DNA from: an uncultured Bacteroidales bacterium | GTDB lineage: Bacteria; Bacteroidota; Bacteroidia; Bacteroidales; VadinHA17 | NCBI GenBank assembly: GCA_963765005.1 | Contig: CAVXUP010000009.1 | Span: 269,609-333,608 of the forward strand | Direction: 5' to 3' | DNA length: 64,000 nucleotides | In this document: positions 1 through 64,000 of the stretch, one piece after another | How the letters are laid out: every line of letters begins with the position of its first letter | Numbering within the stretch: the first letter of the stretch is position 1 | Notes under the pieces: generated by a model | The model's database searches: none | What the model was told of the DNA's origin: nothing | What the model saw: only the letters and a program-made list of their open reading frames with translations | Translations under genes and position numbers: made by a program

Positions 1-2459
1 ATAGGCTGTCCTACTTCATTCCTTACAAACGATCCTATCCTGGAGCCGCCTGAATCAAAGAAGTTTACACCTTCGGCAATCTTAGTGATCTCATTGCTGT
101 AGGTAGTGAAAACTCCGGATGCATTTAATCCGAAATCGCCCCAGTTATTCCTGTAAGTAAGTTCCATGTCGACACCTTTGTTCAACATGGAAGCAATATT
201 AATATAGGGAGCTGTTGCAGCGCCTGCTGTACCAGGAATTTCAGGATTAAAGAGCAGATCCTGTGTCTTTTTCGTATACCAGTCAAACACAACGAGTATT
301 TTGCCGTCGAGCAAACCGGCTTCAAAACCGATGTTCGTTGTGATGTTAGTCTCCCACTTGGCATCAGGATTACCAATGCGGACAGGGCGGAATCCCTGAA
401 GTGAAGAAGTTCCTGTACCATTAAGGTCATAGTTTGAGGTTGAGGCATCACCGCCGAAAAGGAAGAACTGGTTCTGCGGTGAAACGGCAAGCTGGTTACC
501 CATTGTACCGTATGATCCCCTTATCTTAAGATCGTTGATGAAATCAACTCCATCCATGAATGATTCATCGCTTACACGCCATCCTGCAGAGAATGAAGGG
601 AATACACCAAACCTGTTGTCGGCACCAAACCTCGATGAACCGTCACGGCGGACAGTTGCGCTAATGAGGTACTTGTCCATAAAGGCGTAGTCGGCCCTGA
701 GGAACATTGAAACAAGAGAAGTGGGCGTATTCAAATATGAATCGGCGGCAGATATTGTAGCACCATTTGTAAGAGTCCTGTAATCAACTGCATCTGAGAA
801 GTAACCCGACCTTGTGCATTCATACTACGGCCCATCCCATATTTGACAGCCTCATAACCACCTACTGCAAGGATCTTATGCTGACCGAAAGTCTTGTCAA
901 AGGTAAGAGTGTTTGTCCAGACCCAGTCGCTCCCATAGTAGGCATTTTCACTAAGGTTCGGAGTTGCAGTGTTTTCAGAGTTCTCATAAGTGGCCATCGT
1001 ATAGTTAAATCCAGTAGCCATTGTACCATGTGCCTCCGATTGTACTTCTGAAATTCAGGCCTGTCAATATTTTTACATCTACAAATGCGCTTCCGATCAT
1101 CCTTATATTATAGTTCTGATCATCTTTATCCCTTTCAAGGTTCGCGAAAGCGTTAGAGTTATTTCCAAGACGTGGAGCAATACCGGTACCGCCATATTCG
1201 CCGGGAACAAAATTATGTGAAGTTCCTGTTATCGGCGTCGTGATTATTGCGGGAACAATAGACTGAGCCCTGTAAGGACCCATCTGTATCGGTGATCCTT
1301 CCCCAAGGTTTGTAACACCATGATTGGTTGTATAAGACATAGTCAGGTTTTCTCCTACCTTGACAATTCCGTCAAGTATTGTGAATTCAGAGTTAAACCT
1401 TGCTGTATATCTTTTTGTATCGGTATATACAACAATACCTTTCTGATCGAAATAGCCGAAGCCTGCGAAGAATTTAGCATTGTCATTTCCGCCTGAAAGA
1501 GACAGGTCATGGTTCATGATTCCTGCGGGATCAGTTACCTGGTCATACCAGTCAGTATTTGCAGCCCAGCTCGGCATTTTTGGAGCTGGCTGCGATGAAG
1601 GGCCATAAATCGGGTGAGTTTCTGAAGTTCCGTCGTTCTTATAAACAAGCCACTGGAGGTTTGCATATTCCTGAGCGCTCAGGAGATCTGCTGTCGGACC
1701 GCTACCAGGTGCCTGAGTACCTGCATACATGTCGTAAGTTACTTTTACGCCTTTTCCCCCCTTTTTGGTAGAAACGATAATAACACCGTTTGATGCCCTT
1801 GAACCATAAATTGAAGCGGCACCGGCATCTTTAAGCACGGAAATCGATTCGACATCGTTAGGGTTCAGTGTGGAAATGTCCTGTGTAGGAACACCATCAA
1901 CAATATAGAGAGGATCGTTATCCTGGAAAGAACTGAATCCCCTTATCCTTACTTTTGATGTGGCTCCCGGCTGACCGCTTCCGGTAACTGTAACCCCTGA
2001 AGTACGTCCCTGAAGCTGACTACTAACGTTTCCAGTCGGAATTGCTGTGAGTTTTGTTGGCTCAACAACACCAACAGCACCGGTGAGGTCTCTTTTTCTC
2101 TGTTGGGAATATCCGGTCACAACAACTTCGGAAAGAGCTTTCACATCCGATTCTAGAAGAATATCGATAACTGTCTGGCTACCGACTGTCACCTGCTGGG
2201 TAACATACCCGATGGATGAGAAAACCAAAACTGCTGCAGGCCCTGGTACTCTAAGGCTGTAGGCTCCGGAGATATCAGTTATGGCTCCAATCGTTGTCCC
2301 CTGGACTGTCACGTTGACACCAGGTACAGGTCCCTCGCCCTCAGCAGAAACCTTCCCGGTAATGGTCTTCTCCTGGGCAAAAAGCACTCCAGTTGAAAGG
2401 ACCATACTGAACATTAACAGCGCAATGCGCTGCACTTTGGTAAGAATTTGCATAGTCAA
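1..2459 (-). pseudogene. SusC-family TonB-dependent outer-membrane receptor. The 3' end runs off the window and the reading frame is broken twice.
   Basis: ORF 1005..2459 has a signal peptide, a carboxypeptidase-regulatory-like domain (GKVSAEGEGPVPGVNVTVQGT) and plug motifs (VVVTGYSQQRKRDLTGAV, IRGFSS, PLYIVDGVP, DVESISVLKDAGAASIYGSRASNGVIIVSTKKG). The barrel continues in another frame (731..1021: NYTMATYENSENTATPNLSENAYYGSDWVWTNTLTFDKTF). By my own translation it returns to the first frame near nt 810 ([12 protein letters not shown]...[32 protein letters not shown]...[29 protein letters not shown]) and runs down to nt 1. Confidence 0.8.
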
Positions 2460-2884
2460 TCAGGTTTTTTAATGATTAAGTTAAAGTTAGTTAAAGTGTA
2501 AGCGATTAGTAAATTTAATATTCGTCAGGCATATCAAAATTAATGAAAAAGATTAAAAAACAATTAAAATATGTTAAAATTTACATAAAAATTTAAATAA
2601 ATATTTTCCGGAGTTGGTAATAATAGTGGCAATATTCATTAAAAGCTATGATAATCCAAGTTTTAAGACATACCATTTAGAATTATAGAAAATTGAATTA
2701 AGGCCAATGTGCTAATACCTTATATATAACTAGGTATAATGTTCATTTTAATTATACTCTGATCTTTTTGAGGCAAGTAGAATTCAGTTTGGGAAAATTA
2801 TTCTAAATTGCAAGTCTGGCAATTAGATCAGCAATATTTTACCAGAATAATTTTTCTGTTTTGTTAAATCCAATAATTTCATAA

Positions 2885-3562
2885 ATGAAAATACTGGTAG
2901 TAGAAGATGAACCAAAAGTTGCCTCCTTTTTGAAAAGAGGACTTGAGGAGAGCCATTATGCTGTTGAACTTGCATATGACGGGCTTTCGGCAGAAAAACT
3001 GGCACGCCAGTACAAATATGACCTCTATATTCTCGATCTGATAATTCCGGGAATAGGAGGACTGGATCTCTGCAAAATAGTTAAGAAACTGAATCCCAAT
3101 ATCCCTGTACTGATGCTGACTGCACTGGGGACTACTGATGACAAACTTCTGGGATTTGATGCAGGAGCTAATGATTATCTTGTTAAACCATTTGAATTCA
3201 GGGAGCTGCTTGCGAGAGTCAAGGTTCTGCTTCGAAGTTCGGCATATCCCCCTGAACCTATGAATAAACTTATTTATGAGGATCTTGAACTTGACCTTGA
3301 CAAGAAAGAGGTTATTAGGGGAGGTACCCATATTGAGCTGACTGCCAAGGAGTTTTCGCTTCTTGAGTATTTCATGAGGAACAGCGGCAGAGTATTATCC
3401 CGCACCGATATCGCTGAAAAGGTATGGGATGCCAGTTTCGACTTCAGCACCAATATTGTTGATGTCTATGTAAACTTCCTTAGAAAAAAAATCGACAGAA
3501 GTTTCAGTAAAAAACTAATCCACACGAGGGTGGGTTTCGGGTATATTTTTGGAGATAACTAA
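2885..3562 (+). CDS. OmpR-family response regulator (receiver plus winged-helix domains)
   Basis: MKILVVEDEP...DLYILDLIIPGIGGLDLC...DDKLLGFDAGANDYLVKPFEFRELLARV receiver motifs. C-terminal trans_reg_C-like segment (LTAKEFSLLEYFMRNSGRVLSRTDIAEKVWD...VDVYVNFLRKKID). Confidence 0.95.
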   Translation: MKILVVEDEPKVASFLKRGLEESHYAVELAYDGLSAEKLARQYKYDLYILDLIIPGIGGLDLCKIVKKLNPNIPVLMLTALGTTDDKLLGFDAGANDYLVKPFEFRELLARVKVLLRSSAYPPEPMNKLIYEDLELDLDKKEVIRGGTHIELTAKEFSLLEYFMRNSGRVLSRTDIAEKVWDASFDFSTNIVDVYVNFLRKKIDRSFSKKLIHTRVGFGYIFGDN

Positions 3563-3563
3563 A

Positions 3564-4934
3564 ATGAAGATAAGGACAAGGTTAACACTTCAATTCCTGG
3601 TGATCGGAGGAATCATAATGATGATAGCTTCATTTGCTATATATTATGCTTCTGCAAACTTCAGAAGGCAGGATTTTCACAACAGGCTGAGGAATAATTC
3701 ACTGATTGCGGCAAAACTGTTGCTCGAAGCAGATGATATTGATGCCACCAGGGTTGAAAAACTCGAAAAAGACAATCCTGTAAAGCTTTATAATGAAAAG
3801 ATAGTTATTCTTAATTACCTCAATGATACTCTATACAGTTCAGATAAGAGCGGGATCTTAAAGATCAGTTATGAGACCCTTGAGAGAATAAGACAATATG
3901 AGAACGTGGGTTACAGGGATGGCGACTATACTATCTCCGGAACACTCTATACATCACGAAATGACCGGTTCGTTATTCTGTCGGCAGCGACTGACGACGA
4001 TGGCCTTGTTTTTCTGAAAAAACTTCAGCTGATACTCTTCTTTGTAACTCTGATAAGTCTGGCTCTGTTTTCGGTTGCAGGATGGTTCTACGCCGGCAGG
4101 GCATTAAAGCCAATCTCGGATGTCATTTCGAAGGTTGAGGATATCTCTATAACAAGTCTTAACCTGCGATTAAATGTAGGAAACGGGAAAGATGAAATAT
4201 CGGGTCTGGCAAAGACTTTCAATAAAATGCTGGCGCGACTGGAGACAGCCTTCGCTATGCAGAAAGACTTTATTTCAAATGCATCCCATGAACTAAGAAC
4301 TCCCCTCACTTCAATCAACGGACAGCTTGAGGTTCTTATGATGAAGGACCGCTCAACAGAGGATTACAGGATAGCAACTGCTTCGGTTCTTGAAGATATC
4401 AGATCTCTTATTAATCTTTTGAACAGGCTGTTGCTTATGGCACGTACAAGCTCTGAAAGCGAATCAAACAGTGACAGAAAAACCAGGATAGATGAGCTTT
4501 TGTGGCAGATCCGGGAAGAGATGAGAAAAACAAATACAGAGGCACGCATTGGCATATCGCTCGATGAGTCACTCTCTGATGCTGAACAGATGGTTGTTGC
4601 CGGTGATGAATACCTTCTGAGAGTTGCACTGTCAAACCTTATTGAAAACGGATGCAAATACTCAGCCGGCAATTCTGTGGACATTACCCTCAGACAGCTT
4701 GAAAACCGGATAGAGATTGTCATCAAAGACCAGGGAATTGGAATACCTGAGAATGAGATCAGAAATGTTTTTGAACCTTTCTTCCGCGGATCGAATGCCA
4801 AAACGATACAGGGTACAGGTATTGGTTTACCGCTTGTCAAACAGATCCTCAATAAGCACCATGGTACTATCGAAATCACTTCCATTATAAATAAAGGCAC
4901 TACTGTTCTGGTAAAGCTGCCTCTCTTTGCCTGA
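3564..4934 (+). CDS. Sensor histidine kinase (2 TM, HAMP, HisKA, HATPase_c)
   Basis: H-box FISNASHELRTPLTSI, N-box LSNLIENGCKYS, G-boxes DQGIGIPENE and GTGIGLPLVKQI. ATG 3564 lies 2 nt after the regulator stop (the ORF track uses TTG 3549). Confidence 0.93.
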   Translation: MKIRTRLTLQFLVIGGIIMMIASFAIYYASANFRRQDFHNRLRNNSLIAAKLLLEADDIDATRVEKLEKDNPVKLYNEKIVILNYLNDTLYSSDKSGILKISYETLERIRQYENVGYRDGDYTISGTLYTSRNDRFVILSAATDDDGLVFLKKLQLILFFVTLISLALFSVAGWFYAGRALKPISDVISKVEDISITSLNLRLNVGNGKDEISGLAKTFNKMLARLETAFAMQKDFISNASHELRTPLTSINGQLEVLMMKDRSTEDYRIATASVLEDIRSLINLLNRLLLMARTSSESESNSDRKTRIDELLWQIREEMRKTNTEARIGISLDESLSDAEQMVVAGDEYLLRVALSNLIENGCKYSAGNSVDITLRQLENRIEIVIKDQGIGIPENEIRNVFEPFFRGSNAKTIQGTGIGLPLVKQILNKHHGTIEITSIINKGTTVLVKLPLFA

Positions 4935-4968
4935 GACAATTATTTAAGCCTATCCTTTTCTTTTTAAC

Positions 4969-5052
4969 CACAGATTTACACAGAGTTTAAACAGAGTAAC
5001 ACTGTTGAATACTCTGTGTAACTCGGTCTTAACTCTGTGTAACTCTGTGTTA
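4969..5052. repeat. Inverted and tandem decamer repeats (ACACAGAGTT / AACTCTGTGT)
   Basis: ttacacagagtt at about 4977 is the reverse complement of aactctgtgtaa. The latter occurs in tandem at 5031-5050, with a degenerate copy at 5011-5021. Located just 3' of the kinase gene. Confidence 0.9.
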
Positions 5053-5264
5053 AAATATTTTTGGGATTGATTATTCAAAGTAAGTTAATTTCTGTGCTTA
5101 CTTTTTAATTCCTTTTTAATCTGCCTTTAATTTCCGCTTAATTGTAATTCCATAAATTAGCCAGCCGTACCAGTAAGATAGCCAGGTCTGTAATTTCACC
5201 TGTTATTTGTTACTGGCAGCAGGATAAAAGATTTATGCTTTTGAATTTAAACAACATATAATAT

Positions 5265-6950
5265 ATGTTTTATAAAATCATCAGAAGTTGCTCTCTCGGA
5301 TTAAGCACCGCATTAATTCCATTGCTTTTAATTTCAGGCTGCCAGTCGAACAGCAAAGAGGCAGGTGGAAAGAAGAGTGCCTCTTCACTCCCTGCAGCAG
5401 ACGATAACTATTTCCAGGAAATTGGCATTGGAGCAGGTATTGATTTTGTTCATTCAATAGGATCAGAGCATCTCACAAATATTATTGAGTCAAGCGGAGG
5501 GGGAACCGCCATGCTCGACTTTGACAAGGATGGCTTTATGGACCTGTTTGTTACCAGTGGAACCTGGATAGAAGGATTCAGCTCAGGGGAAAAACCATCC
5601 AGCCTGCCAGGCAACAGGTTATACAGGAATCTGCGTAACGGGACTTTCGCTGATGTTACCAAAGAGGCCAGAATAGATGAAATTGCTTACAGCATGGGAG
5701 TAACGGTGGGAGATTTTAATAATGATGGTTACCCCGATGTTTATGTCACTAATTACGGACCTAATATTCTTTACAAAAACAACGGCAACGGCACATTTTC
5801 TGATGTTACTAAAAAGGCCGGCGTAGGTGGTGGAAAAGAGTGCAGCGCGGGCTCCGTATGGCTCGATTTTGATAATGACGGATACCTTGATCTTTACGTC
5901 GGTAATTATCTTACCTACGATCCGAATTATAAATACTATTATGCTCCTGACGGCTTTCCCGGTCCTATGGCATACGAAATGGAAGCTGACTGGCTTTTTC
6001 ACAACAAGGGAGACGGAACTTTTGAAGAGGTCTCAGAATCAATGGGAATCAGCGATATCGATGGAAGGGCGATGGGTGTTGGTGCCGCTGACTACGATTC
6101 AGACGGATTCGTAGACATTTTCGTTGCAAATGATCACTCTCTTAATTATATGTGGCATAATGATGCCGGGAAAAAGTTCACAAACACCGGAATAATGTCG
6201 GGGACAGCTTTCAGTCAGGCTGGAGAGGCTACTGTGAGCATGTCAGTTGACTTTTCAGATTATAATTCAGACGGACTTCTTGATATGTTCCTTTCAGATG
6301 ACACTTACTGCTCCTTATATGAAAACAAAGGCAATGGAGTATTCAGTGACATATCAAACCAGTCAGGCATTGCGACAGCTGCTGCTCAGTTTGTTGGCTG
6401 GACAAGCTCTTTCCTCGATTATGACAATGATGGGGATGCTGATCTATTTAAGACAAATGGAGCATTGAAGCATTTGTACGGACATGAAGATCAGCTTTTT
6501 GAAAACCAGGGCAATGGAAAATTCATTGATAAATCAAATGGCCTGGGTAGTTATTTTAATGAAGAATATGTTGGCAGAGGAGCAGCTCTGGGTGATTATG
6601 ACAATGACGGCGATATTGACATCTATATTGCGAACCTTCACAACCGGGGCATGTTCCTGAGGAACAATAAGGGCAATGAGAATAACTGGATTATACTTAA
6701 TCTGGAGGGAACCATCAGCAACAGGGATGCTATTGGCTCAAGGGTGAAGATTACATCAGGCGGAAAAATGCAGACAAGCCAGAAGAAGAGCACTACAGGC
6801 TATTTATCCCAGAACGACAGCAGGCTCCATTTTGGTCTCGGGAAAAACACAACAGTTGAAAAAATAGAAATAATCTGGCCATCAGGCAGAGAACAAATAC
6901 TCGAAAATGTGACAGCCAATCAGATACTTAACATAACAGAACCAAAGTAG
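5265..6950 (+). CDS. CRTAC1-like lipoprotein: FG-GAP/VCBS repeats plus a C-terminal ASPIC/UnbV domain
   Basis: Lipobox LLLISGCQS. Repeated Ca-binding-like units: DFDKDGFMDLFV, DFNNDGYPDVYV, DFDNDGYLDLYV, DYDSDGFVDIFV, DYNSDGLLDMFL, DYDNDGDADLF, DYDNDGDIDIYI. ASPIC/UnbV-like tail NNWIILNLEGTISNRDAIGSRVKITSGG...GYLSQNDSRLHFGLG. Confidence 0.85.
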   Translation: MFYKIIRSCSLGLSTALIPLLLISGCQSNSKEAGGKKSASSLPAADDNYFQEIGIGAGIDFVHSIGSEHLTNIIESSGGGTAMLDFDKDGFMDLFVTSGTWIEGFSSGEKPSSLPGNRLYRNLRNGTFADVTKEARIDEIAYSMGVTVGDFNNDGYPDVYVTNYGPNILYKNNGNGTFSDVTKKAGVGGGKECSAGSVWLDFDNDGYLDLYVGNYLTYDPNYKYYYAPDGFPGPMAYEMEADWLFHNKGDGTFEEVSESMGISDIDGRAMGVGAADYDSDGFVDIFVANDHSLNYMWHNDAGKKFTNTGIMSGTAFSQAGEATVSMSVDFSDYNSDGLLDMFLSDDTYCSLYENKGNGVFSDISNQSGIATAAAQFVGWTSSFLDYDNDGDADLFKTNGALKHLYGHEDQLFENQGNGKFIDKSNGLGSYFNEEYVGRGAALGDYDNDGDIDIYIANLHNRGMFLRNNKGNENNWIILNLEGTISNRDAIGSRVKITSGGKMQTSQKKSTTGYLSQNDSRLHFGLGKNTTVEKIEIIWPSGREQILENVTANQILNITEPK

Positions 6951-6965
6951 TATTGAACGAAGCAG

Positions 6966-8384
6966 ATGAAAATAATATATCATAGATTATTTGTCTTTAT
7001 ACTCTCATCAGTGATGCTGTTATCTTCGTGCGTAAGGAAAGCTGATAGTAATGTTCTCATAACACTGGGCCCAAAAGGAATTGGCAGTTCTGTCAGGCAA
7101 ATTCCGGGAGAAACAGAAAAGTCAGTCAAGACTGCAATATATTTAATAAATCAAGGAGATAAAGTGCTTACTCCGGTCAATCTGACCACTGATTTCTTCA
7201 GTGCAAAATCGCCTGTAGCGTCATACGACGGAACCCGTATGCTTTTTACAGCTCAAAAATCGGCAGGCGACAGCTGGCAGATCTGGGAGATGGATCTTGG
7301 AAAGAAGAAATCATATAAAATCATTTCTTCAGATAATGATTGTACAGATCAGACATACCTTCCAGGCGGCAGAGTAGCATTTATCATGCAGATGAAGAAT
7401 GATTCATTAAAGGCTGAACAGGCTCTCTTCACATGCAATACTGGCGGCACTGATCTCAGAAGGATCACTTTCAATCCGGGATATTACCGGTTCCTTACAA
7501 TAATGAAAGATGGAAGGCTTCTTGTCGCTGGCGGACAATCATACCCCGAAAGAGGCAAGGAGATCCTGATTGCAATGCGACCCGACGGAACAAAGTCTGA
7601 AATGTTCTACTCGCCGGATGATGGAGCCATTCTGCTTTCAAAGCCCTGTGAATCATCTGACGGGATGATACTCTTCTCCCAAAGCTCATCAAACGGAGGC
7701 TCTGGAATTCTTACTGCAATATCTTACAACAGGCCTCTTCATTCACGAAAAGATCTTTCTGAAGCTGTTACAGGTAGTGTCGAATATGTTGCTTCTTCTC
7801 AAACAGGTTCAGTTCTGGTGTCAGTTACGGAGAATAACGATGGGGGCTTTCACCTTTATGAATTTGATATTAAGACTGGACAAACAGGGAAAAAACTCTT
7901 TTCGGACAACGAACAGATAATCCTTGAAATAGCAAAGGCAGAAGCCAGTGAACGCCCTAAAAAACTTCCCAGCGAAGTTGATATGGAAGTAAAAACAGGG
8001 TTGTTGCTTTGTCAGAATGTAAATCTTACAGGAATGAAATCGCCTGAAAATATTGATAATTCCCAAGAAGCAACCAAAATTGAGATCTTAGGGGTCAGCG
8101 AATCTCTCGGGCTCGTTGAAGTTGAAAAGGACGGATCCTTTTATCTTAAGATTGCCGCAGACACACCGTTCAGGATAAGGTCGCTTGACAGCAATGGAAA
8201 TACGGTTAAAGGACCAGGAACATGGCTTTACATAAGGCCAAATGAACGGAGGGGTTGCGTCGGTTGCCATGAGGACCAGGAGATTGTACCTGCAAACAGG
8301 ATGTCACTTGCCGTAAGCAAACAACCTGTTGGAGTGCCGGTAAGACTGGATGCAATAAAGGAAAAAGAGGTAGAACTTGAATAG
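6966..8384 (+). CDS. Lipoprotein with a PD40/TolB-like beta-propeller and a C-terminal mono-haem c domain (resembles the hydrazine-synthase alpha middle domain family)
   Basis: Lipobox LLSSCVRK. PD40-like blades (SPVASYDGTRMLFTAQKSAGDSWQIWEMDL; RRITFNPGYYRFLTIMKDGRLLV). Single CxxCH near the C-terminus (WLYIRPNERRGCVGCHEDQ, nt 8256-8270). Confidence 0.7.
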   Translation: MKIIYHRLFVFILSSVMLLSSCVRKADSNVLITLGPKGIGSSVRQIPGETEKSVKTAIYLINQGDKVLTPVNLTTDFFSAKSPVASYDGTRMLFTAQKSAGDSWQIWEMDLGKKKSYKIISSDNDCTDQTYLPGGRVAFIMQMKNDSLKAEQALFTCNTGGTDLRRITFNPGYYRFLTIMKDGRLLVAGGQSYPERGKEILIAMRPDGTKSEMFYSPDDGAILLSKPCESSDGMILFSQSSSNGGSGILTAISYNRPLHSRKDLSEAVTGSVEYVASSQTGSVLVSVTENNDGGFHLYEFDIKTGQTGKKLFSDNEQIILEIAKAEASERPKKLPSEVDMEVKTGLLLCQNVNLTGMKSPENIDNSQEATKIEILGVSESLGLVEVEKDGSFYLKIAADTPFRIRSLDSNGNTVKGPGTWLYIRPNERRGCVGCHEDQEIVPANRMSLAVSKQPVGVPVRLDAIKEKEVELE

Positions 8385-8386
8385 CT

Positions 8387-10414
8387 ATGACAAAGAGGTC
8401 ATTTATCCTGATATTTATAATTTTTACAACCGGGCTGGTGGTTTATTTTCCCGGAAAGAAGTGGGCGCGGGGACATGTCAATTACAAGACAGCTGTTGAC
8501 GACCACCCTCTTTTGTGCACTAACTGCCATCTTCATATAACAAAAAACAAGGTTATTCGGAAACTTGTAAACTCAGACTATTATTCCCCTTTAAATCTGA
8601 CAGTTTCAGATGACGGCAAAATGCTGCTCATTGTCGCCGCTGACCGTGATGAACTGGTTGTTGCCGATGCAGAAAAAAGTAAAGTTATCAAAAGGATTAA
8701 AGTAGGAAATAAACCTCACTCCGTTATCCTTGACAAAGAGTGCAAAACTGCCTACATCAGCAATCAGTGGTCGGATAACATTTCAGTACTCGATATTGAG
8801 ACTCTTTCTGTCAAAGATACACTGCCATGCGGAAGCGGGCCTGCCGGTCTTGCTATCAGTTCAGACGGAAACTACCTTTATGTTGTAAATTCATTTGCAT
8901 CTGATCTTTCTGTAGTCGACATAAATAAAAAAACTGAGATCAAGAGGTTAACCACAGGTAATAATCCTACCGGAGCCCGGCTCTCTCCCGACGGAGCTGA
9001 AGTTTATATTTCAGCCAGACGGGCCAGGATCGACATGTATGGAGAACCTCTTGTCACAGAGCTTACAATAATCGATGACAGTATTCAGAGAATCAGGAAA
9101 TACCTCGATGTCCCTTCTGCTTACCTGATAGAGAATTTTGCCTTTACTCCAGGCGGCGACATGGCATTTTTCACAATGATACGTCCTAAAAATATGGTAC
9201 CATCCATTCAGGTTGAAAGAGGCTGGATGATGACTCACGGCATAGGGATAATAGAAAGAAAGGAGAATGGCAGGTTAATACAGCTGCTTCTGGATGAGCC
9301 CAATATGTACTATCCCGATCCTTTCGATATTGTAATTTCGCCAGATGGCAAGCGTGCATTTGTATCAAACAGTGGTGTTAATATCATAACAGTTGTAAAC
9401 ATCGATTCAGTAAGAAGTCTTATCAACAGGTCCACCCCTGAAATGCTCCAGATATGGCCAGATCATCTCGGAATCAGCAGCAGTTATGTGGAAAAAAGGA
9501 TCCCGACCGGATCGAATCCAAAGGGGCTTGCTCTCTCTCCGGACGGAAAAATACTCTATGTTGCAGAGCATCTCCAGGACCGGATAGGAGTAATCAGCAC
9601 TGAGACACTCGAATCCACAGGCGGTATAGAACTGGGAGGTCCGTCGAGGTTAACTGTAGCACGGAAGGGAAGAAGGCTGCTGAACAATGCAGGACATACC
9701 TTCCAGACCCAATATTCATGCTATACCTGTCACCCCGATGAGCATGAAGACGGGCTGGTATACAATATGGCATCAAAAGATATGGGACGCAACCTCACAA
9801 ATACACAGTCGTTGCGTGATATCGGCGATACACCTCCCTTCAAATGGAATGGAAAGAACCAGACAGTTTATAAACAGGATGGAATGAGATTCTCGACTGT
9901 TCTTACAAGGACGGAACAATTCTCATATAAAAACCTCGATGCAATATCAGCTTACATAATGAGAGGTATCCCCTACCCTCCCAATCTAAAATTCAATCCC
10001 ACAGGGAATCTTACAGAGGCACAACAGCGTGGGAAAGTTGTATTTGAAAGGACAAAAGACAATTCTGGCAGAGAGATCCCTGAAATTAACAGATGCATTA
10101 CATGCCACCCACCTCCTTACTATACGAACCTGAAAACAGCTGACGTAAGCACTCTGGCTGCGAGTGATGACTCAATGCTTTTTGACACACCTCATCTTAA
10201 TAATATTTACGCATCGCCCCCGTATCTTCATGATGGAAGGGCTAAAACTCTTGAGGAAATATGGACACTCTACGGCAAGGATGACAAGCATGGTCTTGCC
10301 GGAGACATGAATAAAAACCAGCTCAATGATCTGGTAGAATACCTGAAGTCACTGAGAAGTCCAGATTACGAGAAACAGACGATAGAAACCTACAAAGCAT
10401 CGGTAAACCATTAA
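8387..10414 (+). CDS. Membrane-anchored tri-haem protein: N-terminal CxxCH, YVTN/YncE-type beta-propeller, C-terminal di-haem cytochrome c peroxidase/MauG-like domain
   Basis: Three CxxCH motifs: CTNCH (nt 8516-8530), CYTCH, CITCH. Propeller repeats (GNKPHSVILDKECKTAYISNQWSDNISVLD; GSGPAGLAISSDGNYLYVVNSFASDLSVVD; GNNPTGARLSPDGAEVYIS; GSNPKGLALSPDGKILYVAEHLQDRIGVI). CCP/MauG-like PPYLHDGRAKTLEEIW. Confidence 0.8.
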   Translation: MTKRSFILIFIIFTTGLVVYFPGKKWARGHVNYKTAVDDHPLLCTNCHLHITKNKVIRKLVNSDYYSPLNLTVSDDGKMLLIVAADRDELVVADAEKSKVIKRIKVGNKPHSVILDKECKTAYISNQWSDNISVLDIETLSVKDTLPCGSGPAGLAISSDGNYLYVVNSFASDLSVVDINKKTEIKRLTTGNNPTGARLSPDGAEVYISARRARIDMYGEPLVTELTIIDDSIQRIRKYLDVPSAYLIENFAFTPGGDMAFFTMIRPKNMVPSIQVERGWMMTHGIGIIERKENGRLIQLLLDEPNMYYPDPFDIVISPDGKRAFVSNSGVNIITVVNIDSVRSLINRSTPEMLQIWPDHLGISSSYVEKRIPTGSNPKGLALSPDGKILYVAEHLQDRIGVISTETLESTGGIELGGPSRLTVARKGRRLLNNAGHTFQTQYSCYTCHPDEHEDGLVYNMASKDMGRNLTNTQSLRDIGDTPPFKWNGKNQTVYKQDGMRFSTVLTRTEQFSYKNLDAISAYIMRGIPYPPNLKFNPTGNLTEAQQRGKVVFERTKDNSGREIPEINRCITCHPPPYYTNLKTADVSTLAASDDSMLFDTPHLNNIYASPPYLHDGRAKTLEEIWTLYGKDDKHGLAGDMNKNQLNDLVEYLKSLRSPDYEKQTIETYKASVNH

Positions 10415-11616
10415 TGTCATTAGATATGAGAAAGAATAACCCGAAGAAACTACTGATTAAGGCTGTAGCACTAATAGTTGCCGGGATAACTATTCCGTCG
10501 TGCAACCAGGGAGGAGAAGGTAAAAAATCAGGCATTACCTCTTCTCAGAATGGCTCTGAACAAACGCTTTCTCAATCTGACGGCAAGGTATCAGGAAGTT
10601 CAGAAACAGAAAAAGTACCTGTGTATGGTAACTGGAGAAACTTCACTACAAAAGATGGCCTTCCTTCCGATAAAGCATACTGTGTCAGAATCATTGGAGA
10701 ACAGGTTATGGTAGGAACTCATGACGGACTTGCAGTTTATGAAAAAGGAAAGTGGAAAACATACACCACAAAAGACGGTCTCGCTCACAACGGCGTTGTT
10801 TCAGTAGATTACAGCGAACTTACAGGTGATGTCTGGATCGCAACACTCGGGGGACTCAACAGGTGGTCGGCAGGAAAGTTCGAAACGTTCAACCAGTTCA
10901 ATAGCGGAATGCCAAACGACCTTGTTTATAATGTCATCTGCGAAGGGAAAGATGTATGGGTAGCCACAGGCGGCGGAGCAGGTCACTATGACACCTTCTC
11001 AAAGGAATGGGAAATATTCACAGAAAAAAATGCACCAATGCATGAACCCTGGACTTATGGTATCTCTGCCGGGGACGGAAAGATTTTCATTGCAGCCTGG
11101 GGCGGAGGAGTAATAGAGTATAATACAAATACAAAGCAATTCAGGGATTATACCGATCCTGACGGTTTCATGGAGATAGACCTTCAGCCAAATGATGGCG
11201 TTGTTCACGATATCACTACAGCAACCTCATGGGCAAAAGGAAAACTATGGGTTTCAAGTTACTTCGGGATGAGCATGTATGACGGGAAATACTGGAAGGG
11301 TTTTTTTGATCATGACAGCGGCCTTGCAAGCAACTTTATAAATTTCATAAGGGCTGAAGGCGATGTAGCATTTGCCTGCAGTGACCGGGGCCTGAGCAGT
11401 ACAAACGGAGAGAGCTGGGTGACCTATAAAAAATTCGATAACAGCGAGAACGGTGTTGCTATTGTTACAAAGGGACCAGAAAAAAAAGAAATACAGCTTA
11501 CACCTTCGATTGCTCACAACTTCGTAATAGGAGTTGATGGAGAGAATGATGTCCTTTGGGTTGCAACATCAAGGGGGGTAAGCCGCGGTGAAGTTCTAAA
11601 AGGAATAAACTATTAA
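10414..11616 (+). CDS. Lipoprotein with two-component-regulator-propeller (Reg_prop)-like repeats
   Basis: Lipobox ITIPSCNQG. Repeats FTTKDGLPSDKAYCVRI...VGTHDGLAVY, YTTKDGLAHNGVVSV...WIATLGGLNRW, FNSGMPNDLVYNVICEGKDVWVATGGG. The start overlaps the upstream stop (TAATG). Confidence 0.7.
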   Translation: MSLDMRKNNPKKLLIKAVALIVAGITIPSCNQGGEGKKSGITSSQNGSEQTLSQSDGKVSGSSETEKVPVYGNWRNFTTKDGLPSDKAYCVRIIGEQVMVGTHDGLAVYEKGKWKTYTTKDGLAHNGVVSVDYSELTGDVWIATLGGLNRWSAGKFETFNQFNSGMPNDLVYNVICEGKDVWVATGGGAGHYDTFSKEWEIFTEKNAPMHEPWTYGISAGDGKIFIAAWGGGVIEYNTNTKQFRDYTDPDGFMEIDLQPNDGVVHDITTATSWAKGKLWVSSYFGMSMYDGKYWKGFFDHDSGLASNFINFIRAEGDVAFACSDRGLSSTNGESWVTYKKFDNSENGVAIVTKGPEKKEIQLTPSIAHNFVIGVDGENDVLWVATSRGVSRGEVLKGINY

Positions 11617-11643
11617 AAATACATAACCAGACAAAATAATACT

Positions 11644-12225
11644 ATGATAATGACTGACAAACAACTACTTATTGATCTTTCAAACCTTACAGAGGGTGAA
11701 CGCACTGAGATGAAAAAGCTTGGCCTGTTATCAGGTGACAATAAGCTTGCAGAATTTGTATACCCAGCTTTTCACAACGATCGTCCGCCAATAGAAAAAC
11801 ATGTTGTGCATGCCCCTCATGTTATAAACGAAGCATATAACTACCAGAAACCATCATCCTTTTCCAGAGCACTCAGGCTTGACTTCGGCGATTATAAAAT
11901 TCTTCTGATTTCGGGAACTGCCAGCGTCAACGAAGAGGGTAAAGCTGAGCATATAGGTGATTTCAAGGCTCAGTTATGGAGGACTTACCGTAATATTACC
12001 AATCTGCTGGCAGCGGAAGGGATGTCATGGCATGATATTGTCAGAACAACTAATTACCTGAGAGACATAGAGAGGGATTATGCTGAATTCAATAAAATAA
12101 GAACCACCTTCTACAGGTGGATGAATCTTGATCCTTTGCCGGCAAGTACAGGCATACAGGCAAGGCTTTGCTGGGAAACACTCCTTGTCGAGATCGAGGC
12201 TTATGCTGTCTGTAAAATCAAATAA
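11644..12225 (+). CDS. YjgF/RidA-fold (chorismate-mutase-like superfamily) protein with a roughly 60-aa N-terminal extension
   Basis: ILLISGTASVNEEG...DFKAQLWRTYRNITNLLAAEGMSWHDIVRTTNYL...PASTGIQARLCWETLLVEIEAYAV matches the RidA/YjgF C-terminal signature (P-A-x-T/S...L-V-E-I-E). Confidence 0.7.
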   Translation: MIMTDKQLLIDLSNLTEGERTEMKKLGLLSGDNKLAEFVYPAFHNDRPPIEKHVVHAPHVINEAYNYQKPSSFSRALRLDFGDYKILLISGTASVNEEGKAEHIGDFKAQLWRTYRNITNLLAAEGMSWHDIVRTTNYLRDIERDYAEFNKIRTTFYRWMNLDPLPASTGIQARLCWETLLVEIEAYAVCKIK

Positions 12226-12232
12226 AAAATAA

Positions 12233-13546
12233 ATGAAAGCATTACTTAAGAATTTTAGTACAATGCTGTTATTTCTGGCCTTTACAGTTCTGATAGCTGA
12301 AGGTCAGCAGGCAAATCCTAATTATGGGAATATCCCCGATGAACTCGTCGCCTACGACAGGTACCAGAAAGCATACAAGTATCATTTCATGGAACCGATG
12401 CAGTTTTATGGAGCGGGCCGTGAGAAACTTCCGCCCACGGACCTGAAGGAGGTAAGAATCGGATTTCTCGGACCGCTTGAAGGCTCAATCCTGGTAAATC
12501 TGGGCAAGCAGATGAAACAGGGTGCTGAAATGGCTGTTGAGCAAGCAAATAAGAAAGGCGGTTACAAGGGGCTTCCTTTCACAATGATGCTTCATAATGA
12601 TGCAGGTCTGTGGGGAGCTGCAGCCAATGAAATCGTGAAAATGGATGATGAGGGTGTCTGGGCCTGGCTAGGGTCGATCGATGATATAGTATCACATGTT
12701 GCAATAAGGGCTACACTGAAACTTGAAATCGCGAATGTCAATACCGGTGATCCTGATCCTACATTCACTGAAACAAACATCCCCTGGGTGATAAGGGTAA
12801 TTCCCGACGACAGGCAAAGCAGTTATGTACTTGTCAACCAAATCTACAAAATTGACCGTCACTCAAGAGTGGCTGTGATGAGAGCAAATAACAGGTATGG
12901 CCGTGTAGGTACCCTGCATTTCAACCGCTCTGCCAGCAGGATTGGATATCCTATCATAATCGAGGAAAGGTTTAATGATGGAGAAACAACATTTGCTTCG
13001 CAGCTTGAACGCATTAAAAAGGCAAAACCGGATGCAATTCTCGTCTGGGGAAATGCACAGGAATCAGCTCTCATTTTAAAGGAGATCCGCAGTATGGGAA
13101 TGAAGCAACCGATTTATGGTTCTGACAGGATGGTGAGTCAGGAATTCCTTAGTGCTGCCGGAGATCTGGCAAATGGCATTAAGACTACCTGTCAGTATAA
13201 TCCCGACTCAAATGATCCAAAACTTCAGGCTTTCAGGGCTGAGTACAGAAAAAGATATAATATGGAAGCTGATGTTTTCGCAGCCCATGCATACGACGGT
13301 ATGAATATAATCATTGAAGCTGTAAGGAAAGCCGGACTGAACAGGGTCCTGATCAGAGATCTGCTTACCGACTCGAAGACATTCAATGGTTATGAGGGAG
13401 TTACCGGCAAGATAATCCTTGACGGAACATGGAATAATATAAGGCCTATATATTCGGCTAAGATAAATAATGGTAAATTTGAATTCTCTCCGGCTCCGAA
13501 GTGGGAAAAGGATGACAAGATTTACAAGAAATCCAGGGAGTATTAA
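12233..13546 (+). CDS. Periplasmic binding protein, LivK/Peripla_BP_6 type (orphan: no permease or ATPase nearby)
   Basis: Signal peptide. VRIGFLGPLEGSILVNLGKQMKQGAEMAVEQANKKGGYKGLPF... is the typical branched-chain/aromatic-ligand SBP N-terminus. Also FAAHAYDGMNIIIEAV. Confidence 0.85.
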   Translation: MKALLKNFSTMLLFLAFTVLIAEGQQANPNYGNIPDELVAYDRYQKAYKYHFMEPMQFYGAGREKLPPTDLKEVRIGFLGPLEGSILVNLGKQMKQGAEMAVEQANKKGGYKGLPFTMMLHNDAGLWGAAANEIVKMDDEGVWAWLGSIDDIVSHVAIRATLKLEIANVNTGDPDPTFTETNIPWVIRVIPDDRQSSYVLVNQIYKIDRHSRVAVMRANNRYGRVGTLHFNRSASRIGYPIIIEERFNDGETTFASQLERIKKAKPDAILVWGNAQESALILKEIRSMGMKQPIYGSDRMVSQEFLSAAGDLANGIKTTCQYNPDSNDPKLQAFRAEYRKRYNMEADVFAAHAYDGMNIIIEAVRKAGLNRVLIRDLLTDSKTFNGYEGVTGKIILDGTWNNIRPIYSAKINNGKFEFSPAPKWEKDDKIYKKSREY

Positions 13547-13568
13547 GAATAAGTAAGAAAAAACTGTG

Positions 13569-14435
13569 ATGGAGACATTTTCGTGTGATAATCCTGTTAA
13601 TGATAAATTTAAGATTCCCTCTAAAGTCAGCCGGAACAGAAGATCAGATAATACTGTTGTCGAAGTAAAAGGAGTTGAAATAGGCGGATCTGAAGTAATT
13701 ATTATAGCAGGCCCCTGCGCTGTTGAAAATAAAGAACAGCTGTTTGAAACTGCAAGAGCTGTAAAAGCCGGCGGTGCCAGGATATTGAGAGGTGGAGCTT
13801 TCAAACCACGCTCCTCCCCCTATAACTTTCAGGGAATGGGCGAAGAGGGACTGATACTTCTGCGCGACATAAGCAGAGAAACTGGTATGCCGGTAGTTAC
13901 TGAGGTTATGGACACAAGGCAGATGGAACTTGTTGCATCATATGCAGATATGATACAGATTGGTTCGAGAAATATGCAGAATTACCCTCTGCTCAAGGAA
14001 GCAGGATTGTTACGTAAACCAGTACTGCTTAAAAGAGGCATGATGGCAACAATCGAAGAGTTTCTTCTGGCAGCCGAATATATCCTTAGTCAGGGTAATG
14101 AACAGGTAATTCTCTGTGAACGAGGTATCCGAACCTTCGAAACATCAACCCGTAATACCCTGGATCTTAGCGCTGTGCCTATGCTTAAGCATCTGACTCA
14201 TCTGCCTGTAATTATTGATCCCAGTCATGGTACGGGGCTCAGATGGATGGTGCCTTCAATGGCAAAGGCTGCTGTTGCAGTAGGAGCTGACGGTCTTATT
14301 ATTGAAGTTCATTATAAACCCGAAGAGGCGCTCTGCGATGGACACCAGTCTCTTAATATTATGGAATTCAACACAATGATGGCCGATCTTGATAAGATAG
14401 CCTCAGCCGTGAACAGGAAGACATCTCTTACTTAA
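13569..14435 (+). CDS. aroF: 3-deoxy-7-phosphoheptulonate (DAHP) synthase, type I-beta, with no fused regulatory or chorismate mutase domain
   Basis: [64 protein letters not shown] motifs. The GAFKPR-SPY-FQG motif separates it from KDO8P synthase. Confidence 0.9.
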
Positions 14436-14462
14436 CTTTATCCTCCGGGGGAGATTTATTAC

Positions 14463-15584
14463 ATGATTTTTCTGAACCTGCTAATTCCTGCCTGCATTCT
14501 GCTGGGCAGTATGAATCGCACCGATTGCACTGTACTGATTCAGAAGGAATCCCTATATCTCAACGGCAAAACCAGGATAGGTTTATTAATCGACAATAAA
14601 AGTTCTCTTGCAGCAAAGCATGCCGCAGAGATGGCAATCAGTGAGGCCAACAATAAGGCAGGTGCAACAGGCATGAAGTTTGAGCTTGTGGTCCGCTCTA
14701 TGGAAGGCCCCTGGGGTACAGGATCAAAGCAGACAGTAAACCTGATTTTTGATGAGAATGTTATTGCAATAGCGGGTTCTCATGATGGCCGCAATGCCCA
14801 CCTTGCTGAGCAGGTTTGTGCAAAATCGGGGGTTACCCTTATTTCTGCCAGGGCCAGCGACCCCACCCTTTCGCAGGCCTTTGTCCCCTGGTATTTCAGC
14901 TGCGTCCCAAACGACGACCAGCAGGCTTCAGTCTTATTTGAAGAAATTACTCTCATGGCAAAAGAGAGTGAAGTACTGCTGATATCAGAGAACTCATATG
15001 ATGCGAAACAGGCCTCAAAAAGTTATATCAGAAAAAATAAAAGCAAGGGATTGAAGGAGCCCGAAGTGTTTTCATACAACGACTATGACAATGATCTTTC
15101 GGGATTAGCAGCCTCTATAAAAAGAACAGGAAAGAAATGCATTGTAATCTTTGGTAAACCTCCTTCAGCTATAAAGCTCCTGAAGGAGATCCGAAAAATA
15201 AAGCCCGAAATAATCATGTTTGCATCACTTTCGATAATGGACGAGAACAAACTACCGGTTAATGAGCTTTACCAGTTCGAAGATCTTTATATTGTTTCTC
15301 CCGGCCTGATCAATTCTCCTAAATGGACTGAATTCAGCAAGGAGTATCAGAGACTGTACGGATATGCACCAGGAGCCATAGCTTCATTCTCCTACGATGC
15401 AATGAATGTAATTATTGAAGCTATAAATGAGACCGGACCAGACCAGGAATTGATGCAAAACACAATTGCGAAAAGGAGATTTAACGGAGTAACCGGACCT
15501 ATAGAATTTGATGAACATGGAAACAGGAAATGGCCATTTGGAATGATTATCATAAAAAACGGGATTCCAACTCCTGTCAGGTGA
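14463..15584 (+). CDS. Second LivK/Peripla_BP_6-type binding protein (orphan)
   Basis: TRIGLLIDNKSSLAAKHAAEMAISEANNKAGATGMKFELVV..., IASFSYDAMNVIIEAI, FNGVTGPIEFDEHGNR. Confidence 0.8.
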   Translation: MIFLNLLIPACILLGSMNRTDCTVLIQKESLYLNGKTRIGLLIDNKSSLAAKHAAEMAISEANNKAGATGMKFELVVRSMEGPWGTGSKQTVNLIFDENVIAIAGSHDGRNAHLAEQVCAKSGVTLISARASDPTLSQAFVPWYFSCVPNDDQQASVLFEEITLMAKESEVLLISENSYDAKQASKSYIRKNKSKGLKEPEVFSYNDYDNDLSGLAASIKRTGKKCIVIFGKPPSAIKLLKEIRKIKPEIIMFASLSIMDENKLPVNELYQFEDLYIVSPGLINSPKWTEFSKEYQRLYGYAPGAIASFSYDAMNVIIEAINETGPDQELMQNTIAKRRFNGVTGPIEFDEHGNRKWPFGMIIIKNGIPTPVR

Positions 15585-15626
15585 TAATGAGGTCAGTTTA
15601 TGCATATATTTCATAATTTTGAGAGC

Positions 15627-18600
15627 ATGAAAGATTTATTAAAAATACTGGTCGCACTGACCTTCATTCTAAGTCTTGCAGGATGCAGGAACAGGGCTGA
15701 TAACGGAGGAAGCAAATCAACTGACCTGATATCAGTCAAAACACTGGGACTTGCTTACCTTGAGGAATTTAAACATGAAGAAGCCGAAAAAGAGTTCCTG
15801 AAATTTATAAAGCTGGCTCCTGAAGATAAATTCGGATACGCCAACCTGGGACTGGTATACCTCAGGCTTGCCAGGTATAAGGAAGCAGAAGAACAGCTGT
15901 TCAAGGCAATAAAAATAGCACCCGAAGATCCGGATATCAGGCTTATTCTGGCAACGGTATACAGGATGAACAATGAGAGTGATAAGGCAATCTCTGTACT
16001 CTCAGAAGCCCTGAAATCTTCTCCTGATCATGCTAAAATGCTCTATGATCTGTCGGAGTTGTATTTAGCATCACCGAACCAGGAATCTGATATAAAAAGG
16101 GAAGAGTGTCTTAAAAGACTCGCAGAAAAAGCCCCTGGAAACCTTGTACCCCTTCTTAGTCTTACAGAGATCTTTATTAAAAAGGGATTGTATGACGAAG
16201 CTGTGGCAGAACTTGAGATCATAAAGAAACAATTCCCTGAATTTCCAAAGGAGGCTAACGAATATTATGAGAAGACACTTTCACTATTGAGAAAGGGAGA
16301 TAAGGACAATGCTCTTATCAGCTACACCATTTTCAACAACTACCTGAAGGTTACAAATCCTTACCAGGCAGGCATTATTGAACTTAAAGGCCCTGGCGGA
16401 GCGCTTATTGGATTTCCGGTAATAACATTTGCTCCGCAGACATCAACCCGGATGGCACAGAATGAATCTCTTCTCGATATCCTGGTCTTCACTGATGCCA
16501 CTGTCTCTTCCGGACTCTCAGTTATTCCCTCAGATAGTACAGGAGATAAAAACGGGCAAAGCAATTCATTCACTGCTCTCAATGATTATGACGGTGATGG
16601 TGATACAGACATTTATTCCGGAAGTTACGATAAGAGCACTTCAACATATAAACATTACCTTCTGAATAATGAAATGGGCCGGTTCAGGGAGATCTCGGCC
16701 GATGCCGGAATTAACATGACCGGTGTTGAAAATGGCGCATCTTTTGCTGATTTTGACAATGATGGTTTTCCTGATCTGCTTATACTGCGATCTGATGGAA
16801 ATAAACTTTATAAAAACACGGGAAAAGGGAGTTTTGAAGATGTTACAAAGAGCTCCCGTATGCCTGAAAAATCTACTGGCAAAAAGGCCCTCTTTTTTGA
16901 CCCCGATCATGACGGAGATCTTGATCTCCTCGAGACAGGATCATCAAAGATTCTCGTGATGAGGAATAATGCAGATGGAACGTTCCTTGAGAACTCCGGA
17001 GCAATGGGGCTGGCAGGTGAAAACGGACCGGCAGGTGATGCGGCATTCGGCGATTTTGATGAGGATGGGGACATCGACCTGATAACTGCAGGTGAAAAGG
17101 GAGGCATAACTCTTTATTCAAACCAGCGTCAGGGCATTTTCAAAAACATTACCGAAACCAGCGGGCTCAGCAGCGTTGCCGGCTCAACTTCCATATCGGT
17201 CGGGGACTATAACAACGACGGGTACCTCGATCTTTTTGTAACTCCTGTTAAAGGCGGTGACTATAAGCTTTACAGGAACCTGCGAAACGGAAGCTTTGAA
17301 GCTGAAACCGGAACAGAGGATATGTTCAGTGCCCTCAGATCTCTTAATGCTTTTGATGCAGCCTTTATTGATTTTAACAACGACGGTTTTCTTGATCTTG
17401 CTGTGGCAGGTGAACAGCTGGAAAATACCGGAAGGGGTCTCTTTCTGTACTGCAATGATGGAAAAGGGAATTATTCAGATGTATCCCGTCTCCTTCCGGA
17501 AGAGATAGGATCTGCCAGGCAGCTTAATCTGTTCGACTATAATGATGATGGCGACATCGATCTTTTATTAACAAAAAGCGACGGAGGTGTGTGCCTGCTG
17601 AGAAATGACGGAGGCAATGAAAACCATTATATCACAATGAAACTTGTAGGCCTCAGGGCCGGAAGTGCAAAAAACAACCATTTCGGGATCGGGGCAAAAG
17701 TGGAAATGCGGGCCGGTGAACTCTATCAGACCCTGGTTGTAAATGATCCGAATATTCATTTCGGAATTGGATCACGTGCATATGCTGATATTATAAGAAT
17801 AACCTGGACAAACGGGGTGCCACAAAACATTTTCCTTCCGGGTTCAGGTCAGAGGCTAATAGAAGCCCAGACTCTCAAAGGATCATGCCCTTTTCTATAT
17901 GCCTGGAATGGGGAGGAATTTCAATTCTCAAAGGATATTATGTGGAGAAGTGCATTGGGCATGCCACTCGGGATTATGGGAGGCACAACTGCATACGCCT
18001 TTGCAGATGCATCGGACGACTACATTAAAATTCCCGGCGAATCACTGAAAGAAAAAAATGGTAAAATTCCTTTGCAGATAACTTCAGAATTATGGGAAAC
18101 AATTTACACCGATAAAATCGAACTTGTAGCTGTTGATCATCCTGAAACAGTCGAAGTTTTTGTTCCGGAACAATTCTCTCCCCCACCCTTCCCCGGACTG
18201 AAAATCACTGCCATCGCAGGTAAAAAAATACCCGTATCAGCTTTTGACGGGTACGGGAATGACCAGCTTAAAACCCTGTCCGAAAAGGACGACAGATATG
18301 TTGCAGGATTCAGACCCGATAAATACCAGGGTGTGACTGAAATGAATGAGCTCATAATTGATCCGGGGAAGTCAGGAAGAGATGGAAAGCTGCTGATGTT
18401 CATGAACGGCTGGATCTTCCCGACAGACGCCAGTATAAACTATGCCATCTCTCAATCTTCTGCTCTCAGTGTTGTTCCGCCAATCATTGAGGTACGCGAC
18501 GGAAAAGGCAACTGGGTAACAGTAATTGACAACCTTGGTTTTCCTATGGGAAAAGACAAGACAGTAATTGCCGATCTTACCGGTAAATTTCTTTCCGATG

Positions 18601-20774
18601 ACCGCACAATAAGAATAAGGTCCAATATGGAGATTTATTGGGATCAGATATTTTTTTCTGACGCGATATCCACTGCAGAGTTAGTCTCAACTACTTTATA
18701 TCCGGTATCTGCAGACCTTCATTACAGGGGCTTTTCGGAAAGCTACAGAAAAGGGGGACGATATGGTCCCCACTGGTTTGACTATTCAAAAGTTGAAAAG
18801 GGTCAGAAATGGAGAGACCTTACCGGCAACTATACTCGTTACGGTGACGTTCTCCAATTACTTGAAGAGTCTGATAATATGTATATCATATCTAACGCCG
18901 GTGATGAAACTACTATCGAATTTGATCCGAAGCTCTTACCTGAACTGAAAAAAGGATGGAAGAGGGATTTCTTCATTCACTCAGTCGGCTGGGTAAAAGA
19001 CGGTGATATAAATACTGCTTCTGGAAATACAGTTGAGCCGCTGCCATGGCATGGTATGAAGAGTTACCCTCCGGCAGAAAATGATAAGTATCCAAATGAT
19101 CCTGAACTTAAGAAATACCACAAGGAGTACAATACCAGGGTTGTCACCCAGGAGGAGTTCATTAATGCCATTAAACCAAAAACCAATAAATCTGTCGTTT
19201 TTACAGATGTGACTAAGAAAGCAGGGATTGATTTTAACTACACAATAGGCGACAACTCCTACGTCAACATTCTTGAAAGCAGTGGTTCAGGTATAACTGT
19301 CTTTGACTATAACAACGATGGGCTCATGGATATCTACCTCATGAACGGAACATATCTTGAAGGTATTTCTGACCCTGACGGAAAAATTTATAAAGACACA
19401 CCGGACAGACTTTACAGGAACGATGGTAATGGACGGTTTTCTGAGGTATCAGCTTCTGCAGGCCTTGATGACCGCAACTGGAGCATGGCTGCAGGGGCAG
19501 TTGATTATGACAATGACGGCGACCAGGACCTGTTCCTGTTGAATTACGGACCCAATAGGTTCTTCAGGAACAATGGAAACGGAACCTTCAGCGATATAAC
19601 TGCAGCAACAGGTCTCGCAGGTCCCGGTAAATTAAACGGATTCACCAAATGGAGCATTGGCGTCTCTTTTCTCGATTACAACAGCGATGGCAGGCTCGAC
19701 GCCATGGTTGGCAACTTCCTGGCTTTTGATCCGGCGTATGTATCAACTGCTGGTCCGGGAATAATGCCACACCCTTCAGAGTATAAAGGACAAGCGTCTT
19801 TATTGTATGAACAACAGCCTGACGGAAGCTTTACTGATGTCACAAAGCGAATGGGGCTCTTTTATCCCGATTCAAAATGCATGGGGCTGACAATTTACGA
19901 TTATGATGAAGATGGAGACCTCGATATTTTCCAGGCAAACGATCACCAGCTCAATTATCTTTTCAGGAGAGATAAGGAATTTTTTACAGAGGTGGCTGTC
20001 GGGAGCGGTGTGGCTGCAAACAGCAAAGGAATCGGGACAGGATCAATGCATGGGACAATCGGAGATGTTGACGGTGATGGTCTTGTCGATATACTTGTCA
20101 CTGACCTCGAATATGGAGCTCTGTACAGAAACAAGGGTAACGGACTTTATGAGGATATAACAGAAAAAAGCGGGATTGCATCTCAAATAGCCGGAAAAGG
20201 AAGCTGGGGGTCAGCACTGTTTGATTATGACAACGATGGCGACCTTGATATGGTGGCTGCCAATGGGACTGCAGAGGAACTTATATTGCAGTATCCTGTA
20301 CTGCTTGAAAATGACGGCAAGGGAAATTTCAGGAATGCAGGGCCCGAAGCCGGCTCATATTTTTCAGAAAAACGGTCAGGACGAGGCCTTGCGGTACTTG
20401 ACTATGATAACGATGGCGACCTCGACCTTACTGTTTCTCATGTTGATAAAAAAGGAACTGCAGTCCTGCTCAGGAACGATGGTGGCAATAACAATCACTG
20501 GATCGGCATAACGCTTAAAGGCAGAAATGGAGTTGCTCCTGCTATCGGGGCAAAAGTGGAAGTATCATCAGGAGGGAAAAAACAGGTGCATATTAACCAG
20601 TGGTCAACAAGCTATCTTTCAAATAATGATCCAAGGATGCATATAGGACTCGGGGAAAGCGAGAAAATTGACCTCCTCGAGATAACATGGTCGGATGGCA
20701 TGAAAGAGTCTTACAGAGACATAAGAGGCAACCGGTATATTATTCTTACTCAAGGGAAAGGAATAACAGAGTAA
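15627..20774 (+). CDS. Giant (about 1715 aa) lipoprotein: TPR region, two FG-GAP/ASPIC (CRTAC1-like) modules, and an unrecognised central domain of about 440 aa
   Basis: ATG 15627 gives MKDLLKILVALTFILSLAGC (the ORF track starts at 15600). Many D-x-D/N-x-D-G FG-GAP units. Two ASPIC/UnbV-like segments (NHYITMKLVGLRAGSAKNNHFGIGAKVEMRAG; NHWIGITLKGRNGVAPAIGAKVEVSSGGKKQ...YLSNNDPRMHIGLG). Confidence 0.85.
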   Translation: MKDLLKILVALTFILSLAGCRNRADNGGSKSTDLISVKTLGLAYLEEFKHEEAEKEFLKFIKLAPEDKFGYANLGLVYLRLARYKEAEEQLFKAIKIAPEDPDIRLILATVYRMNNESDKAISVLSEALKSSPDHAKMLYDLSELYLASPNQESDIKREECLKRLAEKAPGNLVPLLSLTEIFIKKGLYDEAVAELEIIKKQFPEFPKEANEYYEKTLSLLRKGDKDNALISYTIFNNYLKVTNPYQAGIIELKGPGGALIGFPVITFAPQTSTRMAQNESLLDILVFTDATVSSGLSVIPSDSTGDKNGQSNSFTALNDYDGDGDTDIYSGSYDKSTSTYKHYLLNNEMGRFREISADAGINMTGVENGASFADFDNDGFPDLLILRSDGNKLYKNTGKGSFEDVTKSSRMPEKSTGKKALFFDPDHDGDLDLLETGSSKILVMRNNADGTFLENSGAMGLAGENGPAGDAAFGDFDEDGDIDLITAGEKGGITLYSNQRQGIFKNITETSGLSSVAGSTSISVGDYNNDGYLDLFVTPVKGGDYKLYRNLRNGSFEAETGTEDMFSALRSLNAFDAAFIDFNNDGFLDLAVAGEQLENTGRGLFLYCNDGKGNYSDVSRLLPEEIGSARQLNLFDYNDDGDIDLLLTKSDGGVCLLRNDGGNENHYITMKLVGLRAGSAKNNHFGIGAKVEMRAGELYQTLVVNDPNIHFGIGSRAYADIIRITWTNGVPQNIFLPGSGQRLIEAQTLKGSCPFLYAWNGEEFQFSKDIMWRSALGMPLGIMGGTTAYAFADASDDYIKIPGESLKEKNGKIPLQITSELWETIYTDKIELVAVDHPETVEVFVPEQFSPPPFPGLKITAIAGKKIPVSAFDGYGNDQLKTLSEKDDRYVAGFRPDKYQGVTEMNELIIDPGKSGRDGKLLMFMNGWIFPTDASINYAISQSSALSVVPPIIEVRDGKGNWVTVIDNLGFPMGKDKTVIADLTGKFLSDDRTIRIRSNMEIYWDQIFFSDAISTAELVSTTLYPVSADLHYRGFSESYRKGGRYGPHWFDYSKVEKGQKWRDLTGNYTRYGDVLQLLEESDNMYIISNAGDETTIEFDPKLLPELKKGWKRDFFIHSVGWVKDGDINTASGNTVEPLPWHGMKSYPPAENDKYPNDPELKKYHKEYNTRVVTQEEFINAIKPKTNKSVVFTDVTKKAGIDFNYTIGDNSYVNILESSGSGITVFDYNNDGLMDIYLMNGTYLEGISDPDGKIYKDTPDRLYRNDGNGRFSEVSASAGLDDRNWSMAAGAVDYDNDGDQDLFLLNYGPNRFFRNNGNGTFSDITAATGLAGPGKLNGFTKWSIGVSFLDYNSDGRLDAMVGNFLAFDPAYVSTAGPGIMPHPSEYKGQASLLYEQQPDGSFTDVTKRMGLFYPDSKCMGLTIYDYDEDGDLDIFQANDHQLNYLFRRDKEFFTEVAVGSGVAANSKGIGTGSMHGTIGDVDGDGLVDILVTDLEYGALYRNKGNGLYEDITEKSGIASQIAGKGSWGSALFDYDNDGDLDMVAANGTAEELILQYPVLLENDGKGNFRNAGPEAGSYFSEKRSGRGLAVLDYDNDGDLDLTVSHVDKKGTAVLLRNDGGNNNHWIGITLKGRNGVAPAIGAKVEVSSGGKKQVHINQWSTSYLSNNDPRMHIGLGESEKIDLLEITWSDGMKESYRDIRGNRYIILTQGKGITE

Positions 20775-20806
20775 AGTTTGGAGTTTGGAGTTTGGAGTTT
20801 GGAGTT
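20775..20806. repeat. Heptamer tandem array (AGTTTGG x4.5)
   Basis: agtttggagtttggagtttggagtttggagtt begins at the first nt after the stop codon (20772-20774). Confidence 0.95.
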
Positions 20807-20822
20807 AATTATTAATACTTAT

Positions 20823-22157
20823 ATGGATATGAACAATCAATATGTCAGCAATGTGATTGATCTCACTGAGCCGGGGAAAAATGTAATATACAATATGACC
20901 CACGAGGAAGCAGTCAATATACTAAAGACCGGAGATACTGAAGGAGTGAGGAGAATCGACGGTAATTTTTCCCTGGTCTCCGTTGAAGGAAAGACAATCA
21001 GGATGGCAAGGTCAATCGGCCGTCCGATTCGATATTTCATCGCTAAACGGCCTGCCGGGCCGAACCTGGTTATTGCAGAACGTATCGATACGATTTACGA
21101 TTATCTTAAAAAAGAGGGACTTGAGGATCAGTTCCATCCATCATATACAAGAATGGCGCCAGCTCATTATATAACAAAGATTGAGCTTCTTGGCTGCCCC
21201 GATCCGAACCCTGTATACAGCAGGTTTTTTACTCCTGAGCGAAACAGCCTAAACGCTGAGAACCCGGCTCAGATTGGTGAAAAATACATGTCTGCTCTTT
21301 ACAACGAAATAAAGAAGTGGCTGAAGAAGACTGCAACAACAGGACCTGTAGGCGTCACATTCTCAGCCGGCGTGGACAGCGGATCAGTGTTCCTCCTTAC
21401 CTATCATGCTCTCAGGGAGCTAGGAGAAAGTCCTTCCCGGCTAAAAGCATTCACCCTGTCGATAGAAGGTGAAGGAGCTGACCTGATACAGGCCCGAAAA
21501 TTTCTCGAAGCGCTGAACCTTGAAATGTTCCTTGAACCAGTTGAGCTTGACTATACCGCTCTCAACTGGAAAAATGCCGTCAGGATTGTAGAGGATTATA
21601 AACCACTCGATATTCAGTCTGCCACAATGAACCTTTCACTTCTTCAGGGAATCCGCTCACGATATCCCGACTGGAAACATCTTATCGATGGAGATGGAGG
21701 TGATGAGAATCTTAAGGACTATCCCATTGAAGAAAATCCGGAACTCACAATCCGCAGCGTTCTTAATAACCTGATGCTTTACCACGAGGGCTGGGGAGTT
21801 GATTCAATAAAACACTCTCTGACCTATACAGGCGGGCTTAGCAGAGGATACATGCGATCGTATGCAACAATGGATAGCCTCGGCTTTAATGGATTCAGTC
21901 CATATACACTGCCAAATGTTATAGAAATTTCAGAAGGTATCCCATATATTGATATGACCGGCTGGGATCACCAGAAGCTTTATGAGCTGAAAGGAAAAAT
22001 CGTAGCTTATGGAATCAAGGCAGTGACCGGCATGGATATGCCTCTCTTCCCAAAAAGACGTTTCCAGCATGGTGCAGCATCACCTGAAGATTTCAGATCT
22101 GCCTTTCCTGCAAAGGAAACAGAATACAGGAAGGAGTTCCTTTCAGCTTATGAATGA
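20823..22157 (+). CDS. Asparagine-synthetase-like ATP-pyrophosphatase (PP-loop adenylating enzyme) lacking the Ntn-glutaminase Cys
   Basis: PP-loop GVTFSAGVDSGSVFLL. AsnB-like IDGDGGDENLKDY. The N-terminus is MDMNNQ (no Cys2). The TTG start at 20778 in the ORF track lies inside the heptamer array. Confidence 0.8.
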   Translation: MDMNNQYVSNVIDLTEPGKNVIYNMTHEEAVNILKTGDTEGVRRIDGNFSLVSVEGKTIRMARSIGRPIRYFIAKRPAGPNLVIAERIDTIYDYLKKEGLEDQFHPSYTRMAPAHYITKIELLGCPDPNPVYSRFFTPERNSLNAENPAQIGEKYMSALYNEIKKWLKKTATTGPVGVTFSAGVDSGSVFLLTYHALRELGESPSRLKAFTLSIEGEGADLIQARKFLEALNLEMFLEPVELDYTALNWKNAVRIVEDYKPLDIQSATMNLSLLQGIRSRYPDWKHLIDGDGGDENLKDYPIEENPELTIRSVLNNLMLYHEGWGVDSIKHSLTYTGGLSRGYMRSYATMDSLGFNGFSPYTLPNVIEISEGIPYIDMTGWDHQKLYELKGKIVAYGIKAVTGMDMPLFPKRRFQHGAASPEDFRSAFPAKETEYRKEFLSAYE

Positions 22158-23121
22158 GGAAAATCAGCTGCTTATCACCGACAGGTGGATAATATCGGCC
22201 AGGGGAACAAAGAATCCTGTTGACACCAGCAGGCCCTATGGCTGTATGGTTGAGAAGGAACTAACAGCTTCAGGTAAACTTGAGGATACTGCCATTATCT
22301 TCCTTACCAATATGGAATGCCCTTTCCACTGCCTGATGTGTGACCTTTGGAAGAACACTACTGACCAGCCTGTTCCGCCTGGTGCCATCCCTGTGCAGAT
22401 AGAATATGCACTTGCTCAGCTCCCTGAGGTAAAGCATGTAAAACTATATAACAGCGGTAGTTTTTTCGATACAAGGGCTATTGCTGAAAATGAGTATGAA
22501 AAGATTGCCTCCCTCCTTTCGGGTTTCGACACTGTTATTGTTGAAAGCCATCCCCGGTTTATAGATAAGAAGTGCGTACGCTTCAGGGATATGATAAGCG
22601 GTGAACTTGAGATAGCAATCGGACTGGAGGCAGCTGATGATGAGATGCTCAGAAGGATTAACAAGAGGATGACAACGGATGAGTTCAGGCAAGCGGTCAG
22701 ATTTCTTCGTGAAAATGATATCAGAACCAGGGCATTCATTCTTCTGAGGCCACCTTTCCTTTCAGAGGAAGAGGGAATTGAAATGGCCGAAAGGTCATTG
22801 CGTTTTGCATTCAGCACCGGAGTTGAATGCTGCACTGTCATTCCGGTAAGGCCGGGAAACGGGGCCATTAATATTCTCCGGGAAAAAGGATCTTACACAC
22901 CCCCGGATATTGGCTCGCTTGAGAGGGTACTTGAATATGGGATCAGCCTTGGTGCGGGACGCGTATTTGCAGATACATGGGATCTGAAACTCTTTTCGAA
23001 GTGCGGTAAATGCCTCGGTCGTAAAACGGACAGGATCATAGAAATGAATAACACTCAAAAGATAGCTGACCCGGTAGAATGTATGTGTAATGTTGAGTCT
23101 CCTGGTCTCAGCAGACCTTAA
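22150..23121 (+). CDS. Radical SAM enzyme (ELP3/TIGR01210/RaSEA-like class)
   Basis: CxxxCxxC in NMECPFHCLMCDLW. Also LYNSGSFFD, VESHPRFID, IGLEAADDEMLRRINKRMTTDEF. ATG 22150 overlaps the upstream stop (ATGAATGA), which suggests translational coupling. Confidence 0.85.
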   Translation: MNEENQLLITDRWIISARGTKNPVDTSRPYGCMVEKELTASGKLEDTAIIFLTNMECPFHCLMCDLWKNTTDQPVPPGAIPVQIEYALAQLPEVKHVKLYNSGSFFDTRAIAENEYEKIASLLSGFDTVIVESHPRFIDKKCVRFRDMISGELEIAIGLEAADDEMLRRINKRMTTDEFRQAVRFLRENDIRTRAFILLRPPFLSEEEGIEMAERSLRFAFSTGVECCTVIPVRPGNGAINILREKGSYTPPDIGSLERVLEYGISLGAGRVFADTWDLKLFSKCGKCLGRKTDRIIEMNNTQKIADPVECMCNVESPGLSRP

Positions 23122-23221
23122 TGGTAAATTAAAAAAATATTCTAACTTTATTTTGATCTGAAATTATGCAGGGTGGCAATAATTCCATAAGTTCACATTC
23201 TTTTTAGTTATTCATTAATTG

Positions 23222-24787
23222 ATGATGTCATTCAGGGAAATATATAAAATACCTGTTCTTATAATCTGCCTGCTTCTGGCAGCAGCCTGCAACAGGGATA
23301 TCAGCAGGGATGCAGTTCCCGTGGAACGCAAACCGGTTCTGGAACCCGATTATACAGACGTGACTATTCCCCGTAATATAGCTCCCATGAATTTTGTAAT
23401 TAAGGAGGAAGGAAAATCATTTACATTAGTTGCAACATCGGAAAAAACAGGAAAAACCATTAAGATAAACGCATCAAACGGGAAGGTCAGGTTCAGTGAA
23501 AGATCATGGAAAAACTTACTTGCCGGATCAAGTGACGATACTATCAGGTTCCAGGTATATTCATCAGGAGGATCTGGAAACAGCAATGTGAAGTATAATC
23601 CTTTTTTTATGGCTGTTTCAGGTGATCCCATTGACCCCTGGCTTGTTTACCGGTTAATCCACCCCGGATACTATAGCTGGTCAGATATAAAGATTGTCCA
23701 GAGATCGATTGAAAGTTTCAGGCAGCAGTCTGTTGTCGAAAACCAGGTTATTGAAAAAAACTGTATCAATTGCCATTCGTTTAATAATAACAGTGCTGAC
23801 AGGTTCATGATCCACATGAGGGGCTCCAGGGGCGGTACATATTTTGTTGAGGATGGAAAGATTACCAGGACAGAACCAAAGACTGATGCAATGCCGGGCG
23901 GAGCTACATATCCGTCGTGGCACCCCGAAGGGCGATTTGTTGCATTTTCGTCGAACCAGGTGAGGCAGAGTTTTTATTCTCAGCCAGAAAAGAACATTGA
24001 GGTCTTTGACCTTGTATCATCGCTTGTTTTATACGACAGAAAGGATAATAAAACTATCAGCATTACCGATAATGATACCACAAAATACCTTCAAACCTTC
24101 CCGTCGTGGTCACCTGACGGCAAATACCTCTATTTTTGCAGAGCGCTTCAGATAATTAACAGTTCAGACCCGGGGATTGAACAGATAAGGAATACTCATT
24201 ACGACCTGGCAAGGAAATCCTTTGATCCTGAGACCGGGTCCTTCGGTGAGACAGAAATTGTTTTTAATGCAGCAGGAATAAACAAGAGCGCATCTTTTCC
24301 GAGGATCTCTCCTGATGGAAGGTCACTTGTTTTTACCCTTCACGACTATGGTACCTTCCCTATATGGCACAAGGAAGCTGATCTCTATACGCTTGACATG
24401 CAAAACGGAGGAGCAAGAAAGATGGCTGTCAACAGTGATGAGACTGAAAGCTATCACTCATGGTCATCCAATAGCCGCTGGCTTGTATTCAGCAGTAAAA
24501 GGGTTGATGGAAGAAGTGCCAGACCGTATTTTGCTCATATCGACTCTGCCGGCAACCAGGGGAAGGAATTTGTTCTTCCTCAAAAGGATCCTGAGCTTTA
24601 TGACAGGATGCTGGAATCCTTCAATATTCCTGAATTGGTTAACGGAAAGATTAAAATAACACCCAGGGACATAGCTAAAGCATCAAGGCAGGAAGCTTTA
24701 AAAGCTAAGAACGGTAATCCGGTAAATGGTGTAAAAGAAGCACAGCCCGAGGTAAAACTTAAAGTCAACGAAAGAGCAATTCATTAA
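23222..24787 (+). CDS. Lipoprotein with an N-terminal mono-haem c motif and a TolB/PD40-like beta-propeller
   Basis: Lipobox LLAAACNRD. CxxCH in EKNCINCHSFNN. PD40-like blades PSWHPEGRFVAFSSNQ, PSWSPDGKYLYFCR, PRISPDGRSLVFTLHD, HSWSSNSRWLVFSSKR. Confidence 0.75.
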   Translation: MMSFREIYKIPVLIICLLLAAACNRDISRDAVPVERKPVLEPDYTDVTIPRNIAPMNFVIKEEGKSFTLVATSEKTGKTIKINASNGKVRFSERSWKNLLAGSSDDTIRFQVYSSGGSGNSNVKYNPFFMAVSGDPIDPWLVYRLIHPGYYSWSDIKIVQRSIESFRQQSVVENQVIEKNCINCHSFNNNSADRFMIHMRGSRGGTYFVEDGKITRTEPKTDAMPGGATYPSWHPEGRFVAFSSNQVRQSFYSQPEKNIEVFDLVSSLVLYDRKDNKTISITDNDTTKYLQTFPSWSPDGKYLYFCRALQIINSSDPGIEQIRNTHYDLARKSFDPETGSFGETEIVFNAAGINKSASFPRISPDGRSLVFTLHDYGTFPIWHKEADLYTLDMQNGGARKMAVNSDETESYHSWSSNSRWLVFSSKRVDGRSARPYFAHIDSAGNQGKEFVLPQKDPELYDRMLESFNIPELVNGKIKITPRDIAKASRQEALKAKNGNPVNGVKEAQPEVKLKVNERAIH

Positions 24788-26565
24788 TGAAGAAAATGAT
24801 TATAAAAACAGAAATCCGGGAAAGGGATATCTTCTTGTCGCTGGGAGTATTCTTTCTTGCTGCATTTGGATACTTCTGTTTTATTTCCAACTACGTTTTG
24901 TTCTTTCAGGAAACACAGTCACTGTTCACCTTCTCTTCTGAATATCTGCAGAAATCGATGCAGAAACCCGGAGGCCTGCTTGAGTATGCTGCAAGGTTCC
25001 TCATGCAATTCTACCACGGGAAGATAGCCGGGTCTGTTATACTTGCCGTCATCCTTACATTACCCGGATTAATACTGCATGCAATAAACAAACGGTTGAT
25101 TCCGGGAAATCCTTTCAGGCTTTTATTAATGCTAATTCCCTCCTTAATGCTGCTCCTGATGCAGGGGAATTATTTTCATCTTATGGAGTATAATCTTGGA
25201 TTTGTGATGATTCTGGGTTATTATCATTTTTCATTACCCTCAGATAACAGACTTCGTCAGATCATTGTAATAATACTATTTCCCATATTCTATTTCATCG
25301 CTGGTTCCTTTGCACTGGTCTTTATGATCATGTATCTCATCCACAATTTCTTTTTAGTGAAAAGCAGGCAACAGCGTCTTTTTTCAATTTTCCTGACAGC
25401 AGTAGCTGCTCTTTCATTTCTGATATTATGGAAACTAATTCTTCTGCAACCTGTTGAACAGTTCCTACTGTCGCCATTGCCTCTGCTGAAAAATAATTTA
25501 TACAGAGCAACATTCATCATTCTTGGCGGCTACATAATTTTTTACCCGCTGATATGCATAATTGCAAGCAAGTCAAAAGACAGCTGGTTTTCCGGTCCGG
25601 TATTCAGACTGATATCAATAACAGCTGTTTCTGCTGCCACTATTTTCATTTTATTCAATACGTACAACACTCAAACGTCCAGGGTAGTAGAACTTCAGAG
25701 ATTGATTTTTGAAGGAAAACCGGAGGAAGCTTTAAGGTTCCATGAAAAGAAACCATCAAGAAACCTGATCGGACAATATTTCTACAATATTGCACTTTCA
25801 GAGACTGATCAGCTTTGCGACAGAATGTTCAGCGGAAATCAGGATTTCGGAACCGGCGCCCTCGTTCTTCCATGGGGAGATGAGCATCTGAACAGGGGAG
25901 CCTATTTCTATTATTCGATTGGATTGATAAATGAAGCCCACAGGTGGGCCTATGAAGAGATGGTTGTATACGGCCAGCGACCCCAGAATATTGAGTTGCT
26001 TGCAAAAACAAGCCTGATCAGTGGCAAGTATACCATGGCCAGAAAGTATCTCAATATTCTTAAAAGAACAGTATATTACCGGAAGGAGGCACTGGAACTT
26101 GAAAAACTGGCAGACAATCCAGAGCTGATAAGGTCACATCCTGAGTTGGGATCGAAGCAGAGTATCCTTCCCAGGGAGAGTTTTTTCATACAGTTCAACG
26201 AACCTCAGACCAATCTTCCCCTCATACTTCAGGCACAACCGGATAACAGAAAGGCTTTTGAGTACTATATGGCGGGACTGCTTCTGACAAAGAATGTAGA
26301 GACTGTCATGACTAATGTCCCCAAAATGAAGACCATAGGCTATACCAGGATTCCCAGGCATATTGAAGAGGCTATCCTGATATATTTCAATAGCACCAGA
26401 GTGATGCCTGACCTGGGAGGAATGACCATTAATCCGGAAACGAAACTGCGCTTTGATCATTATTTTGCTTCCTATGTTGAAGCCAGAAAAAATCCATCCA
26501 CGCTGAAGGAGAAGATGCAAAAGCAGTTTGGAGATACTTTCTGGTATTACTTTCATTTCAATTAG
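24787..26565 (+). CDS. Polytopic membrane protein (about 9-10 TM) with a soluble helical C-terminal domain; resembles the Bacteroidota family I know as DUF6057
   Basis: Many hydrophobic segments in aa 15-300, then a soluble domain of about 290 aa (TPR-like helices). The start overlaps the upstream stop (TAATG). The family assignment is from memory and was not verified. Confidence 0.55.
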   Translation: MKKMIIKTEIRERDIFLSLGVFFLAAFGYFCFISNYVLFFQETQSLFTFSSEYLQKSMQKPGGLLEYAARFLMQFYHGKIAGSVILAVILTLPGLILHAINKRLIPGNPFRLLLMLIPSLMLLLMQGNYFHLMEYNLGFVMILGYYHFSLPSDNRLRQIIVIILFPIFYFIAGSFALVFMIMYLIHNFFLVKSRQQRLFSIFLTAVAALSFLILWKLILLQPVEQFLLSPLPLLKNNLYRATFIILGGYIIFYPLICIIASKSKDSWFSGPVFRLISITAVSAATIFILFNTYNTQTSRVVELQRLIFEGKPEEALRFHEKKPSRNLIGQYFYNIALSETDQLCDRMFSGNQDFGTGALVLPWGDEHLNRGAYFYYSIGLINEAHRWAYEEMVVYGQRPQNIELLAKTSLISGKYTMARKYLNILKRTVYYRKEALELEKLADNPELIRSHPELGSKQSILPRESFFIQFNEPQTNLPLILQAQPDNRKAFEYYMAGLLLTKNVETVMTNVPKMKTIGYTRIPRHIEEAILIYFNSTRVMPDLGGMTINPETKLRFDHYFASYVEARKNPSTLKEKMQKQFGDTFWYYFHFN

Positions 26566-26578
26566 GACACCCCCTCAT

Positions 26579-26845
26579 ACAACATCAATAAAAGGATCTT
26601 CTTTTAAACATGTAAGGGCGCAATATTTTCGCCTACAACATTAATGAAAAGGATCTTCTTTTAAACATGTAAGGGCGCAAAATTTTGCGCCCCTACAACA
26701 TTAATGAAAGGATCTTATGTAAAACATGTAAGGGCGCAATATTTTGCGCCCCTACAACATTAATGAAAGGATCTTATGTAAAACATGTAGGGGCGCAAAA
26801 TTTTGCGCCCCTACAACAATATTTAAAAGGATCTTCCTATCAATA
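26579..26845. repeat. Tandem array (4 full copies plus 1 partial) of a 56-60 bp unit, each carrying a GC-rich palindrome
   Basis: Units start at 26579, 26635, 26695, 26754 and 26813 (ACAACATTAATGAAAGGATCTTATGTAAAACATGTAGGGGCGCAAAATTTTGCGCCCCT). A perfect 24-bp palindrome aggggcgcaaaattttgcgcccct lies at 26789-26812. The array sits between convergent genes. Confidence 0.95.
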
Positions 26846-28607
26846 TGCAGGGTCCTGTACAAGGACACCTTTCTGAAGGTCGATCTGATCCTGTGGCAAT
26901 GGCCAGAAATCATTCTTGGTCGGATTGAAGACAGCGCCAATCATGAATTTCCTGAACTGTGAATCCTTGGCAATATAAGCAGGAATAACCGTTCCCAGAA
27001 GGTTCCATCTCCTCAGGTCGAAGAAACGACGGTTTTCTGTAGCAAATTCAAGCCTCATCTCCTCACTGACAGCCTTTCGGGCTTCAGCCTGAGTAGCGAA
27101 TGCTGCTGCTCCCGCCGGGTAAGGTTCAACCTTATAGTTAGCTGCAGGCTTTGTGTAGTCAACAACAGGGCTATTAGCAAGGTTTGCATATGTTGTGCAG
27201 AGGCCCATTACAGGGGTGCTTGTTTTGGCACGGTTACGGATCTGATTCACAAGTGTCCTTGCAAGTTCAAGATCAGCAGGAGTTCCTGCTTCTACAGCAA
27301 CTTCTGCTCGCCACAGAATAATATGAGCAAGACGGTACATCCTGTAATTTTTACCGTTATCAAAGCCTGTTCCGCTGGCATTCAACGACTGCTCTTCCTT
27401 TTTGTGCATGTATTTCTTTGTCATATAAGGACCGCCGTTATTCTGTTCACGGATCCAGGAGTTTCCAACATGAATTCCCCAGCCCAGATAATCAACGCCG
27501 CGACGGGCAATTGTCCAGTCAACGCGTGGGTCCAGTTCTGCTGTTGTAGGAACGAAGTTATCAGCGCTTCCTTTACCCATATCATTGGCAAGTACAGCTC
27601 TGGCAGAAGGATCAAGTATTGGCAAACCGTTGGCATCTACCTGGTAAGCTTCAAAAAGATCCTGTGAGGGCTGAAAGAATCCCCAGCCGCCGCAACTTGC
27701 AGGACCGGCCTGGTGCATGCAGGGACCTGCAAGCATCATAGCCTGCTGGCTTGTACCTGTTGTTGCGCACTGCAGTTCGAAGATAGACTCTTTATTGTTT
27801 TCGTGAGTCATATCGAAATTCCAGTAGAAATCAACAAGTCCGAATGCTGTATTTGCCAGGATGTCATCAAGCAATGGCTTTGCAGAACTGAATTTATTCT
27901 GTGCCATAAAAACATCGGCCTTAACTGCTTCGGCAGCATACTTTGTAATACGACCCGCTTCGTTCTTGATTTTTGTAGTCGGGAGGTTGTCAATCGCAAA
28001 CTGAAGGTCAGCTTCAATCCCGGTCCATCCCCGATCAGTGTTAGGAACCTGCTCAGGCAGAGTAGTACCTAAGTTCTGTCACAGTTTTGATATAGGGGAT
28101 ATTCTCGAATACCTTGTTAGCCTCGAAGTGGAACCAGGCCCTGAGGAATTTTGCTTCAGCTTCGATCTGTTTTGCCCTTGTATCATCAATAGGCGCTGCA
28201 GTTTTCTGAGTTGCCCAAAGTGCTTCAAGAACAACGTTTGAACGGGCGACACCGTTATAGCTATCCCTCCATCTTTCGCGCATGTATGGATTGCTTGGCA
28301 ATGCTTCATATCTCTCGACTTCGTTGTAAGCGCTCTGGTCGCCTGCTGATGTACCTTTGTAAGCATCATCAGAAGCGCCGCTTGCATAGGTCCAGTCCGT
28401 TCCCATTGCTGCTCCAAACCTGCCGGTATCCTTTGTAGCCTGGTAAGTTGAAATCAGGAGAGCTTCAACACCGTCCTTTGTATTCATCTGTGAAGCTGAT
28501 GCTACCCCCGGAGGCTCCTTTGTAAGGAAGTCTTCACTGCAGGAATATGTCATCAGCAGACTTGTGATGAACAGGACAGTAAACAATAAATTGATTTTTT
28601 TCTTCAT
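26840..28607 (-). pseudogene. SusD/RagB-family lipoprotein with a single frameshift near nt 28070-28085
   Basis: ORF 28053..28607 has lipobox LLMTYSCSEDFL and SusD N-terminal helices (RAKQIEAEAKFLRAWFHFEANKVFENIPYI). The protein continues in another frame (my translation: LGTTLPEQVPNTDRGWTGIEADLQFAIDNLPTTKIKNEAGRITKYAAEAVKADVFMAQNKF), joining ORF 26840..27907 (...RRFFDLRRWN...). Confidence 0.8.
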
Positions 28608-28639
28608 AACTCTAATTTTAAATGTTTAAAACATATTTG

Positions 28640-31600
28640 TTATAAACCAAAGGTGATACCGAACATGAACTGCTTCGGCGTTGGCCAGGCACCCTGATCA
28701 ACTCCCATATTAATACCGGCACCTGCAATTTCAGGATCAAGACCGGAATAGTTTGTAAGAGTAAACAGGTTGGAGCCCTGGAAATAAATCTGAACAGTAC
28801 TGAATTTGTTATTCAGAAGCCTGTTAATATCATAACCTACCCTGAAATTCTTCATCCTTAGGAAGGAACCATCTTCGAGGAAGGCTGTTGATGGCTGCTG
28901 GTGAGGTGTATCGTTGGAGTAAATAACCGGCATTGTTGCCTTGGAATTGTCTCCATTGAGGTACGGGCTGCCCCATGATTCATAAAGCCTTCTGTTACTC
29001 TTGCCTGATTCGAACTGAGTATAGTCGATAAAACGGCTAACATAGTTTACGATTTCGTTTCCGACACTTGAATAGAGAGTTGCAGACAGGAAAATTCCCT
29101 TGTAGTCGACATTGAATGAAAGACCAGCTGTGAAATCAGGGTGAGGTGATCCAATGTAAGTACGGTCCGCTGCATCGACCCATCCGTTTCCATCAACATC
29201 CTTGTATTTGTAATGTCCAAGGTCGTTATATGTACCAGTGGCTCCGAAGGCCTTTGGCCAATTATCAACCTCATCCTGCGTCTGGAAAATCCCTTCGACC
29301 TGGTATCCGAAGAATTCAGGGAAAGAGTGACCACTTTGAGTCCTGGTATAGATCATCTCACGATAGGTCGAACCTGCATAGAAGTCACCCAGGTTGTCGG
29401 TAAGTTTCACAATCTCATTTTTATAATGAGAGAATACAAGGTCAACACCCCAGTTGAGATCACCGTTCAATGAACTCTTGGCATAACCAAGGGTAATATC
29501 AAAACCGGTATTTTTCATCTCACCGATATTTATCGAAGGCTGTGATGCTGTTCCATAGATAAGAGGCAGCCTGTTTAGGATAAAGCATATCACTTGTAAC
29601 ACGCTGCCACAGGTCAATGTTCATTGTAAGACTCTTGAACAAAGTAGCATCTATACCAAAGTTTGTTGTTGCAGTGGTTTCCCATTTTACATCAGCGTTG
29701 CCGAATGTGGTCTGGGCGAATCCGGTTGTACCTGCTGTGCTGTTTGAACCGCTGACCGGGTAAAATGCAGTATTGAAGTTAATTGCATATTGTGAGTAGC
29801 TGTTGTAGTTACCCATGCGGTCGTTTCCGACCACTCCGTAACCTGCACGGATCTTCAATTCATCCAGCCAGCTTTTTGTAGAGGCCATGAAGTTCTCCTC
29901 TGAAATCCTCCATCCAAGGGAGACTGCAGGGAATACACCATACTTCTGGTTACCGAAACGGGAAGAACCATCACGGCGAATTACAGCCTCGACCATGTAT
30001 TTATCGGCATATGTATAGTTTATACGGCCAAAGATAGAGAACAGGCTATATTCACTGATTCCGCCTCCTGAGTTGTTGATTGAACGAAGACCTGTATTCA
30101 GGTTCATATAAGTAAGGTCAAGAATAGGATATTCTGATCTGTTGGCACCAATACTCTCTCCATTGCTTTCAAAAGCCTCGGTACCTGCAATTGCCTTGAG
30201 ATTATGATCACCTGTGATCAGAGAATAATCAATTGTATTTGTCCAGGTCCAGTTTGTTCCCCAGCCTGCGCCCTTTCCAAAATAATCATAAGTTCCTCTT
30301 TCCGCAGCAGCTACTTCAACAAAGTTGACATCCTGTGAGTTATACTGGTACTGGTTTATACCGACGCGTGTCTGAACAGATAAGCCTTTCATAAGGTTGA
30401 GTTTCAGATAAGCGTTTCCGGTAAGGTTGATCTGTTTTGTAAAATCATACTGGTTCTTGTCAAGAAGGAATACAGCGTTCTGAGCATTTCCCATACCGGA
30501 TGACCTAGATCCTCCATATGTGGTTCCTGAAATATCATATAGGGGAACCATGGTAGGAAGACGGTAGGTCCAGGAAACTATTGAACTTTCAGAGTTATCG
30601 CCCTGGTGTCCGTAATCATTGGTATAGTTACCACCGATATTGGTACCCAAATCGATCCACTTTGCAGGGGAAGTGTTGATGTTTGCACGGAAACTGTACC
30701 TGTCGAAACCTGTGTATTTAAAAACACCTTCGTCCTTGGTGTAGCCAAGAAGGAATGCATATGTTGTATTGGCACTGCCGCCTGTTACATCAATTGTATA
30801 CTCTTTAAACTGAGCATCACGCTGGGCTTCTTCCATCCAGTTTGTCCCTGGGCTAGATTTGGCAATAAGATAGGTGTCGGTACCATCAATGGTAGCCAGT
30901 TTATTGTCATATCTGGCAGGATCTACGAGCGGAGATCCTTCTGCAGTTTTTGTTGGGAATATATAGTCAGGAATAACAGGCTCTGATCCGGTTCCAAACT
31001 GAACATGATTATAAGTAAGGACAGGAGCTGCACCTACTGGATTTCTTTGCCAGGCCCTTAAATTTTTATTATAAAGGTTCTCTGTTTCAAGCCACAACAT
31101 GTCTCCCCACTCCTGGGTATTTAAAAGGTCATACTGGTTAGAATTCCTTGTGATACCCTGCCTGACGTTAACGGTCATGTTTACTTTCTGGTTTTTCTTA
31201 CCCGATTTTGTTGTTACAAGAACAACCCCGTTGGCAGCCCTGGCACCATAAATTGACTGGGCAGCAGCATCTTTAAGGATTGTGATTGATTCAACATCAT
31301 TTGGCGAATAGTTACCGCCGGGAATACCATCAACAACGAACAGCGGGTTGGCATCGTTGATTGTTGTCATACCACGGATCCTCAGGGTTGAGCCTTCACC
31401 GGGGGTATGCTGGTTCAGAACCGATACCCCTGCCACTTTACCCTGGAGACGCTGAACCGGGTTGGAAGCAGCACTTTCGGCAAGAGCAGCAGAATTAACA
31501 GTTGAAACTGCACCGGTAAGAGATTTCCTTGTCTGGGTTGAATAACCTACAACAACGATCTCATCAAGTGCGGTTTGTGTTTCAACAAGGGTTACATTAA

Positions 31601-31955
31601 TTAAGGTCTGCGTACCTACCGGAACGTCGACTGTGGTGTAACCGATAAATGAGAAGGTCAGCACTGAGTTGCCGGAGGTGACAGAAATAGCATATGAGCC
31701 GTTACCGTCGGTAATCTTCCCATTTGTTGTACCTTTTTCGATAATATTTACCCCGACAAGTGCGTTGCCTTGATTGTCAACAACTTTACCGGAAATATTT
31801 ATCTGCTGAAAGTCATCTGAAGAGGCAACACCTGCCGCTGTTGCGGTGAGTTGTGCTGTCCCTATCAATAAAAACAGAGAAAGGAGCCTCATCATGGTTT
31901 TGTGCCTGGTGAAGCACATCACTAACAAAGCTGCCTGCTTTAATTTCTTAGTCAT
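28640..31955 (-). pseudogene. SusC-family TonB-dependent receptor with a single frameshift near nt 29568-29571
   Basis: ORF 29520..31955 has CarbopepD_reg-like and plug motifs (ISGKVVDNQGNALVGVNI, IVVVGYSTQTRKSLTGAV, LRIRGMTT, PLFVVDGIPG, VESITILKDAAAQSIYGARAANGVVLVTTKSG). The barrel continues in ORF 28640..29617 (LPLIYGTASQPSINIGEMKNTGFD...ITFGL, terminal aromatic-type end). The likely true start is MMRLLSLFLL, near 31895. Confidence 0.8.
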
Positions 31956-32091
31956 ACTTTTAAGGTTAGAAGGTTAGAATTTTTTTTAAATAGATTAATT
32001 TCTAATAATAAAAAAATATTCTCCGGAAGGTCAGAATACTTCCGAAAAACAGTTTTAAGGTTAATAAGAGTTGTGCATAGGCAATTATTTT

Positions 32092-32163
32092 TTAGGTTAG
32101 GTTAGAAAGTATAGGTTAAAGTCAAAAGTCAAAAGTCAAAAGTCAAAAGTATCAAAAGATCAA
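32092..32163. repeat. Heptamer arrays (AGGTTAG degenerate; GTCAAAA x4)
   Basis: ttaggttaggttagaaagtataggttaaa, then gtcaaaagtcaaaagtcaaaagtcaaaagtatcaaaag. A related aaggttagaaggttagaa lies at 31962-31979. Confidence 0.95.
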
Positions 32164-32276
32164 TCCGCCATGAATGACAAAATTCGGACTTTTTAAAATT
32201 ATATAAAATTATCTAATAAAAACAAGTCATTAAACAAAAACTTTCATGCTTAATATCACATTCAAGGGTGAAATGG

Positions 32277-33053
32277 CTACAGGTTGAAGACCGGATTTGT
32301 CTGATATACAATCTCCTCATTCCTGAAATAAACCCTTTCGAGGAATAATCCGCTCGGAGGGGCTGTCAACTTGGCCGGAATATCTGTTTTAATCTTGAAG
32401 AAAGAAGCAACTTCCTCATTTGACAGGTTTCCCCGTCCGACTTCAACAAGCACACCTGTCATTCGTCTTACCTGCTTCCAGAGAAAATGTGAACCTACTA
32501 CATGGAATACAAGCAGGTCTCCAAAGTCTTCAACCTTTGCATGCATTATCTCAGTTTTGGTTGAAGCTTGTTCCTGCTCAGGGTCGGTAAAATACCTGTA
32601 ATCTTTAAGACCGGTGAAGAGTTTTGCTGCATCGTTCATTTTATCTGTGTCGAGAGAATCTTTTATCCACCAGACATATTTCTTGCCAAAGGCAGTTCTT
32701 CTGCGGCTTATCTGATATATATAACTCCGCGCGGTAGCATCGTGCCTGGCATGGAATTTAGGATGAGCTTCCTCAACATTTGTTATGCAGATGTCGGGAG
32801 GAAGGCGGTCATTGATTCCATATCTGATCCTTAGCGGCAACAACTCTGTTTCAACACCCAGATGGGCAACCTGGCCGATGGCATGCACCCCGCCATCGGT
32901 ACGGCCCGCTCCAAACAGATCAATATCGTCAACTTTAAAGAGTTCGCGGCAGGCATCAAGTATTTCACCCTGCACTGTCTTGCCACCCTTCTGTATCTGC
33001 CATCCGGTGTAACGTGTTCCTTCGTATTCAAGAGTAAGCTTGTATCGTCCCAT
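32277..33053 (-). CDS. truA: tRNA pseudouridine(38-40) synthase
   Basis: YKLTLEYEGTRYTGWQIQ, GAGRTDGGVHAIGQVAHL (catalytic Asp motif), length 258 aa. Confidence 0.95.
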   Translation of the reverse strand: MGRYKLTLEYEGTRYTGWQIQKGGKTVQGEILDACRELFKVDDIDLFGAGRTDGGVHAIGQVAHLGVETELLPLRIRYGINDRLPPDICITNVEEAHPKFHARHDATARSYIYQISRRRTAFGKKYVWWIKDSLDTDKMNDAAKLFTGLKDYRYFTDPEQEQASTKTEIMHAKVEDFGDLLVFHVVGSHFLWKQVRRMTGVLVEVGRGNLSNEEVASFFKIKTDIPAKLTAPPSGLFLERVYFRNEEIVYQTNPVFNL

Positions 33054-33154
33054 ATAATATAATGTATAACTTATGTAAATATAGGATAAAAGTTTGGAGT
33101 CCCTGGGTAAGCACTTATATAATTATCTTCAGAGTATGAGATGCGGATTGCTTC

Positions 33155-33266
33155 GTCACCGTCCGCCAGCCGGCGGACGGGTTCCTCGCAATGACGGTGA
33201 CTGTAAGTATCTGATTCCATTACGCCATTACGCCTTTACGCCATTACGCCTTTATGCCGTTGTGCC
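33155..33266. repeat. Nested GC hairpins followed by an octamer array (CCATTACG x6, degenerate)
   Basis: ccgtccgcc-agcc-ggcggacgg (33159-33180). gtcaccgtc (33155-63) is complementary to gacggtgac (33193-201). Then ccattacgccattacgcctttacgccattacgcctttatgccgttgtgcc (33217-33266). Confidence 0.9.
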
Positions 33267-33357
33267 TGAATTCTTCTGTGAAAAAATTAACACCAATCCA
33301 TTGCAGTTTCAAATGATTTCATATTTTTGCATAAAATGCCATAGACAAGTATCATTT

Positions 33358-33760
33358 ATGAATTTCAGTAAGACAGCTTCTTATTCACTAAACATTCTGA
33401 GCTATATGGCAATAAATGAAAATGTGCCTATGTCTGCTGCAGTTCTCCATGAAAAGCTTTCAATCCCCTACCCTTATCTCAGGCAGATACTAACTACTCT
33501 CGCAAAGAATGATTTTATCGGGAGCACAAGGGGCAGAGGCGGCGGTTTCAGATTCAGCAGGGACATAAGACACCATTTCCCTGGCCGATATCATTGATGC
33601 AACAGACGGACTTGAAAGCCTGAATAAATGTTTACTGGGATTCAGTGCTGTCCCGTTCAACAATGAGTGTTCAATGCACTCTGTCTGGGAATCAACACGA
33701 CAGAATATTGTTAAAGTACTGAAAGAGACATCACTGGCTGACATAGCAAAGAAGAGATAA
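33358..33760 (+). pseudogene. Rrf2/BadM-family transcriptional regulator with a frameshift near nt 33571-33575
   Basis: MNFSKTASYSLNILSYMAINENVPMSAAVLHEKLSIPYPYLRQILTTLAKNDFIGSTRGRGGGFRFSRDI is a typical Rrf2 wHTH. The expected continuation (ISLADIIDATDGLESLNKCLLGFSAVPFNNECSMHSVWESTRQNIVKVLKETSLADIAKKR) is open in the +1 frame to a stop at 33758-33760. Confidence 0.75.
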
Positions 33761-33821
33761 TTTTTTTATTTTTAATTGAGATAAACTTATATCATTTAAC
33801 ATTAACAAAAAAGGAGGTCCT

Positions 33822-34391
33822 ATGGTTGACTCAAAAATGGTCCTCACAGGACAAACACTGGCTTATACGCTTTACTGTATTGCCATGATATTGCTTGTCG
33901 CCTGGTTCAGTTTAAAGGTGACAACAGAAGGAAAGGGGAAATTAAAGGGTATTAAACCTGCATGGTTTTACACTCTTGTCGGCTTCCTGACAGTACTCGG
34001 TTTTTCACTCCACGTTATCACCTACAATACAATCCCGTGGGCTGAAATGGATCTGAAGCGGGCAGCTTATACCCCGGATAAGACTTTTGAAATAACTGTT
34101 AAGGATCATAAGTTCAACCTTCCCTCAGAAAAGCTTGTGATAAATGTGAACGACAAGGTTCTGTTTGACGTCACGTCAGAAGATCTGACCTACGGGTTCG
34201 GGTTATTCAGGAGCGATAACAGCATGATGTTCCAGATGCAGGTCGTACCAGGCCACAGGAATGATATTCTCTGGCTCTTCGATCGCGAAGGGGTCTACTC
34301 AATACGATCGACCGAGTACTCCGGACCAAAAGGAGTTGCTATGATCTTGCGTGATGTAGTACAGGTGGTTCCTGCAGGAGGAATAAAATAA
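33822..34391 (+). CDS. Haem-copper oxidase subunit II-like protein (2 TM plus cupredoxin fold) with a degenerate CuA site
   Basis: Two N-terminal TM helices. The beta-rich domain ends in IRSTEYSGPKGVAM, which aligns to the CuA motif C-x-E-x-C-G-x-x-H-x-x-M with both Cys changed to Ser and His changed to Gly. A strong AAGGAGG lies 4 nt upstream of the ATG. Confidence 0.65.
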   Translation: MVDSKMVLTGQTLAYTLYCIAMILLVAWFSLKVTTEGKGKLKGIKPAWFYTLVGFLTVLGFSLHVITYNTIPWAEMDLKRAAYTPDKTFEITVKDHKFNLPSEKLVINVNDKVLFDVTSEDLTYGFGLFRSDNSMMFQMQVVPGHRNDILWLFDREGVYSIRSTEYSGPKGVAMILRDVVQVVPAGGIK

Positions 34392-34418
34392 TCTCAAAAA
34401 CATTTAATAATCAGACTT

Positions 34419-36038
34419 ATGAGTTTTATAAAGACATTCATGAACGGTGAAGAGGGTCATTTCAAATCAGCTACTCTCACTCCAATGCAGAAACTTACAC
34501 TCCGGTTTGTTGTAGTAGGGCTTATCTATTTCGGATTCGTAGTGATAGAAGGCATGATTATGAGGCTATACCAGGTCACGCCTCTCTCTTACATAACTGA
34601 ACCTCAGTATTTTGCTATACTTACGGCTCATCCCCTTGTCGGAATCTTCGGATCAACATATTCAATTGTATGCGGCGCATTCCTGTTTCTGGTTCCTTTT
34701 CTGATGAAGAAACCACTGTGGAGCATCAAACTAGGCAACTGGACCTTCGTTCTTATCGCTGCAGGGACCTTTATTTTCTGGTTTGCAGGTTTTGTAAGTC
34801 ATTACTCACCGCTCTATACCCTCTATTGGCCCCTTCCAGCTGACTTCTCACAATTCAGTGTCTGGGGAGGTACCTTCTTTATAGTTGGTATTGCCATAGT
34901 CATGGTTGGAACTGCTTTTTTCATAATAAATATCTTTAAGACAATAACCTATACTCCTGAAGGATGGGACAAACAACCTGCAGGTGCATTGCTTAAATCA
35001 GCTCTTGGCATTACCGGATTTACAAATATCTTTTCTAAAGAGAACAAGGAACATCTTGTGCCTCTTCCTGTTGCCGCAGTGGCCAGGGGAAGTATCGACA
35101 TGGCATTGAATACAGCCACGATCCTATTTACTGGTGTACTGATACTTGTTTATATGGTTGGTTCTATTCTCGGATTCGACCTTAAGGAGACAGCAGTTGA
35201 TGCACTTCTGTACAAAAACTGGTTCTGGTGGGGACTTGACCTGATTGCCGATGGACTTGTACTGATCTTTGTGGCCGGGACCTGGTACCTTCTGGCAATG
35301 ATGATCACCGGAAAGCCACTCTTCATGCAGAATATTGCCAGAGCTGCCCTTCTTGTCGAACTTATAGTATCATGGACGGTCTGGTCACATCACCTTCTTT
35401 CTGATCAGGCGCAGCCAGGGGTACTTAAGGTCCTTTCAGGTGAACTTGTTACAGCATTTGAACTGATAACACAGGGGCTGGCCTTCTTCATTACTCTTAT
35501 TACCCTTTGGAGCGCCAGGCCTCTAAAAATGACAAATCCGCTGAAATTCCTGCTCGGCGGACTTCTTGGTTTTGCACTTGCGGTACCTGCAGGAATAATG
35601 CAGGCTGATGTTGGCCTGAACAGGATCCTTCACAATACCCAATGGGTTGTAGGACCGCATGTTCATGTTGCAGTTCTGGTTGGGCTTACAATGACACTCT
35701 ATTCCGCAATCTACCTTCTTTTCCCAATCTTGACGAATGGAGCTAAAGTCCATAGTCAGAAACTTGTAAATCTGCACTTCTGGTGCCATCTGACAGGCGG
35801 AATAGGCATGGGTGCGTTCATGGGAATGGCCGGACTAAACGGAATGCTGAGGCGGTCTATATACTATGAAGGCGAATTCAATCTCCTGATGATTCTGGCT
35901 GCGATCAGCGGAGCCTTAATCCTGATCGGTTTCCTTGCATTCTTCTATAATATAGTAATGAGTGTAGGCCTGAATGGTGTGATTGGCATTTTCACTCCAG
36001 CGAAACTTAAAACAAAAGACCTGGTTCCCGCTGAGTAA
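34419..36038 (+). CDS. Haem-copper oxidoreductase superfamily subunit I-like protein (12 or more TM) with an atypical active site (Asp replaces a CuB His; no cross-link Tyr)
   Basis: Conserved His: helix II ILTAHPLVG (H71), helix VII WSHHLL (H324/H325), helix X GPHVHVAV (H414/H416). The helix VI motif FWW-x-G-H-P-x-V-Y is replaced by FWWGLDLIAD (Asp codon at nt 35238-35240). Confidence 0.8.
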   Translation: MSFIKTFMNGEEGHFKSATLTPMQKLTLRFVVVGLIYFGFVVIEGMIMRLYQVTPLSYITEPQYFAILTAHPLVGIFGSTYSIVCGAFLFLVPFLMKKPLWSIKLGNWTFVLIAAGTFIFWFAGFVSHYSPLYTLYWPLPADFSQFSVWGGTFFIVGIAIVMVGTAFFIINIFKTITYTPEGWDKQPAGALLKSALGITGFTNIFSKENKEHLVPLPVAAVARGSIDMALNTATILFTGVLILVYMVGSILGFDLKETAVDALLYKNWFWWGLDLIADGLVLIFVAGTWYLLAMMITGKPLFMQNIARAALLVELIVSWTVWSHHLLSDQAQPGVLKVLSGELVTAFELITQGLAFFITLITLWSARPLKMTNPLKFLLGGLLGFALAVPAGIMQADVGLNRILHNTQWVVGPHVHVAVLVGLTMTLYSAIYLLFPILTNGAKVHSQKLVNLHFWCHLTGGIGMGAFMGMAGLNGMLRRSIYYEGEFNLLMILAAISGALILIGFLAFFYNIVMSVGLNGVIGIFTPAKLKTKDLVPAE

Positions 36039-36085
36039 TAAAACATATTTCTTACTTTTGAAAGCACTTACTGATTTCAAAAGTT

Positions 36086-36595
36086 ATGAAACATAAATAT
36101 ATGAATCCATACCTGGCAGGTACTATGCTGGGTATGGTTCTTTTACTGGCGATGTTCCTGTCAGGACGTGGCCTGGGTGCCAGCGGAGGACTAAAATATT
36201 GTGTGGTTTCGATAGTAGGAGCCGTTGACAGGCCTCACGCTGACAAATCAATTTACTACAGCAAATACTTTGAAGACGGGAAGAAACCATTAAAGAACTG
36301 GCTCACTCTGGAAATACTCGGAGTTGTTGCCGGAGGTTTTCTATCCGGAGCACTATCAAAAAGACTGAAGTTCCGGATCGAGAAATCGCCGGACATTTCA
36401 AATTCCAGACGATTGGTCTTCGCTTTTCTGGGGGGAGTCTTCTTCGTTTATGGGGCCCAGCTTGCAAGAGGCTGTACCAGCGGCGCCGCCCTTTCAGGAA
36501 TGGCAGTACTTTCCGTTGCGGGATTTGTCACAATGATGGCAATATTCGGTTCGGCTTATATTTTTGCGTGGTTCTTTCGTAAAAACTGGATTTGA
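36086..36595 (+). CDS. YeeE/YedE-family sulfur-compound transporter half (PF04143-like)
   Basis: 4 TM. GRGLGASGG and ARGCTSGAALSGMA motifs (conserved Cys in the G-C-x-x-G loop). Confidence 0.8.
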   Translation: MKHKYMNPYLAGTMLGMVLLLAMFLSGRGLGASGGLKYCVVSIVGAVDRPHADKSIYYSKYFEDGKKPLKNWLTLEILGVVAGGFLSGALSKRLKFRIEKSPDISNSRRLVFAFLGGVFFVYGAQLARGCTSGAALSGMAVLSVAGFVTMMAIFGSAYIFAWFFRKNWI

Positions 36596-36596
36596 A

Positions 36597-36697
36597 GAAG
36601 GCGGTAAATGCGTAAAGGCGGTAAATGCTGTAAAGGCGGTAAAAGGAGCCGCGGTGTTAATTGCCTTATAAAGCCCTTAAAGCCTTTAAAGCTTTTT
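36597..36697. repeat. Degenerate tandem repeats (GGCGGTAAA-type arm, then CCTTTAAAG-type arm)
   Basis: gaaggcggtaaatgcgtaaaggcggtaaatgctgtaaaggcggtaaaagg ... ccttataaagcccttaaagcctttaaagc. Confidence 0.9.
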
Positions 36698-36747
36698 AAA
36701 TCATCTATGGCTGTTGAATTTATAAATGATTAAACTCTTATAACAAC

Positions 36748-37350
36748 ATGGGACCAATTTCATCACTGATAAACATGCCTGAGTGGCTCGATCTGCTGAT
36801 TGCATTATTCATAGGCATCGGTTTCGGTTTTGCCCTTGAGCAGGCAGGATTCTCCTCGAGCCGGAAGCTTGCAGGAATGTTCTATGGTTATGATACGACT
36901 GTGATTAAGGTATTCTTCACAGCAGCTATAGTAGCCCTTATAGGATCGCAGATACTCAGCTTCCTGGGTCTTCTTAACCTTAACCAGGTGTTTGTTAATG
37001 AATTCTATGTTACTGCTTCAATTGTCGGAGGAGTGATAATGGGAGCTGGTTTTATAATGGGTGGTTTCTGTCCGGGAACAGGGCTGAGCGCTTTGTCGAT
37101 AGGCAAAATTGATGCAATGGTTTTCTTCGGCGGAGGTCTTACAGGCGCATTCCTTTTTGCAGAAACCTATCCATATATCGAAAAAATAGCAAACAGTTCC
37201 TATAAAGGACCTGTTAAGATCGACGAAGCACTCGGGTTGTCAACCGGACTGTTCATTCTTCTTCTTATTGTTGCGGCAGTTATAATGTTCTGGATTGCAG
37301 AGCTTGCTGAGAAACGGTTCGCACGGCCTGACATTACAAATGAAATCTAA
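36748..37350 (+). CDS. YeeE/YedE-family sulfur-compound transporter, second half
   Basis: 5-6 TM. GFALEQAGFSS and GGFCPGTGLSALS motifs. Confidence 0.8.
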   Translation: MGPISSLINMPEWLDLLIALFIGIGFGFALEQAGFSSSRKLAGMFYGYDTTVIKVFFTAAIVALIGSQILSFLGLLNLNQVFVNEFYVTASIVGGVIMGAGFIMGGFCPGTGLSALSIGKIDAMVFFGGGLTGAFLFAETYPYIEKIANSSYKGPVKIDEALGLSTGLFILLLIVAAVIMFWIAELAEKRFARPDITNEI

Positions 37351-37972
37351 TATCCTCACTATGAATCCCAGGACTGCAATATCGGCAATTCTACTGAGTT
37401 TCGGACTTATACTTGCCCTGCTCCCACTTACAGCCAACCGCTCTTTTAGCGGAAAACCTCAGACAGTACTTGAAAAATCAGGAGCTGAAGACAGATATCT
37501 TACTGCCGATCAGGTGGCCCGGTTTATTATCGCTGAAGACACTACAATTCAGATAATCGACCTGAGATCACCTGAAGAGTATATGGCGATGAGCCTTCCG
37601 GGGTCATTGAATCTTCCATACGATCAGATGCTGACGAAGGACCCTGCTTATATATTCGACAAAAAAGGGATCAAAACGATATTGTATTCTAATGGTGACC
37701 TGAAAGCCAGCTATGCTCTTGCGATTGCAGAAGGATTGAATTATGATAATGTCTATATCATGAAAGGCGGTCTCAATGAGTGGTTTAAAACAATAATAAA
37801 CAGCAGCTTCACCGGAGAGAAGATCTCTGCAAGGGAGAATGCGCTATTCGAGACAAGAACCAGGGCCAGAAGGCTTTTCAATGAACTTAACAGTCTGCCT
37901 GACAGTCTTAAGATAAAATATCTTGCTGCTAAACAGGGTGAAGCTAAGAAGCTGGATGGGGGATGTGAATAA
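37340..37972 (+). CDS. Membrane-anchored rhodanese-like domain protein with the active-site Cys replaced by Ser
   Basis: ATG 37340 (MKSNIL..., TM anchor AISAILLSFGLILALLPL) overlaps the upstream gene by 11 nt. Rhodanese fold IQIIDLRSPEEYMAMSLPGSLNLP...ILYSNGDLKASYALAIAEGLNYDNVYIMKGGLNEW. Confidence 0.75.
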   Translation: MKSNILTMNPRTAISAILLSFGLILALLPLTANRSFSGKPQTVLEKSGAEDRYLTADQVARFIIAEDTTIQIIDLRSPEEYMAMSLPGSLNLPYDQMLTKDPAYIFDKKGIKTILYSNGDLKASYALAIAEGLNYDNVYIMKGGLNEWFKTIINSSFTGEKISARENALFETRTRARRLFNELNSLPDSLKIKYLAAKQGEAKKLDGGCE

Positions 37973-37977
37973 GAAGA

Positions 37978-38070
37978 GAATTTGAAAATTTGAAAATTTG
38001 AAAATTTGAAAATGGCTTAAAAATTTTTAAGCTTTGAGTCGTGAGTCGTGAGTCGATTGCCATGAGTCAA
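37978..38070. repeat. Octamer array (TTTGAAAA x4.5), an 18-bp AT palindrome, and a heptamer array (GAGTCGT x3)
   Basis: gaatttgaaaatttgaaaatttgaaaatttgaaaat (37978-38013). gcttaaaaatttttaagc (38015-38032). tttgagtcgtgagtcgtgagtcg...atgagtcaaaa. Confidence 0.95.
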
Positions 38071-38083
38071 AATTTATGCAGTT

Positions 38084-38551
38084 ATGGAAATAGTTAAGAA
38101 ATATAAATGGGTCATTATAGTAGTACTGCCGGTGCTGATACTCGTTGTTATCAGGTCGACAGGCATTTACCGCTTCAGGAGTGATGCCAATAAATGGGCA
38201 GAACCTTCGGTAAACAGTTCAAATATCATCAGCAGTGAACAATTAGCAGAGATAAAGGGAGATGCGATTATAATTAACCTTGACGGAGAAAAAAGAGATT
38301 TCAGATCAGAGGGTTTTAAATCAATAACAATTTCTGAAGACTCAATCCTCATCAAAGCAAACCTGAGAATAATCAAAGGTCATTCTGGTCCGGCGCTGCT
38401 CTATTCAGAAGATCTCAGCAAGCAGGCCCGTGTATGGATGGTACTGAGCCAGCTGGGCAATAAAAACATCTTTATCCTAACTGATAAACAGGATGATGAG
38501 GTCATGAAATACAAATTCCGGCCCGACACCATTGTCAGACCGGAATTGTAA
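38084..38551 (+). CDS. Membrane-anchored rhodanese-like protein, probably catalytically inactive (Ser at the Cys position)
   Basis: N-terminal TM WVIIVVLPVLILVVI. AIIINLDGEK...GPALLYSEDLSKQARVWMVLSQLGNKNIFILTD resembles a rhodanese core. Confidence 0.55.
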   Translation: MEIVKKYKWVIIVVLPVLILVVIRSTGIYRFRSDANKWAEPSVNSSNIISSEQLAEIKGDAIIINLDGEKRDFRSEGFKSITISEDSILIKANLRIIKGHSGPALLYSEDLSKQARVWMVLSQLGNKNIFILTDKQDDEVMKYKFRPDTIVRPEL

Positions 38552-38602
38552 AAACGCCATGCATGGCGTTTTCGTCGTACAAACGCCATGCATGGCGTTT
38601 TT
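38551..38602. terminator. Two tandem copies of a palindromic hairpin between convergent genes (bidirectional terminator candidates)
   Basis: aaaacgccatgcatggcgtttt (38551-38572) and aaacgccatgcatggcgttttt (38581-38602). Each has an 8-9 bp GC-containing stem flanked by A and T runs. Confidence 0.7.
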
Positions 38603-38607
38603 ACAAA

Positions 38608-39675
38608 TCATTTTACCACCGTAAAATCATTGACGTCAGCATAGGTGAACGGCAGCCACGAAAGAGCTTCCCTTTGTTTGATCATCTTATCGTGCATGAA
38701 GCTGTTATTACCGTATCTGAGGGTTCTGGCATCATAACCAAAGAGTCTCAGGTAGGCAGTGGCAAATCCAGAGTTATGGCCTGTTCCGCAGTACACAACA
38801 ACTATCTTATCAGACGGTATCGATGCCATCTCCTCTGTAAATCCAAGCGTAGATTCCGGTTTATATCTGATTGCCCCGGGAATATGTCCATCTTCATATT
38901 TGTCCTTTCTCTCGAGGTTGATTATGAAATATTTCCCCGGATCAGCAAACACTTCTTCAGCAGTTACAAGTATATTAGCAGTACCTTCTTCAAAGAGTTT
39001 CTTAAACCTGGCAGATCCTATCTCCTCTCCTGTTGTCAGTCCGGTTTTAAGGTCAGGCATTGAAACAGCAGCAGGTCTTTCGTTCACTTTGGTTTCGAGC
39101 TTTGCTTCAAACTGCCCCGTGACTCCTTTCATCCAGCCTTCATCGGCATATTTCTTATTCCAGGAGCTCATTCCCCAACGCATGGCAAATACATTACCGT
39201 AACCCATCAATCGCAACAAGCTTGTGGTATAGCTTGATACCTGTCCATCCTCACAAACCATGATAATCTTTTCGAACTCAAAGGGTTTTATACCAGATTC
39301 AAAATAGCCGGGAAGTTCTTCAAACTTCCGGTTAACTGCTCCTTTAATATGACCTGACTTAAACCTATCAGCAGATCTGAGGTCAATCACGAGAATATTG
39401 GTTCCAAGGCTCTGGTTAACAATTGACGGCTTAATCAGTGAAGGGAAAACAAGGCTGTTTACATAATCACCATTTTCAACCAGATCCTTTAGCAAAAGAG
39501 CTGTTTCATTACCAATGACAACAGGTTTTTTTGAAACAGGAGCAGGCGTAGCTGCCTGCTCCATATTCTTCTCTCCACTGTTTCCTGCACATCCTCCCGA
39601 TATTAAAACCGCAATGACGAAAACAGCAGAAATGCTATGACGGAATTTTTTCATTAATTGAAATGTTTTTTCCAT
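38608..39675 (-). CDS. Lipoprotein with tandem rhodanese domains (sulfurtransferase)
   Basis: Lipobox LISGGCAGN. Domain 1: ILVIDLRSADRFKSGHIKGAVN...IIMVCEDGQVSS. Domain 2: FIINLERKDKYEDGHIPGAIRY...VVVYCGTGHNSGFATAYL (canonical C-x5-S/R-like active loop). Confidence 0.85.
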   Translation of the reverse strand: MEKTFQLMKKFRHSISAVFVIAVLISGGCAGNSGEKNMEQAATPAPVSKKPVVIGNETALLLKDLVENGDYVNSLVFPSLIKPSIVNQSLGTNILVIDLRSADRFKSGHIKGAVNRKFEELPGYFESGIKPFEFEKIIMVCEDGQVSSYTTSLLRLMGYGNVFAMRWGMSSWNKKYADEGWMKGVTGQFEAKLETKVNERPAAVSMPDLKTGLTTGEEIGSARFKKLFEEGTANILVTAEEVFADPGKYFIINLERKDKYEDGHIPGAIRYKPESTLGFTEEMASIPSDKIVVVYCGTGHNSGFATAYLRLFGYDARTLRYGNNSFMHDKMIKQREALSWLPFTYADVNDFTVVK

Positions 39676-40739
39676 TATTCTTTTACAGCCACCCTGTCCT
39701 TATCAAAACGGAGGGTTTCAGTGCGCTGACCTGATTCGTCATACTTGTATTCAGTTATGGCAACACCATTTTCAGGATTATTCACAACATTCCTGTCCTT
39801 ATCCATGCTTATTGCTTCAATAAGCGCTCCGTGCTCATCATATTTATAAGCTGTGACAGGTACCATTTTACCACCTACATACTCATCATCCTGATCATAA
39901 TAAACAGTCTCTAAGGGATATCCGTTAGCATCGAATTTACTCACTCGTTTCGACCATCCCCAATAAAGATTTGACATCTGTCCAATTACATTGAAAACAG
40001 CAAAATTTTCAACATCGCCTTGTTCATTGGGATTAAATGTGAAATATGAAACCCCTATATCGCCGCAGTTTTCAGCTGTGCAGTTATAGAGAGTGTCGCC
40101 CATATAGTTTGCCATTCTGGTCACAAAACCTTTATCGTTATAGGTAAACCTTAATTCGTAGAATGGGCAGAACTGATTCATTACTACTTCTGAGTCAGCA
40201 AGGTTATATCTTAATTCCCTGATCATTCCGTCGGGAAGAACACTCCATTTCCATGAGTGAATTTTATTCCTGTTCTCCACCATTGAACTGTCTTTTCCAA
40301 GGAACATAAGCCCGGTCCTGAGTCCATTGTCATCGAGTGTATATTCAGCAAGATAGACTCCTCCAGATTCAATCCGTTCATTCTTGTTATTGAAATATCT
40401 CTTGAGTTGTTTGTTTCCTGTATACTCATAAGTGATCTTTGCGGCGCCCTGCATCGATGAATAACCAAGCAGAACATCATTGCGGACAAATTCGACTGAT
40501 ACTACCCTTCCTGCATCATCATAAGTAAATTTATAACTGTTTACTGTTTTAGCCTCATCCGCAGTCAGAGGGTGAGTTCCCTTTTCAGTGTCGTACGGAG
40601 TTTCGCTGAATTGCAGGCTTCTGAAATACGCAACTTCCTGTTTCTGGTCTTTCTGGCTCTTATTGCCGGTACATGATACAACTGCCAGTCCAATAACAAG
40701 CGAAAGGACAGCCATTACTGTGATTTTACTCAATTTCAT
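39675..40739 (-). CDS. Lipoprotein with degenerate YD/RHS-like repeats, function unknown
   Basis: Lipobox LAVVSCTGN. Recurrent units: KFTYDDAGRVVSVEF, ITYEYTGNKQL, AEYTLDDNGLRTGLMF, RFTYNDKGFVTRMANY, YKYDEHGALIEAISMD, EYKYDESGQRTETLRFD. Confidence 0.45.
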   Translation of the reverse strand: MKLSKITVMAVLSLVIGLAVVSCTGNKSQKDQKQEVAYFRSLQFSETPYDTEKGTHPLTADEAKTVNSYKFTYDDAGRVVSVEFVRNDVLLGYSSMQGAAKITYEYTGNKQLKRYFNNKNERIESGGVYLAEYTLDDNGLRTGLMFLGKDSSMVENRNKIHSWKWSVLPDGMIRELRYNLADSEVVMNQFCPFYELRFTYNDKGFVTRMANYMGDTLYNCTAENCGDIGVSYFTFNPNEQGDVENFAVFNVIGQMSNLYWGWSKRVSKFDANGYPLETVYYDQDDEYVGGKMVPVTAYKYDEHGALIEAISMDKDRNVVNNPENGVAITEYKYDESGQRTETLRFDKDRVAVKE

Positions 40740-40850
40740 ACTTTAATCGTTTTTAAGTTAATTTTTTTTGCAAAGGTAATACTAAGTTTGAGACTACATA
40801 TTCATAGTTCAACAACTGAGTAACACATAACCTGGAGAATTGTTTAGAAG

Positions 40851-41024
40851 GTGGCGCAACGGCGCAACGGCTCAGAGGCGCAATGGCTAATGGCCAAATT
40901 GTTCCGCTAAGCGAAGTTGCAAACTTCGCCGAGCATCATTAATTGCATAGCTGCGCCGTTGTGCCGTTATGCCGCTACGCCGCTTTGCCGTTGTGCCGTT
41001 GTGCCATTGCGCCGTTGCGCCATT
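40851..41024. repeat. Inverted arms of octamer tandem repeats (GGCGCAAC-type vs GTTGCGCC/GTTGTGCC-type) around a central hairpin
   Basis: Left arm: gtggcgcaacggcgcaacggctcagaggcgcaatggctaatggcc. Centre: gcgaagtt-gca-aacttcgc. Right arm: tgcgccgttgtgccgttatgccgctacgccgctttgccgttgtgccgttgtgccattgcgccgttgcgccatt. Confidence 0.95.
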
Positions 41025-41059
41025 CTTCCTATATTTGTTACCACTTAACCTCACACATT

Positions 41060-41659
41060 ATGGAAACACCATTCCTCGACTCAAATCTATTCACCTATGG
41101 ACTATTGCCGGTACTGATCTTTCTTGCAAGGATTTGCGATCAGTCAATCGGCACCCTCAGGATCATCTTTCTTTCCAAAGGAAAAAGAAATATAGTCCCC
41201 GTTCTTGGTTTCTTTGAAGTGCTTATCTGGATAATGGCCGTCAGTAAGATAATGCAGAACCTCGATAACTATGTCAACTATTTTGCTTATGCAGCAGGCT
41301 TTGCAACAGGCAACTATGTAGGAATGATAATTGAGGAAAAACTTGCTATGGGCTACCTGATGATAAGAGTATTCGCCAACTCAGGAGGATCAGAAATGGT
41401 TCAGACACTTAACAGCAATGGTTTTGGGGCCACAGTTGTAGAAGCAAGGGGTGCCCGGGACAAAGTAAACCTTATTTACACAATAGTACAGAGAAATGAG
41501 CTTGAAAAGGTACTTGGACTTATTACTGATTTTAATCCGAAAGCATTCTACACAATCGAAGATGTGAGGTCAGTTAATGAAGGGATCTTCAGTCAGAAAA
41601 AGCCAAATTCGCTTTTTCCGTTCGTAGAAATACTAAGAAGATGGAGACGGGGGCTGTAG
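41060..41659 (+). CDS. DUF2179/UPF0316-family membrane protein
   Basis: METPFLDSNLF...LIFLARICDQSIGTLRIIFLSKGKR...FATGNYVGMIIEEKLAMG plus the C-terminal DUF2179-like LIYTIVQRNELEKVLGLITDFNPKAFYTIEDV. The upstream 39 codons of the tracked ORF are a translation of the repeat array. Confidence 0.8.
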   Translation: METPFLDSNLFTYGLLPVLIFLARICDQSIGTLRIIFLSKGKRNIVPVLGFFEVLIWIMAVSKIMQNLDNYVNYFAYAAGFATGNYVGMIIEEKLAMGYLMIRVFANSGGSEMVQTLNSNGFGATVVEARGARDKVNLIYTIVQRNELEKVLGLITDFNPKAFYTIEDVRSVNEGIFSQKKPNSLFPFVEILRRWRRGL

Positions 41660-41746
41660 GCAAAAGGTGCAGGTTGCAGGGTACAGGGTACAGGGTGCGG
41701 GGTATGCATTTATAGTTCTCACCACGCAACTCGCAACTCGTACCCC
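41660..41746. repeat. Heptamer arrays (GGTRCAG x6, then CTCGCAA-type). Contains a canonical G-quadruplex motif.
   Basis: gcaaaaggtgcaggttgcagggtacagggtacagggtgcggggtatgc ... caccacgcaactcgcaactcgtacccc. G3N4G3N4G3N3G4 at 41679-41702. Confidence 0.95.
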
Positions 41747-41803
41747 TAATCATTCAAATTAAATTTCTACATTTGACATTCTAAAAACCCAAAACCTATT
41801 AAT

Positions 41804-42766
41804 ATGGACCAGTTCAGCAACCACCCACTCTACGGCAAACACAACATTGACAGTGCAATGAATTCCCTCTGGGATTTTTACAAAAGCAGGTTCCTTTCAC
41901 TTTTCCTGATCTCCCTGGGGATGTCTCTCGTGGTTCAGTTCGCCTCCTCCTTCATCGACATGAAGGATTTACAGTCAACCACTGATCCTGCCGAAATGCT
42001 TATCAAGGTTAAGGAGATGATAGTTCCTATTCTGGCTGTCTCATTAGTCAATCTTTTCTTTGCTACTATCCTTCAATATTACATCCTTTATAATCCACTT
42101 GACAAATCGAACAATATTCTTGTCTCTTTCGGAAAATCGATGAGGTATTTCCTTCCCTTTCTGATTATTATGATACTCCTCGCGTTTTTTGGAGCAGTTG
42201 CAATGTTTCTCGGATTGTTTGTCCTGATAGTCGGAGCCTTTTTTGCCCTGCTTTATGTATTGACGATCTACCTCATCATACTGCCTGTACTAATGTCAGA
42301 AGGGCCCTCAATTGGTAATGCAATCAGCAGGACATTAAGCCTTGTTCACAGGAATTTCTGGTCGAATATCGGATGGGTTGCAGTCTTTTTCATAATACTG
42401 ATAGTTGTATCACTGATCCTTTCAGGTCTTGTTCTGCTTCCTTTTGCAGGAAGCTTCTTCAGAACACTTTTAAACCCGGAAGAGGCCAGCAAAATGCTCG
42501 ATATGGCTACAAATCCGGTCTTCATTGCAGTTTCTTCACTGGCAGGAGCTATCACTATGCCTCTGATGCCAATATTTGCCCTTATCCTCTATTTCAATGG
42601 CAGAGCAAGAGAATTAACGGGCATTAGTGAGAGCGAGGGCGAGAGTGGATTTAAGAATGACAACGGCAGTTCGGTAAAGCCTGATGATGGCAGGGTAAGG
42701 GTTGAAGATCTGTATGCAAAACCATATTCAGATGATCATCCCGATAATCCGGATAAAAATGTCTGA
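41804..42766 (+). CDS. Polytopic membrane protein of unknown function with an acidic, low-complexity C-terminal tail
   Basis: About 6 hydrophobic segments. C-terminus SESEGESGFKNDNGSSVKPDDGRVRVEDLYAKPYSDDHPDNPDKNV. No motif recognised. Confidence 0.5.
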   Translation: MDQFSNHPLYGKHNIDSAMNSLWDFYKSRFLSLFLISLGMSLVVQFASSFIDMKDLQSTTDPAEMLIKVKEMIVPILAVSLVNLFFATILQYYILYNPLDKSNNILVSFGKSMRYFLPFLIIMILLAFFGAVAMFLGLFVLIVGAFFALLYVLTIYLIILPVLMSEGPSIGNAISRTLSLVHRNFWSNIGWVAVFFIILIVVSLILSGLVLLPFAGSFFRTLLNPEEASKMLDMATNPVFIAVSSLAGAITMPLMPIFALILYFNGRARELTGISESEGESGFKNDNGSSVKPDDGRVRVEDLYAKPYSDDHPDNPDKNV

Positions 42767-42872
42767 TTGTCTTGCGGTCGTGCGGTCGTGTTGTATTACA
42801 ATCATGAAGTCGGCTGCAAGACCTCAGGACTGCAGGACCGCACGACCGCAGGACCGCAGGACCGCAAGACAA
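42767..42872. repeat. Inverted heptamer-repeat arms (TGCGGTC / GACCGCA) that exactly fill the gap between convergent genes
   Basis: ttgtcttgcggtcgtgcggtcgtg (42767-42790) and gcaagacctcaggactgcaggaccgcacgaccgcaggaccgcaggaccgcaagacaa (42816-42872). The outermost 13 nt, ttgtcttgcggtc / gaccgcaagacaa, are perfectly complementary. Confidence 0.95.
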
Positions 42873-43667
42873 TTAAACATCATTCTCCCCTTTTACATAT
42901 CCAAAGTTGGCAAGTATTCCACCGTCGACATAAAGGATATGTCCGTTTACGAAATTGCTTGCTTTTGATGCAAGGAAGAGGGCAGCATTGGCAACATCTT
43001 CCGGTTCACCCCATCTGCCTGCAGGTGTACGGGTCATAACAAGGTCATTAAAAGGGTGACCATTCTCACGTATAGGTGCTGTCTGCGAGGTAGCTATATA
43101 ACCCGGACCAATTCCATTGATCTGAATATTATATTTTGCCCATTCGCATGTCATGCTTTGTGTAAGCAGTTTAAGCCCTCCTTTTGCAGAAGCATAGGCT
43201 GAAACGGTATTCCTTCCATAGATGCTCATCATTGAGCACATATTAATGATCTTGCCGCCTCTTTTTCCGATCATTCCGGGTGCAACACGTTTAGATATTA
43301 TAAGCGGAGCTACAAGATCGACATCGATTACCTGTTTATAATCGGATATAGCCATGTCGAGTATTGGGATCCTTTTAATTATTCCGGCATTATTGACAAG
43401 GATATCGACTGCACCAACACTTTTTTCAATCATAGTTATGCCTTTATCCACATCTTTCTCATCTGTCACATTGAATCTGAGTGTAAAGACATCAAGACCC
43501 TCTTTTTTATAACTCTCTTTGCAGCTAAGCAGCTTGTCCTCATCCAGATCGTTTACACACACTCTGGCTCCAGCCTTGCCAAGAAGCAGTCCCACAGCCA
43601 ATCCTATTCCATGAGTGCCGCCGGTTACAAGAGCCACTTTTCCGCTTAAATCAAATAATTCTTTCAT
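42873..43667 (-). CDS. SDR oxidoreductase, gluconate 5-dehydrogenase / KduD-type (2-dehydro-3-deoxy-D-gluconate 5-dehydrogenase candidate)
   Basis: GKVALVTGGTHGIGLAV, NNAG, and the S-x12-Y-x3-K triad (YASAKGGLK). Adjacent to kduI. Confidence 0.75.
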   Translation of the reverse strand: MKELFDLSGKVALVTGGTHGIGLAVGLLLGKAGARVCVNDLDEDKLLSCKESYKKEGLDVFTLRFNVTDEKDVDKGITMIEKSVGAVDILVNNAGIIKRIPILDMAISDYKQVIDVDLVAPLIISKRVAPGMIGKRGGKIINMCSMMSIYGRNTVSAYASAKGGLKLLTQSMTCEWAKYNIQINGIGPGYIATSQTAPIRENGHPFNDLVMTRTPAGRWGEPEDVANAALFLASKASNFVNGHILYVDGGILANFGYVKGENDV

Positions 43668-43726
43668 AAGAGTTGGTATATAGTATTTATCTACTTTCTG
43701 TTAATCGTTACTTCCCTGAATTAAGA

Positions 43727-43830
43727 GTTGCAGGGTGCGGGGTGAAGATATTGCCACAGACTTCTATACTTAAACACGAAACCCGATCCGCCAGCCACCC
43801 GACGAAACACGAAACCCGAAACCCGAAACC
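43727..43830. repeat. G-rich heptamer arm (GGTGCGG) and C-rich heptamer arm (CCCGAAA)
   Basis: gttgcagggtgcggggtg ... cacgaaacccgatccgccagccacccgacgaaacacgaaacccgaaacccgaaacc. Confidence 0.95.
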
Positions 43831-43833
43831 ATT

Positions 43834-44670
43834 CTATTTAAGAGAATCAGGGTGTCTGACATCCATATCACTGTAATCGAGGTTTTCACCGGCCATTCCC
43901 CAGATGAAGGTATAGTTTGAGGTACCTGCAGCGCTATGAATACTCCATGAGGGAGAAAGCACAGCCTGGTCGTTTTTCATCCAGATATGTCGGGTTTCAT
44001 CAGGATCGCCCATGAAATGGCAGATCCCCTGTTTCTCAGGAACTTCGAAATAAAAATAAGCCTCCATTCGTCTGTTATGAGTATGTACAGGCATCGTATT
44101 CCAGACACTGCCGGGTTTCAGTTCTGTCATCCCCATCTGCAGCTGGCATGTTGGCAGCACGCTGTTTACAAGCAGTTTATTAATAGTTCTGTGATTCGAA
44201 GCCTCCATACTTCCCATCACCACAACTTCTGCATCTTTCAAAGTAACCTTTCCTGAAGGATACTTATGATGTGCAGGTGCCGAGTTGATGTAGAGCTTAG
44301 CAGGTTTTCCACTATCGGCCGATTTCAGAACAACATCCTTAACCTCTTTACCAAGATAAAGAGCCTCCTTATGTCCCAGGCTAAATGTCCCCTCCCCTGT
44401 TTCTATTACTGCAGCTCCTCCGACATTAATTATCCCCATCTCCCGTCGCTCAAGGAAATATGAGGCTTTCAGATCGTCGGCCGATTCGAGTTTAAGTGCC
44501 TGCTTAACGGGCATTGCACCCCCCACGATATACCTGTCGTACATACTGTATACCAGGGATATTTCATCAGGGACAAACACCTTCTCAATAAGGAATTCCT
44601 TCCTTACTTTATCGGTATCATACGTCTTAAAATCCTCAGGATGGACGGCGTATCTAAGTTCTAGTTTCAT
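43834..44670 (-). CDS. kduI: 5-dehydro-4-deoxy-D-glucuronate isomerase
   Basis: MKLELRYAVHPEDFKTYDTDKVRKEFLIEKVF...; cupin core with HTHNRRMEAYFYF; 278 aa, typical KduI length. Confidence 0.93.
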   Translation of the reverse strand: MKLELRYAVHPEDFKTYDTDKVRKEFLIEKVFVPDEISLVYSMYDRYIVGGAMPVKQALKLESADDLKASYFLERREMGIINVGGAAVIETGEGTFSLGHKEALYLGKEVKDVVLKSADSGKPAKLYINSAPAHHKYPSGKVTLKDAEVVVMGSMEASNHRTINKLLVNSVLPTCQLQMGMTELKPGSVWNTMPVHTHNRRMEAYFYFEVPEKQGICHFMGDPDETRHIWMKNDQAVLSPSWSIHSAAGTSNYTFIWGMAGENLDYSDMDVRHPDSLK

Positions 44671-44709
44671 ATTTTCAGGATTGGGTTGCTAATATAATTT
44701 TTGTTTCCA

Positions 44710-44790
44710 GGTGCGGGGTGCGGGGTGCGGGGTGCGGATTATTAAACTTCACCTCGCAACCCGAAACCCGAAACCCGAAACTTGAAACCC
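44710..44790. repeat. GGTGCGG x4 arm and CCCGAAA x3-4 arm
   Basis: ggtgcggggtgcggggtgcggggtgcgg ... cacctcgcaacccgaaacccgaaacccgaaacttgaaaccc. It ends at the stop codon of the GH105 gene. Confidence 0.95.
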
Positions 44791-45950
44791 TAAAGAATCC
44801 CCTTATCAATCAGCCTGGTAATCTCCGATCCTGCCATTAGGAAGCCTCCAACACCATAAACCTCTGTCATTTCGCGGGTGACAGCCTTGGGATCAGCTCC
44901 GATTGGCTGGATAAACCCTACTTTGCCATCGGGCCATACGGAAGCCACCATCGATTTCCAGCCTTTTACAACAGCAGGAAGATATGTCTCTTTGTCGAGA
45001 TATCCGTTTCCAATACCCCATGCCAGACCGAAAACAAAGAAAGCTGTTGCACTCATCTCGGGATTAGGATAGCTTGCAGGATCAAGAAGGCTGGCATGCC
45101 AGTATCCGTCGGCCGACTGGAGTGAAACCAGTTTTGCGGCCATTTCTTTGTATATTGTTACAAAATAATCCTTGTTCTCATATTTCGATGGAAGCTCCCT
45201 GATTATTATTGGCAGACCGGCAAAGACCCATCCATTGCCCCTGCCCCAGAAAACCTTCTCCCCATTTGCCTCTTTCCTTGTGAAATAATTCGAATCCCTG
45301 AAATAGAGATCTTCTTCTTTATCGTAAAGATAATCAGTAGTAACCTTGTATTCACTGTACATGAAATCCAGGTACTTCTTCTTCCCGGTCACATTTGCCA
45401 TTTTAGCCCATACAGTGGGTCCCATGAAAAGAGCATCGCACCACGACCACCGCTGTGTTGACCAATACTCCTTTGTATTGACAAACTTCAGGTCGCCTTT
45501 CGCCGGATCTTTCAACATCTGGTCGAGATAGGCCCTCATGGGTTTTATCATTTTCTTGTCGTTATACTTCCTGTATAATTCGATATAGGTTTGTCCTACA
45601 CAATAATCATCCGCATGGTATCTTCGAAGCGGGTTATCATGTTTATAATAATCCCATGACAAATTCTCACCTATTTCAACAAGCCATTTGTAATAAGAGT
45701 CGTCGCCGGCAATTGAGGCCCAATCAACCATACCTGCATAAAGAGCCGCGCTGGTCCAGTCTGCAGGGTTATGATTAAGGGGACTTTTAACCTGCCAGTC
45801 TGCTACTGCCTTAAGCACGGTTTTGATATCCTTTTTATTAAGATCCGAACTAAAAGGAGCACCTGATAACCCCTGGGAATAACCGGACAGTGTGAAAGGC
45901 ATTAACAGGACAAGCAAACTGATTTTCCAACAGGTCTTGGTATTCTTCAT
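44790..45950 (-). CDS. GH105/GH88-family unsaturated rhamnogalacturonyl/glucuronyl hydrolase
   Basis: Signal peptide. RWSWCDALFMGPTVWAKM, GRGNGWVFAGL, ATAFFVFGLAWGI motifs typical of the YteR/YesR-like (alpha/alpha)6 hydrolases. Confidence 0.85.
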   Translation of the reverse strand: MKNTKTCWKISLLVLLMPFTLSGYSQGLSGAPFSSDLNKKDIKTVLKAVADWQVKSPLNHNPADWTSAALYAGMVDWASIAGDDSYYKWLVEIGENLSWDYYKHDNPLRRYHADDYCVGQTYIELYRKYNDKKMIKPMRAYLDQMLKDPAKGDLKFVNTKEYWSTQRWSWCDALFMGPTVWAKMANVTGKKKYLDFMYSEYKVTTDYLYDKEEDLYFRDSNYFTRKEANGEKVFWGRGNGWVFAGLPIIIRELPSKYENKDYFVTIYKEMAAKLVSLQSADGYWHASLLDPASYPNPEMSATAFFVFGLAWGIGNGYLDKETYLPAVVKGWKSMVASVWPDGKVGFIQPIGADPKAVTREMTEVYGVGGFLMAGSEITRLIDKGIL

Positions 45951-46064
45951 AGATAAAATTTTAAATAAGTTCCATTCAATAAAAATAAGGCTGAAATTGT
46001 GATAATTATTAATAAAGAGATCAGAGAAAATTTGATAAATTGATTTGTAATATTTATTTTCGTG

Positions 46065-46076
46065 ATCGTTAACGAT
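46065..46076. promoter_or_regulatory. Perfect 12-bp palindrome ATCGTTAACGAT, a candidate LacI-type operator upstream of uxaC
   Basis: gtgATCGTTAACGATtca lies 45 nt upstream of ATG 46121, in the divergent GH105/uxaC intergenic region. A LacI-family regulator is encoded at 56349. Confidence 0.35.
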
Positions 46077-46120
46077 TCAGTCTCCTCAAATTTAAATAAA
46101 TTTATAATCCCACAGATAAG

Positions 46121-47524
46121 ATGAAACCATTTATTAATGAAAATTTTCTTCTAGGGAATAAAACAGCGGTTGAACTCTACCATAATTTTGCTGAAAATCA
46201 ACCAATTGTGGATTTTCACTGTCACTTGTCTCCATCGATGATTGCAGAGGACCGGCAGTTCACGAACCTCACTCAGGCCTGGCTGGAAGGAGATCATTAT
46301 AAATGGAGGGCCATGCGGACAAACGGAATCAATGAAAAATATTGCACGGGAAATGAACCGGATGTTGAAAAATTCAAAAAGTGGGCAGAAACCGTTCCTG
46401 CTACAGTTGGCAATCCTTTATATCACTGGACGCACCTTGAACTGGCAAGGTACTTCAATATAACAAAGCTTTTGTCGCCTTCAACAGCCCTTGATATTTA
46501 CGAAGAAGCTTCGGCTCTGCTCCAGACCAAAGAGTACACAACAAGAGCAATGATCTTAAAGATGAAGGCTGAGGTAATATGTACCACGGATGATCCGACT
46601 GATACTCTGGAGCACCACCTGAAACTCAGGGGCAGCTTTCCATCGAAGGTACTCCCGACCTGGAGGCCCGACAATGTAATTAAAACTGAAGATACAGTAA
46701 AGTTCCGTGCCTATATTCTCAGGCTTGGAGAAGTATGCGGCACGGAGATAAAGGATTTTTCAGGACTCATTGAGGCTCTTGACCAGCGTCACAGGTTCTT
46801 TCATGAGACAGGTGGCCGACTGTCAGATCATGGGCTTGAACGATTCTACTTTGCGCAGTATACATCCTCTGAAACAGATAAGATCTTCAAAAAGCTTCTT
46901 AAAGGTGACGATATTTCACCTGAAGAGACTGAAAAGTACAGAACAGCTATAATGACTGAGTTATGCAGGATGAACCATAAAAGAGGCTGGACTCAGCAAT
47001 TCCATGTAGGGGCGTTAAGAAATAACAATTCACGTGCCTTCAGACAGATGGGACCTGATACCGGCTGGGACTCTATAGGAAACTCTCAGGATTCAGTGAA
47101 AATATCAAAATTCCTGAGTTCTCTTGATGACAGTGATTCACTTGCAAAAACAATACTGTATAACCTGAATCCTGCTGATAATGAAATGATGATCACTATG
47201 GCCGGGAATTTTAATGACGGATCAACGGCGGTAAAAGTACAGTACGGGGCTGCATGGTGGTTCCTCGATCAGAAAAACGGGATGGAGAAACACCTGAAGG
47301 ATCTTGCATCACTGGGACTCTTAAGAAGGTTTATCGGTATGGTAACTGATTCAAGGAGCTTCCTCTCCTACCCGAGGCATGAGTATTTCAGAAGGCTGGC
47401 ATGCAACTTTGTGGGAGAAGAGGTAGAGAAGGGACTTATTCCCGACGAGGAGGAGCTGCTTAAACCATTGATTGAGGGTATTTGTTATACCAACGCAAGG
47501 AATTATTTTGGATTTAATAAATAA
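46121..47524 (+). CDS. uxaC: Glucuronate isomerase (uronate isomerase)
   Basis: FINENFLLGNKTAVELYHNFAENQPIVDFHCHLSP, GDHYKWRAMR, GNPLYHWTHLEL; 467 aa. Confidence 0.95.
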   Translation: MKPFINENFLLGNKTAVELYHNFAENQPIVDFHCHLSPSMIAEDRQFTNLTQAWLEGDHYKWRAMRTNGINEKYCTGNEPDVEKFKKWAETVPATVGNPLYHWTHLELARYFNITKLLSPSTALDIYEEASALLQTKEYTTRAMILKMKAEVICTTDDPTDTLEHHLKLRGSFPSKVLPTWRPDNVIKTEDTVKFRAYILRLGEVCGTEIKDFSGLIEALDQRHRFFHETGGRLSDHGLERFYFAQYTSSETDKIFKKLLKGDDISPEETEKYRTAIMTELCRMNHKRGWTQQFHVGALRNNNSRAFRQMGPDTGWDSIGNSQDSVKISKFLSSLDDSDSLAKTILYNLNPADNEMMITMAGNFNDGSTAVKVQYGAAWWFLDQKNGMEKHLKDLASLGLLRRFIGMVTDSRSFLSYPRHEYFRRLACNFVGEEVEKGLIPDEEELLKPLIEGICYTNARNYFGFNK

Positions 47525-47534
47525 GTAAGACTAT

Positions 47535-48377
47535 ATGAATGATCTGAATCTTAAAGGCAAAGTTGCCGTTATAACAGGGGGAGCAGGGATCATCTGCTCA
47601 ACAATGGCAAAATCTCTTGCCGCCCAGGGTGTAAAAACCGTTATACTTGATCTGAACAAGGAGGCCGCTCAGGAAGTTGCCAGAGAGATTGAGAAGGAAT
47701 TTAAAACCCAATCAATAGGAGTCTCCGCCAGCGTCCTTGACAAGGCGTCACTTGAGGCTGCAAGATCTGAGATAAATGAGATCCTCGGTCCAGTTGATAT
47801 CCTTGTAAATGGAGCAGGTGGCAATTCACCTGCTGCCACAACAAAGGTTGAAAAGATGGAGGGTACCGAAGATGAAAATCCGGCTGACACCTTTTTCGGA
47901 CTTCAGATTGAAGGCTTTGACAAGGTCTTTGATCTTAATTTCAAGGGAACCTTGCTGCCTACAATGGTTTTTGCATCTGATATGGTTATGAAGAAATCAG
48001 GGGTGATAATCAACATCTCATCGATGAACTCTTACAGGCCTCTCACAAAAATTGCAGCCTATTCTGCAGCCAAAGCTGCTGTTAATAATTTCACACAATG
48101 GCTGGCTGTGCACTTCTCCAAAACAGGGATAAGGGTAAATGCAATTGCCCCTGGGTTTCTCCTTACAAATCAGAACAGATTCCTCCTTATTGATGAGAAA
48201 ACCGGAGGGCTGACTCCAAGAGGTAAAAAAATCATAAACGGAACCCCGATGGAAAGGTATTGTCTCCCGGAAGAGTTAACAGGAACACTCATTTACCTTG
48301 TCTCCGACCTTTCGAAATTTGTCACAGGAATTGTAATACCTGTCGACGGGGGGTTTAGTGCATATAGTGGCGTATAG
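47535..48377 (+). CDS. SDR oxidoreductase, YjmF/UxuB-like (fructuronate/mannonate oxidoreductase candidate)
   Basis: GKVAVITGGAGIICSTMAKSLA, NGAGGN, and S...YSAAKAAV (Y-x3-K). Located directly after uxaC. Confidence 0.7.
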   Translation: MNDLNLKGKVAVITGGAGIICSTMAKSLAAQGVKTVILDLNKEAAQEVAREIEKEFKTQSIGVSASVLDKASLEAARSEINEILGPVDILVNGAGGNSPAATTKVEKMEGTEDENPADTFFGLQIEGFDKVFDLNFKGTLLPTMVFASDMVMKKSGVIINISSMNSYRPLTKIAAYSAAKAAVNNFTQWLAVHFSKTGIRVNAIAPGFLLTNQNRFLLIDEKTGGLTPRGKKIINGTPMERYCLPEELTGTLIYLVSDLSKFVTGIVIPVDGGFSAYSGV

Positions 48378-48505
48378 GAGTAGCGGCGTAGCGGCGTAAT
48401 GGCGTAATGGCGTAATGGCTTAGTGACGTAATGGAATATTGGTAAAAGTATTATAAGTAAGGATTCTGAATAAAAACACGAAACCCGAAACCCGAAACCC
48501 GAAAC
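48378..48505. repeat. Octamer array (GGCGTAAT/GGCGTAGC), then a heptamer array (CCCGAAA x3.5)
   Basis: gagtagcggcgtagcggcgtaatggcgtaatggcgtaatggcttagtgacgtaatgg ... cacgaaacccgaaacccgaaacccgaaac. Confidence 0.95.
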
Positions 48506-48520
48506 TAAAAACTATTTGAG

Positions 48521-49810
48521 ATGGCTAGAAATGTAATAGTTGCACAATCAGGGGGGCCATCCCCGGTCATAAACAGCTCGTTAAGGGGCATCATCGAGAC
48601 CTGCAGGATGTTTCCGGATAAATTTGGAAAAGTCTATGGCGGATGGCATGGCATTGAAGGGGTGCTAAACGAGGAGCTTCTGGATCTTTCCTCACAAAAT
48701 GAGGAGGAAATAGCGCTTCTGAGAAATACCCCTGCAGCAGGAAGTATTGGTACCTGCCGTTATAAACTAAAGGATAAACAGCAGAAGGATTTTCAGAGAA
48801 TTATGGAGGTTTTTCAGGCTCACGACATTGGGTATTTCTTCTATATCGGGGGAAATGACTCGCAGCATACTGCTTTTAAAGTCAGCGAGCTTGCAAAGAC
48901 AAAGGGCCTTGATCTCATTGCTGTCGGGGTTCCGAAAACAATTGACAATGATGTTGGCGACAATGAGTTCAAACTCATCGACCATACTCCTGGTTATGGC
49001 AGTGTTGCAAGATACTGGTCGCATATAATCCAGAATGCGAATGAAGAAAATATGGGATCTGCTCCGGCAGACCCTGTGCTTGTTATACAGGCGATGGGAA
49101 GGAAAATCGGTTACATACCTGCAGCAGCAAGGCTTGCCGATCCTAAAAGGGAAATGCCCTTGCAGATCTATATGGCTGAGTCAAAGGTTTCAATTGAAAC
49201 CCTTGCCGACAATGTAAATAATCAGCTGAAGGCAGATGGAAGATGCCTTGTTGTCATAAGTGAAGGTTTTGACGTTGGGACGATCGGTGAGGTAAAGGAT
49301 GCTTTTGGACATACCTCTTTTGGCTCGAGCCAGAATTCCGTCTTCCAGACTGTAGTCAACTACCTGAACAGCAAAGGACTGAAGGCAAGGGGAGCTGCCC
49401 GCGGACAGGTTATGGGCACCGATCAGCGTCATACCACGGCATATGCCTCCATCGTCGATCTTGATGAAGCATACAAGGTTGGACAGAAAGCTGTTGAAAT
49501 AGCACTATATGAAGGAAACGGCTGGATGGCAACAATACTCAGGGAACCGGGCTTGATTTATAATGTGCGCTACGATAAGGTACCTCTTGAAAAGGTTGCT
49601 CTGTCTGAAAGGACCTTCCCTGAAAAATGGATAGCCCCGAACAGGTACGATGTAACGGACGAGTTTCTTGCTTACGTCAGGCCACTCGTCGGAGAAGACT
49701 GGCCATCGGTTCCTATGATTAACGGAAGACAGCGATTCTCGCGGCTCGAAATGAAATTCGCCGATAAAATACTTCCATCCTATAATCTGGAAGCCTATGA
49801 GAAACAATGA
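48521..49810 (+). CDS. Phosphofructokinase-family enzyme with the PPi-dependent signature (Asp/Lys)
   Basis: VAQSGGPSPVINSS, YIGGNDSQ (fourth residue Asp rather than Gly), GVPKTIDNDV (Lys rather than Gly), MGRKIGYI. Confidence 0.8.
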   Translation: MARNVIVAQSGGPSPVINSSLRGIIETCRMFPDKFGKVYGGWHGIEGVLNEELLDLSSQNEEEIALLRNTPAAGSIGTCRYKLKDKQQKDFQRIMEVFQAHDIGYFFYIGGNDSQHTAFKVSELAKTKGLDLIAVGVPKTIDNDVGDNEFKLIDHTPGYGSVARYWSHIIQNANEENMGSAPADPVLVIQAMGRKIGYIPAAARLADPKREMPLQIYMAESKVSIETLADNVNNQLKADGRCLVVISEGFDVGTIGEVKDAFGHTSFGSSQNSVFQTVVNYLNSKGLKARGAARGQVMGTDQRHTTAYASIVDLDEAYKVGQKAVEIALYEGNGWMATILREPGLIYNVRYDKVPLEKVALSERTFPEKWIAPNRYDVTDEFLAYVRPLVGEDWPSVPMINGRQRFSRLEMKFADKILPSYNLEAYEKQ

Positions 49811-49819
49811 TTAAAATTA

Positions 49820-49890
49820 TTCGGTCTTCGGTCTTGACTTTTGTCTTTTCACTTTTATCTTTTTACTTTTGTACTTTTATCTTTTGTCTT
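49820..49890. repeat. Graded heptamer array (GGTCTTC decaying to CTTTTNT)
   Basis: ttcggtcttcggtcttgacttttgtcttttcacttttatctttttacttttgtacttttatcttttgtctt. Confidence 0.95.
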
Positions 49891-49900
49891 AAAATATCAT

Positions 49901-50782
49901 ATGAACCCACACGATCAATTATTAAACCTGAAACCCGAAAAGGAGTTTTTCATCGGAATTGATTCCGATGGTTGTGCATTTGATACTATGGAGATAAAGC
50001 AGAAAGAATGTTTCTGCCCAAACTTCATAAAATATTTCAAAATGCAGCCTGTATCAAAATATGCCCGCGAAACATGGGAATTTGTAAACCTCTATTCAAC
50101 AAACAGGGGCTGCAATAGATTTCTTGCTGTAAATGAAACACTTAAGCTATTGTCTACCCGTCCGGAAATCAAAGCGCGCAACTTTTCGGTCCCTGATCCT
50201 GCTTCTCTTATTGAATGGACAAAGAAGGAGACTAAACTGGGAAATCCTACTCTTAAAACCTATGCTGCAGAGATAAAAGATCCCTTCATCTCCCAGACCC
50301 TCGAATGGTCGCTCAGGGTAAATGAGGATATCGAAAAGATGGTATTCGGGATAACTCCTTTCCCGTTTGTAAGAGAGTGTCTTGAGAAAATGAAGCCGAA
50401 AGCAGATGCAATGGTCGTTTCGCAAACTCCTTATGATGCTCTGAAAAGAGAGTGGGAAGAGAATAAAATTGATCATCATCTGAGAATGATAGCCGGTCAG
50501 GAACATGGTACAAAAACCGAGCACCTTAAATATGCAGCGAAAGGAAAATATCCCGATGAGAAAATTCTTATGATTGGAGATGCAAACGGCGACCTGAAAG
50601 CCGCAAAATCAAACGGAGTGCTCTTCTTCCCTATAAATCCGGGTAAAGAAGAGGCATCGTGGGAAAGATTATATAAAGAAGGTATGGACAGGTTCTTTGC
50701 CGGCACATACAAGGGTGCTTATGAGGATGAGCTGATAAGGGAATTTGAGACCTATCTGCCGGAGCATCCACACTGGAGATAG
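49901..50782 (+). CDS. HAD-superfamily hydrolase (phosphatase-like)
   Basis: Motif I FFIGIDSDGCAFDT (DxD); motif IV MIGDANGDLKAA. The 20 upstream codons in the tracked ORF translate the repeat array. Confidence 0.75.
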   Translation: MNPHDQLLNLKPEKEFFIGIDSDGCAFDTMEIKQKECFCPNFIKYFKMQPVSKYARETWEFVNLYSTNRGCNRFLAVNETLKLLSTRPEIKARNFSVPDPASLIEWTKKETKLGNPTLKTYAAEIKDPFISQTLEWSLRVNEDIEKMVFGITPFPFVRECLEKMKPKADAMVVSQTPYDALKREWEENKIDHHLRMIAGQEHGTKTEHLKYAAKGKYPDEKILMIGDANGDLKAAKSNGVLFFPINPGKEEASWERLYKEGMDRFFAGTYKGAYEDELIREFETYLPEHPHWR

Positions 50783-50856
50783 CAGGGTGCAGGGTGCAAG
50801 GTGCAAGGTGCAGGGTGCAGGGTGCAAGGTGCAAGGTGTAAGGGAAGAAAGGAAGG
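50783..50856. repeat. Heptamer array (GGTGCAG/GGTGCAA x9)
   Basis: cagggtgcagggtgcaaggtgcaaggtgcagggtgcagggtgcaaggtgcaaggtgtaagggaagaaaggaagg begins 1 nt after the stop. Confidence 0.95.
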
Positions 50857-50877
50857 ACATTTAATAATATCAAAGCT

Positions 50878-52149
50878 ATGATATACTTTAAAGCAGGATC
50901 TGAGAACAGTGTGATTGGCCATAAAGATCTGGAGGCAGGTCTTTATGAGGCGCTTGAAAAGCTCGGAGCAAGGAAGAAAGTACTTGTTGTTCCTCCTGAT
51001 TTCACAAGGTTCCACTCGAGAGCCGGTGATATCACCTCTTTAATCTACAATTATTACAAAGATGGATTAAAGGACGTACTTCCTGCTCTCGGAACTCATG
51101 CACCTATGTCAGATTATGAACTTAATGAAATGTTCAGAGGTGTTCCGAAGGAGCTATTTCGCATTCACGACTGGAGGAAGGATGTTGTTACTGTTGGCAC
51201 CGTCCCTGGCGAATTTGTATCAGGTATTACTGACGGGGCTGTTGACTACTCATGGCCTGCTCAGCTAAACAACCTTGTTTATAACGGAGGGCATGATCTT
51301 ATTATCTCTGTTGGTCAGGTTGTCCCTCACGAGGTGATAGGAATGGCAAACTATAACAAGAACCTTTTTGTGGGAACAGGTGGTCCCGAAGGAATCAATA
51401 AGAGCCATTTTATCGGAGCCGTATATGGCATGGAGCGAATCATGGGAAAAGCAGACAATCCTGTCCGGAGCCTTCTGAACTATGCTTCAGCCAATTTCAC
51501 AAAACATCTTCCCATTGTCTATGTGCACACTGTAATTGGCCGTAATGAGGCTGGGAAGCTTGTAATACGTGGACTTTTTATAGGCGACGACGAGGAAGTT
51601 TTCAGACTTGCTGCAGAGCTCTCCATCAAAGTAAACTTTACTCTGGTTGAAAAACCACTGCAAAAAGTTGTTGTATATCTCGATCCTGCAGAATTTAAAA
51701 GCACCTGGCTTGGAAATAAAAGCATATACAGGACAAGAATGGCGATGGCTGATAACGGGGAACTGATAGTGCTGGCCCCGGGTTTGAAAGAGTTTGGAGA
51801 AGATAAGGAGATCGACAGGCTGATAAGAAAATACGGTTACTTCGGAACGCCTCAAACACTGAAATCGCTTAAAGAAAATGAAGAGCTGAGATCTAATCTG
51901 AGCGCTGCCGCTCACCTTATCCATGGCAGCTCGGAAGGAAGATTCTCGATTACATATTGTCCCGGCTCTCTCTCTGAACAGGAGATAGAATCAGTGAATT
52001 TCAGATATCACGATCTTAAAGAAATGATAAGTAAATATAATCCTGAAAAACTGAATGAGGGATTTAACACGTTGGGTGACGGCGAGGAGATATTTTATAT
52101 TTCAAATCCGGCCCTCGGACTATGGACCTCAAAAGAAAGACTTACATAA
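50878..52149 (+). CDS. LarA-like (DUF2088, nickel-pincer-dependent 2-hydroxyacid racemase/epimerase superfamily) protein
   Basis: VVPPDFTRFHS (the D-x-T-R motif). GQVVPHEVIGMANYNKNLFVG (His then Lys at +10, spaced like LarA His174/Lys184). KSHFIG. Confidence 0.7.
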   Translation: MIYFKAGSENSVIGHKDLEAGLYEALEKLGARKKVLVVPPDFTRFHSRAGDITSLIYNYYKDGLKDVLPALGTHAPMSDYELNEMFRGVPKELFRIHDWRKDVVTVGTVPGEFVSGITDGAVDYSWPAQLNNLVYNGGHDLIISVGQVVPHEVIGMANYNKNLFVGTGGPEGINKSHFIGAVYGMERIMGKADNPVRSLLNYASANFTKHLPIVYVHTVIGRNEAGKLVIRGLFIGDDEEVFRLAAELSIKVNFTLVEKPLQKVVVYLDPAEFKSTWLGNKSIYRTRMAMADNGELIVLAPGLKEFGEDKEIDRLIRKYGYFGTPQTLKSLKENEELRSNLSAAAHLIHGSSEGRFSITYCPGSLSEQEIESVNFRYHDLKEMISKYNPEKLNEGFNTLGDGEEIFYISNPALGLWTSKERLT

Positions 52150-52176
52150 CATAAAGTATCATAGGAGATTTCCGGA

Positions 52177-53166
52177 ATGATAAACTGGGGTATAATAGGC
52201 TGCGGCAATGTCACCGAGGTAAAGAGCGGTCCTGCATTTAACAAGATCAGGGATTCCAGACTTATTGCCGTAATGCGAAGAGACCGGCAGATGGCTGAGG
52301 ATTATGCCAGCAGGCATAATGTTCCAAAAGTTTACTCCGATGCATCAGACCTTATAAATGACAAGGATATTGACGCGGTTTATATCGCGACACCTCCGGG
52401 AAGTCATGCCGGATATGCAATTGAAGTTATCAAAGCACGAAAACCTGTTTATATCGAGAAACCGATGGCTGCCAGTTATGCTGAATGCCAGATGATAAAC
52501 CTTGCGGCGGAGAAGCATAATGTGCCGGTCTTCGTTGCCTACTACAGAAGAGCTCTTCCCGGATTCCTGAAGGTAAAAGAGCTTATCGAGGAAGGTAAGA
52601 TCGGGAAGGTGCGCTTTGTTCAGATCGAGCTGTTCAAACCAGCTTCAATTGAAGAAAAATCCGGAAATCCTTCGTGGCGTGTTAATCCCGAAATTGCAGG
52701 AGGGGGACATTTTTTCGATCTGGCATCTCATCAACTGGATTATCTTGATTATCTTTTCGGACCGATTGTAAAAACAGCATCGGTGGTACTTAACCAGGCC
52801 GGACTTTATGAAGCAGAAGACATGGTTGCTGCCAGCTTTATATTTGAAAATGGTGTAGCAGGATCAGGGATATGGTGCTTCAGCGTTTCGCCTGAATTGC
52901 GAAGAGACACAATCGAGATTATCGGGGAAAAGGGAGCAATCAGTTTTTCCACATTCAGTTTTGAATCAATAAAGGTTACAACTGAAACAGGGATACATGA
53001 ATATGAGAACGAACGGCCTGAGCACGTGCAATACTACCTGATTGAAAAAATCGTTCAGGAACTTGAAGGCAAAGGGAAATCACCGAGTACCGGGATAACT
53101 GCTGCAAGAACAAGCAGGATAATGGATGAAATTGTGAAAGAATATTACAGGGGAAAAAGACAGTAG
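52177..53166 (+). CDS. Gfo/Idh/MocA-family NAD(P)-dependent oxidoreductase
   Basis: INWGIIGCGNV Rossmann start, AVYIATPPGSHAGYA, VYIEKPMA. Confidence 0.9.
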   Translation: MINWGIIGCGNVTEVKSGPAFNKIRDSRLIAVMRRDRQMAEDYASRHNVPKVYSDASDLINDKDIDAVYIATPPGSHAGYAIEVIKARKPVYIEKPMAASYAECQMINLAAEKHNVPVFVAYYRRALPGFLKVKELIEEGKIGKVRFVQIELFKPASIEEKSGNPSWRVNPEIAGGGHFFDLASHQLDYLDYLFGPIVKTASVVLNQAGLYEAEDMVAASFIFENGVAGSGIWCFSVSPELRRDTIEIIGEKGAISFSTFSFESIKVTTETGIHEYENERPEHVQYYLIEKIVQELEGKGKSPSTGITAARTSRIMDEIVKEYYRGKRQ

Positions 53167-53168
53167 AC

Positions 53169-53240
53169 TGAAGACCGAAGACCGAAGACCGAAGACAGAA
53201 GTCAGAAGTAAGAAGTAGGAAGTAAAAAGTAAGAAGACAA
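53169..53240. repeat. Graded heptamer array (GAAGACC x3 decaying via GAAGACA, GAAGTCA, GAAGTAA...)
   Basis: tgaagaccgaagaccgaagaccgaagacagaagtcagaagtaagaagtaggaagtaaaaagtaagaagacaaaa. The unit is the reverse complement of the unit at 49820. Confidence 0.95.
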
Positions 53241-53264
53241 AATAGAAATCATAAATTATTAATT

Positions 53265-54719
53265 ATGAACAAATTATCTGATATTGGTTTAGTAGGACTT
53301 GCGGTAATGGGTGAGAATCTTGTACTCAATATGGAGAGTAAGGGCTTCCAGGTAACCGTGTATAACCGTTCAACCCAGAAGGTTGATGAGTTTCTTGCAG
53401 GCAGGGCAAAGGGCAAGAAAATAATTGGATCTCATACAGTCGAAGAGCTTATAAGCTCCCTTGAAAAACCGAGAAAAGTTATGCTGATGATAAAAGCAGG
53501 AAAGGCTGTTGACGAGATGATAGAAACACTTATCCCCCACTTGTCGCCCGGCGATATAATAATTGACGGAGGCAACACACATTTCCCTGACACAAACAGG
53601 CGTACTGCATATGTTGAGAGCAAGGGTCTTCTCTACATTGGCACCGGGGTATCGGGAGGTGAAGAGGGTGCACTGCTTGGCCCTTCAATAATGCCGGGCG
53701 GGTCAAAGGCAGCATGGCCTGTAGTGAAGCCGATTTTCCAGGCTATAGCAGCCAAGGTTGAGGATGGATCTCCATGTTGCGACTGGGTCGGTGAGAATGG
53801 TGCCGGCCATTTTGTAAAAATGGTACATAACGGGATAGAGTATGGCGATATGCAGCTCATTTGTGAGGCGTACCAGATAATGAGAGACTTGCTGCATATG
53901 AGCGCTGACGAAATGCACGTGGTCTTCCGCGAATGGAACAAGGGTGAACTTGACAGTTACCTGATTGAGATAACGAGAGATATACTGGCTTATAAAGATA
54001 CCGATGGGAAACCGCTTGTTGACAAGATTCTTGACACTGCAGGACAGAAAGGGACTGGAAAATGGACAGGTGTTGCTGCACTTGATCTCGGTATTCCTCT
54101 TACCCTTATAGGTGAAGCAGTATTCTCAAGGTGCCTCTCTGCCGTAAAGGATGAAAGAGTAAAAGCATCAGCAATACTCAAGGGACCTTCATCTGAGTTT
54201 AAAGGTGACAAAACAGCTTTTATAAACGATCTCAGGGATGCCTTATATGCTTCTAAAATAGTCTCGTATGCCCAGGGTTATGCCCTTATGCAGGCTGCAG
54301 CTGAAGAGTATAAGTGGAAGTTGAATTATGGAGGAATTGCTCTGATGTGGAGAGGAGGATGCATAATCAGATCAGCCTTCCTTGGTAAAATAAAAGAGGC
54401 TTTCGATAATAATCCTGACATAACAAATTTACTTCTTGATCCATTCTTCACAGAAAAAGTTGAAAAAGCACAGAAAGGATGGAGAAATGTCGTATCGGCA
54501 GCTGTCAGTAACGGAATACCTGTCCCTGCAATATCTTCAGCTCTGGGATACTTCGACGGATACCGCTGTGAAAAGCTTCCTGCAAACCTCCTTCAGGCAC
54601 AGCGTGACTATTTCGGAGCGCACACATACGAGCGCACAGATAAACCACGCGGCGAATTTTTTCATACAAACTGGACAGGGCGCGGAGGAACCACTGCATC
54701 TTCAACTTACAATGTCTAA
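53265..54719 (+). CDS. gnd: 6-phosphogluconate dehydrogenase, decarboxylating
   Basis: IGLVGLAVMGENLVLNMESKGF, IIDGGNT, GTGVSGGEEGA, HFVKMVHNGIEYGDMQLI, QAQRDYFGAHTYER. Confidence 0.95.
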   Translation: MNKLSDIGLVGLAVMGENLVLNMESKGFQVTVYNRSTQKVDEFLAGRAKGKKIIGSHTVEELISSLEKPRKVMLMIKAGKAVDEMIETLIPHLSPGDIIIDGGNTHFPDTNRRTAYVESKGLLYIGTGVSGGEEGALLGPSIMPGGSKAAWPVVKPIFQAIAAKVEDGSPCCDWVGENGAGHFVKMVHNGIEYGDMQLICEAYQIMRDLLHMSADEMHVVFREWNKGELDSYLIEITRDILAYKDTDGKPLVDKILDTAGQKGTGKWTGVAALDLGIPLTLIGEAVFSRCLSAVKDERVKASAILKGPSSEFKGDKTAFINDLRDALYASKIVSYAQGYALMQAAAEEYKWKLNYGGIALMWRGGCIIRSAFLGKIKEAFDNNPDITNLLLDPFFTEKVEKAQKGWRNVVSAAVSNGIPVPAISSALGYFDGYRCEKLPANLLQAQRDYFGAHTYERTDKPRGEFFHTNWTGRGGTTASSTYNV

Positions 54720-54742
54720 GCTCATAAACTAATCTAACCCGG

Positions 54743-56269
54743 ATGACAGAACTAAACAAAAAAATCAGTAAGTACAGGTGGACTATCTGTGCACTTGTAT
54801 TCTTTGCAACGACTGTAAACTATCTCGACAGACAGGTTCTCAGTCTCTTAAAGGATACTCTGGAAGTACAATTCAACTGGAGTGATTCAGATTATGCCAA
54901 TATTGTTTCAGCATTTCAGTTTGTCTATGCAATTTCAATGCTCTTTGCCGGCCGCTTCATAGACTGGCTTGGAACAAAATGGGGATATGCCTGGTCGCTG
55001 ATAATCTGGTCGCTGGCAGCAATGGGACATGCCCTTGCAAAGAGCACAGGCGGATTCATGATAGCCCGTGGTTTTCTCGGATTTGGAGAATCAGGCAACT
55101 TCCCGGCTGCTATCAAGACAACTGCAGAGTGGTTTCCCAAAAAAGAAAGAGCACTTGCAACAGGAATCTTTAATTCCGGCACCAATGTCGGCGCTATCCT
55201 TGCACCGATTGTTGTCCCATGGATAGTCGGTCATCTTGGATGGGAAGCAGCATTTATAATAATCGGAGCCATAGGATTCACATGGCTTATATTCTGGTTC
55301 TGGCTTTACGAAATACCGACAAGAAGCAAACGGGTTAGCAAGGCTGAATTTGACTATATCCATGCTGACAATTTTGATGAAGCAAACACTGCCATTCCTG
55401 AAAATACCGAAAAGGTACCCTGGTTCAAGCTTCTGAAATTCAAACAGACATGGGCCTTCAGCTTTGGTAAATTTATGACTGACGGAGTCTGGTGGTTTTA
55501 TTTATTCTGGCTGCCTGCATACCTGAAAGCTCAGTATGGAATGACCGGAATGCAGGTTGCATTCCCGCTGGCAGTATTATATACAATGTCAACAGTCGGC
55601 AGCATCACAGGCGGGTGGTTTCCCATGTACTTCATTAAAAAGGGCTATGACCCATATACCGGACGAATGAAAGCAATGCTTCTAATAGCAGTATTCCCTC
55701 TTCTTGTTCTTCTCGCCCAGCCTCTGGGAAGCATAAGCTACTGGATGCCTGTTTTGATAATCGGAGTTGGAACCGCTGCTCACCAGGCCTGGTCAGCTAA
55801 TATATTTACCACTGTTTCTGACATGTTCCCGAAAAAGACAGTTGCAAGTGTTACAGGAATTGGCGGCATGGCCGGCGGTATCGGAGGTATAGTAGTAAAC
55901 AAATCAGGAGGCTGGCTTTTTGACAGTTTCAGGGCAGGTGGAATAGCAAAATCCTGGATTGAGGCCCAGTCGCAAAACCTTGGTGAGTATGTGGATAAAA
56001 TAAGATCCATGAACCTGATGAACAAGTATGATGATGTTATCAATCTGGATAAAGTATCCCTGAATAATCTGCCCTCGGAAGTTGTGCAGCAACTGCAGGC
56101 CGTTGATCCGGCTATGTTTGATAAACTTAAGGCGATACAGGTCCCTATAGTACAGAGCAACATGACAACTGCTTATACTCTTGTCTTTGTCTTCTGTGCT
56201 TTGGCATACCTGATTGCCTGGGCTGTAATGCATTTTATGGTCCCAAAAATGAAAAAAGTTGAGATCTGA
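54743..56269 (+). CDS. exuT: MFS transporter, hexuronate (ExuT/ACS-family)-like
   Basis: YRWTICALVFFATTVNYLDRQVLS, GRFIDWLGTKWGY, 12 TM pattern, and the hexuronate gene context. A soluble insertion of about 80 aa precedes the last TM. Confidence 0.7.
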   Translation: MTELNKKISKYRWTICALVFFATTVNYLDRQVLSLLKDTLEVQFNWSDSDYANIVSAFQFVYAISMLFAGRFIDWLGTKWGYAWSLIIWSLAAMGHALAKSTGGFMIARGFLGFGESGNFPAAIKTTAEWFPKKERALATGIFNSGTNVGAILAPIVVPWIVGHLGWEAAFIIIGAIGFTWLIFWFWLYEIPTRSKRVSKAEFDYIHADNFDEANTAIPENTEKVPWFKLLKFKQTWAFSFGKFMTDGVWWFYLFWLPAYLKAQYGMTGMQVAFPLAVLYTMSTVGSITGGWFPMYFIKKGYDPYTGRMKAMLLIAVFPLLVLLAQPLGSISYWMPVLIIGVGTAAHQAWSANIFTTVSDMFPKKTVASVTGIGGMAGGIGGIVVNKSGGWLFDSFRAGGIAKSWIEAQSQNLGEYVDKIRSMNLMNKYDDVINLDKVSLNNLPSEVVQQLQAVDPAMFDKLKAIQVPIVQSNMTTAYTLVFVFCALAYLIAWAVMHFMVPKMKKVEI

Positions 56270-56275
56270 TTTCCT

Positions 56276-56340
56276 GAATGAAAATGTTAAGCATCCGGTT
56301 GATATTTCAGCCGGATGTTTCATTGAAAACATTTTTTATT
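56276..56340 (+). terminator. Structured region with a T-run after the transporter gene (rho-independent terminator candidate)
   Basis: catccgg (56292-98) pairs with ccggatg (56311-17). The outer gaaaatgtt pairs with aacattttt, followed by the T-run tttttt (56332-56337). Confidence 0.55.
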
Positions 56341-56348
56341 AATTCAAA

Positions 56349-57404
56349 ATGCCTCCCAAAAAAGCAAGGATAAAAGATATTGCCAGGCTTGCCGGTGTTT
56401 CAATAGGTACTGTTGACAGGGTGCTTCATAAAAGAGGTGAAGTTGCAGAAAAGACACTTGCCAGGGTCCAGAAGATTCTTAAGGAGACCAACTATTCCCC
56501 AAATGTAATGGCCCAGGTGCTTAAATCAAAAAGAAGTTTTCACCTGGTTTCCATACTGCCCAAGCCGACAGAGGATAACTCCTTCTGGAGCAAGCATCCT
56601 GAAGGAATGAGGCGAGCCATTTCAGAACTTGATCCATTTCCGGTTAGTCTCACCGAGATTACTTTTGATATGCAGAGTGAAAAAGACTTTCAGAAAAAAG
56701 CCTCTTCCCTTTTCGGTCTGAAACCTGATGGTGTAATCCTTGCTCCCATTTTTAAATCCGAATCAATTGTTTTTGCAGAGAGGCTGGCGAAGGAGAACAT
56801 TCCCCTTGTCTTTATTGACGGATTCATAGAAAACACTGAATTTCTTGCTTATATAGGTGAAAATATTTTTTCAAGCGGCAGGGTGGCCGGACAGCTTATC
56901 GACCTGGTAACACCTGAAACCAGGGATATCCTGATTGTTAACATAGCAAGAAACATCAGAAATGTTCATCACCTCGAAACCCGTGCCATGGGTTTCCAGA
57001 GCTTTTTCAACGACAATCACAACAGCAAGGGAAAACGTATAATGATTATGATACCTGATCCGTCAGTTCAGAGCATTAAAAAAGCAATGGACAATGCACT
57101 GAAGGAAAACCCTGAAATAGGATCAGTTTTCCTGACAGGATCAAGGTCGTATCTTATTGCAAATTACCTTCAGGAAAAAGGAATTGATACAATTAACCTT
57201 GTTGGTTATGATCTTCTCGACGAAAACATCGCGCCGCTGAGGACCGGAATCACCAGGTTCCTCCTAAACCAGCGTCCGGATGAGCAAACCTATAAAGCTG
57301 TAAAGAAGCTCTTTGAGTATCTGTCGATGCATAAGGTACCTGATAAAATTGAATATCTTCCGGTAGATATCGTAACTTCGGAAAATGTGGATTTCTATTT
57401 ATAG
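56349..57404 (+). CDS. LacI-family transcriptional regulator
   Basis: N-terminal HTH ARIKDIARLAGVSIGTVDRVLHKRGEVAEKTLARVQKILKETNYSPN, then a periplasmic-binding-fold sugar sensor domain. Confidence 0.9.
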   Translation: MPPKKARIKDIARLAGVSIGTVDRVLHKRGEVAEKTLARVQKILKETNYSPNVMAQVLKSKRSFHLVSILPKPTEDNSFWSKHPEGMRRAISELDPFPVSLTEITFDMQSEKDFQKKASSLFGLKPDGVILAPIFKSESIVFAERLAKENIPLVFIDGFIENTEFLAYIGENIFSSGRVAGQLIDLVTPETRDILIVNIARNIRNVHHLETRAMGFQSFFNDNHNSKGKRIMIMIPDPSVQSIKKAMDNALKENPEIGSVFLTGSRSYLIANYLQEKGIDTINLVGYDLLDENIAPLRTGITRFLLNQRPDEQTYKAVKKLFEYLSMHKVPDKIEYLPVDIVTSENVDFYL

Positions 57405-57405
57405 T

Positions 57406-57500
57406 CCAATTACCCAAAACATCACCAATGACCCCCAATTACCAATGACCAATTACCAATCACCAATCACCAATTACCATTACCAATCATAAATCACAAT
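57406..57500. repeat. Heptamer array (CCAATNA: TACCAAT/CACCAAT/GACCAAT, about 12 units)
   Basis: ccaattacccaaaacatcaccaatgacccccaattaccaatgaccaattaccaatcaccaatcaccaattaccattaccaatcataaatcacaat. Confidence 0.95.
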
Positions 57501-57507
57501 AAGAAAG

Positions 57508-58758
57508 ATGAAAACACTTGGCAAATATTCCATAGGAATGGGCGACAGATTCGGACACCAGGCAGGAGCCCAGCTTGCAGCGATAATAAAAGCAGCCGAC
57601 AATGGGGTCGAAATAACCCCTGTATGGAATAAATCAAACAGGGAACACACAACAATCGGGACTCTCCCATGGGATGTCCGGATTGAGGCTGATGCAGCTG
57701 TTAAAAAGGCAGGATACAGAAAACCATTTTTCGTCGATGCCGACCATATCAATTTTGATACAGTTGACAGGTTTATTGAGAGTTCTGACTTTTTCACCAT
57801 TGATGTTGCATCTTACATTGGAAAGACAGCCGAAGAGAAGAGTATTTCAGCATTTGTTGAGAGTGTGGAAAAGTATACGGGCGAATTGAAAATTTCGGGA
57901 ACCATGTCACTGAATACGACGAGGGAACAGATAAAATCGATAACCGGGAAATATCTTTTTGCTGCAATAAGGGCCGGAGAGATCTTCAGAAAGATTGAGA
58001 CGATTAAAGGCGAGGGAAAATTCGTCACTGAAGTATCAATGGATGAGGTGCCTGAACCTCAGACTCCGGTTGAACTTCTTTTTATTCTAAAGATGCTTTC
58101 AGATGAAAACATTCCGGTTCAGACAATTGCGCCGAAATTCTCCGGAAGGTTTAATAAGGGAGTCGACTATGTTGGCGATCCTCTTAAGTTTGCTGAGGAG
58201 TTTGAGGCAGACCTGCTGGTGATCGATTTTGCCGTGAAGGAATTCGGGTTGCCTGAGAATCTTAAGATGAGCATACATTCAGGTTCCGACAAATTTGCAA
58301 TTTACCCGCATATTGGTTCTGTAATCAGGAAATATGACAAGGGAATTCATCTGAAAACCGCTGGAACCACCTGGCTCGAAGAGGTTATAGGACTGGCTGT
58401 TTCGGGAGGAAAAGGACTTGAATTTGCCAAAGACATATATATCGGATCGCTTGAGGATATTGAGGAGTTATGCGCTCCATATGCTGACGTTATAGATATA
58501 AATACAGGCTTGCTCCCGGCAGCAGCTGACGTTAAATCGTGGAACGCTGAAAAGTTTGCCGATAGTCTGCGACATGTTCCGGGAAACAAAAACTATAATC
58601 CGAACATGAGGCAGCTTATTCATGTGGCATATAAGCTGGCAGCTAAAAGGATGGATGAATATTTCGCCCTGCTCGAAGCCAATGAAAAAGTAGTGTCACA
58701 ATGTGTTTTTGAAAACATCTACGACAGACATATCTGCCGCTTGTTCGATATCAGTTGA
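57508..58758 (+). CDS. uxaE: Tagaturonate/fructuronate epimerase (UxaE-family)-like protein
   Basis: YSIGMGDRFGHQAGAQL and FFVDADHI resemble the GDR-G and D-A-DH motifs I associate with the UxaE family. The size and hexuronate context fit. Not verified by search. Confidence 0.6.
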   Translation: MKTLGKYSIGMGDRFGHQAGAQLAAIIKAADNGVEITPVWNKSNREHTTIGTLPWDVRIEADAAVKKAGYRKPFFVDADHINFDTVDRFIESSDFFTIDVASYIGKTAEEKSISAFVESVEKYTGELKISGTMSLNTTREQIKSITGKYLFAAIRAGEIFRKIETIKGEGKFVTEVSMDEVPEPQTPVELLFILKMLSDENIPVQTIAPKFSGRFNKGVDYVGDPLKFAEEFEADLLVIDFAVKEFGLPENLKMSIHSGSDKFAIYPHIGSVIRKYDKGIHLKTAGTTWLEEVIGLAVSGGKGLEFAKDIYIGSLEDIEELCAPYADVIDINTGLLPAAADVKSWNAEKFADSLRHVPGNKNYNPNMRQLIHVAYKLAAKRMDEYFALLEANEKVVSQCVFENIYDRHICRLFDIS

Positions 58759-58777
58759 TAAGAATCACCCATAGTTA

Positions 58778-58840
58778 CGCTGGCGCGGATTTGTAATCCG
58801 TGCCTATTAATTTGGCCCCGATTACAAATCGGCGCCAGCG
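58778..58840. terminator. Long imperfect inverted repeat (20/21 bp) between convergent genes
   Basis: cgctggcgcggatttgtaatc (58778-58798) and gattacaaatcggcgccagcg (58820-58840), with a 21-nt loop. Confidence 0.7.
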
Positions 58841-58845
58841 GCAAA

Positions 58846-60039
58846 CTATTTATCAAGCTCGATCGCAGCCATTATGAAGGGCCCGACTCCCTTTGTATCG
58901 TTGATAAAGCGCTTTTCGTTGACATAATATTCATATGAACCGTCACGGTATGGATTGCCTCCCAGACCACAGCCTCCGCATATGTTTCTGAAGGTAATCA
59001 GTCCCTTCGCATCGACAGTTATAAGTTCTTTAACAATGCCATCGAATGAACTTTCCGCAATAGTCCGATACTTTTTGTCGAGATATCCTTTCCTCGCTCC
59101 TTTGGCGAAGACATAGGCATACATTGACGATCCCGATCCCTCAAGGTAATTGCCCTCCCTTCCGCCTTGATTAAGTACCTGATACCAGATGCCTGATTTT
59201 GGATCCCGCACTTTCAAAAGCGCATCGCATGTCTTCTGAAGAATGGAGATGAGCGCCGGCCTGTCAGGATGATTTTCGGGAAGGTAATCAAGGATCTCAA
59301 CAATGGCCATTATGTACCAGCCTGTCGCCCTGCTCCATGGATAATGAGATTTTCCGGTTGCAGGATCGCACCACTTCTGCGACCTGCTCTCATCCCATGC
59401 GTGCATGAGCATGCCGCTCGACGGATCAAGAGTATTCTCATAGATCATCTTTGTCTGTGCAGTTGCAACATCAAACCACTGGGGTGCATTGAACTCCTTT
59501 GCATACTGAGCCATAAAAGTCGATGCCATAAATATACCGTCGAGCCACATCTGCCAGGGATAAATCTTCTTATGCCAATACCCGCCGGTCTTAGTCTTTG
59601 GATGACTTTTAAGCTGTTCAATAAAGCCGTCGATGGCAATTTTATATCTCGTCTCAGGATTCCTCATATGAAGAGTCATCACATTTCTGCCCGGAAAGAT
59701 CCTGTCAAGGTTGTATTCCGACATTTTGTAATCAAGTACAGAGCCATCGGGTCTGACAAAATGATCAACCCAGGTTTTCATGTATTCATTATACTTCTTA
59801 TCAACAGTTCCCAGCCTGTCGATTGCCATTCCCAGTAAAGCTACGTCATAAGCCCACTTAGGATTTTTGTCAACGTAGTAGATCAGGCTGTCGGAAGTTG
59901 CAAGAACTGTATTTGCCATCCGTACCGACCACCTGGGTTCAGTTTTATCAGACTCCGTATTTGCAGCATTAACACCGATTAATGCCGAAGCAAGATAAAC
60001 GGCAAGAATAATCTTCTGGAATAGGGAATTTCTTTTCAT
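58846..60039 (-). CDS. GH105/GH88-family unsaturated uronyl hydrolase (second copy)
   Basis: Signal peptide. YPWQMWLDGIFMASTFMAQYA, RATGWYIMAIVE, GSGSSMYAYVFAKG. Confidence 0.85.
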   Translation of the reverse strand: MKRNSLFQKIILAVYLASALIGVNAANTESDKTEPRWSVRMANTVLATSDSLIYYVDKNPKWAYDVALLGMAIDRLGTVDKKYNEYMKTWVDHFVRPDGSVLDYKMSEYNLDRIFPGRNVMTLHMRNPETRYKIAIDGFIEQLKSHPKTKTGGYWHKKIYPWQMWLDGIFMASTFMAQYAKEFNAPQWFDVATAQTKMIYENTLDPSSGMLMHAWDESRSQKWCDPATGKSHYPWSRATGWYIMAIVEILDYLPENHPDRPALISILQKTCDALLKVRDPKSGIWYQVLNQGGREGNYLEGSGSSMYAYVFAKGARKGYLDKKYRTIAESSFDGIVKELITVDAKGLITFRNICGGCGLGGNPYRDGSYEYYVNEKRFINDTKGVGPFIMAAIELDK

Positions 60040-61886
60040 TTCAATATCGGATCAATCATAGTTTTCTTACCTGATAAATTTTTTGCCTCAGTCTGATGAA
60101 GATCGAAAACAATTACCTCATTCATACCATCTTTGAGGAAAGAAGCCGGGCAATATAGTCTGGTTTGCGGCCCTATGTTCCAGTATCTGCCAATATTACG
60201 GCCATTGACCCAGACAAGGCCCTTTGTGTAACCCGACATATCGACGAAGATATCGGCAGGCACAACACCAGCCGCAGCTGAAATTATAAAACTCCCTTTA
60301 AAGAACTGGCCAGGCTTTCCGGCAGATTTGCCTGATGACCTGAGGTTATAAATGAACTTCCTGTCCATAGGAAGGTTATACACTTTCCAGTTCATAAGCG
60401 TCATCCCGTTAAGAGTCACCCTGTCGGTGATCCCCTTCCTGTCGATCAGATTCTGTGCAAAATTAATTCGCCCCATTGCTTCGACAAGAATCTCAAGAAC
60501 AGGCATTTCAACATCGCTGGCCGGAATATCAATTGAATTGATGCCCTCCCTCCTGTCAAGCTTGCCTATATACTTTCCATTAAGAAAAACAGTTGCATAA
60601 TCATGCAGTTCCGTCACTGTCAGCTTTCCCTTTTTATGCCCGATAAGTTCTGTTTTATAGAGGATAAAACCATAGTCCTGGTTATACGCCTCAAAAGGTT
60701 TTGGCTGAACAGAAAGAACAGGCTGGGGAAGGTTGTCCCATACGCTTGTAAAAGGCTGCATTGGCAGATATCCGGTTTCAAGCGACAAAACAGGTTCAGG
60801 AACAGCAGGAAGCTTCTTCCCTTTAGGCAGATATGATTCCAATAATTTACGAAGAGCATGGTATTTGGGAGTTGCATTTCCCTGCTCATCTATCGGGGCA
60901 TCATAATCATAGCTCGTAATATCAGGTTCATAACCCTTTCCTCCAGAGTTTGCACCGGCAGTATATCCGAAGTTTGTGCCGCCATGGATTACATAGAAAT
61001 TGAATGATTTCTTATTATCCATGAGGAATTTTACCTCTTTAAGCAATTCGGAAGTGTCGGGCCTTGCCCATTTTTCGCCCCAGTGTGTCAGCCAGCCAGG
61101 GTAGGTTTCGCTGCTGAATACAGGAACTCCGGGATTCATCTTTTGGGCGAGTTCCCAGTGTGCAAGGGAGCTTCCTGAATCGAGACCAACGGCACTGCCT
61201 GGAAGGGATCCCGCCTCAAGCATATAGGCAGTCGGACCATCGCCTGTAAAAGTAGGAACATCAATTCCCAGGGATGTCCAGACCTCCTTCAGTCGGAAAA
61301 GGTAGTTCCGGTCATTTCCGAAACTGCCATATTCATTCTCAATCTGCACCATGAGTAAAGGACCTCCATTGGTTATAAGAAAGGGTTTGAGTTCCTCGGC
61401 AAGGCGGGTTATATACCGTTCTGCAGCAGCCATGTATCTCGGATCCATGCATCTCAGTTTAATATCAGGTATACGCAGGAGATAAGGCGGGATTCCGCCA
61501 AGTTCCCATTCAGCACATACGTATGGTCCCGGCCTTACTATCAGCCACATGTCTTCATCCTGTACTATTTTAAAGAACTCCTGAAGGTTGCGGTTTTCTG
61601 TTGTGAAGTCAAATACTCCCTCCTCCGATTCATGGTAATTCCAGAAAATATAGGCAGAGATTGTATTACATCCCATTGCCTTAGCCATTTGTATCCTGTG
61701 ACGCCAGTATTCTGACGGGATCCTTGCAGGATGCATCTCCCCGCTTATAATCTGATAGGGTTCCCGATCAAGAAGAAATTCAGTGGTTCCCAGAGTAAAA
61801 GTATGATTGGCTTTTTTCTTCTGAGCATTAAGAGAGAGAGGCACGATAATCAGCACCGCCAGAGCGAATATTACTTTTCTTAACAT
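60036..61886 (-). CDS. GH35-family beta-galactosidase
   Basis: FLLDREPYQIISGEMHPARIPSEYWRHRIQMAKAMGCNTISAYIFWNYHE, QIENEYGSFG (acid/base Glu), and the nucleophile region FSSETYPGWLTHWG. Confidence 0.92.
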   Translation of the reverse strand: MLRKVIFALAVLIIVPLSLNAQKKKANHTFTLGTTEFLLDREPYQIISGEMHPARIPSEYWRHRIQMAKAMGCNTISAYIFWNYHESEEGVFDFTTENRNLQEFFKIVQDEDMWLIVRPGPYVCAEWELGGIPPYLLRIPDIKLRCMDPRYMAAAERYITRLAEELKPFLITNGGPLLMVQIENEYGSFGNDRNYLFRLKEVWTSLGIDVPTFTGDGPTAYMLEAGSLPGSAVGLDSGSSLAHWELAQKMNPGVPVFSSETYPGWLTHWGEKWARPDTSELLKEVKFLMDNKKSFNFYVIHGGTNFGYTAGANSGGKGYEPDITSYDYDAPIDEQGNATPKYHALRKLLESYLPKGKKLPAVPEPVLSLETGYLPMQPFTSVWDNLPQPVLSVQPKPFEAYNQDYGFILYKTELIGHKKGKLTVTELHDYATVFLNGKYIGKLDRREGINSIDIPASDVEMPVLEILVEAMGRINFAQNLIDRKGITDRVTLNGMTLMNWKVYNLPMDRKFIYNLRSSGKSAGKPGQFFKGSFIISAAAGVVPADIFVDMSGYTKGLVWVNGRNIGRYWNIGPQTRLYCPASFLKDGMNEVIVFDLHQTEAKNLSGKKTMIDPILK

Positions 61887-61957
61887 AATATAATCTTTAT
61901 TGAATAGTTTTCACAAGCACCCGTCAATTCTTCAAAATTACATAATTACCCGATTCA

Positions 61958-64000
61958 TCAATACCTTGTAAGTATTATCCTTGTCCTGCTGTAGTAACCT
62001 TCCGATATCACTGTCATTATATACATGCCCGAAGAGAGTCCCTTCATCTTCAGATCGAGTATTGCTTCTCTGCCTGTCGTTACGGAAAATATTTTACGTC
62101 CGGTAACATTATAGAATGAAACTTCAAAAACAGCAGCAGGATCTCCTTCGGTAACAGAAATATTCAGAAGACCTGTTGTGGGATTCGGATAAACAAGAAG
62201 AGCGTTATCATTATCAGGATCAGGAGGTTCTTCGCCATCCGCAACATTGTCTGCAAAGGGATTACCTCCTTTTTGCAACGATTTAGTCCAGTAGCTGAAG
62301 TCCCCGGGATCGGTTGATCCTCCTGCAACATCAAAAGCAAGCGAATATCCATCACCATCTGCTGATTGCGGCCATGGTGATCCATCATCATAGACAAAAT
62401 TGAACAAATGGTTTTTATCCTTGTCACTGAGTAAAATCTCTTCCCCTGCATTGGAAAGGTTCCCGCTGAAGTTACCCGAAGGAAGCATACCATGGAAATC
62501 AAAAAAGCTTTCGGGTTTGGACGCAATTACATAGAACCTCTGAGGAGGAAGAAGGGTATTGACTGGGAAAATATAATGAATTGCTGAATCGAGTTCCAGG
62601 TTTGAAAGGTTAACAGAGCTTTCCCCGGTATTTTTAAACTCCAGAAATTCGAGGTCCTTTCCATCGATAGTATCGGGCCCAGTAATAATGTCATCCGGAT
62701 GGTAATTTATTTCTGTCACCTTCAGTCCGGAAAAATCGCTCTCTTCCATTATGAAGTTTATTTCCCGTAAAGCGCTCCAGCTTCCATTGTTATAAATCCT
62801 TGTTTTAATAACAGCTGACCTGTTCAGTGTCAGCTTTATTGAAGAAGAGCTGAAGACCGCACCAGGAAGGAGATCTCCTCCGATCTTCCTCGGATCCATG
62901 CCATTGAGAGTATAAACAACTGATCCCGAAGAGTTGGGATTTTTAATCTCGATTGTTTTGGAGGAAGATATCTCTATATTCCTGCTATAGATATCACCTT
63001 CAGAAGTTGTTATAACAGGCCCGTCGAGTTCAGGATAGAGCCCTTCACTCATGAGCTGGTTGATGACAATATTACCCCTGTAAGGGATGAAGTAATTTCT
63101 TATCTTGTTTACCTCAGGAAGCCATGTTGCATCCCTGGTATATGGCGAGCCTGTGGAACGTTTAGAATCACCCCACCTTGCTGATTCAGCAATTACGGCC
63201 ATTTCAACTTCCTTAATCCTTTTATTAACCCTTGCCAGGGAACTTGCAGGAGAAAATACCGCACCAGGCATAAAATGGTTGTATGCCCTGCTCGAGAATC
63301 TGTCTCTGTACTCCTTGTTTCCGGATAGTTTATAATGAAGCCACTGAGGGTGAAATTTAGAGAAACCCGATACTTCCATCTTCAATTCATCGGTACGCGA
63401 TGCAATATTTACCCTGTTCTCATTTATGCCTATCCCGGGAGGATGCGCTTCATCAAAGAGCGAGTGTTCAGAGTCGTGGGTAAAAAATACAAAACCTTTC
63501 GATCTGTCTTCCCTGTTATCAATTGCAATGAAGTTGTTGGTGCCTTTATTTTTCATGAATACAGCAGTAGGAGCATCAAAGTTCCCGGTATAAAAAATGA
63601 CAAGCATGTAATCGATAAGATTATCGATGTCAACCATGATTTCACCTCCCCTGACTGGTTTTCCATCCGGATCCTTCCCCTCCAGCTCGAAATAATTTCC
63701 GTTTGACCAGAATCCTGTTGTGCATAGGTTCCAGAGCCTCTGCCATGAATCGAGATTTCCATCCGTCGCCTCAAGAGAATAAGAATAATTCTCAGTATTT
63801 ACTTTTATCACATCAAAATCCTCATCCTTGCCGTCGAGATAAGAAGAAGCAAAACGTGCTTCTGACCTCTCCTGAGTCTGGTAAAGTCCCCAGTACATCC
63901 CGTTAAGGTAAAGATGGTAATACCGGCTTCTCGTATATGGCTGACCCATATCGCGCTGTGTATCACGCGAAAAGACCTCCCTTACCATTGAATTACTGGA
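61958..64000 (-). CDS. CotH-kinase-family protein with a lamin-tail-like domain and a T9SS C-terminal sorting domain (the 5' end runs off the window)
   Basis: CotH core YYHLYLNGMYWGLYQTQERSEARFASSYL...DFDVIK. LTD-like ITEINYHP...LEFLEFKNTGESSVNLSNLELD. T9SS tail LLVYPNPTTGLLNISV...GMYIMTVISEGYYSRTRIILT. The frame stays open upstream of Met 63988 to the window edge. Confidence 0.8.
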   Translation of the reverse strand, partial: SSNSMVREVFSRDTQRDMGQPYTRSRYYHLYLNGMYWGLYQTQERSEARFASSYLDGKDEDFDVIKVNTENYSYSLEATDGNLDSWQRLWNLCTTGFWSNGNYFELEGKDPDGKPVRGGEIMVDIDNLIDYMLVIFYTGNFDAPTAVFMKNKGTNNFIAIDNREDRSKGFVFFTHDSEHSLFDEAHPPGIGINENRVNIASRTDELKMEVSGFSKFHPQWLHYKLSGNKEYRDRFSSRAYNHFMPGAVFSPASSLARVNKRIKEVEMAVIAESARWGDSKRSTGSPYTRDATWLPEVNKIRNYFIPYRGNIVINQLMSEGLYPELDGPVITTSEGDIYSRNIEISSSKTIEIKNPNSSGSVVYTLNGMDPRKIGGDLLPGAVFSSSSIKLTLNRSAVIKTRIYNNGSWSALREINFIMEESDFSGLKVTEINYHPDDIITGPDTIDGKDLEFLEFKNTGESSVNLSNLELDSAIHYIFPVNTLLPPQRFYVIASKPESFFDFHGMLPSGNFSGNLSNAGEEILLSDKDKNHLFNFVYDDGSPWPQSADGDGYSLAFDVAGGSTDPGDFSYWTKSLQKGGNPFADNVADGEEPPDPDNDNALLVYPNPTTGLLNISVTEGDPAAVFEVSFYNVTGRKIFSVTTGREAILDLKMKGLSSGMYIMTVISEGYYSRTRIILTRY

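Follow-up and report, generated by a model that had tools for sequence, protein, structure and literature searches.

Within the window (the whole stretch of DNA analysed here, 64,000 nucleotides), an AsnB-like PP-loop synthetase gene and a RaSEA-like radical SAM gene form a translationally coupled pair, and the same two genes lie side by side in 75 of 80 genome loci drawn from Bacteroidota, Chlorobiota, Planctomycetota, Verrucomicrobiota and Gemmatimonadota. In the window the start codon of the radical SAM gene (ATG 22150) and the stop codon of the AsnB-like gene (TGA 22155) both lie within the octamer ATGAATGA (22150..22157, + strand). Some gene overlap is present in 65 of the 73 loci where it could be measured, with identical 8-nt geometry in 55 of them. 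The AsnB-like gene consistently precedes the radical SAM gene and is coupled to it, and the pairing is kept down to 45-48% and 33-35% identity. The preliminary description of this DNA had reported the overlap and treated the two genes as a pair; the 8-nt overlap is present, and the survey of co-occurrence bears out the pairing. By analogy with the archaeal ArcS–RaSEA system, we tentatively propose that the pair may be a two-enzyme module that acts as a complex, ligating an amine donor to an adenylated carboxylate before a radical cleavage.

Around the pair, promoter- and terminator-like sites are no commoner than in shuffled sequence. Across the 64-kb window no Rfam match attains the gathering score of its family, so that no riboswitch offers a clue to function. 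Literature searches on TIGR01210, on RaSEA with asparagine synthase, on CRTAC1 with radical SAM and on Planctomycetes with halogenase, radical SAM and asparagine synthase, one of them ill-aimed, returned nothing on the pair.

The paired proteins

The AsnB-like gene (20823..22157, + strand; ATG 20823, TGA 22155-22157) encodes 444 residues with the N-terminus MDMNNQ. Most homologues begin MNxQY, so the second ATG, at 20829, may be the true start. By arithmetic, the stored gene call of 452 residues would begin at TTG 20799, inside an AGTTTGG heptamer repeat upstream of the pair; the repeat is not conserved at any other locus compared and is thus not part of the system. Two motifs named in the preliminary description can be read in the protein and aligned with AsnB by hhalign: the PP-loop SAGVDSGS, an ATP pyrophosphatase motif (residues 181-188; 21363..21386, + strand), pairs with SGGLDSS, and DGDGGDE (residues 289-295; 21687..21707, + strand) pairs with SGEGSDE of the E. 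coli enzyme. PP-loop residues S181, G183, D185, S186 and G187 do not vary among 31 sequences from at least six phyla. D289, G290, G292, G293, D294 and E295 are likewise invariant, and position 291 is D or E.

Similarity to AsnB is confined to this core. The Pfam Asn_synthase model (PF00733) passes its gathering threshold of 21 with 40.7 bits, matching residues 171-306 only (model positions 15-141 of 354), and the hhalign profile comparison with E. coli AsnB pairs residues 158-329 with 215-401 and nowhere else, which leaves the N-terminal 157 and C-terminal 115 residues outside the matched region. TIGR01536, at 34 bits against a curated cutoff of 267.1, is the sole NCBIfam match at E<=0.01; lasso-cyclase and beta-lactam-synthetase models, if the library includes such, give none. 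The preliminary description was correct that the Cys2 needed for glutamine hydrolysis is missing: no Cys lies close to the N-terminus, whether it reads MDMNNQ or MNNQ. The loss extends to the whole domain, since neither Pfam nor NCBIfam finds a GATase in the full protein and residues 1-170 have zero matches to NCBIfam models, so that no glutaminase domain is detectable. A PDB sequence search gave zero matches at E<=1 with either a single sequence or a profile. The AF2 model is poor (pLDDT 51.5, from an alignment of sequences at >=80% identity only), and Foldseek with this model recovered only generic PP-loop folds (NadE, ASNS, LarE, TtuA). Identity among the AsnB-like proteins is 80-91% inside Bacteroidales and about 60% to other phyla.

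The radical SAM gene (22150..23121, + strand; ATG 22150, TAA 23119-23121) encodes 323 residues. An in-frame ATG at 22069 is also available; homologues align from MNE/MSE at 22150. Its CPFHCLMC segment (22318..22341, + strand) contains the invariant radical SAM [4Fe-4S] motif CxxxCxxC (C57, C61, C64), and KLYNSGSFFD, VESHPRF and GLEAADDEMLRRINK were all found in the ORF, in agreement with the motifs listed earlier (CPFHCLMC, LYNSGSFFD, ESHPRF and GLEAADD..L..INK). A second motif near the C-terminus, CxxC...CxC (C285, C288, C311, C313; 23002..23088, + strand), matches no Pfam or NCBIfam model, is invariant across the family and may be the site of a further metal or Fe-S centre. All seven Cys are invariant, including in a distant relative that is partnered with an ArcS-like protein (P0494) and in a relative fused to an FG-GAP/ASPIC domain (P0453).

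TIGR01210/RaSEA is the only substantial family match of the radical SAM protein and runs over essentially its full length (residues 42-313 against model positions 10-295 of 313), with 116.9 bits against a cutoff of 212.15; a Gemmataceae orthologue scores 113.7 bits. The likeness to the RaSEA family pointed out in the preliminary description therefore stands as a full-length match, but the score below the cutoff makes the protein a paralogue and not RaSEA itself. Because the score is well below that cutoff, its chemistry may differ. Pfam reports only PF04055, neither Pfam nor NCBIfam finds a SPASM or twitch domain, and profile searches place the protein in no other characterised subfamily. Of the two outcomes that the preliminary description named as refuting its idea, a different characterised subfamily for this protein and a pair not conserved as neighbours, neither was observed. 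PDB sequence and profile searches gave chance-level matches only. The AF2 model (pLDDT 92.4) has a radical SAM barrel fold, for which Foldseek returned generic radical SAM barrels at TM ~0.5, none of the best 50 being described as RaSEA. The family comprises 314 clusters at 50% identity (E<=1e-30). Among the 8000 candidates scored in each search there are, at E<=0.001, at least 7747 homologues of the radical SAM protein and at least about 8000 of the AsnB-like protein, and with thousands of homologues each, both ORFs are real genes. Both proteins are acidic (pI 5.3-6.7).

The gene for P0494 overlaps an ArcS-like DUF5591 gene and lies beside a Vut_1 transporter gene, from which it follows that the RaSEA-like family swaps conjugating partners. 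An ArcS-like partner was seen for this distant relative only, but the arrangement lends weight to the ArcS–RaSEA analogy drawn in the preliminary description. The partners themselves are dissimilar: hhalign of the AsnB-like profile against the ArcS-like protein gave a probability of 0.3% and no similarity, the N-terminal domain included.

Genomic surroundings

The pair is the end of an approximately 18-kb same-strand cluster in the window, a much larger conserved unit that the preliminary description did not see. Immediately upstream is its partner, a 1724-residue lipoprotein with TPR, FG-GAP and UnbV_ASPIC domains in Pfam (CRTAC1-like; 15600..20774, + strand), whose counterpart in relatives is two genes (about 1186 and 558 residues), a split seen in locus L081. 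Of 69 loci, 53 have an FG-GAP/ASPIC gene immediately upstream of the pair and in the same orientation. The association can be closer still: at locus L093 the AsnB-like, radical SAM and FG-GAP genes form a translationally coupled triad, and in P0453, found on two independent contigs, the radical SAM domain is joined through a membrane helix to an FG-GAP/ASPIC domain.

The remainder of the cluster (5265..15584, + strand) shares its order with L081 and L084. It encodes another FG-GAP/ASPIC lipoprotein, an HZS-alpha-like protein (one CxxCH), an HZS-beta-gamma-like protein (three CxxCH), a 400-residue propeller-like lipoprotein, a RidA-like protein (weak chorismatase-like match), a Peripla_BP_6 binding protein, a DAHP synthase (454.6 bits, over its cutoff) and a second Peripla_BP_6 binding protein. 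In 11 other loci the FG-GAP–HZS module is found downstream of the radical SAM gene. The Bacteroidota cluster is tightly packed, with intergenic gaps of <=48 nt; it contains no small precursor ORF, and no gene for an exporter of a product is evident in it. The arrangement at 5265-15584 fits the 'clade III' clusters of hydrazine synthase (HZS) homologues, in which an FG-GAP/CRTAC1 gene lies upstream of the alpha homologue, followed by a beta-gamma homologue with one extra heme motif and two ABC-type binding proteins downstream (Genome Biol Evol 2025, PMC12758564). In a word search of that paper 'asparagine' is absent and 'radical' occurs in the reference list only, so it appears silent on the pair, the DAHP synthase and the RidA-like gene.

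A different third gene accompanies the pair elsewhere. In most sampled Planctomycetota and Gemmatimonadota loci the pair is joined by a gene for a halogenase-like flavoenzyme, which has no homologue in the window or the sampled Bacteroidota loci; conversely, DAHP synthase and RidA-like genes are absent from the sampled Planctomycetota and Gemmatimonadota loci. The flavoenzyme scores 166-181 bits against CtcP and PltM, halogenases that act on small aromatic molecules. It has the GxGxxG motif, WxWxIP is replaced by W.W.L[RK], and the conserved Lys of G.KRGF lines up with a putative catalytic Lys of CtcP. Its best NCBIfam matches are to QhpG (weak), then to the halogenase CmlS and the geranylgeranyl reductase family (weak), then to LodB and GoxB; QhpG, LodB and GoxB make protein-derived quinone cofactors. 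At locus L083 the triad of pair and flavoenzyme sits within a hopanoid cluster, flanked on one side by two SQS_PSY genes and an amine oxidase gene and on the other by PNP_UDP_1, DUF3463 radical SAM and squalene-hopene cyclase genes, and at L077 the AsnB-like gene begins within an FA_hydroxylase gene. None of the sampled bacterial loci has a tgt, queC, queD, queE or ArcS-like gene next to the pair. Only L085 has a TGT gene in the vicinity, and there yajC and secDF come after it, as is common for these housekeeping genes.

Proposed chemistry and its alternatives

In the archaeal system on which our proposal is modelled, ArcS is reported to be active only in complex with RaSEA, and RaSEA acts after its partner enzyme (PMC11298593). 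The radical SAM protein of the window resembles the euryarchaeal RaSEA in its full-length TIGR01210 homology and its CxxxCxxC motif, and shares the C-terminal CxxC...CxC with the ArcS-partnered P0494; its gene adjoins, and at most loci overlaps, the gene of a partner that could attach an amine. The differences are equally clear. The host is bacterial, the context is not one of preQ0 or tRNA, the pair is tied to exported FG-GAP/ASPIC proteins, and the partner is an ATP-dependent PP-loop synthetase, whereas ArcS is ATP-independent and TGT-related. With AsnB, beta-lactam and carbapenam synthetases and lasso cyclases this partner shares the PP-loop SxGxDS, the acidic G-D/E-G-x-D-E motif and about 170 matched residues of the synthetase core; one difference is that it has no detectable N-terminal Ntn/glutaminase domain.

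The proposed logic would be that of ArcS–RaSEA with a different first enzyme. The AsnB-like protein, which keeps the PP-loop and GDGGDE and has no domain to generate an amide nitrogen, would need an external amine. It would use ATP to adenylate a carboxylate of the substrate and would link it, via an amino group, to an amino acid serving as donor, which by analogy could be lysine. The 5'-deoxyadenosyl radical of the RaSEA-like enzyme would then fragment the N-C bond of the donor so that the nitrogen stays on the substrate, the net outcome being a glutamine-independent amidation or related tailoring. The two proteins would probably form a physical complex. We infer the order of ligation and radical cleavage from the archaeal precedent. 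The substrate would most likely be a small cytoplasmic metabolite, possibly shikimate-derived, whose product might serve the exported FG-GAP/ASPIC propellers and, in this genome, the HZS-like cytochrome module. The DAHP synthase and RidA-like protein as cytoplasmic cluster mates, and the PltM/CtcP-like third gene elsewhere, are on the side of a small molecule. Because the former are absent from the sampled Planctomycetota and Gemmatimonadota loci and the latter is absent from Bacteroidota, a small-molecule scaffold would have no gene set common to the phyla.

A bolder extension of this proposal, which we consider distinctly improbable as it stands, would have the pair, with the DAHP synthase and RidA-like protein in Bacteroidota or the halogenase/monooxygenase-like flavoenzyme in the PVC group and Gemmatimonadota, make a hitherto unknown diffusible cofactor or ligand for exported CRTAC1-like propellers and HZS-like cytochromes, using an amino-acid nitrogen donor and radical dealkylation. 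PQQ is a precedent, in that it is made in the cytoplasm and serves periplasmic propeller dehydrogenases. As in the PQQ system with PqqE, and in that of quinohemoprotein amine dehydrogenase with QhpD/QhpG, genes for exported beta-propellers and c-type cytochromes share a cluster here with radical SAM genes, to which a flavoenzyme gene may or may not be added. The likeness is confined to system architecture: the radical SAM protein has no homology to PqqE or QhpD and no SPASM domain, and no precursor peptide gene was seen.

If the ligation-and-cleavage logic holds, the use of an amino acid as nitrogen donor followed by radical removal of its carbon skeleton would not be peculiar to archaeosine synthesis, and would be a general strategy, combined with an ATP-dependent ligase in no fewer than five bacterial phyla. 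Should the cofactor or ligand reading also be true, the ArcS–RaSEA strategy would extend from archaeal tRNA to bacterial metabolism. The pair also offers a biochemical entry to two groups of proteins for which we know of no bacterial function: CRTAC1-like FG-GAP/ASPIC propellers, which have an animal homologue, and non-anammox hydrazine synthase homologues, whose role bears on the origin of anammox.

The exported neighbours of the pair could instead be its substrates. In this reading, which we rate as unlikely, a polypeptide would be matured before export, be it the FG-GAP/ASPIC protein, one of the HZS-like subunits or a small protein encoded at an unlinked site. The AsnB-like enzyme would act in the way of a lasso cyclase, forming an amide or isopeptide bond at the carboxylate of Asp, Glu or the C-terminus; a crosslink or quinone-type cofactor would be introduced by the radical SAM enzyme, with the flavoenzyme at loci that have one, in the manner of QhpD/QhpG. 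It would account for the close linkage, once as a fusion, to exported FG-GAP/ASPIC genes, and the extra four-Cys motif of the radical SAM protein and the flavoenzyme's matches to the quinone-cofactor makers QhpG and, further down, LodB and GoxB point the same way. So strong a conservation of the AsnB-like protein from phylum to phylum would agree with recognition of a macromolecule, too. However, the fusion would place its radical SAM and propeller domains on opposite sides of the membrane, the short gaps of the Bacteroidota cluster hold no small precursor ORF, a SPASM/twitch domain and any match to lasso-cyclase or RiPP models are missing, and the flavoenzyme is much closer to small-molecule halogenases than to the quinone-cofactor makers.

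We give a similarly low probability to a reversed sequence of reactions, in which the radical SAM enzyme would first build or rearrange a carboxylated intermediate and the PP-loop enzyme would then amidate, cyclise or convert the carboxylate by means of free ammonia or an intramolecular amine, with no donor cleaved. Such a succession is established in preQ0 biosynthesis, where the radical SAM enzyme QueE comes first and the PP-loop ATPase QueC then activates a carboxylate so that nitrogen can be installed, and the lack of a glutaminase domain in the AsnB-like protein is compatible with this chemistry; AsnB-family synthetase domains such as that of beta-lactam synthetase work without one. Compared with QueE–QueC, both the gene order and the presumed order of reactions of our proposed module are reversed. 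The consistent, coupled order from AsnB-like to radical SAM gene and the fact that the only characterised radical SAM relative acts after its partner both count against a radical-first sequence, although neither is decisive. At E<=0.01 neither protein of the pair matches QueE or QueC models in Pfam or NCBIfam, and further que genes are absent both from the cluster in the window and from the loci sampled.

Tailoring of a membrane isoprenoid or lipid, for example a hopanoid or carotenoid-type molecule, is suggested by the hopanoid cluster around the triad of L083, the overlapping FA_hydroxylase gene of L077 and the weak match of the flavoenzyme to the geranylgeranyl reductase family. We think it very unlikely, since such context is found at only two or three loci and at none of the sampled Bacteroidota loci, and since it leaves the FG-GAP/ASPIC linkage unexplained. 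Less probable still is a bacterial archaeosine-like pathway modifying tRNA or a 7-deazaguanine nucleoside, even though RaSEA is the closest characterised relative of the radical SAM protein and some relatives lie beside ArcS-like and Vut_1 genes: both proteins are acidic, the pair is linked to genes for exported proteins, and the sampled bacterial loci have no tgt, queC/D/E or ArcS-like neighbours. tRNA, which the preliminary description had listed among possible substrates, thus now looks unlikely. An ordinary asparagine synthetase placed by chance next to an unrelated radical SAM gene, as source annotations of 'asparagine synthase (glutamine-hydrolysing)' might imply, is effectively refuted by the TIGR01536 score of 34 bits against 267, the missing glutaminase domain and Cys nucleophile, the lack of a sequence match to solved AsnB-family structures even with a profile query, and the adjacency and overlap kept across phyla. 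Carriers of the pair in culture include Maribacter arenosus CAU 1321 and M. luteus RZ05, which makes the question of its function directly testable.

The gene pair and its conservation

Every feature that the preliminary description had read from the two reading frames is present in the sequence. The AsnB-like gene runs on the + strand from an ATG at 20823 to a TGA at 22155-22157 and encodes 444 aa (N-terminus MDMNNQ), with the PP-loop SAGVDSGS at residues 181-188 and DGDGGDE at residues 289-295. The radical SAM gene, also on the + strand (ATG at 22150 to 23121), encodes 323 aa that include CPFHCLMC (C57, C61 and C64), KLYNSGSFFD, VESHPRF and GLEAADDEMLRRINK, and its start shares the octamer ATGAATGA with the stop of the AsnB-like gene. 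An alternative in-frame ATG for the radical SAM gene lies at 22069, but homologues instead align from the MNE/MSE at 22150. Because AsnB-like homologues mostly begin MNxQY, the ATG at 20829 may be the true start of the AsnB-like gene. The stored gene call of 452 aa corresponds by arithmetic to a TTG at 20799, within a perfect tandem repeat of the heptamer AGTTTGG (4.6 copies, 20775-20806) that makes up the greater part of the 48 nt separating the FG-GAP/ASPIC gene from the AsnB-like gene and does not occur in the other loci checked (L001-L088).

The radical SAM gene directly follows the AsnB-like gene in 75 of the 80 genome loci that encode the AsnB-like protein, and of the remaining five loci at least two run out of available sequence within about 100 bases downstream. 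Represented among the loci are Bacteroidota (many families, cultured Maribacter among them), Chlorobiota, Neomarinimicrobiota, Planctomycetota, Verrucomicrobiota and Gemmatimonadota; the possibility raised earlier, that the two genes are not neighbours elsewhere, did not materialise. Of 73 loci in which overlap could be measured, 65 show it, 55 of them with the 8-nt geometry of the window, and the pairing is kept in much more distant members (45-48% identity for the AsnB-like protein, 33-35% for the radical SAM protein). We found no literature on the pair.

Affinities and partners of the two proteins

Only its synthetase core places the AsnB-like protein in the Asn_synthase domain superfamily. 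Pfam Asn_synthase reaches its threshold (40.7 bits) over residues 171-306 only, or model positions 15-141 of 354, and the asparagine synthase equivalog TIGR01536 scores 34 bits against a cutoff of 267. When profiles are compared, E. coli AsnB (its residues 215-401) aligns with residues 158-329 only, with the PP-loop inside and GDGGDE opposite SGEGSDE. No NCBIfam model matched residues 1-170, Pfam detected no GATase in the full protein, and sequence searches, profile query included, found no solved structure. The core-only Pfam match, partial AsnB alignment and missing GATase and structure matches together mark it as a very divergent PP-loop synthetase; the earlier claim that the glutaminase nucleophile is missing therefore stands in refined form, since the whole glutaminase domain is undetectable and the protein is not merely AsnB minus Cys2. 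Conservation is striking: identity is 80-91% within Bacteroidales and about 60% between phyla, and about 150 alignment columns are invariant among 31 sequences.

The proposed likeness of the radical SAM protein to RaSEA holds: TIGR01210 scores far above every other family with nearly the whole model covered, although its 116.9 bits fall below the cutoff of 212, and no different characterised subfamily claimed the protein. The AF2 model is confident (pLDDT 92.4), and the generic radical SAM barrel is all that it has in common with solved structures. Throughout the family (314 clusters at 50% identity, E<=1e-30) seven cysteines are invariant, forming the radical SAM triad and a C-terminal CxxC...CxC motif. 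The protein shares ancestry with RaSEA, and by analogy it may work like RaSEA; it is not to be filed as RaSEA, because its score misses the cutoff of the family and its partner is another one.

The gene for a relative with 32% identity to the window protein (P0494; TIGR01210 168.7 bits) overlaps a 216-aa gene matching the DUF5591 region of ArcS and adjoins a Vut_1 family transporter gene (locus L092, 5884-8485). A second relative, P0453, is a single 896-aa protein in which one hydrophobic helix connects a RaSEA-like radical SAM domain with five FG-GAP repeats and an ASPIC (UnbV_ASPIC) domain; it is identical on contigs of two independent sequencing runs (L089 8142-10832 and L090 8136-10826), neither of which carries an AsnB-like gene. 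Closely related radical SAM proteins therefore differ in their partners, which may be ArcS-like, AsnB-like or a fused FG-GAP/ASPIC region. ArcS attaches lysine to preQ0 and is active only in complex with RaSEA, which then turns preQ0-Lys into archaeosine (PMC11298593); here the partner of the RaSEA-type enzyme is not ArcS but a putative ATP-dependent AsnB-like ligase. L092 is a minimal archaeosine-type pair, its ArcS-like partner having only 216 aa against 515-575 positions in full-length ArcS models.

Gene neighbourhood and proposed chemistry

The pair stands last in a series of twelve genes on one strand (5265 to 23121, gaps of at most 48 nt). Preceding it are, in order, a FG-GAP/UnbV_ASPIC lipoprotein, a hydrazine-synthase-alpha-like protein with one CxxCH (CVGCH at residue 431), a hydrazine-synthase-beta-gamma-like fusion with three, a 400-aa propeller-like lipoprotein, a RidA-like protein without signal peptide and with a weak chorismatase-like match, a Peripla_BP_6 binding protein, a bona fide DAHP synthase (454.6 bits), a second Peripla_BP_6 binding protein and a 1724-aa TPR–FG-GAP–ASPIC lipoprotein (15600-20774). 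The same order recurs in one Bacteroidota genome and one Anaerolineales-labelled genome; in 11 other loci the FG-GAP–hydrazine synthase module is found 3' of the radical SAM gene, which shows that the linkage outlasts rearrangement. The region 5265-15584 is in keeping with clade III of the hydrazine-synthase homologue clusters in PMC12758564, a paper that appears not to mention the pair, as its text contains 'asparagine' nowhere and 'radical' in the reference list only. In relatives two genes, of about 1186 and 558 aa, take the place of the 1724-aa frame (e.g. in L081 and L001), which is either a real gene fusion or the product of a lost stop codon.

After the pair itself, linkage to FG-GAP/ASPIC proteins is the most consistent feature. 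In 53 of 69 loci such a gene lies directly 5' of the pair and in the same orientation, and one also accompanies the pair on a 9.3-Mb contig of the Planctomycetota-type branch and at one more locus of that branch; at L093 the AsnB-like, radical SAM and FG-GAP genes mutually overlap and the FG-GAP protein has a signal peptide. Directly after the pair (gap <=7 nt), 9 of 10 annotated Planctomycetota-type, Gemmatimonadota and Limisphaerales loci carry a gene for a flavoenzyme of 481-520 aa, whose homologue is absent from the window and the Bacteroidota loci. It matches the flavin-dependent halogenases CtcP and PltM at 166-181 bits, keeps GxGxxG and one Lys aligned with a Lys of CtcP, and has W.W.L[RK] where halogenases have WxWxIP.

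We tentatively propose that the AsnB-like and radical SAM proteins form a two-protein complex. The AsnB-like subunit, generating no ammonia of its own, would adenylate a substrate carboxylate and couple it to an amino-acid amine; the RaSEA-like subunit would then break the N-C bond of the donor radically, so that the nitrogen stays behind on the substrate. The exported FG-GAP/ASPIC and hydrazine-synthase-like proteins would be served by the product. As substrate we favour a small aromatic metabolite, because the cluster has a DAHP synthase and the RidA-like protein, because the third gene of other phyla is halogenase-like, because both proteins of the pair are acidic and because a gene for a precursor peptide is lacking. 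Protein maturation of the QhpD/QhpG kind is rather less probable, and the same low probability attaches to a reversed order of steps, as in QueE then QueC. Lipid tailoring is improbable. The wider context of the pair varies among the Planctomycetota-type, Gemmatimonadota and Limisphaerales lineages, with the AsnB-like, radical SAM and halogenase-like triad of one Pirellulales genome (L083 4188-19807) lying within a hopanoid biosynthesis cluster (SQS_PSY x2, amine oxidase, PNP_UDP_1, DUF3463 radical SAM and squalene-hopene cyclase genes) and a fatty-acid-hydroxylase-family gene overlapping the start of the AsnB-like gene at L077. Modification of tRNA or a deazapurine, the chemistry of ArcS and RaSEA, is very unlikely here, and an ordinary AsnB beside the radical SAM gene by coincidence is scarcely credible.

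In our reading, a RaSEA-type radical SAM enzyme has here been recruited by a putative ATP-dependent ligase, amid an uncharacterised periplasmic system. The pair is found widely and is highly conserved, and its proposed chemistry and substrate can be tested in cultured Maribacter. It is also relevant to what bacterial CRTAC1-like proteins and hydrazine-synthase homologues do.

Flanking regions

A heavy-metal (Cu/Ag-type, CusRS-like) two-component system at 2885-4934 (+), 330 nt 5' of the cluster, could regulate it. Relative to close relatives, the window has about 9 kb extra at 23219-32270 (PD40 protein, DUF6057 and SusD/SusC genes); TruA lies directly 3' of the radical SAM gene in L001, L003, L004, L006 and L008, L010 has PD40 and DUF6057 in common with the window, and L007 has PD40. 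The SusD and SusC genes at 26840-31955 (-) and 1005-2459 (-) seem split into consecutive frames, with the SusD_RagB C-terminal and SusD-like_3 N-terminal parts on separate frames, likewise the C-terminal 324 aa and N-terminal 810 aa of SusC, and a further SusC frame covering model positions 1-443 of 981 only; these are pseudogenes or frameshift errors. At 33094-37972 (+) lie genes for an Rrf2-family regulator, a 189-aa protein, a COX1-like protein (539 aa, heme-copper-oxidase subunit-I-like, possibly of the nitric oxide reductase type), two Sulf_transp half-proteins and a rhodanese. In close relatives this stretch is syntenic directly after the pair and TruA, and the COX1-like protein is 88% identical in L001.

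Follow-up and report, generated by a model that had tools for sequence, protein, structure and literature searches.

Organization of the locus

The window analyzed here is a 64,000-nucleotide stretch of DNA from an uncultured Bacteroidales bacterium. Along it lie, in order, an Rrf2 pseudogene, genes for an HCO subunit II-like protein and HCO subunit I, two YeeE/YedE half-genes, and two genes for membrane-anchored, Cys-less rhodanese-like proteins (Table 1). The 3' end of the array is formed by a convergent tandem-rhodanese lipoprotein gene and then a YD-repeat lipoprotein gene. We refer to the first three genes as the cassette and to the remaining six as the module. This gene order had been described in an earlier note made from the sequence alone, and every gene listed there was found in its place, but the list omitted the YD/RHS-repeat lipoprotein, a conserved member of the module. 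Broken genes in the vicinity comprise Rrf2, SusC, and SusD.

Table 1. Features of the cassette and the module, in window coordinates.
Feature	Position	Strand	Evidence or remarks
CRP/FNR-like site TGTGAAAAAATTAACA	33277..33292	+	Upstream of cassette promoter; exact match in window; putative function
Putative Rrf2 operator, degenerate copy of palindrome AATGATAC-N6-GTATCATT	33335..33356	+	Abuts Rrf2 ATG
Rrf2-family regulator pseudogene	33358..33760	+	Pfam Rrf2 5e-15 (N-terminal piece); two tblastn frames
HCO subunit II-like membrane cupredoxin without CuA ligands	33822..34391	+	Weak COX2 match, just under Pfam cut-off
HCO subunit I, gNOR-like	34419..36038	+	COX1 E = 1.5e-55
47-nt spacer keeping only the -7-type box TTACTTTTG (36052-36060) of the YeeE promoter	36039..36085	+	
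YeeE/YedE half A (PmpA-like, C-terminal-half type), ARGCTSG Cys motif	36086..36595	+	Sulf_transp 7.5e-22, profile positions 174-309
YeeE/YedE half B (PmpB-like, N-terminal-half type), GGFCPGTG Cys motif	36748..37350	+	Sulf_transp 4.2e-16, profile positions 10-158
Membrane-anchored rhodanese-like protein without catalytic Cys	37340 (likely start 37361)..37972	+	Rhodanese 1.4e-13; orthologue alignment
Second membrane-anchored degenerate rhodanese-like protein, 155 aa (p155), no Cys	38084..38551	+	
Tandem-rhodanese lipoprotein	38608..39675	-	Rhodanese 1.5e-26, two stretches; lipobox LISGGC
YD/RHS-repeat lipoprotein	39675..40739	-	YD_repeat 4.9e-11; 1-nt overlap with rhodanese lipoprotein gene

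The cassette resembles gNOR

Helix VI of subunit I (WFWWGLDLIADG) carries Asp instead of the CuB His and lacks the cross-link Tyr; helices VII and X keep HH and GPHVH, respectively. Of 79 family members, 77 share the helix VI motif and 78 share GPHVH; H71, H414, and H416 are invariant, and both heme His ligands are kept. When aligned with other HCOs, WWGLDLIADG falls opposite GHPVVY in B-family relatives and YGHNAV in cbb3, and bringing the helix VI Asp opposite His requires a shift of one residue, as it does in GLH variant P0229. Subunit II reads STEYSGPKG..M where C.E.CG..H..M is expected. In its extended motif, IRSTEYSGPKG..M, which 67 of 71 family members keep, Ser occupies both CuA Cys positions. 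Subunit I identity across the 80 retrieved loci, mostly from Bacteroidales, is 76-89%, dropping to ~47% for the next full-length relatives and to below 30% after these.

By sequence, the enzyme fits published descriptions of gNOR (NorGH) (Sievert 2008; Murali et al. 2024, PMC11214002). The shared features are a B-family-related subunit I in which Asp takes the place of an active-site His and the cross-link Tyr is missing, together with a cupredoxin subunit II without CuA ligands. As points of difference, the clade of the window enzyme is very compact and mostly confined to Bacteroidales, and its subunit I family keeps all heme His, without the His-to-Glu heme-ligand change that only the FIND preprint ascribes to gNOR and that may not be a defining feature. 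gNOR is itself a predicted NO reductase (PMC11214002). The cassette would encode an enzyme of gNOR/NorGH type, most probably one that reduces nitric oxide with quinol and so detoxifies NO, the quinol donor being implied by the lack of CuA ligands in subunit II.

Regulator and control sites of the cassette

The earlier note had taken the Rrf2 gene to be frame-broken, and we traced the break to a 1-nt insertion near 33571. In addition, the middle Cys (Cys2) of the CX6CX5C cluster motif is Val. The motif is kept in 54 of the 55 Rrf2 sequences compared, the window copy being the sole exception, so an intact three-Cys Rrf2 is found in the orthologues and not in the window. With the Rrf2 superfamily model, the repaired protein reached 104.9 bits and passed the cut-off. 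Typing with equivalog models, including those for NsrR and IscR, passed no cut-off; the NsrR model gave 36.8-49.9 bits versus a cut-off of 182. The orthologues share with NsrR-type repressors a winged helix of Rrf2 type that carries three Cys (CX6CX5C), an AT-rich palindromic operator over their own promoter and the target promoter, and NO-stress genes as targets and neighbors. They differ in failing the NsrR equivalog cut-off, and the window copy differs further as a pseudogene minus one ligand Cys.

The candidate operator palindrome was derived in the present analysis, not from the literature. Scanning 2.06 Mb of loci with up to two mismatches allowed gave 29 matches, of which 22 precede Rrf2, 6 precede HCO subunit II, 1 lies elsewhere, and none precedes YeeE. 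Further upstream, the element TGTGA-N6-T(A/C)ACA recurs at the same position 5' of Rrf2 in many cassettes from unrelated genomic contexts. In relatives, the cassette's own Rrf2, a three-Cys protein of Fe-S type, would normally act as its repressor at the palindrome, which overlaps the cassette promoter region, with the CRP/FNR-like site lying farther upstream. Since Rrf2 has decayed in the window genome, its HCO genes are probably derepressed. Rrf2 loss was seen in 5 of ~15 cassette-plus-module loci versus 2 of ~22, a suggestive difference but one based on too few cases. We also considered whether the promoter upstream of Rrf2 could be a YeeE promoter captured by insertion of the cassette. This idea was rejected because the sequence upstream of Rrf2 accompanies the cassette into unrelated contexts and the conserved YeeE promoter has a different architecture.

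The sulfur module

The Sulf_transp matches bear out the two YeeE/YedE halves proposed in the earlier note. Half A is 80-95% identical in relatives, and half B is intact by comparison with locus L004. As half-size Sulf_transp proteins, one equivalent to the C-terminal half of YeeE and the other to the N-terminal half, they resemble PmpA/PmpB and the TsuA-TsuB (YeeE-YeeD) thiosulfate uptake system (PMC11582611, PMC11073785), and like PmpA and PmpB each half has one conserved Cys (PMC11582611). However, the window halves are longer than PmpA/PmpB (169 and 200 aa versus ~130 aa), and the module has no TusA/YeeD-like partner of the kind seen with TsuA-TsuB; a TusA-like gene was absent from the module at every locus examined. 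The partners also differ from those of both systems, as they are two Cys-less membrane rhodanese-like proteins and the tandem-rhodanese and YD-repeat lipoproteins.

The first membrane rhodanese-like protein ends in an invariant C-terminal KKLDGGC(E/N). An 11-nt overlap of its gene with YeeE half B, as previously described, exists if translation begins at ATG 37340, but 12 of 12 orthologues start at the position of ATG 37361, and there is therefore a 10-nt gap rather than an overlap. The 155-aa protein had no Pfam or NCBIfam match, and its profile found nothing significant among sequences of solved structures (YnjE was weak, E ~0.2). Its proposed identity as a second membrane rhodanese-like protein is supported by profile-profile comparison with the first (hhalign probability 94.5%, E = 7.9e-8). 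Both lack the catalytic Cys, with loops YSNGD and YSEDL, in the window and in 11-12 orthologues. The tandem-rhodanese lipoprotein is the sole module rhodanese to keep it, having a catalytic Cys in both domains (VCEDGQ and YCGTGH). It shares export and a catalytic Cys per domain with the periplasmic rhodaneses PspE/YnjE, but is lipid-anchored, two-domain, and always paired with the YD-repeat lipoprotein, which lies beside it in GTDB and metagenome loci.

Taken together, the six genes would supply a split YeeE/YedE (PmpAB-like) channel, two Cys-less rhodanese-like anchors predicted to face the periplasm, the tandem-rhodanese lipoprotein, presumably periplasmic, and the YD-repeat lipoprotein. Most likely, the module captures extracellular thiosulfate or sulfane sulfur and passes it inward, presumably as a relay between these components.

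The junction between cassette and module

In most relatives the sulfur module retains its own conserved promoter, even downstream of HCO subunit I. The complete YeeE promoter, GAACTTtATT...CTGTTTGAC...TAnnTTTG, is found in most other cassette-plus-module loci, where the spacer measures 72-781 nt; spacers of 47-48 nt occur only in the window and its closest relative, L088. With only 47 nt between HCO and YeeE, this is the one lineage in which co-transcription of the two units is plausible, and read-through from the HCO genes into the sulfur genes is likely here. A scan for sigma-70 promoters and terminators returned counts equal to those of shuffled sequence, and was uninformative for this Bacteroidota sequence.

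Recurrence of the adjacency

By the earlier note's own account, its proposal would be refuted if the adjacency occurred in this genome only, which is not the case. The HCO is carried by at least 552 species, of which 80 species-level loci were examined. In 15 of these 80 GTDB loci the HCO lies next to the sulfur module, in three arrangements with different flanks, and the same adjacency appears on ~10 metagenome contigs. In the super-clade, about half of HCO cassettes adjoin the module. Adjacency among related genomes is far more frequent than chance. The cassette occupies exactly the same site, 5' of YeeE, in two different flank contexts, and in the divergent arrangement Rrf2 lies between the two units.

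The remaining 65 of the 80 HCO loci have no sulfur module. The flanks of the cassette contain 176 Pfam families, with no sulfur family among the 25 most frequent, and the only genes widely shared across the 80 loci are subunit I (79), subunit II (71), and Rrf2 (51). Other recurrent neighbors of the HCO are RIC/ScdA-hemerythrin, DUF438-hemerythrin-PAS_10, DUF1858, and cupin genes, which are typical of NO stress.

Separability of cassette and module

Three states were observed at the truA locus. The commonest is the module only, found in 53 of 63 informative metagenome loci; both units are present in the window and ~20 loci, and the cassette alone in L006, L020, L021, and L025. With 7 of 8 loci in a second sample also lacking the HCO, ~85% of the sampled closely related modules stand without it. 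A peptidase-M28 context contains the module only in L169 and L170 and both units in L171. Between L103 and L106 the modules are 94% identical, and a 3.2-kb cassette is replaced by 324 nt. Modules without the HCO also sit behind at least eight other flanking genes. The module tree had offered cassette-plus-module as a candidate ancestral state. We rejected this inference as unsafe because the basal loci were retrieved through the HCO and are hence ascertainment-biased; sampling via the rhodanese gene recovered module-only loci in the same basal context.

These results do not support the stronger reading of the earlier note, a single sulfur-linked system under Rrf2, as the units are not co-conserved, the Rrf2 operator is confined to the cassette, the YeeE promoter is separate, and Rrf2 has decayed. 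We favor the explanation that two self-contained accessory units stand side by side and that neither needs the other, to which we assign a probability of roughly 60%. Their juxtaposition would have been inherited within one Bacteroidales clade, in which the cassette would be a presence/absence polymorphism immediately 5' of YeeE. The neighborhood is recurring yet dispensable. Counting against two merely neighboring units is the non-random adjacency, which selection for linkage could explain, and not only ancestry or block transfer. The shared site 5' of YeeE in two flank contexts, the shrunken spacers of several loci (47, 48, 72, 101, and 119 nt), and the placement of Rrf2 between the units in the divergent arrangement count in the same direction.

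Could selection instead be preserving the linkage, with the two units on their way to forming one operon? A gNOR-like enzyme and a periplasmic rhodanese/YeeE relay would then cooperate in sulfidic, NO-producing sediments, where they might handle NO-sulfide products (thionitrite, polysulfide) or sustain NO reduction in sulfide. The recurrence of the adjacency in three arrangements with different flanks, and again in L171, speaks for such cooperation, as do the constant position of the cassette 5' of YeeE and the short spacers in the window, L088, L008, L028, and L038. gNORs are, moreover, reported to be predominantly from sulfidic environments (gNOR preprint). However, the large majority of the closely related modules sampled lack the HCO, most of the HCO loci examined lack the module and any recurrent sulfur family in their flanks, and either unit has been lost many times. 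The promoters are separate, with no Rrf2 operator at YeeE, and a gene on the opposite strand lies between the units in L036 and beside HCO1 in L035. On balance, we regard functional coupling as possible but rather unlikely. Its more specific form deserves less credence still: that in one Bacteroidales clade, from sulfidic or peat sediments, selection holds an NO reductase of gNOR type together with a periplasmic rhodanese/split-YeeE relay and the two are fusing into one operon, for joint NO-sulfide chemistry or sulfide-tolerant NO reduction.

A role for gNOR as an adaptation to sulfide has been suggested, and the recurrent juxtaposition of a gNOR-like enzyme with sulfur uptake genes offers a concrete place to test this idea. 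In the window genome the two units are nearly fused and the repressor is dead; among close relatives, every combination of the units is represented. So far, the data mostly describe modular accessory genes. As by-products, they define an Rrf2-NorGH-like cassette that stands alone and has a candidate operator, identify a conserved sulfur module of six genes, and provide evidence that the two are mutually independent.

The earlier note had also raised a sulfur-linked substrate for the HCO-like enzyme. On this reading, a sulfur compound supplied by YeeE/rhodanese, and not NO, would be the substrate. Apart from the adjacency, the unusual Asp-containing active site might be read in this way, but that site matches the one proposed for gNOR, the enzyme usually occurs without the module, and the genes conserved beside it encode an Rrf2 of Fe-S type and proteins of NO stress (RIC, hemerythrin, DUF1858). 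Nothing points to a sulfur substrate, and we consider one highly improbable. Lastly, although the broken genes nearby could hint at poor assembly, a chance adjacency peculiar to the window genome or an assembly artefact is refuted by the repetition of the gene order in many independent assemblies and by a matching 48-nt junction in the closest relative.

Adjacency of the HCO cassette and the sulfur module

The heme-copper oxidase (HCO) cassette, comprising the Rrf2, HCO subunit II-like and HCO subunit I genes, and the sulfur module (Table) are adjacent in a real, recurrent and non-random manner. This adjacency is limited to one clade and dispensable in both directions, and each gene set has its own control elements. 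These observations are best read as two accessory modules that were inherited next to each other, either of which has often been lost, and that were probably also relocated jointly as a block.

An ORF listing and family searches confirmed the gene order proposed in the earlier note, from a frame-broken Rrf2 through the tandem-rhodanese lipoprotein, and added a YD-repeat lipoprotein missing from that list that is a member of the same conserved gene set.

Features of the window and their positions
Feature	Position	Strand	Remarks
FG-GAP/ASPIC protein	5265-6950		very large
Protein with hydrazine-synthase-alpha middle domain	6966-8384
Beta-propeller protein	8387-10414		follows preceding gene; weak di-heme peroxidase (CCP_MauG) match
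FG-GAP/ASPIC protein	15600-20774		very large
SusD pieces	26840-27907; 28053-28607	minus	355 aa; 184 aa
SusC pieces	28640-29617; 29520-31955	minus	325 aa; 811 aa; overlapping
GC-rich palindromic element	33140-33205		truA-side spacer
Short tandem arrays	33217-33258; 36598-36696; 37979-38013; 40853-41021; 42816-42870; others
Rrf2-associated palindrome	33335-33356		single degenerate copy
Rrf2	33358-33760		split gene; extra base near 33571
HCO subunit II-like, membrane cupredoxin	33822-34391		189 aa
HCO subunit I, COX1-family protein	34419-36038		539 aa
YeeE half A, half-size Sulf_transp protein	36086-36595
YeeE half B, half-size Sulf_transp protein	36748-37350
Membrane-anchored rhodanese protein	37340 or 37361 (ATG) to 37972		C-terminal motif at 37949-37972
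Membrane protein	38084-38551		155 aa; no Pfam match
Tandem-rhodanese lipoprotein	38608-39675	minus	convergent
YD-repeat lipoprotein	39675-40739	minus	1-base overlap with rhodanese lipoprotein gene

Scanning one genome per species identified at least 552 genomes carrying the HCO, and we analyzed the loci of the best 80. Subunit I was present in 79, subunit II in 71 and Rrf2 in 51, with no other gene widely common. In 15 of these 80 loci the sulfur module adjoined the HCO; in each of the 15, subunit I shared at least 83% identity with that of the window. It lay downstream of the cassette at the window-type truA locus, downstream in a peptidase-M28/asparagine-synthase context, or upstream of Rrf2 in divergent orientation, together with a TerC gene. 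The adjacency is thus not peculiar to the window, a possibility the earlier note had left for synteny to decide, but the other 65 loci lacked the module; their flanking genes matched 176 Pfam families, with no sulfur family within the 25 most frequent. Further recurrent HCO neighbours were NO-stress genes (DUF438-hemerythrin-PAS_10, DUF1858/DUF2249, cupin and ScdA_N-hemerythrin).

The module was also found without the cassette. Querying metagenomes with YeeE half A returned 80 close relatives and 63 informative loci, of which 53 had truA directly upstream of YeeE with the HCO absent and 10 had the cassette in between. With the membrane rhodanese gene as query on long contigs, seven loci carried only the module and one also had the cassette; two of the seven share the peptidase-M28 context in which other loci carry the cassette. 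HCO-free modules also occurred behind several other genes. A single co-conserved unit is therefore contradicted by 53/63 and 7/8 sampled module loci.

Conversely, four truA loci (L006, L020, L021 and L025) lacked the module. In L006, a 56-aa remnant of the downstream DUF5698/DUF2179 gene (11704-11871) directly follows subunit I, which indicates that the module was removed by deletion. Loci L103 and L106 have modules 94% identical, with a 3.2-kb cassette in one and 324 nt in its place in the other. In neighbour-joining trees, cassette-bearing loci were dispersed among module-only loci, and HCO loci without the module were nested within module-bearing ones.

In some relatives (L009, L027 and L039), the region immediately downstream of the cassette adds another COX1-family gene fragment, another Rrf2, a RIC-type ScdA_N-hemerythrin and a PepSY_TM protein; with the cassette these form a larger NO-stress island. 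Nine loci (L046, L052, L055, L068, L079, L080, L082, L085 and L087) encode a subunit I 77-81% identical to the window's in MAGs labelled Acidobacteriota, Gemmatimonadota, Ignavibacteria, Chlorobiaceae, Aminicenantes and Spirochaetes, implying either that the cassette has moved horizontally or that these contigs were mis-binned.

Identity of the HCO

In alignment, subunit I reads WFWWGLDLIADG at the GHP.VY position of oxidases, a motif found in 77 of 79 family members, and retains the helix-VII HH and both heme histidines. Both CuA cysteine positions are Ser in subunit II. Published gNOR, encoded by genes named norGH in the literature, likewise has Asp for an active-site His and a CuA-less cupredoxin, with a probable quinol donor (PMC11214002). 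However, the His-to-Glu heme-ligand change reported for gNOR in one preprint is absent from the window. Because of that absence, and because the comparison was with published features rather than a reference NorG sequence, we label the enzyme gNOR-like. Subunit I belongs to a compact family: in a set of 1.84 billion representative proteins, the sole full-length relatives above 30% identity were at 73% and 47%.

Nothing favoured the earlier proposal of a sulfur-linked substrate for this enzyme. A preprint remarks that gNORs occur mainly in sulfidic environments, and a functional link between the HCO and the module, which would agree with that remark, is possible; the sequence evidence demands none.

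Separate control elements and decay of Rrf2

In every genomic context, a Bacteroidetes-type promoter lies upstream of Rrf2 and the palindrome AATGATAC-N6-GTATCATT abuts its start codon, often with a TGTGA-N6-T(A/C)ACA site also upstream. Searching 2.06 Mb of loci with at most two mismatches gave 29 palindrome matches: 22 before Rrf2, six before subunit II, one elsewhere and none before YeeE. A separate conserved promoter (GAACTTtATT, CTGTTTGAC and TAnnTTTG, in that order) precedes YeeE, both in module-only loci and in most cassette-plus-module loci. Placing the sulfur genes under Rrf2, as previously suggested, is at odds with both results.

The window and L088, its nearest relative, have an HCO-YeeE spacer of 47-48 nt that retains just the -7 box of the YeeE promoter, whereas this spacer measures 72-781 nt in the other cassette-plus-module loci. 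Loci L089-L166 share a conserved GAACTT(T/A)ATT element, lost in the window, which precedes the -33 box of the YeeE promoter by about 10 nt and YeeE half A by about 60-90 nt and is a candidate regulator site of the sulfur module.

In addition to its extra base, the window's Rrf2 has Val in place of the second Cys in CX6CX5C, the lone exception among 55 aligned sequences. These two independent defects argue for true decay rather than sequencing error. Intact orthologues passed only the Rrf2 superfamily model and none of the NsrR, IscR or other equivalog models. Rrf2 is wholly missing from four cassette-plus-module loci (L008, L018, L028 and L034) that are not mutual closest relatives in the cassette tree; together with the window's pseudogene, this pattern suggests that the window's lineage has lost the repressor more than once. 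Since the repressor is dead and the spacer is 47 nt, constitutive expression with read-through into the sulfur genes is plausible in the window, as a lineage-specific state.

Proteins of the sulfur module

Describing the second membrane protein as rhodanese-like was justified by profile-level kinship to the membrane rhodanese (hhalign 94.5%, E = 8e-8), but not by any Pfam match. Both membrane proteins lack the catalytic Cys, which is kept in both domains of the tandem-rhodanese lipoprotein. The reported 11-nt overlap at the membrane rhodanese start exists only if the first ATG is used, and all orthologues begin at the equivalent of the second. Judging from domain content and signal sequences, sulfur might be relayed from the periplasmic tandem rhodanese through Cys-less anchors with an invariant C-terminal GGC to a PmpAB-like channel.

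The membrane rhodanese ends in KKLDGGC(E/N)-COOH. KKLDGGC is invariant in 12 of 12 aligned sequences of only 48-63% overall identity, followed by E in 11 and N in L038. This tail could be a persulfide carrier; we know of no described equivalent.

Other features of the window

The split SusC/SusD pair (26840-31955) and Rrf2 make three broken genes in 8 kb, reflecting either pseudogene accumulation or assembly indel errors. Short tandem arrays of 7-9-bp units (e.g., five copies of CCATTACG and seven of GCAGGACC) lie in most intergenic regions, with similar arrays in the same spacers of relatives. The GC-rich palindromic element (GATTGCTTCG...CGCAATGAC) is of a type also seen in truA/YeeE spacers of module-only relatives. 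The surroundings of the hydrazine-synthase-alpha and beta-propeller genes encode the two FG-GAP/ASPIC proteins and two periplasmic binding proteins.

Follow-up and report, generated by a model that had tools for sequence, protein, structure and literature searches.

A two-gene module with the features of a gNOR-type haem-copper oxidoreductase in an uncultured Bacteroidales bacterium

The contig of an uncultured Bacteroidales bacterium carries, within the stretch of 64,000 nucleotides analysed here (hereafter the window), two genes that read as subunits II and I of a haem-copper oxidase (HCO), and they raise the question of whether such a pair can still encode an oxygen reductase and, if not, what its reaction could be. 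Both open reading frames were confirmed at the coordinates in Table 1. The 539-residue subunit I matches Pfam COX1 (E=1.5e-55), and its AF2 model (pLDDT 80, pTM 0.84, with low confidence exactly at residues 323-331, around H324/H325) superposes in Foldseek on subunit I of bo3, aa3 and bovine oxidase with a TM-score of about 0.75.

Table 1. Features of the module and its flanks, in positions of the window.
Feature	Position	Strand	Evidence
CRP/FNR-type palindromic site TGTGAAAAAATTAACA upstream of the operon promoter	33277..33292	+	Exact match in the window
Candidate -7 promoter element TATTTTTG, fits TAnnTTTG	33322..33329	+	Sequence reading
20-bp inverted repeat ATGCCATAGACAAGTATCAT, candidate Rrf2 operator overlapping the transcription start region	33336..33355	+	Sole match in the 64-kb window
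Rrf2-family regulator gene, disrupted	33358..33760	+	Frame reading; intact orthologues
Possible degenerate second operator TGAGATAAACTTATATCA before the subunit II gene	33777..33794	+	Sequence reading; low confidence
Subunit II, two TM helices and cupredoxin domain without CuA (Y124, S163, E165, S167, G171, M174)	33822..34391	+	Pfam, TIGR02866, ba3 alignment, AF2/Foldseek
Subunit I, 12-TM haem-copper-oxidase fold	34419..36038	+	Pfam, conservation, AF2/Foldseek, profile matches
E44, invariant TM1 carboxylate	34548..34550	+	Profile alignment to 6koc_A; alignment of relatives
H71, low-spin haem ligand	34629..34631	+	Invariant in relatives
D274, at the helix-VI CuB/FeB histidine position	35238..35240	+	MAFFT, phmmer, conservation
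D278, at the cross-link Tyr position of A/B oxidases	35250..35252	+	MAFFT, conservation
H324-H325, remaining two ligands of the non-haem metal	35388..35393	+	Invariant in alignments
T345, E348, T351, invariant polar stripe in mid helix VIII	35451..35471	+	Conservation, AF2, profile alignment
H414 (high-spin haem) and H416 (low-spin haem)	35658..35666	+	Invariant; aligned with the H-F-H motif
Two half-size YeeE/YedE (Sulf_transp) genes, neighbours outside the core	36086..37350	+	Family profiles

The haem ligands and the HH pair named in the initial annotation (H71, H414/H416 and H324/H325) are present at the codon level, and its reading of helix VI, with an Asp at the CuB His position and another where the B family has its Tyr, was recovered by alignment. 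Using MAFFT against B-type sequences with the motif WFFGHPVVY, and with the conserved K-N-x-x-W as gapless anchor, D274 aligns with the CuB His, and D278 with the Tyr; D274 also falls on His in the phmmer alignment to the cbb3 subunit CcoN. The short helix VI stretch is shifted by indels in the hmmsearch and hhalign alignments, and therefore the ungapped MAFFT anchor carries the assignment of both residues; the hhalign comparison with B-type sequences, with 100% probability overall and an indel-ridden motif, was left out of the residue mapping. The contrary outcome that the initial annotation had named, a His at the CuB position together with an active-site Tyr, was not seen, and helix VI (residues 262-297) has zero His whatever the alignment. 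In ba3 numbering, the changes are H233 to D274 and Y237 to D278. The three-His CuB site and the His-Tyr cross-link of the A/B-family O2 reductases are thus absent, with D274 and D278 instead, and the alignments show a predicted binuclear pocket lined by H324, H325, D274 and D278 next to two intact haem sites.

Two further elements of subunit I concern possible routes of electrons and protons. In a profile alignment, E44 is paired with the Asp of the F-R-G-G-V-D-G motif in subunit I of the aa3-600 quinol oxidase (6koc_A). This Asp (D74 of aa3-600, D75 of bo3) belongs to the quinol site, and E44 may have a role at such a site. T345, in turn, aligns with the conserved Thr of the A-type T-x-x-x-x-x-P-T-G-x-K motif, presumably the K-channel region, and the T345/E348/T351 stripe may take part in proton delivery.

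Subunit II scores slightly below the cut-off of Pfam COX2 (20.6 bits) and matches TIGR02866 CoxB at 7.6e-7. Its AF2 model (pLDDT 87) has ba3 subunit II as the top Foldseek matches, and subunit II of Thermus thermophilus ba3 is the closest solved structure both by sequence (subunit II/CuA domain, E 4e-4 to 3e-3) and by fold (2cua_A, rmsd 2.3 Å over 101 columns). Mapping of the ba3 CuA ligands onto it gives H114 to Y124, C149 to S163, C153 to S167, H157 to G171 and M160 to M174; four of the five side-chain ligands are gone, M174 being kept, and the CuA centre of the A/B cytochrome c oxidases (two Cys, two His and one Met) is absent, both Cys being Ser. The Gly at the H157 equivalent is found within the window's clade. 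The motifs T-Y-G-F-G and I/V-R-S-T-E-Y-S-G-P hardly vary in the family as a whole. In six loci, a separate ORF of 34-46 residues lies upstream of a 140-residue subunit II, and in both loci translated this small ORF shows homology to the TM1 that subunit II has in its fused form. As in ba3, a small IIa-like TM peptide accompanies the enzyme, separate in some clades of the family and fused in others, and such a split peptide is a B-family hallmark. In contrast to the family, ba3 has the CuB-His3 site, the His-Tyr cross-link and CuA, whose Cys and His ligands are lost here.

Relatives were found in at least 552 GTDB species genomes, of which the best 80 were covered by the contig scan across genomes, the protein searches being based on the best 120-150 matches listed. 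The core of the module across loci is the subunit II gene followed by the subunit I gene, and it is carried mostly by fermentative Bacteroidales, Ignavibacteria, Chloroflexota and archaeal MAGs. Across 33 bacterial and archaeal relatives, down to 40% identity, neither D274 nor D278 varies; therefore, the swap is not due to chance. Indeed, relatives ranging from Bacteroidales to Thermoprotei and Methanomethylicia share these two residues without exception, along with H324, H325, E348, E44 and the haem ligands, and to judge from these alignments the active-site and haem ligands, E348 and E44 are under strong purifying selection. That the pair is a decayed, non-functional oxidase remnant could be suspected from the adjoining Rrf2 gene, a pseudogene in the window, and from a SusC-like gene that also looks split. 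Nevertheless, neither ORF is truncated, identity to the best 120 relatives listed is 85-100%, and about 100 positions are invariant over the 33 bacterial and archaeal relatives, so that we regard decay as extremely improbable.

The nearest outgroups outside the family in phmmer, among the matches listed, are subunit I sequences with the B-type GHPVVY motif, at no more than 30% identity. The family profile scored A-type PDB chains best (1e-25), followed by ba3 (1e-17) and, only at 1e-10, cbb3; yet an affinity to ba3 and the B-type is indicated by the phmmer outgroups, by subunit II and by the IIa-like peptide. None of the 48 PDB chains matched by this profile at E<0.01 is named as a nitric oxide reductase, and by sequence affinity the nearest outgroups are A/B-type oxidases, not cNOR/qNOR. 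This affinity would favour an unusual O2-scavenging quinol oxidase working without CuB-His3 and without the His-Tyr cofactor, as its fold and nearest relatives are those of O2 reductases, haem o synthase belongs to the operon in some lineages and annotation pipelines name the protein cytochrome c oxidase subunit I. However, these database names are automatic, and all characterised O2-reducing HCOs have three His and a cross-linked Tyr (PMC11214002), both of which are replaced in all members of the family. We therefore consider O2 scavenging very unlikely, and the view of the initial annotation that this is not a canonical O2 reductase stands. Among such quinol oxidases, E. coli bo3 and B. subtilis aa3-600 also combine a CuA-less cupredoxin subunit II with a quinol-site Asp at the position of E44, quinol being the likely donor here as well, and a haem o synthase gene is linked in some lineages; they differ in being true A-family O2 reductases with CuB-His3 and Tyr.

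A family named gNOR (norGH) was reportedly proposed in 2008, by Hemp and Gennis and by Sievert et al., as quinol-dependent NO reductases. According to Murali et al. 2024 (PMC11214002), gNOR is defined by the replacement of one active-site His by Asp and by a cupredoxin subunit II from which the CuA ligands are missing, and a table in PMC8756737 lists the residue at the Tyr position as 'gNOR D' and 'cNOR E', with Glu for cNOR/qNOR. All of the defining features were found in the module of the window, namely the HCO fold, both sets of haem ligands, the His-to-Asp change, the Asp in place of Tyr and the CuA-less cupredoxin, and no feature conflicting with gNOR was found. Therefore, the two genes fit a gNOR-type member of the haem-copper oxidoreductase superfamily, a placement made by defining features and not by a tree. 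The likeness to gNOR suggested by the initial annotation, with the His-to-Asp replacement, thus agrees with the published definition; its statement that the family lacks biochemical characterisation also proved correct, the literature searched to 2026 reporting neither gNOR biochemistry nor NO reductase activity. A possible relationship to B-type oxidases, the occurrence in Bacteria and Archaea, the sulfidic or anoxic habitats and a candidate quinol-site residue are shared with gNOR as described. In contrast, the His-to-Glu haem-ligand change reported for gNOR in the FIND preprint is absent here, with H71, H414 and H416 intact. The family is therefore an already described one, and what is new is the proposed control by Rrf2 and CRP/FNR with a candidate operator, the recurring hemerythrin, CDF, M24 and haem o synthase neighbours, and hosts without adjoining denitrification genes such as nir and nos in the loci inspected.

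With the established NO reductases cNOR and qNOR (NorB, NorZ), the module shares the proposed chemistry, the lack of the Tyr, a possible quinol donor as in qNOR and a carboxylate at the position His+4 (Glu there according to PMC8756737, D278 here). In place of the cupredoxin partner, those enzymes have either NorC, a haem c subunit, or an N-terminal domain fused to the protein. FeB ligation by three His and a Glu, affinity to the C family and a NorC or fused domain were all lacking here, where only two His are available.

On these grounds, we propose that the enzyme is probably a reductase that detoxifies NO with electrons from quinol and holds a non-haem iron in a His2Asp2 site. It would descend from A/B-type oxygen reductases whose active site was rebuilt, so that the His2Asp2 pocket would bind non-haem iron (FeB) beside the high-spin haem, although the identity of the metal is purely inferred. 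The high-spin haem could be haem o, since three lineages have a haem o synthase fused into the operon; this gene lies directly 3' of the module in loci L089 and L093, where it scores above the TIGR01473 cut-off. Menaquinol may feed electrons directly into the low-spin haem, since CuA and a cytochrome c subunit are both lacking and the invariant E44 occupies the position of the quinol-site Asp. The reaction would be 2 NO + 2 e- + 2 H+ -> N2O + H2O, serving fermentative anaerobes in NO detoxification and not in denitrification. A precedent is offered by a haem/non-haem mimic with a 2-His-1-carboxylate site, which reduces NO according to the passage of PMC11214002 that cites it.

The gene neighbourhood bears on the substrate. 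A block of YeeE halves and rhodanese begins 47 bp past the subunit I gene, and a terminator scan gave no convincing site between the two. In favour of NO detoxification, hemerythrin-domain genes are found near the module in four of nine distant loci and in nine Bacteroidales loci (one of them weakly similar to YtfE, which repairs NO-stress damage), and three of the nine distant loci have a FieF/MamB-like CDF transporter. An M24 peptidase recurs in distant lineages, as do the hemerythrin, the FieF-like transporter and the haem o synthase. Against it, no NorQ/NorD-like metal chaperone adjoins the module in the loci inspected. The substrate could also be other than NO, such as H2O2 or an organic peroxide, N2O, hydroxylamine or, in sulfidic habitats, a sulfur compound: gNOR has been reported mainly from sulfidic environments (PMC11214002), several of our loci come from sulfidic-cave MAGs, and the hemerythrin, Rrf2 and CRP/FNR neighbours suit oxidative as much as nitrosative stress. 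However, the YeeE/rhodanese block adjoins the module in only 13-16 close relatives, in two orientations. Most loci lack it, among them that of a copy with 88% identity in a complete genome, and a general link to sulfur transport was rejected for this reason. The loci contain no conserved peroxidase or sulfur-enzyme partner, and the His2-carboxylate site with haem has its NO-reducing precedent in the mimic cited above. A substrate other than NO is therefore unlikely in our judgement. A broader and quite doubtful possibility is that the family has no part in denitrification and that the module forms the catalytic core of an unrecognised stress system of strict anaerobes in Bacteria and Archaea. 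Here, a menaquinol-fed haem o/His2Asp2 reductase would act on an O2-derived or other substrate (e.g. peroxide, with NO incidental) and would be matured or serviced by the hemerythrin, FieF-like CDF and M24 proteins, and the former CuA loop, which is strictly conserved (R-S-T-E-Y-S-G-P, plus His/Met in most clades), would be a new functional site in subunit II.

Should the substrate be NO, the enzyme could also be a respiratory reductase in a complete or partial denitrification chain, perhaps conserving energy through the polar stripe of helix VIII, whose T345, E348 and T351 are invariant in the middle of the membrane. The literature, including PMC11214002, files gNOR under denitrification, locus L085 has a NarI-type gene at a distance of about 6 kb from the module, and in L089 a molybdopterin oxidoreductase with NrfD is located upstream of it. 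Nevertheless, no nirK, nirS, nosZ or nap/nar catalytic genes adjoin the module in 83 Bacteroidota-type and nine distant loci. The surroundings in the window consist, as read from translations, of polysaccharide-use genes (an SusD-family gene and an adjoining SusC-like receptor) and uronate/pectin-type genes, with no respiratory genes around the module, and the regulators are of stress-sensor types. For these reasons, we give little credence to a respiratory role.

The regulatory region is in line with the detoxification reading. In 52 of 83 loci, the module is immediately preceded by an Rrf2-family gene in the same orientation, with 50 such genes counted at no more than 600 nt from the subunit II gene (a tblastn count gave 48 of 82). 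Intact orthologues have about 133 residues and a conserved C-x6-C-x5-C-x-H with three Cys. In the window, the gene undergoes a +1 frame switch near 33570-33578, its N-terminal part ending at the stop codon 33595-33597 and the C-terminal part resuming in another frame, and the second cluster Cys is a Val; owing to these two defects of the repressor, the operon may be derepressed in this organism. In carriers with an intact Rrf2, damage to the Fe-S cluster of this repressor would induce the operon, and a CRP/FNR-type factor would act as second input.

Compared with NsrR and IscR, the family Rrf2 shares the fold, the three clustered Cys, a palindromic operator starting with an ATGY half-site and the position upstream of a putative NO-detoxifying operon, while its Cys spacing (C-x6-C-x5-C) and the pseudogene state of the window copy set it apart. 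An intact orthologue stays below every NCBIfam equivalog cut-off, with 50 bits against 182 for NsrR and 68 against 207 for IscR, and its operator has ATGMTA half-sites with an 8-nt spacer, compared with 5 nt in the published NsrR consensus gATGyAT-N5-ATrCATc. The naming of this regulator as NsrR is therefore unsupported, as both its score and its operator spacing differ.

In 36 of 70 loci, the palindrome TGMTAY-N6-RTAKCA stands just 5' of the start codon of Rrf2, and in about 12 loci it recurs before the subunit II gene. The possible second copy in the window has a fitting right half-site and two mismatches in the left half, relative to the copies before subunit II in L012, L017, L024, L030 and L031. 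The candidate promoter element of Table 1 fits the Bacteroidetes -7 element. Further upstream, 21 of 70 related loci have the 16-mer TGTGAAAAAATTAACA (with up to three mismatches) at the corresponding position; where Rrf2 is absent, a similar 16-mer sits immediately 5' of the subunit II gene, and CRP/FNR regulator genes adjoin the module in three of the nine distant loci. An assignment of this site to HcpR2 was discarded, as the consensus GTAACnnnnGTTAC differs.

Together, these observations bear on a family that is the sole haem-copper family to have given up one of the three universally conserved active-site His, and databases mislead for all its carriers by annotating the protein as "cbb3-type cytochrome c oxidase subunit I". 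Experiments can build on a compact module of two genes, on its strong conservation and on a defined regulator with a candidate operator. If the family reduces NO, hundreds of fermentative anaerobes from sediments, digesters and sulfidic waters, among them Bacteroidales, Ignavibacteria, Chloroflexota and Thermoproteota, would be unrecognised sources of N2O or sinks of NO.

ORF calling recovered two adjacent forward-strand genes, for subunits II and I, exactly where the initial annotation had placed them. Subunit I is clearly a COX1-family protein (Pfam, E=1.5e-55) but falls well short of all NCBIfam equivalog cut-offs. Its AlphaFold model (input of 33 relatives; pLDDT 80, pTM 0.84) matches subunit I of the bo3, aa3 and bovine oxidases at TM ~0.75. 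The translation contains every annotated haem ligand (H71, H414 and H416) as well as the H324/H325 pair. The annotation had also placed Asp at the CuB His and B-family Tyr positions of helix VI, and both replacements hold. In a MAFFT alignment with the nearest non-family sequences (B-type, WFFGHPVVY), K266-N267-x-x-W270 aligns without gaps, which pairs D274 with the His and D278 with the Tyr; phmmer against cbb3 CcoN likewise pairs D274 with the CuB His. Indels shift this short stretch in hmmsearch against aa3-600 and in hhalign against a B-type profile, and the one-to-one mapping of D274 and D278 therefore rests on the ungapped anchor. Whatever the alignment, helix VI (residues 262-297 of the model) contains no His. 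All of 33 relatives, with identities down to 40% and with Thermoprotei, Methanomethylicia, Anaerolineae, Dehalococcoidia and Actinobacteria MAGs among them, share Y-K-N-x-(F/Y)-W-W-G-L-D-x-x-A-D-G as an invariant motif. From the relatives' alignment and the model, helix VIII carries an invariant mid-membrane polar stripe (T345/E348/T351). E44 falls on the quinol-site Asp of the aa3-600 and bo3 quinol oxidases.

Among solved structures, Thermus ba3 subunit II and its CuA domain come closest to subunit II in both sequence and fold; the AF2 model (pLDDT 87) superposes on 2cua_A with an rmsd of 2.3 Å over 101 columns. The CuA ligands H114, C149, C153, H157 and M160 map to Y124, S163, S167, G171 and M174, bearing out the proposed CuA-less cupredoxin. 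T-Y-G-F-G and R-S-T-E-Y-S-G-P are near-invariant family-wide, and the His157 equivalent is retained beyond the Bacteroidales-type clade. Six loci in Chloroflexota-type and related clades have a 140-aa subunit II with a separate ORF of 34-46 aa ahead of it, the same arrangement as ba3 subunit IIa; in the two translated, this ORF is homologous to TM helix 1 of the long subunit II. In the window, the subunit II start codon has AAGGAGG, a strong Shine-Dalgarno-like sequence, 4 nt on its 5' side.

gNOR, a proposed NO reductase family, was described as the first haem-copper oxidoreductase family with an active-site His replaced, by Asp (Murali et al., 2024, PMC11214002). In that account its subunit II is a cupredoxin without the CuA ligands, the enzyme may oxidise quinol, and the family favours sulfidic habitats. 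Its Tyr position is D (PMC8756737) and its genes are norGH (PMC8906906). Judged against these descriptions, the module has, at the sequence level, every defining feature of gNOR, and the gNOR-like interpretation was right. No report of gNOR biochemistry was found in the literature to 2026, as the annotation had supposed. The family is already described, and the module adds one member and some new genomic context.

Subunit I has 3417 relatives below 1e-10 (the top 120 of the matches listed all at least 85% identical), and at least 552 of 185,579 GTDB species genomes encode a relative. Among the matches listed from a search of 1.84 billion representatives clustered at 50% identity, full-length family members number just two (73% and 47% identity), followed by a gap and then B-type sequences at ≤30%. 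The family profile matches A-type chains (1e-25 to 1e-19), ba3 (1e-17) and cbb3 (1e-10), and none of its 48 matches at E<0.01 is named nitric oxide reductase. Pipelines call family members (P0020, P0029, P0031, P0354 and others) "cbb3-type cytochrome c oxidase subunit I" or "cytochrome c oxidase subunit 1"; these names are misleading, since His and Tyr are missing and the partner is CuA-less. Subunits I 77-81% identical to the window's occur in MAGs labelled Acidobacteriota, Gemmatimonadota, Ignavibacteriaceae, Chlorobiaceae, Aminicenantes and Spirochaetes (loci L041, L047, L050, L063, L074, L075, L077, L080 and L082), which suggests recent horizontal transfer or mis-binning.

Across 83 Bacteroidota-type loci, wide conservation is confined to two neighbours: the subunit II gene, found in every complete locus, and an Rrf2 gene, which lies immediately upstream in the same orientation in 52. 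The window's sulfur-trafficking block begins 47 bp 3' of subunit I, with no terminator-like site found between; just 13-16 close relatives have it next to the module, where it occurs in two orientations, and a complete genome with an 88%-identical copy lacks it at that site. Downstream of the module, nine Bacteroidales loci have cupin, DUF438-hemerythrin-PAS and DUF1858-DUF2249 genes. Some Bacteroidales MAGs carry two Rrf2-subunit II-subunit I copies (JAXLTU01, L007 and L032; JADKBK01, L021 and L034), in JAXLTU01 one beside the cupin/hemerythrin-PAS/DUF1858 genes and the other beside the YeeE/rhodanese block. Nine distant loci have nearby a PepQ-like M24 peptidase (five), hemerythrin (four), a FieF-like CDF transporter (three) or a CRP/FNR regulator (three), and haem o synthase directly downstream (three, two above the TIGR01473 cut-off). 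The same five genes (small ferredoxin, hemerythrin, M24 peptidase, FeS_assembly_P and COXG/SRPBCC) flank the module in two archaeal classes (L083, 2885-5538; L088, 8233-10884), upstream in one and downstream in the other. Neither nir or nos genes nor a NorQ/NorD-, Cox11- or Sco-like metal chaperone adjoins the module in any locus inspected.

The family loci's Rrf2 proteins contain C-x6-C-x5-C-x-H and reach no named equivalog cut-off. Ahead of Rrf2, 36 of 70 loci have a palindrome of the form TGMTAY-N6-RTAKCA, which also precedes subunit II in about 12; a further ~60 nt upstream, 21 of 70 have a CRP/FNR-like 16-mer, and at Rrf2-less loci this 16-mer lies immediately 5' of subunit II. A second window copy (TGTGAAATTATTAACA, one mismatch) may be due to chance, as 2 of 100 shuffles gave at least three matches. 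In the window, Rrf2 is disrupted by a +1 frame switch (~33570-33578) with a premature stop (33595-33597), and Val stands in for the second of three conserved cluster Cys. Orthologues at other loci are intact, and the disruption could be genuine, making this a pseudogene, or could stem from misassembly. On the minus strand, a SusC-like receptor gene (28640-31955) is seemingly divided between two ORFs that overlap (29520-31955 and 28640-29617). This may reflect another frameshift in the window and is relevant to judging whether a sequencing error produced the one in Rrf2.

Features of the window (tandem arrays are examples with a 7-8 bp period)
Feature	Position	Strand	Remark
CRP/FNR-like 16-mer	33277-33292		upstream of palindrome
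TGMTAY-N6-RTAKCA-type palindrome	33336-33355		upstream of Rrf2
Rrf2 gene	33358-33760		broken
AAGGAGG	33811-33817		
Subunit II ORF	33822-34391	+	189 aa
Subunit I ORF	34419-36038	+	539 aa, adjoins subunit II
Asp274 codon	35238-35240		
Asp278 codon	35250-35252		
Sulfur-trafficking block	36086-39675		two half-size YeeE/YedE genes, membrane-anchored rhodanese, unassigned 155-aa ORF, two-rhodanese lipoprotein (-)
Second CRP/FNR-like 16-mer	48080-48095	-	within ORF 47535-48377
59-bp repeat	26578-26835		4.4 copies, 91% matches
Tandem array	32118-32163		
Tandem array	33217-33258		
Tandem array	36598-36643		
Tandem array	37979-38013		
Tandem array	40955-41021		
Tandem array	42816-42870		
Tandem array	48365-48434		
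Tandem array	50782-50843		
Tandem array	53157-53242		
Tandem array	57435-57489		

Short tandem arrays (4-9 copies, differing units) are found in a large share of the window's intergenic regions, one of them just 5' of the operon's CRP-like site; similar arrays lie upstream of the operon at L020 and L043. The 59-bp repeat, 3' of a SusD-family gene, contains a GC-rich hairpin-like core (GGGCGCAAAATTTTGCGCCCC).

The pocket of H324, H325, D274 and D278 matches the three-His-plus-Glu FeB site of cNOR position by position, with one His replaced by a carboxylate, and iron is therefore favoured as its metal. Together, the pocket, the E44 alignment, the helix VIII stripe, the regulators of stress type and the absence of denitrification genes beside the module point to our best reading, in which we infer both chemistry and metal: the module would be a quinol-fed, NO-detoxifying reductase.

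Follow-up and report, generated by a model that had tools for sequence, protein, structure and literature searches.

A link from mannonate to 6-phosphogluconate is not a new idea, having been put forward for Thermotoga (2012/2020), for Lactobacillus suebicus (2020), and for group 18 of the LarA homologues (Desguin et al., 2020); the route is published for Thermotoga and proposed for group 18 (PMC7583248, PMC3750489). The galacturonate operon of Thermotoga maritima, as cited in PMC3750489, has the order gnd-uxaR-uxaE-uxaD-gntE-gntK (Rodionova et al., 2012). GntE1 (LarAH19) and GntE2 (LarAH20; PDB 4NAR) epimerise free mannonate and gluconate, and the activity of T. maritima GntE2 has been demonstrated (PMC7583248). 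In L. suebicus extracts, an ATP-dependent mannonate kinase is followed by a 6-phosphomannonate 2-epimerase (Valk et al., 2020, PMC6978723). Group 18 was named 'G2E3' by Desguin et al. (2020), whose supplement gives its neighbours as SDR, gnd, a ribokinase-family kinase, UxaC, and KduI (PMC7583248).

The locus described here lies in a window of 64,000 nt (the whole stretch analysed, whose positions serve as coordinates throughout) from an uncultured Bacteroidales bacterium of VadinHA17 (GCA_963765005.1, contig CAVXUP010000009.1, 269,609-333,608), the host genome being 4.38 Mb in size and 97.6% complete. Like the T. maritima operon, it combines entry through UxaC and UxaE, reduction of fructuronate to mannonate, an NPN-dependent C2 epimerase of the LarA superfamily, and a gnd exit to the pentose-phosphate pathway, and it is tied to pectin and uronate degradation. 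It differs in its epimerase (group 18 rather than 20), its regulator (LacI rather than GntR), its kinase (PFK family, an FGGY gluconokinase being absent), and its additional HAD and Gfo/Idh/MocA genes. As in the hybrid isomerase/phosphoketolase pathway of L. suebicus, the predicted route runs from mannonate through 6-phosphogluconate to ribulose-5-phosphate, is redox-neutral, and bypasses the dehydratase branch; there, the activities were found in extracts without assigned genes and the donor is ATP, whereas here there are candidate genes for them and the donor is likely PPi. The group 18 table of Desguin et al. lacks both a PFK-family (COG0205) neighbour and a HAD partner, and an obligate link to one of two alternative kinases is not reported there.

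Organization of the uronate locus

Profile searches confirmed every gene of the original prediction in its place, with a plus-strand operon running from UxaC through UxaE (46121-58758) and a divergent minus-strand arm upstream of uxaC that encodes GH88, KduI, and a KduD-type SDR:

42873..43667, minus strand: KduD-type SDR (2,5-diketo-3-deoxygluconate to KDG); NF005488, 423 bits, cut-off 369, and KduD models
43834..44670, minus strand: KduI, 5-dehydro-4-deoxy-D-glucuronate isomerase; NF002091, 428 bits, cut-off 250; PF04962
44790..45950, minus strand: GH88 unsaturated glucuronyl hydrolase; PF07470, 293 bits
46065..46076, no strand: palindrome ATCGTTAACGAT, candidate LacI operator; uxaC starts 45 nt downstream
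46121..47524, plus strand: UxaC, uronate isomerase; PF02614, 661 bits, full length
47535..48377, plus strand: SDR-type fructuronate reductase / D-mannonate oxidoreductase; NF006132, 397 bits, cut-off 281
48521..49810, plus strand: PFK-family kinase with PPi-type signature; PF00365; NF010675, 371 bits
49901..50782, plus strand: HAD subfamily-IA hydrolase with enlarged cap; PF13419; start at 49901 probable
50878..52149, plus strand: LarA homologue, group 18 (LarAH18); NF052594, 661 bits, cut-off 500
52177..53166, plus strand: Gfo/Idh/MocA oxidoreductase; PF01408/PF22725
53265..54719, plus strand: Gnd, decarboxylating 6-phosphogluconate dehydrogenase; TIGR00873, 788 bits
54743..56269, plus strand: MFS transporter of the hexuronate/galactonate (ExuT-like) type; PF07690; TIGR00893 score under cut-off
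56349..57404, plus strand: LacI-family regulator; PF00356 and PF13407
57508..58758, plus strand: UxaE-like tagaturonate/fructuronate epimerase; PF16257, 176 bits, cut-off 27
58778..58840, plus strand: hairpin with 27-nt arms; inverted repeat, 89% complementary, terminator-like match

The hairpin is likely the operon terminator. The palindrome ATCGTTAACGAT has a single perfect copy genome-wide, and its five one-mismatch copies are all at unrelated sites. Copies of the KduD-type SDR with 75-90% identity occur in related loci.

The core SDR-LarAH18-gnd, accompanied by UxaC and UxaE, is found again in 80 related loci from at least six phyla. Among the 47 of these that are full-length, LarAH18 is adjoined by the SDR in 44 and by gnd in 38, while UxaE is found in 32 and the Gfo/Idh/MocA gene, which matched no specific curated family or solved structure, in 18. 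In eight loci, PFK and HAD genes are placed exactly between the SDR and LarAH18, a slot held elsewhere by a PfkB kinase (e.g., SDR-PfkB-HAD-LarAH18 in L089), and on the LarAH18 tree the PFK-carrying loci require at least four gains or losses. The HAD gene is present in all eight PFK-carrying loci and in five others where no PFK was called, two of them ending at a contig edge. Its motifs (DSDGC, SQT, K, GDxxGD) are invariant across 11 orthologues, and its AF2 model (pLDDT 87.6) gave only generic HAD matches in Foldseek; it is a putative phosphatase- or phosphomutase-type accessory partner of LarAH18.

The epimerase and the genomic background

The window protein matches NF052594, "nickel-dependent putative hexonate epimerase". 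In an alignment with GntE2 (PDB 4NAR), no NPN-binding or catalytic residue is missing: the D-x-T-R motif, both catalytic His residues, the tethering Lys, the His that binds Ni, and the Lys of alpha11 are in place, and the protein carries the published group-18 signature W-L-N-K-S...L-I-H-S. LarAH18 thus looks catalytically competent, and an intact larC-larE-larB cluster is located on another contig of the host genome. We propose that it is an NPN/nickel-dependent (6-phospho)mannonate/(6-phospho)gluconate 2-epimerase.

The original prediction held that uxuA, uxaA, uxaB, kdgK, and eda are all absent from the window. This is true, and searches of the whole 4.38-Mb genome likewise found no UxuA, no altronate-dehydratase domain (uxaA), and no Mannitol_dh-type UxaB/UxuB; tblastn of the genome with a real KdgK, the LarAH18-linked PfkB kinase, and UxuA as queries gave no match at E<=1e-3. 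The exception is eda: an Eda-type KDPG aldolase is encoded on another contig (C1:644225-644899), the only one of uxuA, uxaA, kdgK, eda, and gntK found in the genome, and none of uxuA, kdgK, and eda lies directly outside the window. Since Eda is present, the KDG branch is truncated by the lack of the kinase that should follow KduI/KduD rather than wholly missing. The claim that no recognisable gluconate kinase is present extends to the whole genome, where no SKI-type GntK was found and none of the FGGY proteins reaches the gluconokinase model threshold. The operon gnd is the one genome-wide match, hence the only copy. With zwf encoded on another contig, this gnd has the oxidative pentose-phosphate pathway to serve as well; its position in the operon is suggestive of the route but not diagnostic.

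Two probable alternative kinases coupled to LarAH18

The PFK-family protein contains the motifs GGNDS, PKTIDND, MGR, and SEG. It shares fold, length, and catalytic motifs with the PPi-dependent PFKs of NF010675/PRK14072 (PDB 3k2q and 3hno; 254 and 247 bits), as well as Asp and Lys at the positions of Gly104 and Gly124, respectively. An Asp/Lys pair at these positions marks PPi-dependent PFKs, and the phosphoryl donor is probably PPi. Unlike those enzymes, it has Pro and Thr in place of the R162 and H249 equivalents (invariant across nine orthologues), lies inside a uronate operon, occurs in LarAH18-positive genomes only, and excludes the PfkB sugar-acid kinase.

Its genomic distribution was examined in 301 Bacteroidales genomes, 62 of them LarAH18-positive, alongside that of PfkB2, the KdgK-like PfkB kinase coupled to LarAH18. 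All 15 PFK-type orthologues and 46 of the 47 PfkB2 genes fall in LarAH18-positive genomes, which divide into 14 with the PFK type only, 45 with PfkB2 only, one with both (a 7-Mb bin with 6% contamination), and two with neither; Fisher values for this distribution overstate its significance, because the compared genomes are related. An independent phylum sample added one PFK-type gene, again in a LarAH18-positive genome, against none in 187 LarAH18-negative genomes. Within the host's genus, G125 has a syntenic operon without PFK-HAD and carries PfkB2 elsewhere, and at the site syntenic to the PfkB2-pgi site of G245 the host has a GH3 gene instead. The confinement to LarAH18 genomes, the mutual exclusion with PfkB2, and the same-genus operon without PFK-HAD argue that the PFK-type protein is the kinase of the route, whichever the step order, and a non-orthologous replacement; PFK and HAD would form a two-gene insert that substitutes functionally for the PfkB2 common to most LarAH18 genomes. 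We put the probability that it is the kinase of the route at about 0.73. The suggestion that the missing kinase is the PFK-family gene is strongly supported by the gene's phyletic distribution. In E. coli, Pfk-1 of the PFK family and Pfk-2 of the PfkB family form the textbook pair of analogous kinases; here too, members of these two unrelated folds apparently carry out a single step, but that step belongs to the breakdown of sugar acids, and one type stands in for the other instead of occurring beside it.

The same data bear on whether the protein is an ordinary PPi-dependent 6-phosphofructokinase that handles F6P derived from ribulose-5-phosphate, with another, unrecognised protein as hexonate kinase. 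Activity on F6P is possible, because no catalytic residue is lost and, of the four ligands for the 6-phosphate of F6P, two persist; the score lies above the cut-off set for the PPi-PFK subfamily NF010675, and all database names read '6-phosphofructokinase'. Glycolysis, however, does not predict LarAH18 confinement or PfkB2 exclusion, the gene fills the PfkB kinase slot, the genome holds three further PFK paralogues (one from this subfamily too), and PFK-type genomes would be left without any hexonate kinase, all of which makes this role quite improbable.

Both kinases could instead be KdgK analogues, phosphorylating KDG for the KduI/KduD and UxuA branches with no tie to LarAH18. The host lacks a KdgK-like gene but does have KduI, KduD, GH88 genes, and Eda, a gap repeated in eight more LarAH18-positive genomes, and PfkB2 is distantly paralogous to KdgK (27% identity). 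Yet 39 LarAH18-positive genomes hold a canonical KdgK beside the coupled kinase, 40 UxuA-positive, LarAH18-negative genomes have neither coupled kinase, and in nine LarAH18-positive genomes a coupled kinase occurs although KduI, Eda, and UxuA are all absent (e.g., G098, 98% completeness). The coupled kinase is not by necessity a KDG kinase, and such a general role seems very improbable; a secondary, moonlighting KDG-kinase activity in the host may be entertained at rather less than even odds.

Step order and substrate of the kinase

With the PFK-type protein as its kinase, the route would convert glucuronate and galacturonate to ribulose-5-phosphate with no dehydratase. UxaC would isomerise glucuronate to fructuronate and galacturonate to tagaturonate, UxaE would epimerise tagaturonate to fructuronate, and the SDR would reduce fructuronate to free D-mannonate. 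The PFK-family enzyme would then phosphorylate the hexonate, probably mannonate, at C6, probably from PPi; the nickel-pincer (NPN) enzyme LarAH18 would invert C2, giving 6-phosphogluconate; and Gnd would yield ribulose-5-phosphate, regaining the reducing equivalent used by the SDR. The path originally predicted, from hexuronate through fructuronate, mannonate, and 6-phosphogluconate to ribulose-5-phosphate, fits all the evidence, including the LarAH18 residues, LarB/LarC/LarE, and gnd adjacency. Its order, with gluconate preceding 6-phosphogluconate, may need reversal to kinase first, as in L. suebicus; the substrate (mannonate or gluconate), the donor, and the order of the fourth and fifth steps are inferred. 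Both kinase types are (nearly) confined to LarAH18 genomes, which is what one would expect of a kinase whose product depends on the epimerase, and the fully specified kinase-first version is tentatively preferred, at slightly under an even chance.

In the Thermotoga order, LarAH18 would turn free mannonate into gluconate and the PFK-type protein would be a gluconate 6-kinase. The locus and genome-profile context is equally compatible with it, GntE1 and GntE2 act on the free acids and share the H-E-V loop and W..K alpha11 features with LarAH18, group 18 bears the 'G2E3' label (PMC7583248), and its signature has Ser at the GntE Arg position, with no extra basic residue for a phosphate apparent. 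LarAH18 is nevertheless a separate family, with about 30% identity to GntE2 (126 bits to 4NAR), and the reverse order exists in L. suebicus (PMC6978723). A gluconate kinase would also be useful without the epimerase, yet among LarAH18-negative genomes the PFK type occurs in none and PfkB2 in 1 of 239, and we consider this order unlikely, if still a serious contender.

PFK chemistry targets the C1-OH of a 2-ketose with an anionic C6 group, and the PFK family and the PfkB family each include F6P 1-kinases, such as Pfk-1 and Pfk-2, respectively, of E. coli. The PFK-type protein might accordingly phosphorylate fructuronate or tagaturonate at C1, with reduction and epimerisation on phosphorylated intermediates; the C6 carboxylate would mimic the 6-phosphate of F6P, and the two altered ligands of four might suit this smaller group. 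Against this, the sole SDR belongs to a family making free mannonate, and UxuA also occurs in 26 of the 62 LarAH18-positive genomes, at times contiguously as UxuA-kinase-(HAD)-LarAH18, so that the route would most naturally branch at free mannonate. Nor is there a conserved reductase for a phosphorylated keto-acid, the Gfo/Idh/MocA gene being too sporadic, and phosphorylation of the keto-uronates appears improbable.

Judged from its genes, the operon most likely directs sugar acids of the pectin type to the pentose-phosphate pathway via a nickel-dependent epimerase. What is new is the coupling of LarAH18 to one of two alternative kinases, with the PFK type as the probable substitute.

The uronate operon and the enzyme complement of the genome

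Two divergent transcription units occupy positions 42873-58840 of the window. The minus-strand unit encodes a KduD-type SDR, KduI and a GH88 protein, and the plus-strand unit encodes, in order, UxaC, an SDR of the D-mannonate oxidoreductase family, a PFK-family protein, a HAD protein, a LarA-superfamily protein, a Gfo/Idh/MocA protein, Gnd, an MFS protein, a LacI regulator and a UxaE-like protein, with spacers of 10-143 bp. Gene calls and family models confirmed every entry in the gene list of the original prediction; comparison with 10 orthologues makes 49901 the probable start of the HAD gene, rather than the TTG at 49841.

Features of the plus-strand unit
48521-49810, plus strand: PFK-family protein (PFK-type gene), the proposed hexonate kinase
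50878-52149, plus strand: LarA homologue of group 18 (LarAH18)
53265-54719, plus strand: gnd
58778-58840: single strong hairpin, after the last plus-strand gene

No regulon could be derived for the candidate LacI operator ATCGTTAACGAT, which has one perfect copy in the genome and one-mismatch copies at unrelated sites. Short tandem arrays of 7-nt units lie in nearly every operon spacer (48481-48511, 49820-49882, 50782-50837, 53157-53205 and 57435-57497), the unit being different in each (AAACCCG, TTCGGTC/TTTTxTC, GCAGGGT/GCAAGGT, AAGACCG and CCAATxA); the arrays behind the PFK-type and Gfo/Idh/MocA genes are mutual reverse complements at 100% (TTCGGTCTTCGGTCTT / AAGACCGAAGACCGAA).

The operon had been read as a Thermotoga-like route from hexuronates through mannonate and gluconate to pentose phosphate, and this reading is supported. 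A single plus-strand operon encodes UxaC and UxaE along with fructuronate reductase, an epimerase of the LarA type and Gnd, and the arrangement recurs in related loci. The Thermotoga operon gnd-uxaR-uxaE-uxaD-gntE-gntK has been described as pectin-induced (PMC3750489). These same five functions stand together in the Thermotoga-type UxaE/GntE/Gnd route, whereas its GntK (FGGY or SKI) was not found anywhere in our genome. The general idea of the route is already published, and the interpretation is largely anticipated in the literature.

The original prediction had also listed uxuA, uxaA, uxaB, kdgK and eda as absent from the window, with no recognisable gluconate kinase. Across the genome (4.38 Mb in 12 contigs, 97.6% complete), uxuA, uxaA, uxaB, kdgK and gntK were likewise not found, but an Eda-type aldolase exists outside the window on contig 1 (C1:644225-644899), where it adjoins an MFS gene; a search of its neighbourhood found no KDG kinase (KdgK). 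Genome-wide searches detected no UxuA, altronate/galactarate dehydratase domain, Mannitol_dh-type UxaB/UxuB or SKI-type gluconokinase, and no protein reaches TIGR01313 or TIGR01314 for the gluconate kinase GntK (FGGY or SKI). The FGGY kinases comprise a fuculokinase, a ribulokinase, a xylulokinase-like protein (best model XylB, under its cut-off), a glycerol-kinase fragment and one protein without assignment, none of which reaches the gluconokinase model. Only two PfkB proteins are encoded, neither KdgK-like, and tblastn of the genome with a genuine KdgK, a LarAH18-linked PfkB kinase and UxuA gave no match. GH88 genes, KduI and KduD (42873-45950 and 58846-60039) and Eda are present without a recognisable KDG kinase.

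The operon gnd is the sole gnd in the genome, and zwf stands alone on contig 12 (C12:109609-111138). We dropped gnd as decisive proof of the route, since zwf exists. With the only gnd inside a LacI-linked uronate operon and zwf on a separate contig, the oxidative pentose-phosphate pathway would hang on a gene of a catabolic operon.

The group-18 LarA homologue and its neighbourhood

LarAH18 scores 661.6 bits against NF052594, "nickel-dependent putative hexonate epimerase" (cut-off 500), and matches the published group-18 signature D R H H E V K H. W L N K S A A L I H S. In an alignment to Thermotoga maritima GntE2 (PDB 4NAR, 126 bits), all residues that bind the nickel-pincer cofactor (NPN) and all catalytic residues are kept, PPDFTR, GTHAP, PHEV...NYNK, KSHF and WLGNK lying at equivalent positions; the reference residues in L. 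plantarum LarA numbering are Arg75, Lys184 and His200 for NPN binding and Asp72, His108, His174 and Lys298 for catalysis, and the mapping from GntE2 to LarA was taken from the literature (PMC7583248). The cofactor genes larC-larE-larB are contiguous and intact at C1:388074-390928 (LarC1 212 bits, LarC2 153 bits, LarE 297 bits), LarB being an intact 249-aa ORF with an AIRC domain. With just 126 bits to GntE2, LarAH18 falls outside the GntE groups 19 and 20 (GntE1 and GntE2) as a separate family, and its substrate-facing signature positions are L/N/H/S vs T/G or A/N/R in those groups. Desguin et al. put forward action on hexonate by group 18 ("G2E3") as a hypothesis only, and their supplement lists SDR (36%), gnd (32%), a ribokinase-family kinase (16%), UxaC and KduI among its neighbours (PMC7583248).

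Scanning a single genome from each species gave at least 585 LarAH18 relatives, of which the best 80 show 67-87% identity and belong to Bacteroidota, Ignavibacteriota, Verrucomicrobiota, Acidobacteriota, Planctomycetota and others. Where full 10-kb flanks were available (47 loci), the neighbours were SDR (44/47), gnd (38/47), UxaC (34/47), UxaE (32/47), Gfo/Idh/MocA (18/47), HAD (7/47) and PFK-type (6/47). In a tree of 78 LarAH18 sequences, Ignavibacteriota, Acidobacteriota and Planctomycetota are nested among Bacteroidota, with cross-phylum identity of at least 67%; judged from these sequences, the cluster appears to spread horizontally under strong constraint.

In 11 loci (L059, L072-L076, L084, L088, L091, L092 and L094), LarAH18 and gnd flank a gene for a PdxB-like 2-hydroxyacid dehydrogenase; one example (L088:11297-12433) scores 433.4 bits vs a PdxB cut-off of 434, and our genome carries a copy of its own at another site. 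The PdxB reaction is the oxidation of the 2-hydroxyl group on a phosphorylated sugar acid, and this neighbour could hint at phosphorylated hexonate intermediates; equally, it could be a housekeeping neighbour.

The HAD protein accompanies LarAH18 with either of the two kinase types described below. Its motifs I-IV are invariant (DSDGC, SQT, K205 and GDAxGD), no curated family matched it, and a Foldseek search of its AF2 model (pLDDT 87.6) against the PDB gave generic subfamily-IA matches only (TM 0.4-0.5). A phosphatase that relieves build-up of phospho-hexonate would be a reasonable guess. A second kinase-plus-HAD pairing is encoded about 76 kb past the window end (C9:409216-410679), where a 487-aa protein combines an RfaE-like PfkB kinase domain with a C-terminal HAD motif I (FDHDGT). 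For the Gfo/Idh/MocA gene, a search for a specific relative returned only non-specific matches.

A probable PFK-type kinase in the place of a PfkB kinase

The PFK-type protein contains a PF00365 domain (127 bits) with intact catalytic motifs (GGNDS, PKTIDND, MGR and SEG). At the sites of Gly104 and Gly124 it has Asp and Lys, respectively (GGN-D-S and P-K-TIDND), and these two residues separate PPi- from ATP-dependent PFKs, and the enzyme is probably PPi-dependent. Among the ligands of the F6P 6-phosphate, the equivalents of R162 and H249 are Pro and Thr, invariant in 9/9 orthologues, and those of R243 and R252 are retained, so that the protein lacks the full four-ligand set of a 6-phosphofructokinase; this mapping (E. 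coli PfkA numbering) was made by way of the PfkA-like paralogue in our genome and is approximate for the C-terminal half. The closest solved relatives are the structural-genomics "PPi-PFKs" 3k2q (254 bits) and 3hno (247 bits), and the genome encodes three further PFK paralogues, of which one, 32% identical, belongs to the same subfamily. The Asn of GGNDS was ruled out as a sign of changed function, as two other paralogues in the genome also have it; the nearest solved homologues have Gly there. More than 120 database clusters are at least 83% identical to the PFK-type protein, and every named one is called 6-phosphofructokinase or ATP-/PPi-dependent phosphofructokinase.

The PFK-type and HAD genes, when present, are always paired between the SDR gene and LarAH18 (8/80 loci, 81-92% identity). 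In many other loci, the gene directly upstream of LarAH18 encodes a PfkB kinase of about 359 aa (PfkB2), which shares 27% identity with the canonical KdgK encoded in the same genome and reaches the cut-off of no curated family; one locus (L089) has the order SDR-PfkB2-HAD-LarAH18. Because the SDR-[PFK-HAD]-LarAH18 position matches that of PfkB2, the PFK-type gene occupies the slot of a sugar-acid kinase. We searched one evenly drawn set of 301 Bacteroidales genomes for each feature, counting as PFK-type orthologues proteins at least 70% identical; the Fisher values for this sample overstate significance, the genomes being related.

Distribution of LarAH18 and the two kinases in 301 Bacteroidales genomes
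LarAH18-positive genomes: 62/301
PFK-type orthologues: 15 genomes in 13 GTDB families, 15/15 LarAH18-positive
PfkB2: 47 genomes, 46/47 LarAH18-positive
LarAH18 with the PFK type alone: 14/62
LarAH18 with PfkB2 alone: 45/62
LarAH18 with both kinases: 1/62 (a bin of 7 Mb in 1120 contigs, 6% contaminated)
LarAH18 with neither kinase: 2/62

Both types are represented within five families, and an independent phylum-level sample of 200 genomes added a single further PFK-type orthologue, again LarAH18-positive. A minimum of four gains or losses is required to place the loci that carry PFK on the LarAH18 tree. In a genome of the same genus (G125), the locus is syntenic gene for gene (KduD, KduI, GH88, UxaC, SDR, LarAH18, Gfo, Gnd, MFS, LacI, UxaE and GH88), but about 270 bp are all that separates SDR from LarAH18, and PfkB2 lies on another contig. 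In a second congener (G245), PfkB2 and pgi lie between two genes whose orthologues in our genome flank a GH3 glycosidase (C4:152289-156056, compared with L104 5136-8703). From the synteny with both, we infer that our genome acquired the PFK-HAD pair within the operon, while PfkB2 is missing from its ancestral position. A flanking 377-aa gene of G245 is split in our genome into ORFs of 185 aa and 294 aa, pointing to a frameshift or a pseudogene at the border of the replaced stretch. The lead to emerge is a probable PFK-family sugar-acid kinase that has repeatedly taken over from a PfkB kinase the role of obligate partner to a nickel-pincer epimerase.

The coupled kinase, PFK-type or PfkB2, might merely be a KDG kinase, and nine LarAH18-positive Bacteroidales genomes, ours included, do carry KduI and Eda without KdgK. 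Against this, 39/62 LarAH18-positive genomes have a canonical KdgK or a third, KdgK-like type alongside the coupled kinase, and among the 23 that lack KdgK together with G036, where KdgK is a pseudogene, nine are without KduI, Eda and UxuA; one of these, the PFK-type genome G098 (98% complete), would offer a KDG kinase neither substrate nor follow-up enzyme. The primary role of the coupled kinase is therefore with LarAH18, and the PFK-type enzyme of our genome is the obvious candidate for KDG kinase as a second activity.

Order of steps and significance

UxuA occurs in 26/62 LarAH18-positive genomes, sometimes contiguous with the kinase and LarAH18, and these loci have a single SDR, which argues for free mannonate as the branch point. 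A role of the PFK-type enzyme as a keto-uronate kinase is less parsimonious, since a branch point at free mannonate speaks against it. From mannonate, LarAH18 might act first, forming gluconate for the kinase, free acids being the substrates of its characterised relatives GntE1 and GntE2; a gluconate kinase, however, would serve by itself without the epimerase, and we consider this order less likely. Confinement of the kinases to LarAH18-positive genomes (PFK-type 15/15, PfkB2 46/47) is expected if 6-phosphomannonate is useless without the epimerase. In addition, L. suebicus extracts phosphorylate mannonate with ATP and then convert 6-phosphomannonate to 6-phosphogluconate, the genes being unknown (PMC6978723). 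On both grounds we tentatively favour the kinase acting first, followed by epimerisation of 6-phosphomannonate, at a probability of roughly 0.45.

Full-text searches found no paper beyond the L. suebicus work that mentions a mannonate kinase, and none linking LarA-type enzymes with a PFK-family kinase. What is new here, as a lead, is a putative sugar-acid kinase of the PFK family, probably PPi-dependent, in place of a PfkB kinase. The boldest reading, which we hold to be doubtful, would make the PFK-type protein a PPi-dependent D-mannonate 6-kinase, LarAH18 a 6-phosphomannonate 2-epimerase and the conserved HAD protein a safety-valve phosphatase acting on the phospho-hexonate intermediate when nickel or NPN is limiting. 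If true, the PFK-type protein would be the first known phosphofructokinase-family member whose substrate is a non-phosphorylated sugar acid, and LarAH18, the PFK-type gene and the alternative PfkB2 would be the first genes for the two orphan L. suebicus activities. If the PFK-type protein is a hexonate kinase, hundreds of "6-phosphofructokinase" entries would be mis-annotated, and the PFK family would gain a substrate class.

For anaerobic Bacteroidota, the uronic acids of pectin, hemicellulose and host glycans are a major supply of carbon. About one fifth of the sampled Bacteroidales carry LarAH18, and because UxuA is missing in 36/62 of these, standard pathway reconstruction would score those genomes as unable to use hexuronates. 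A dehydratase-free, redox-neutral route to pentose phosphate would alter the predicted fermentation balance, and growth on uronates via LarAH18 would become nickel-dependent.
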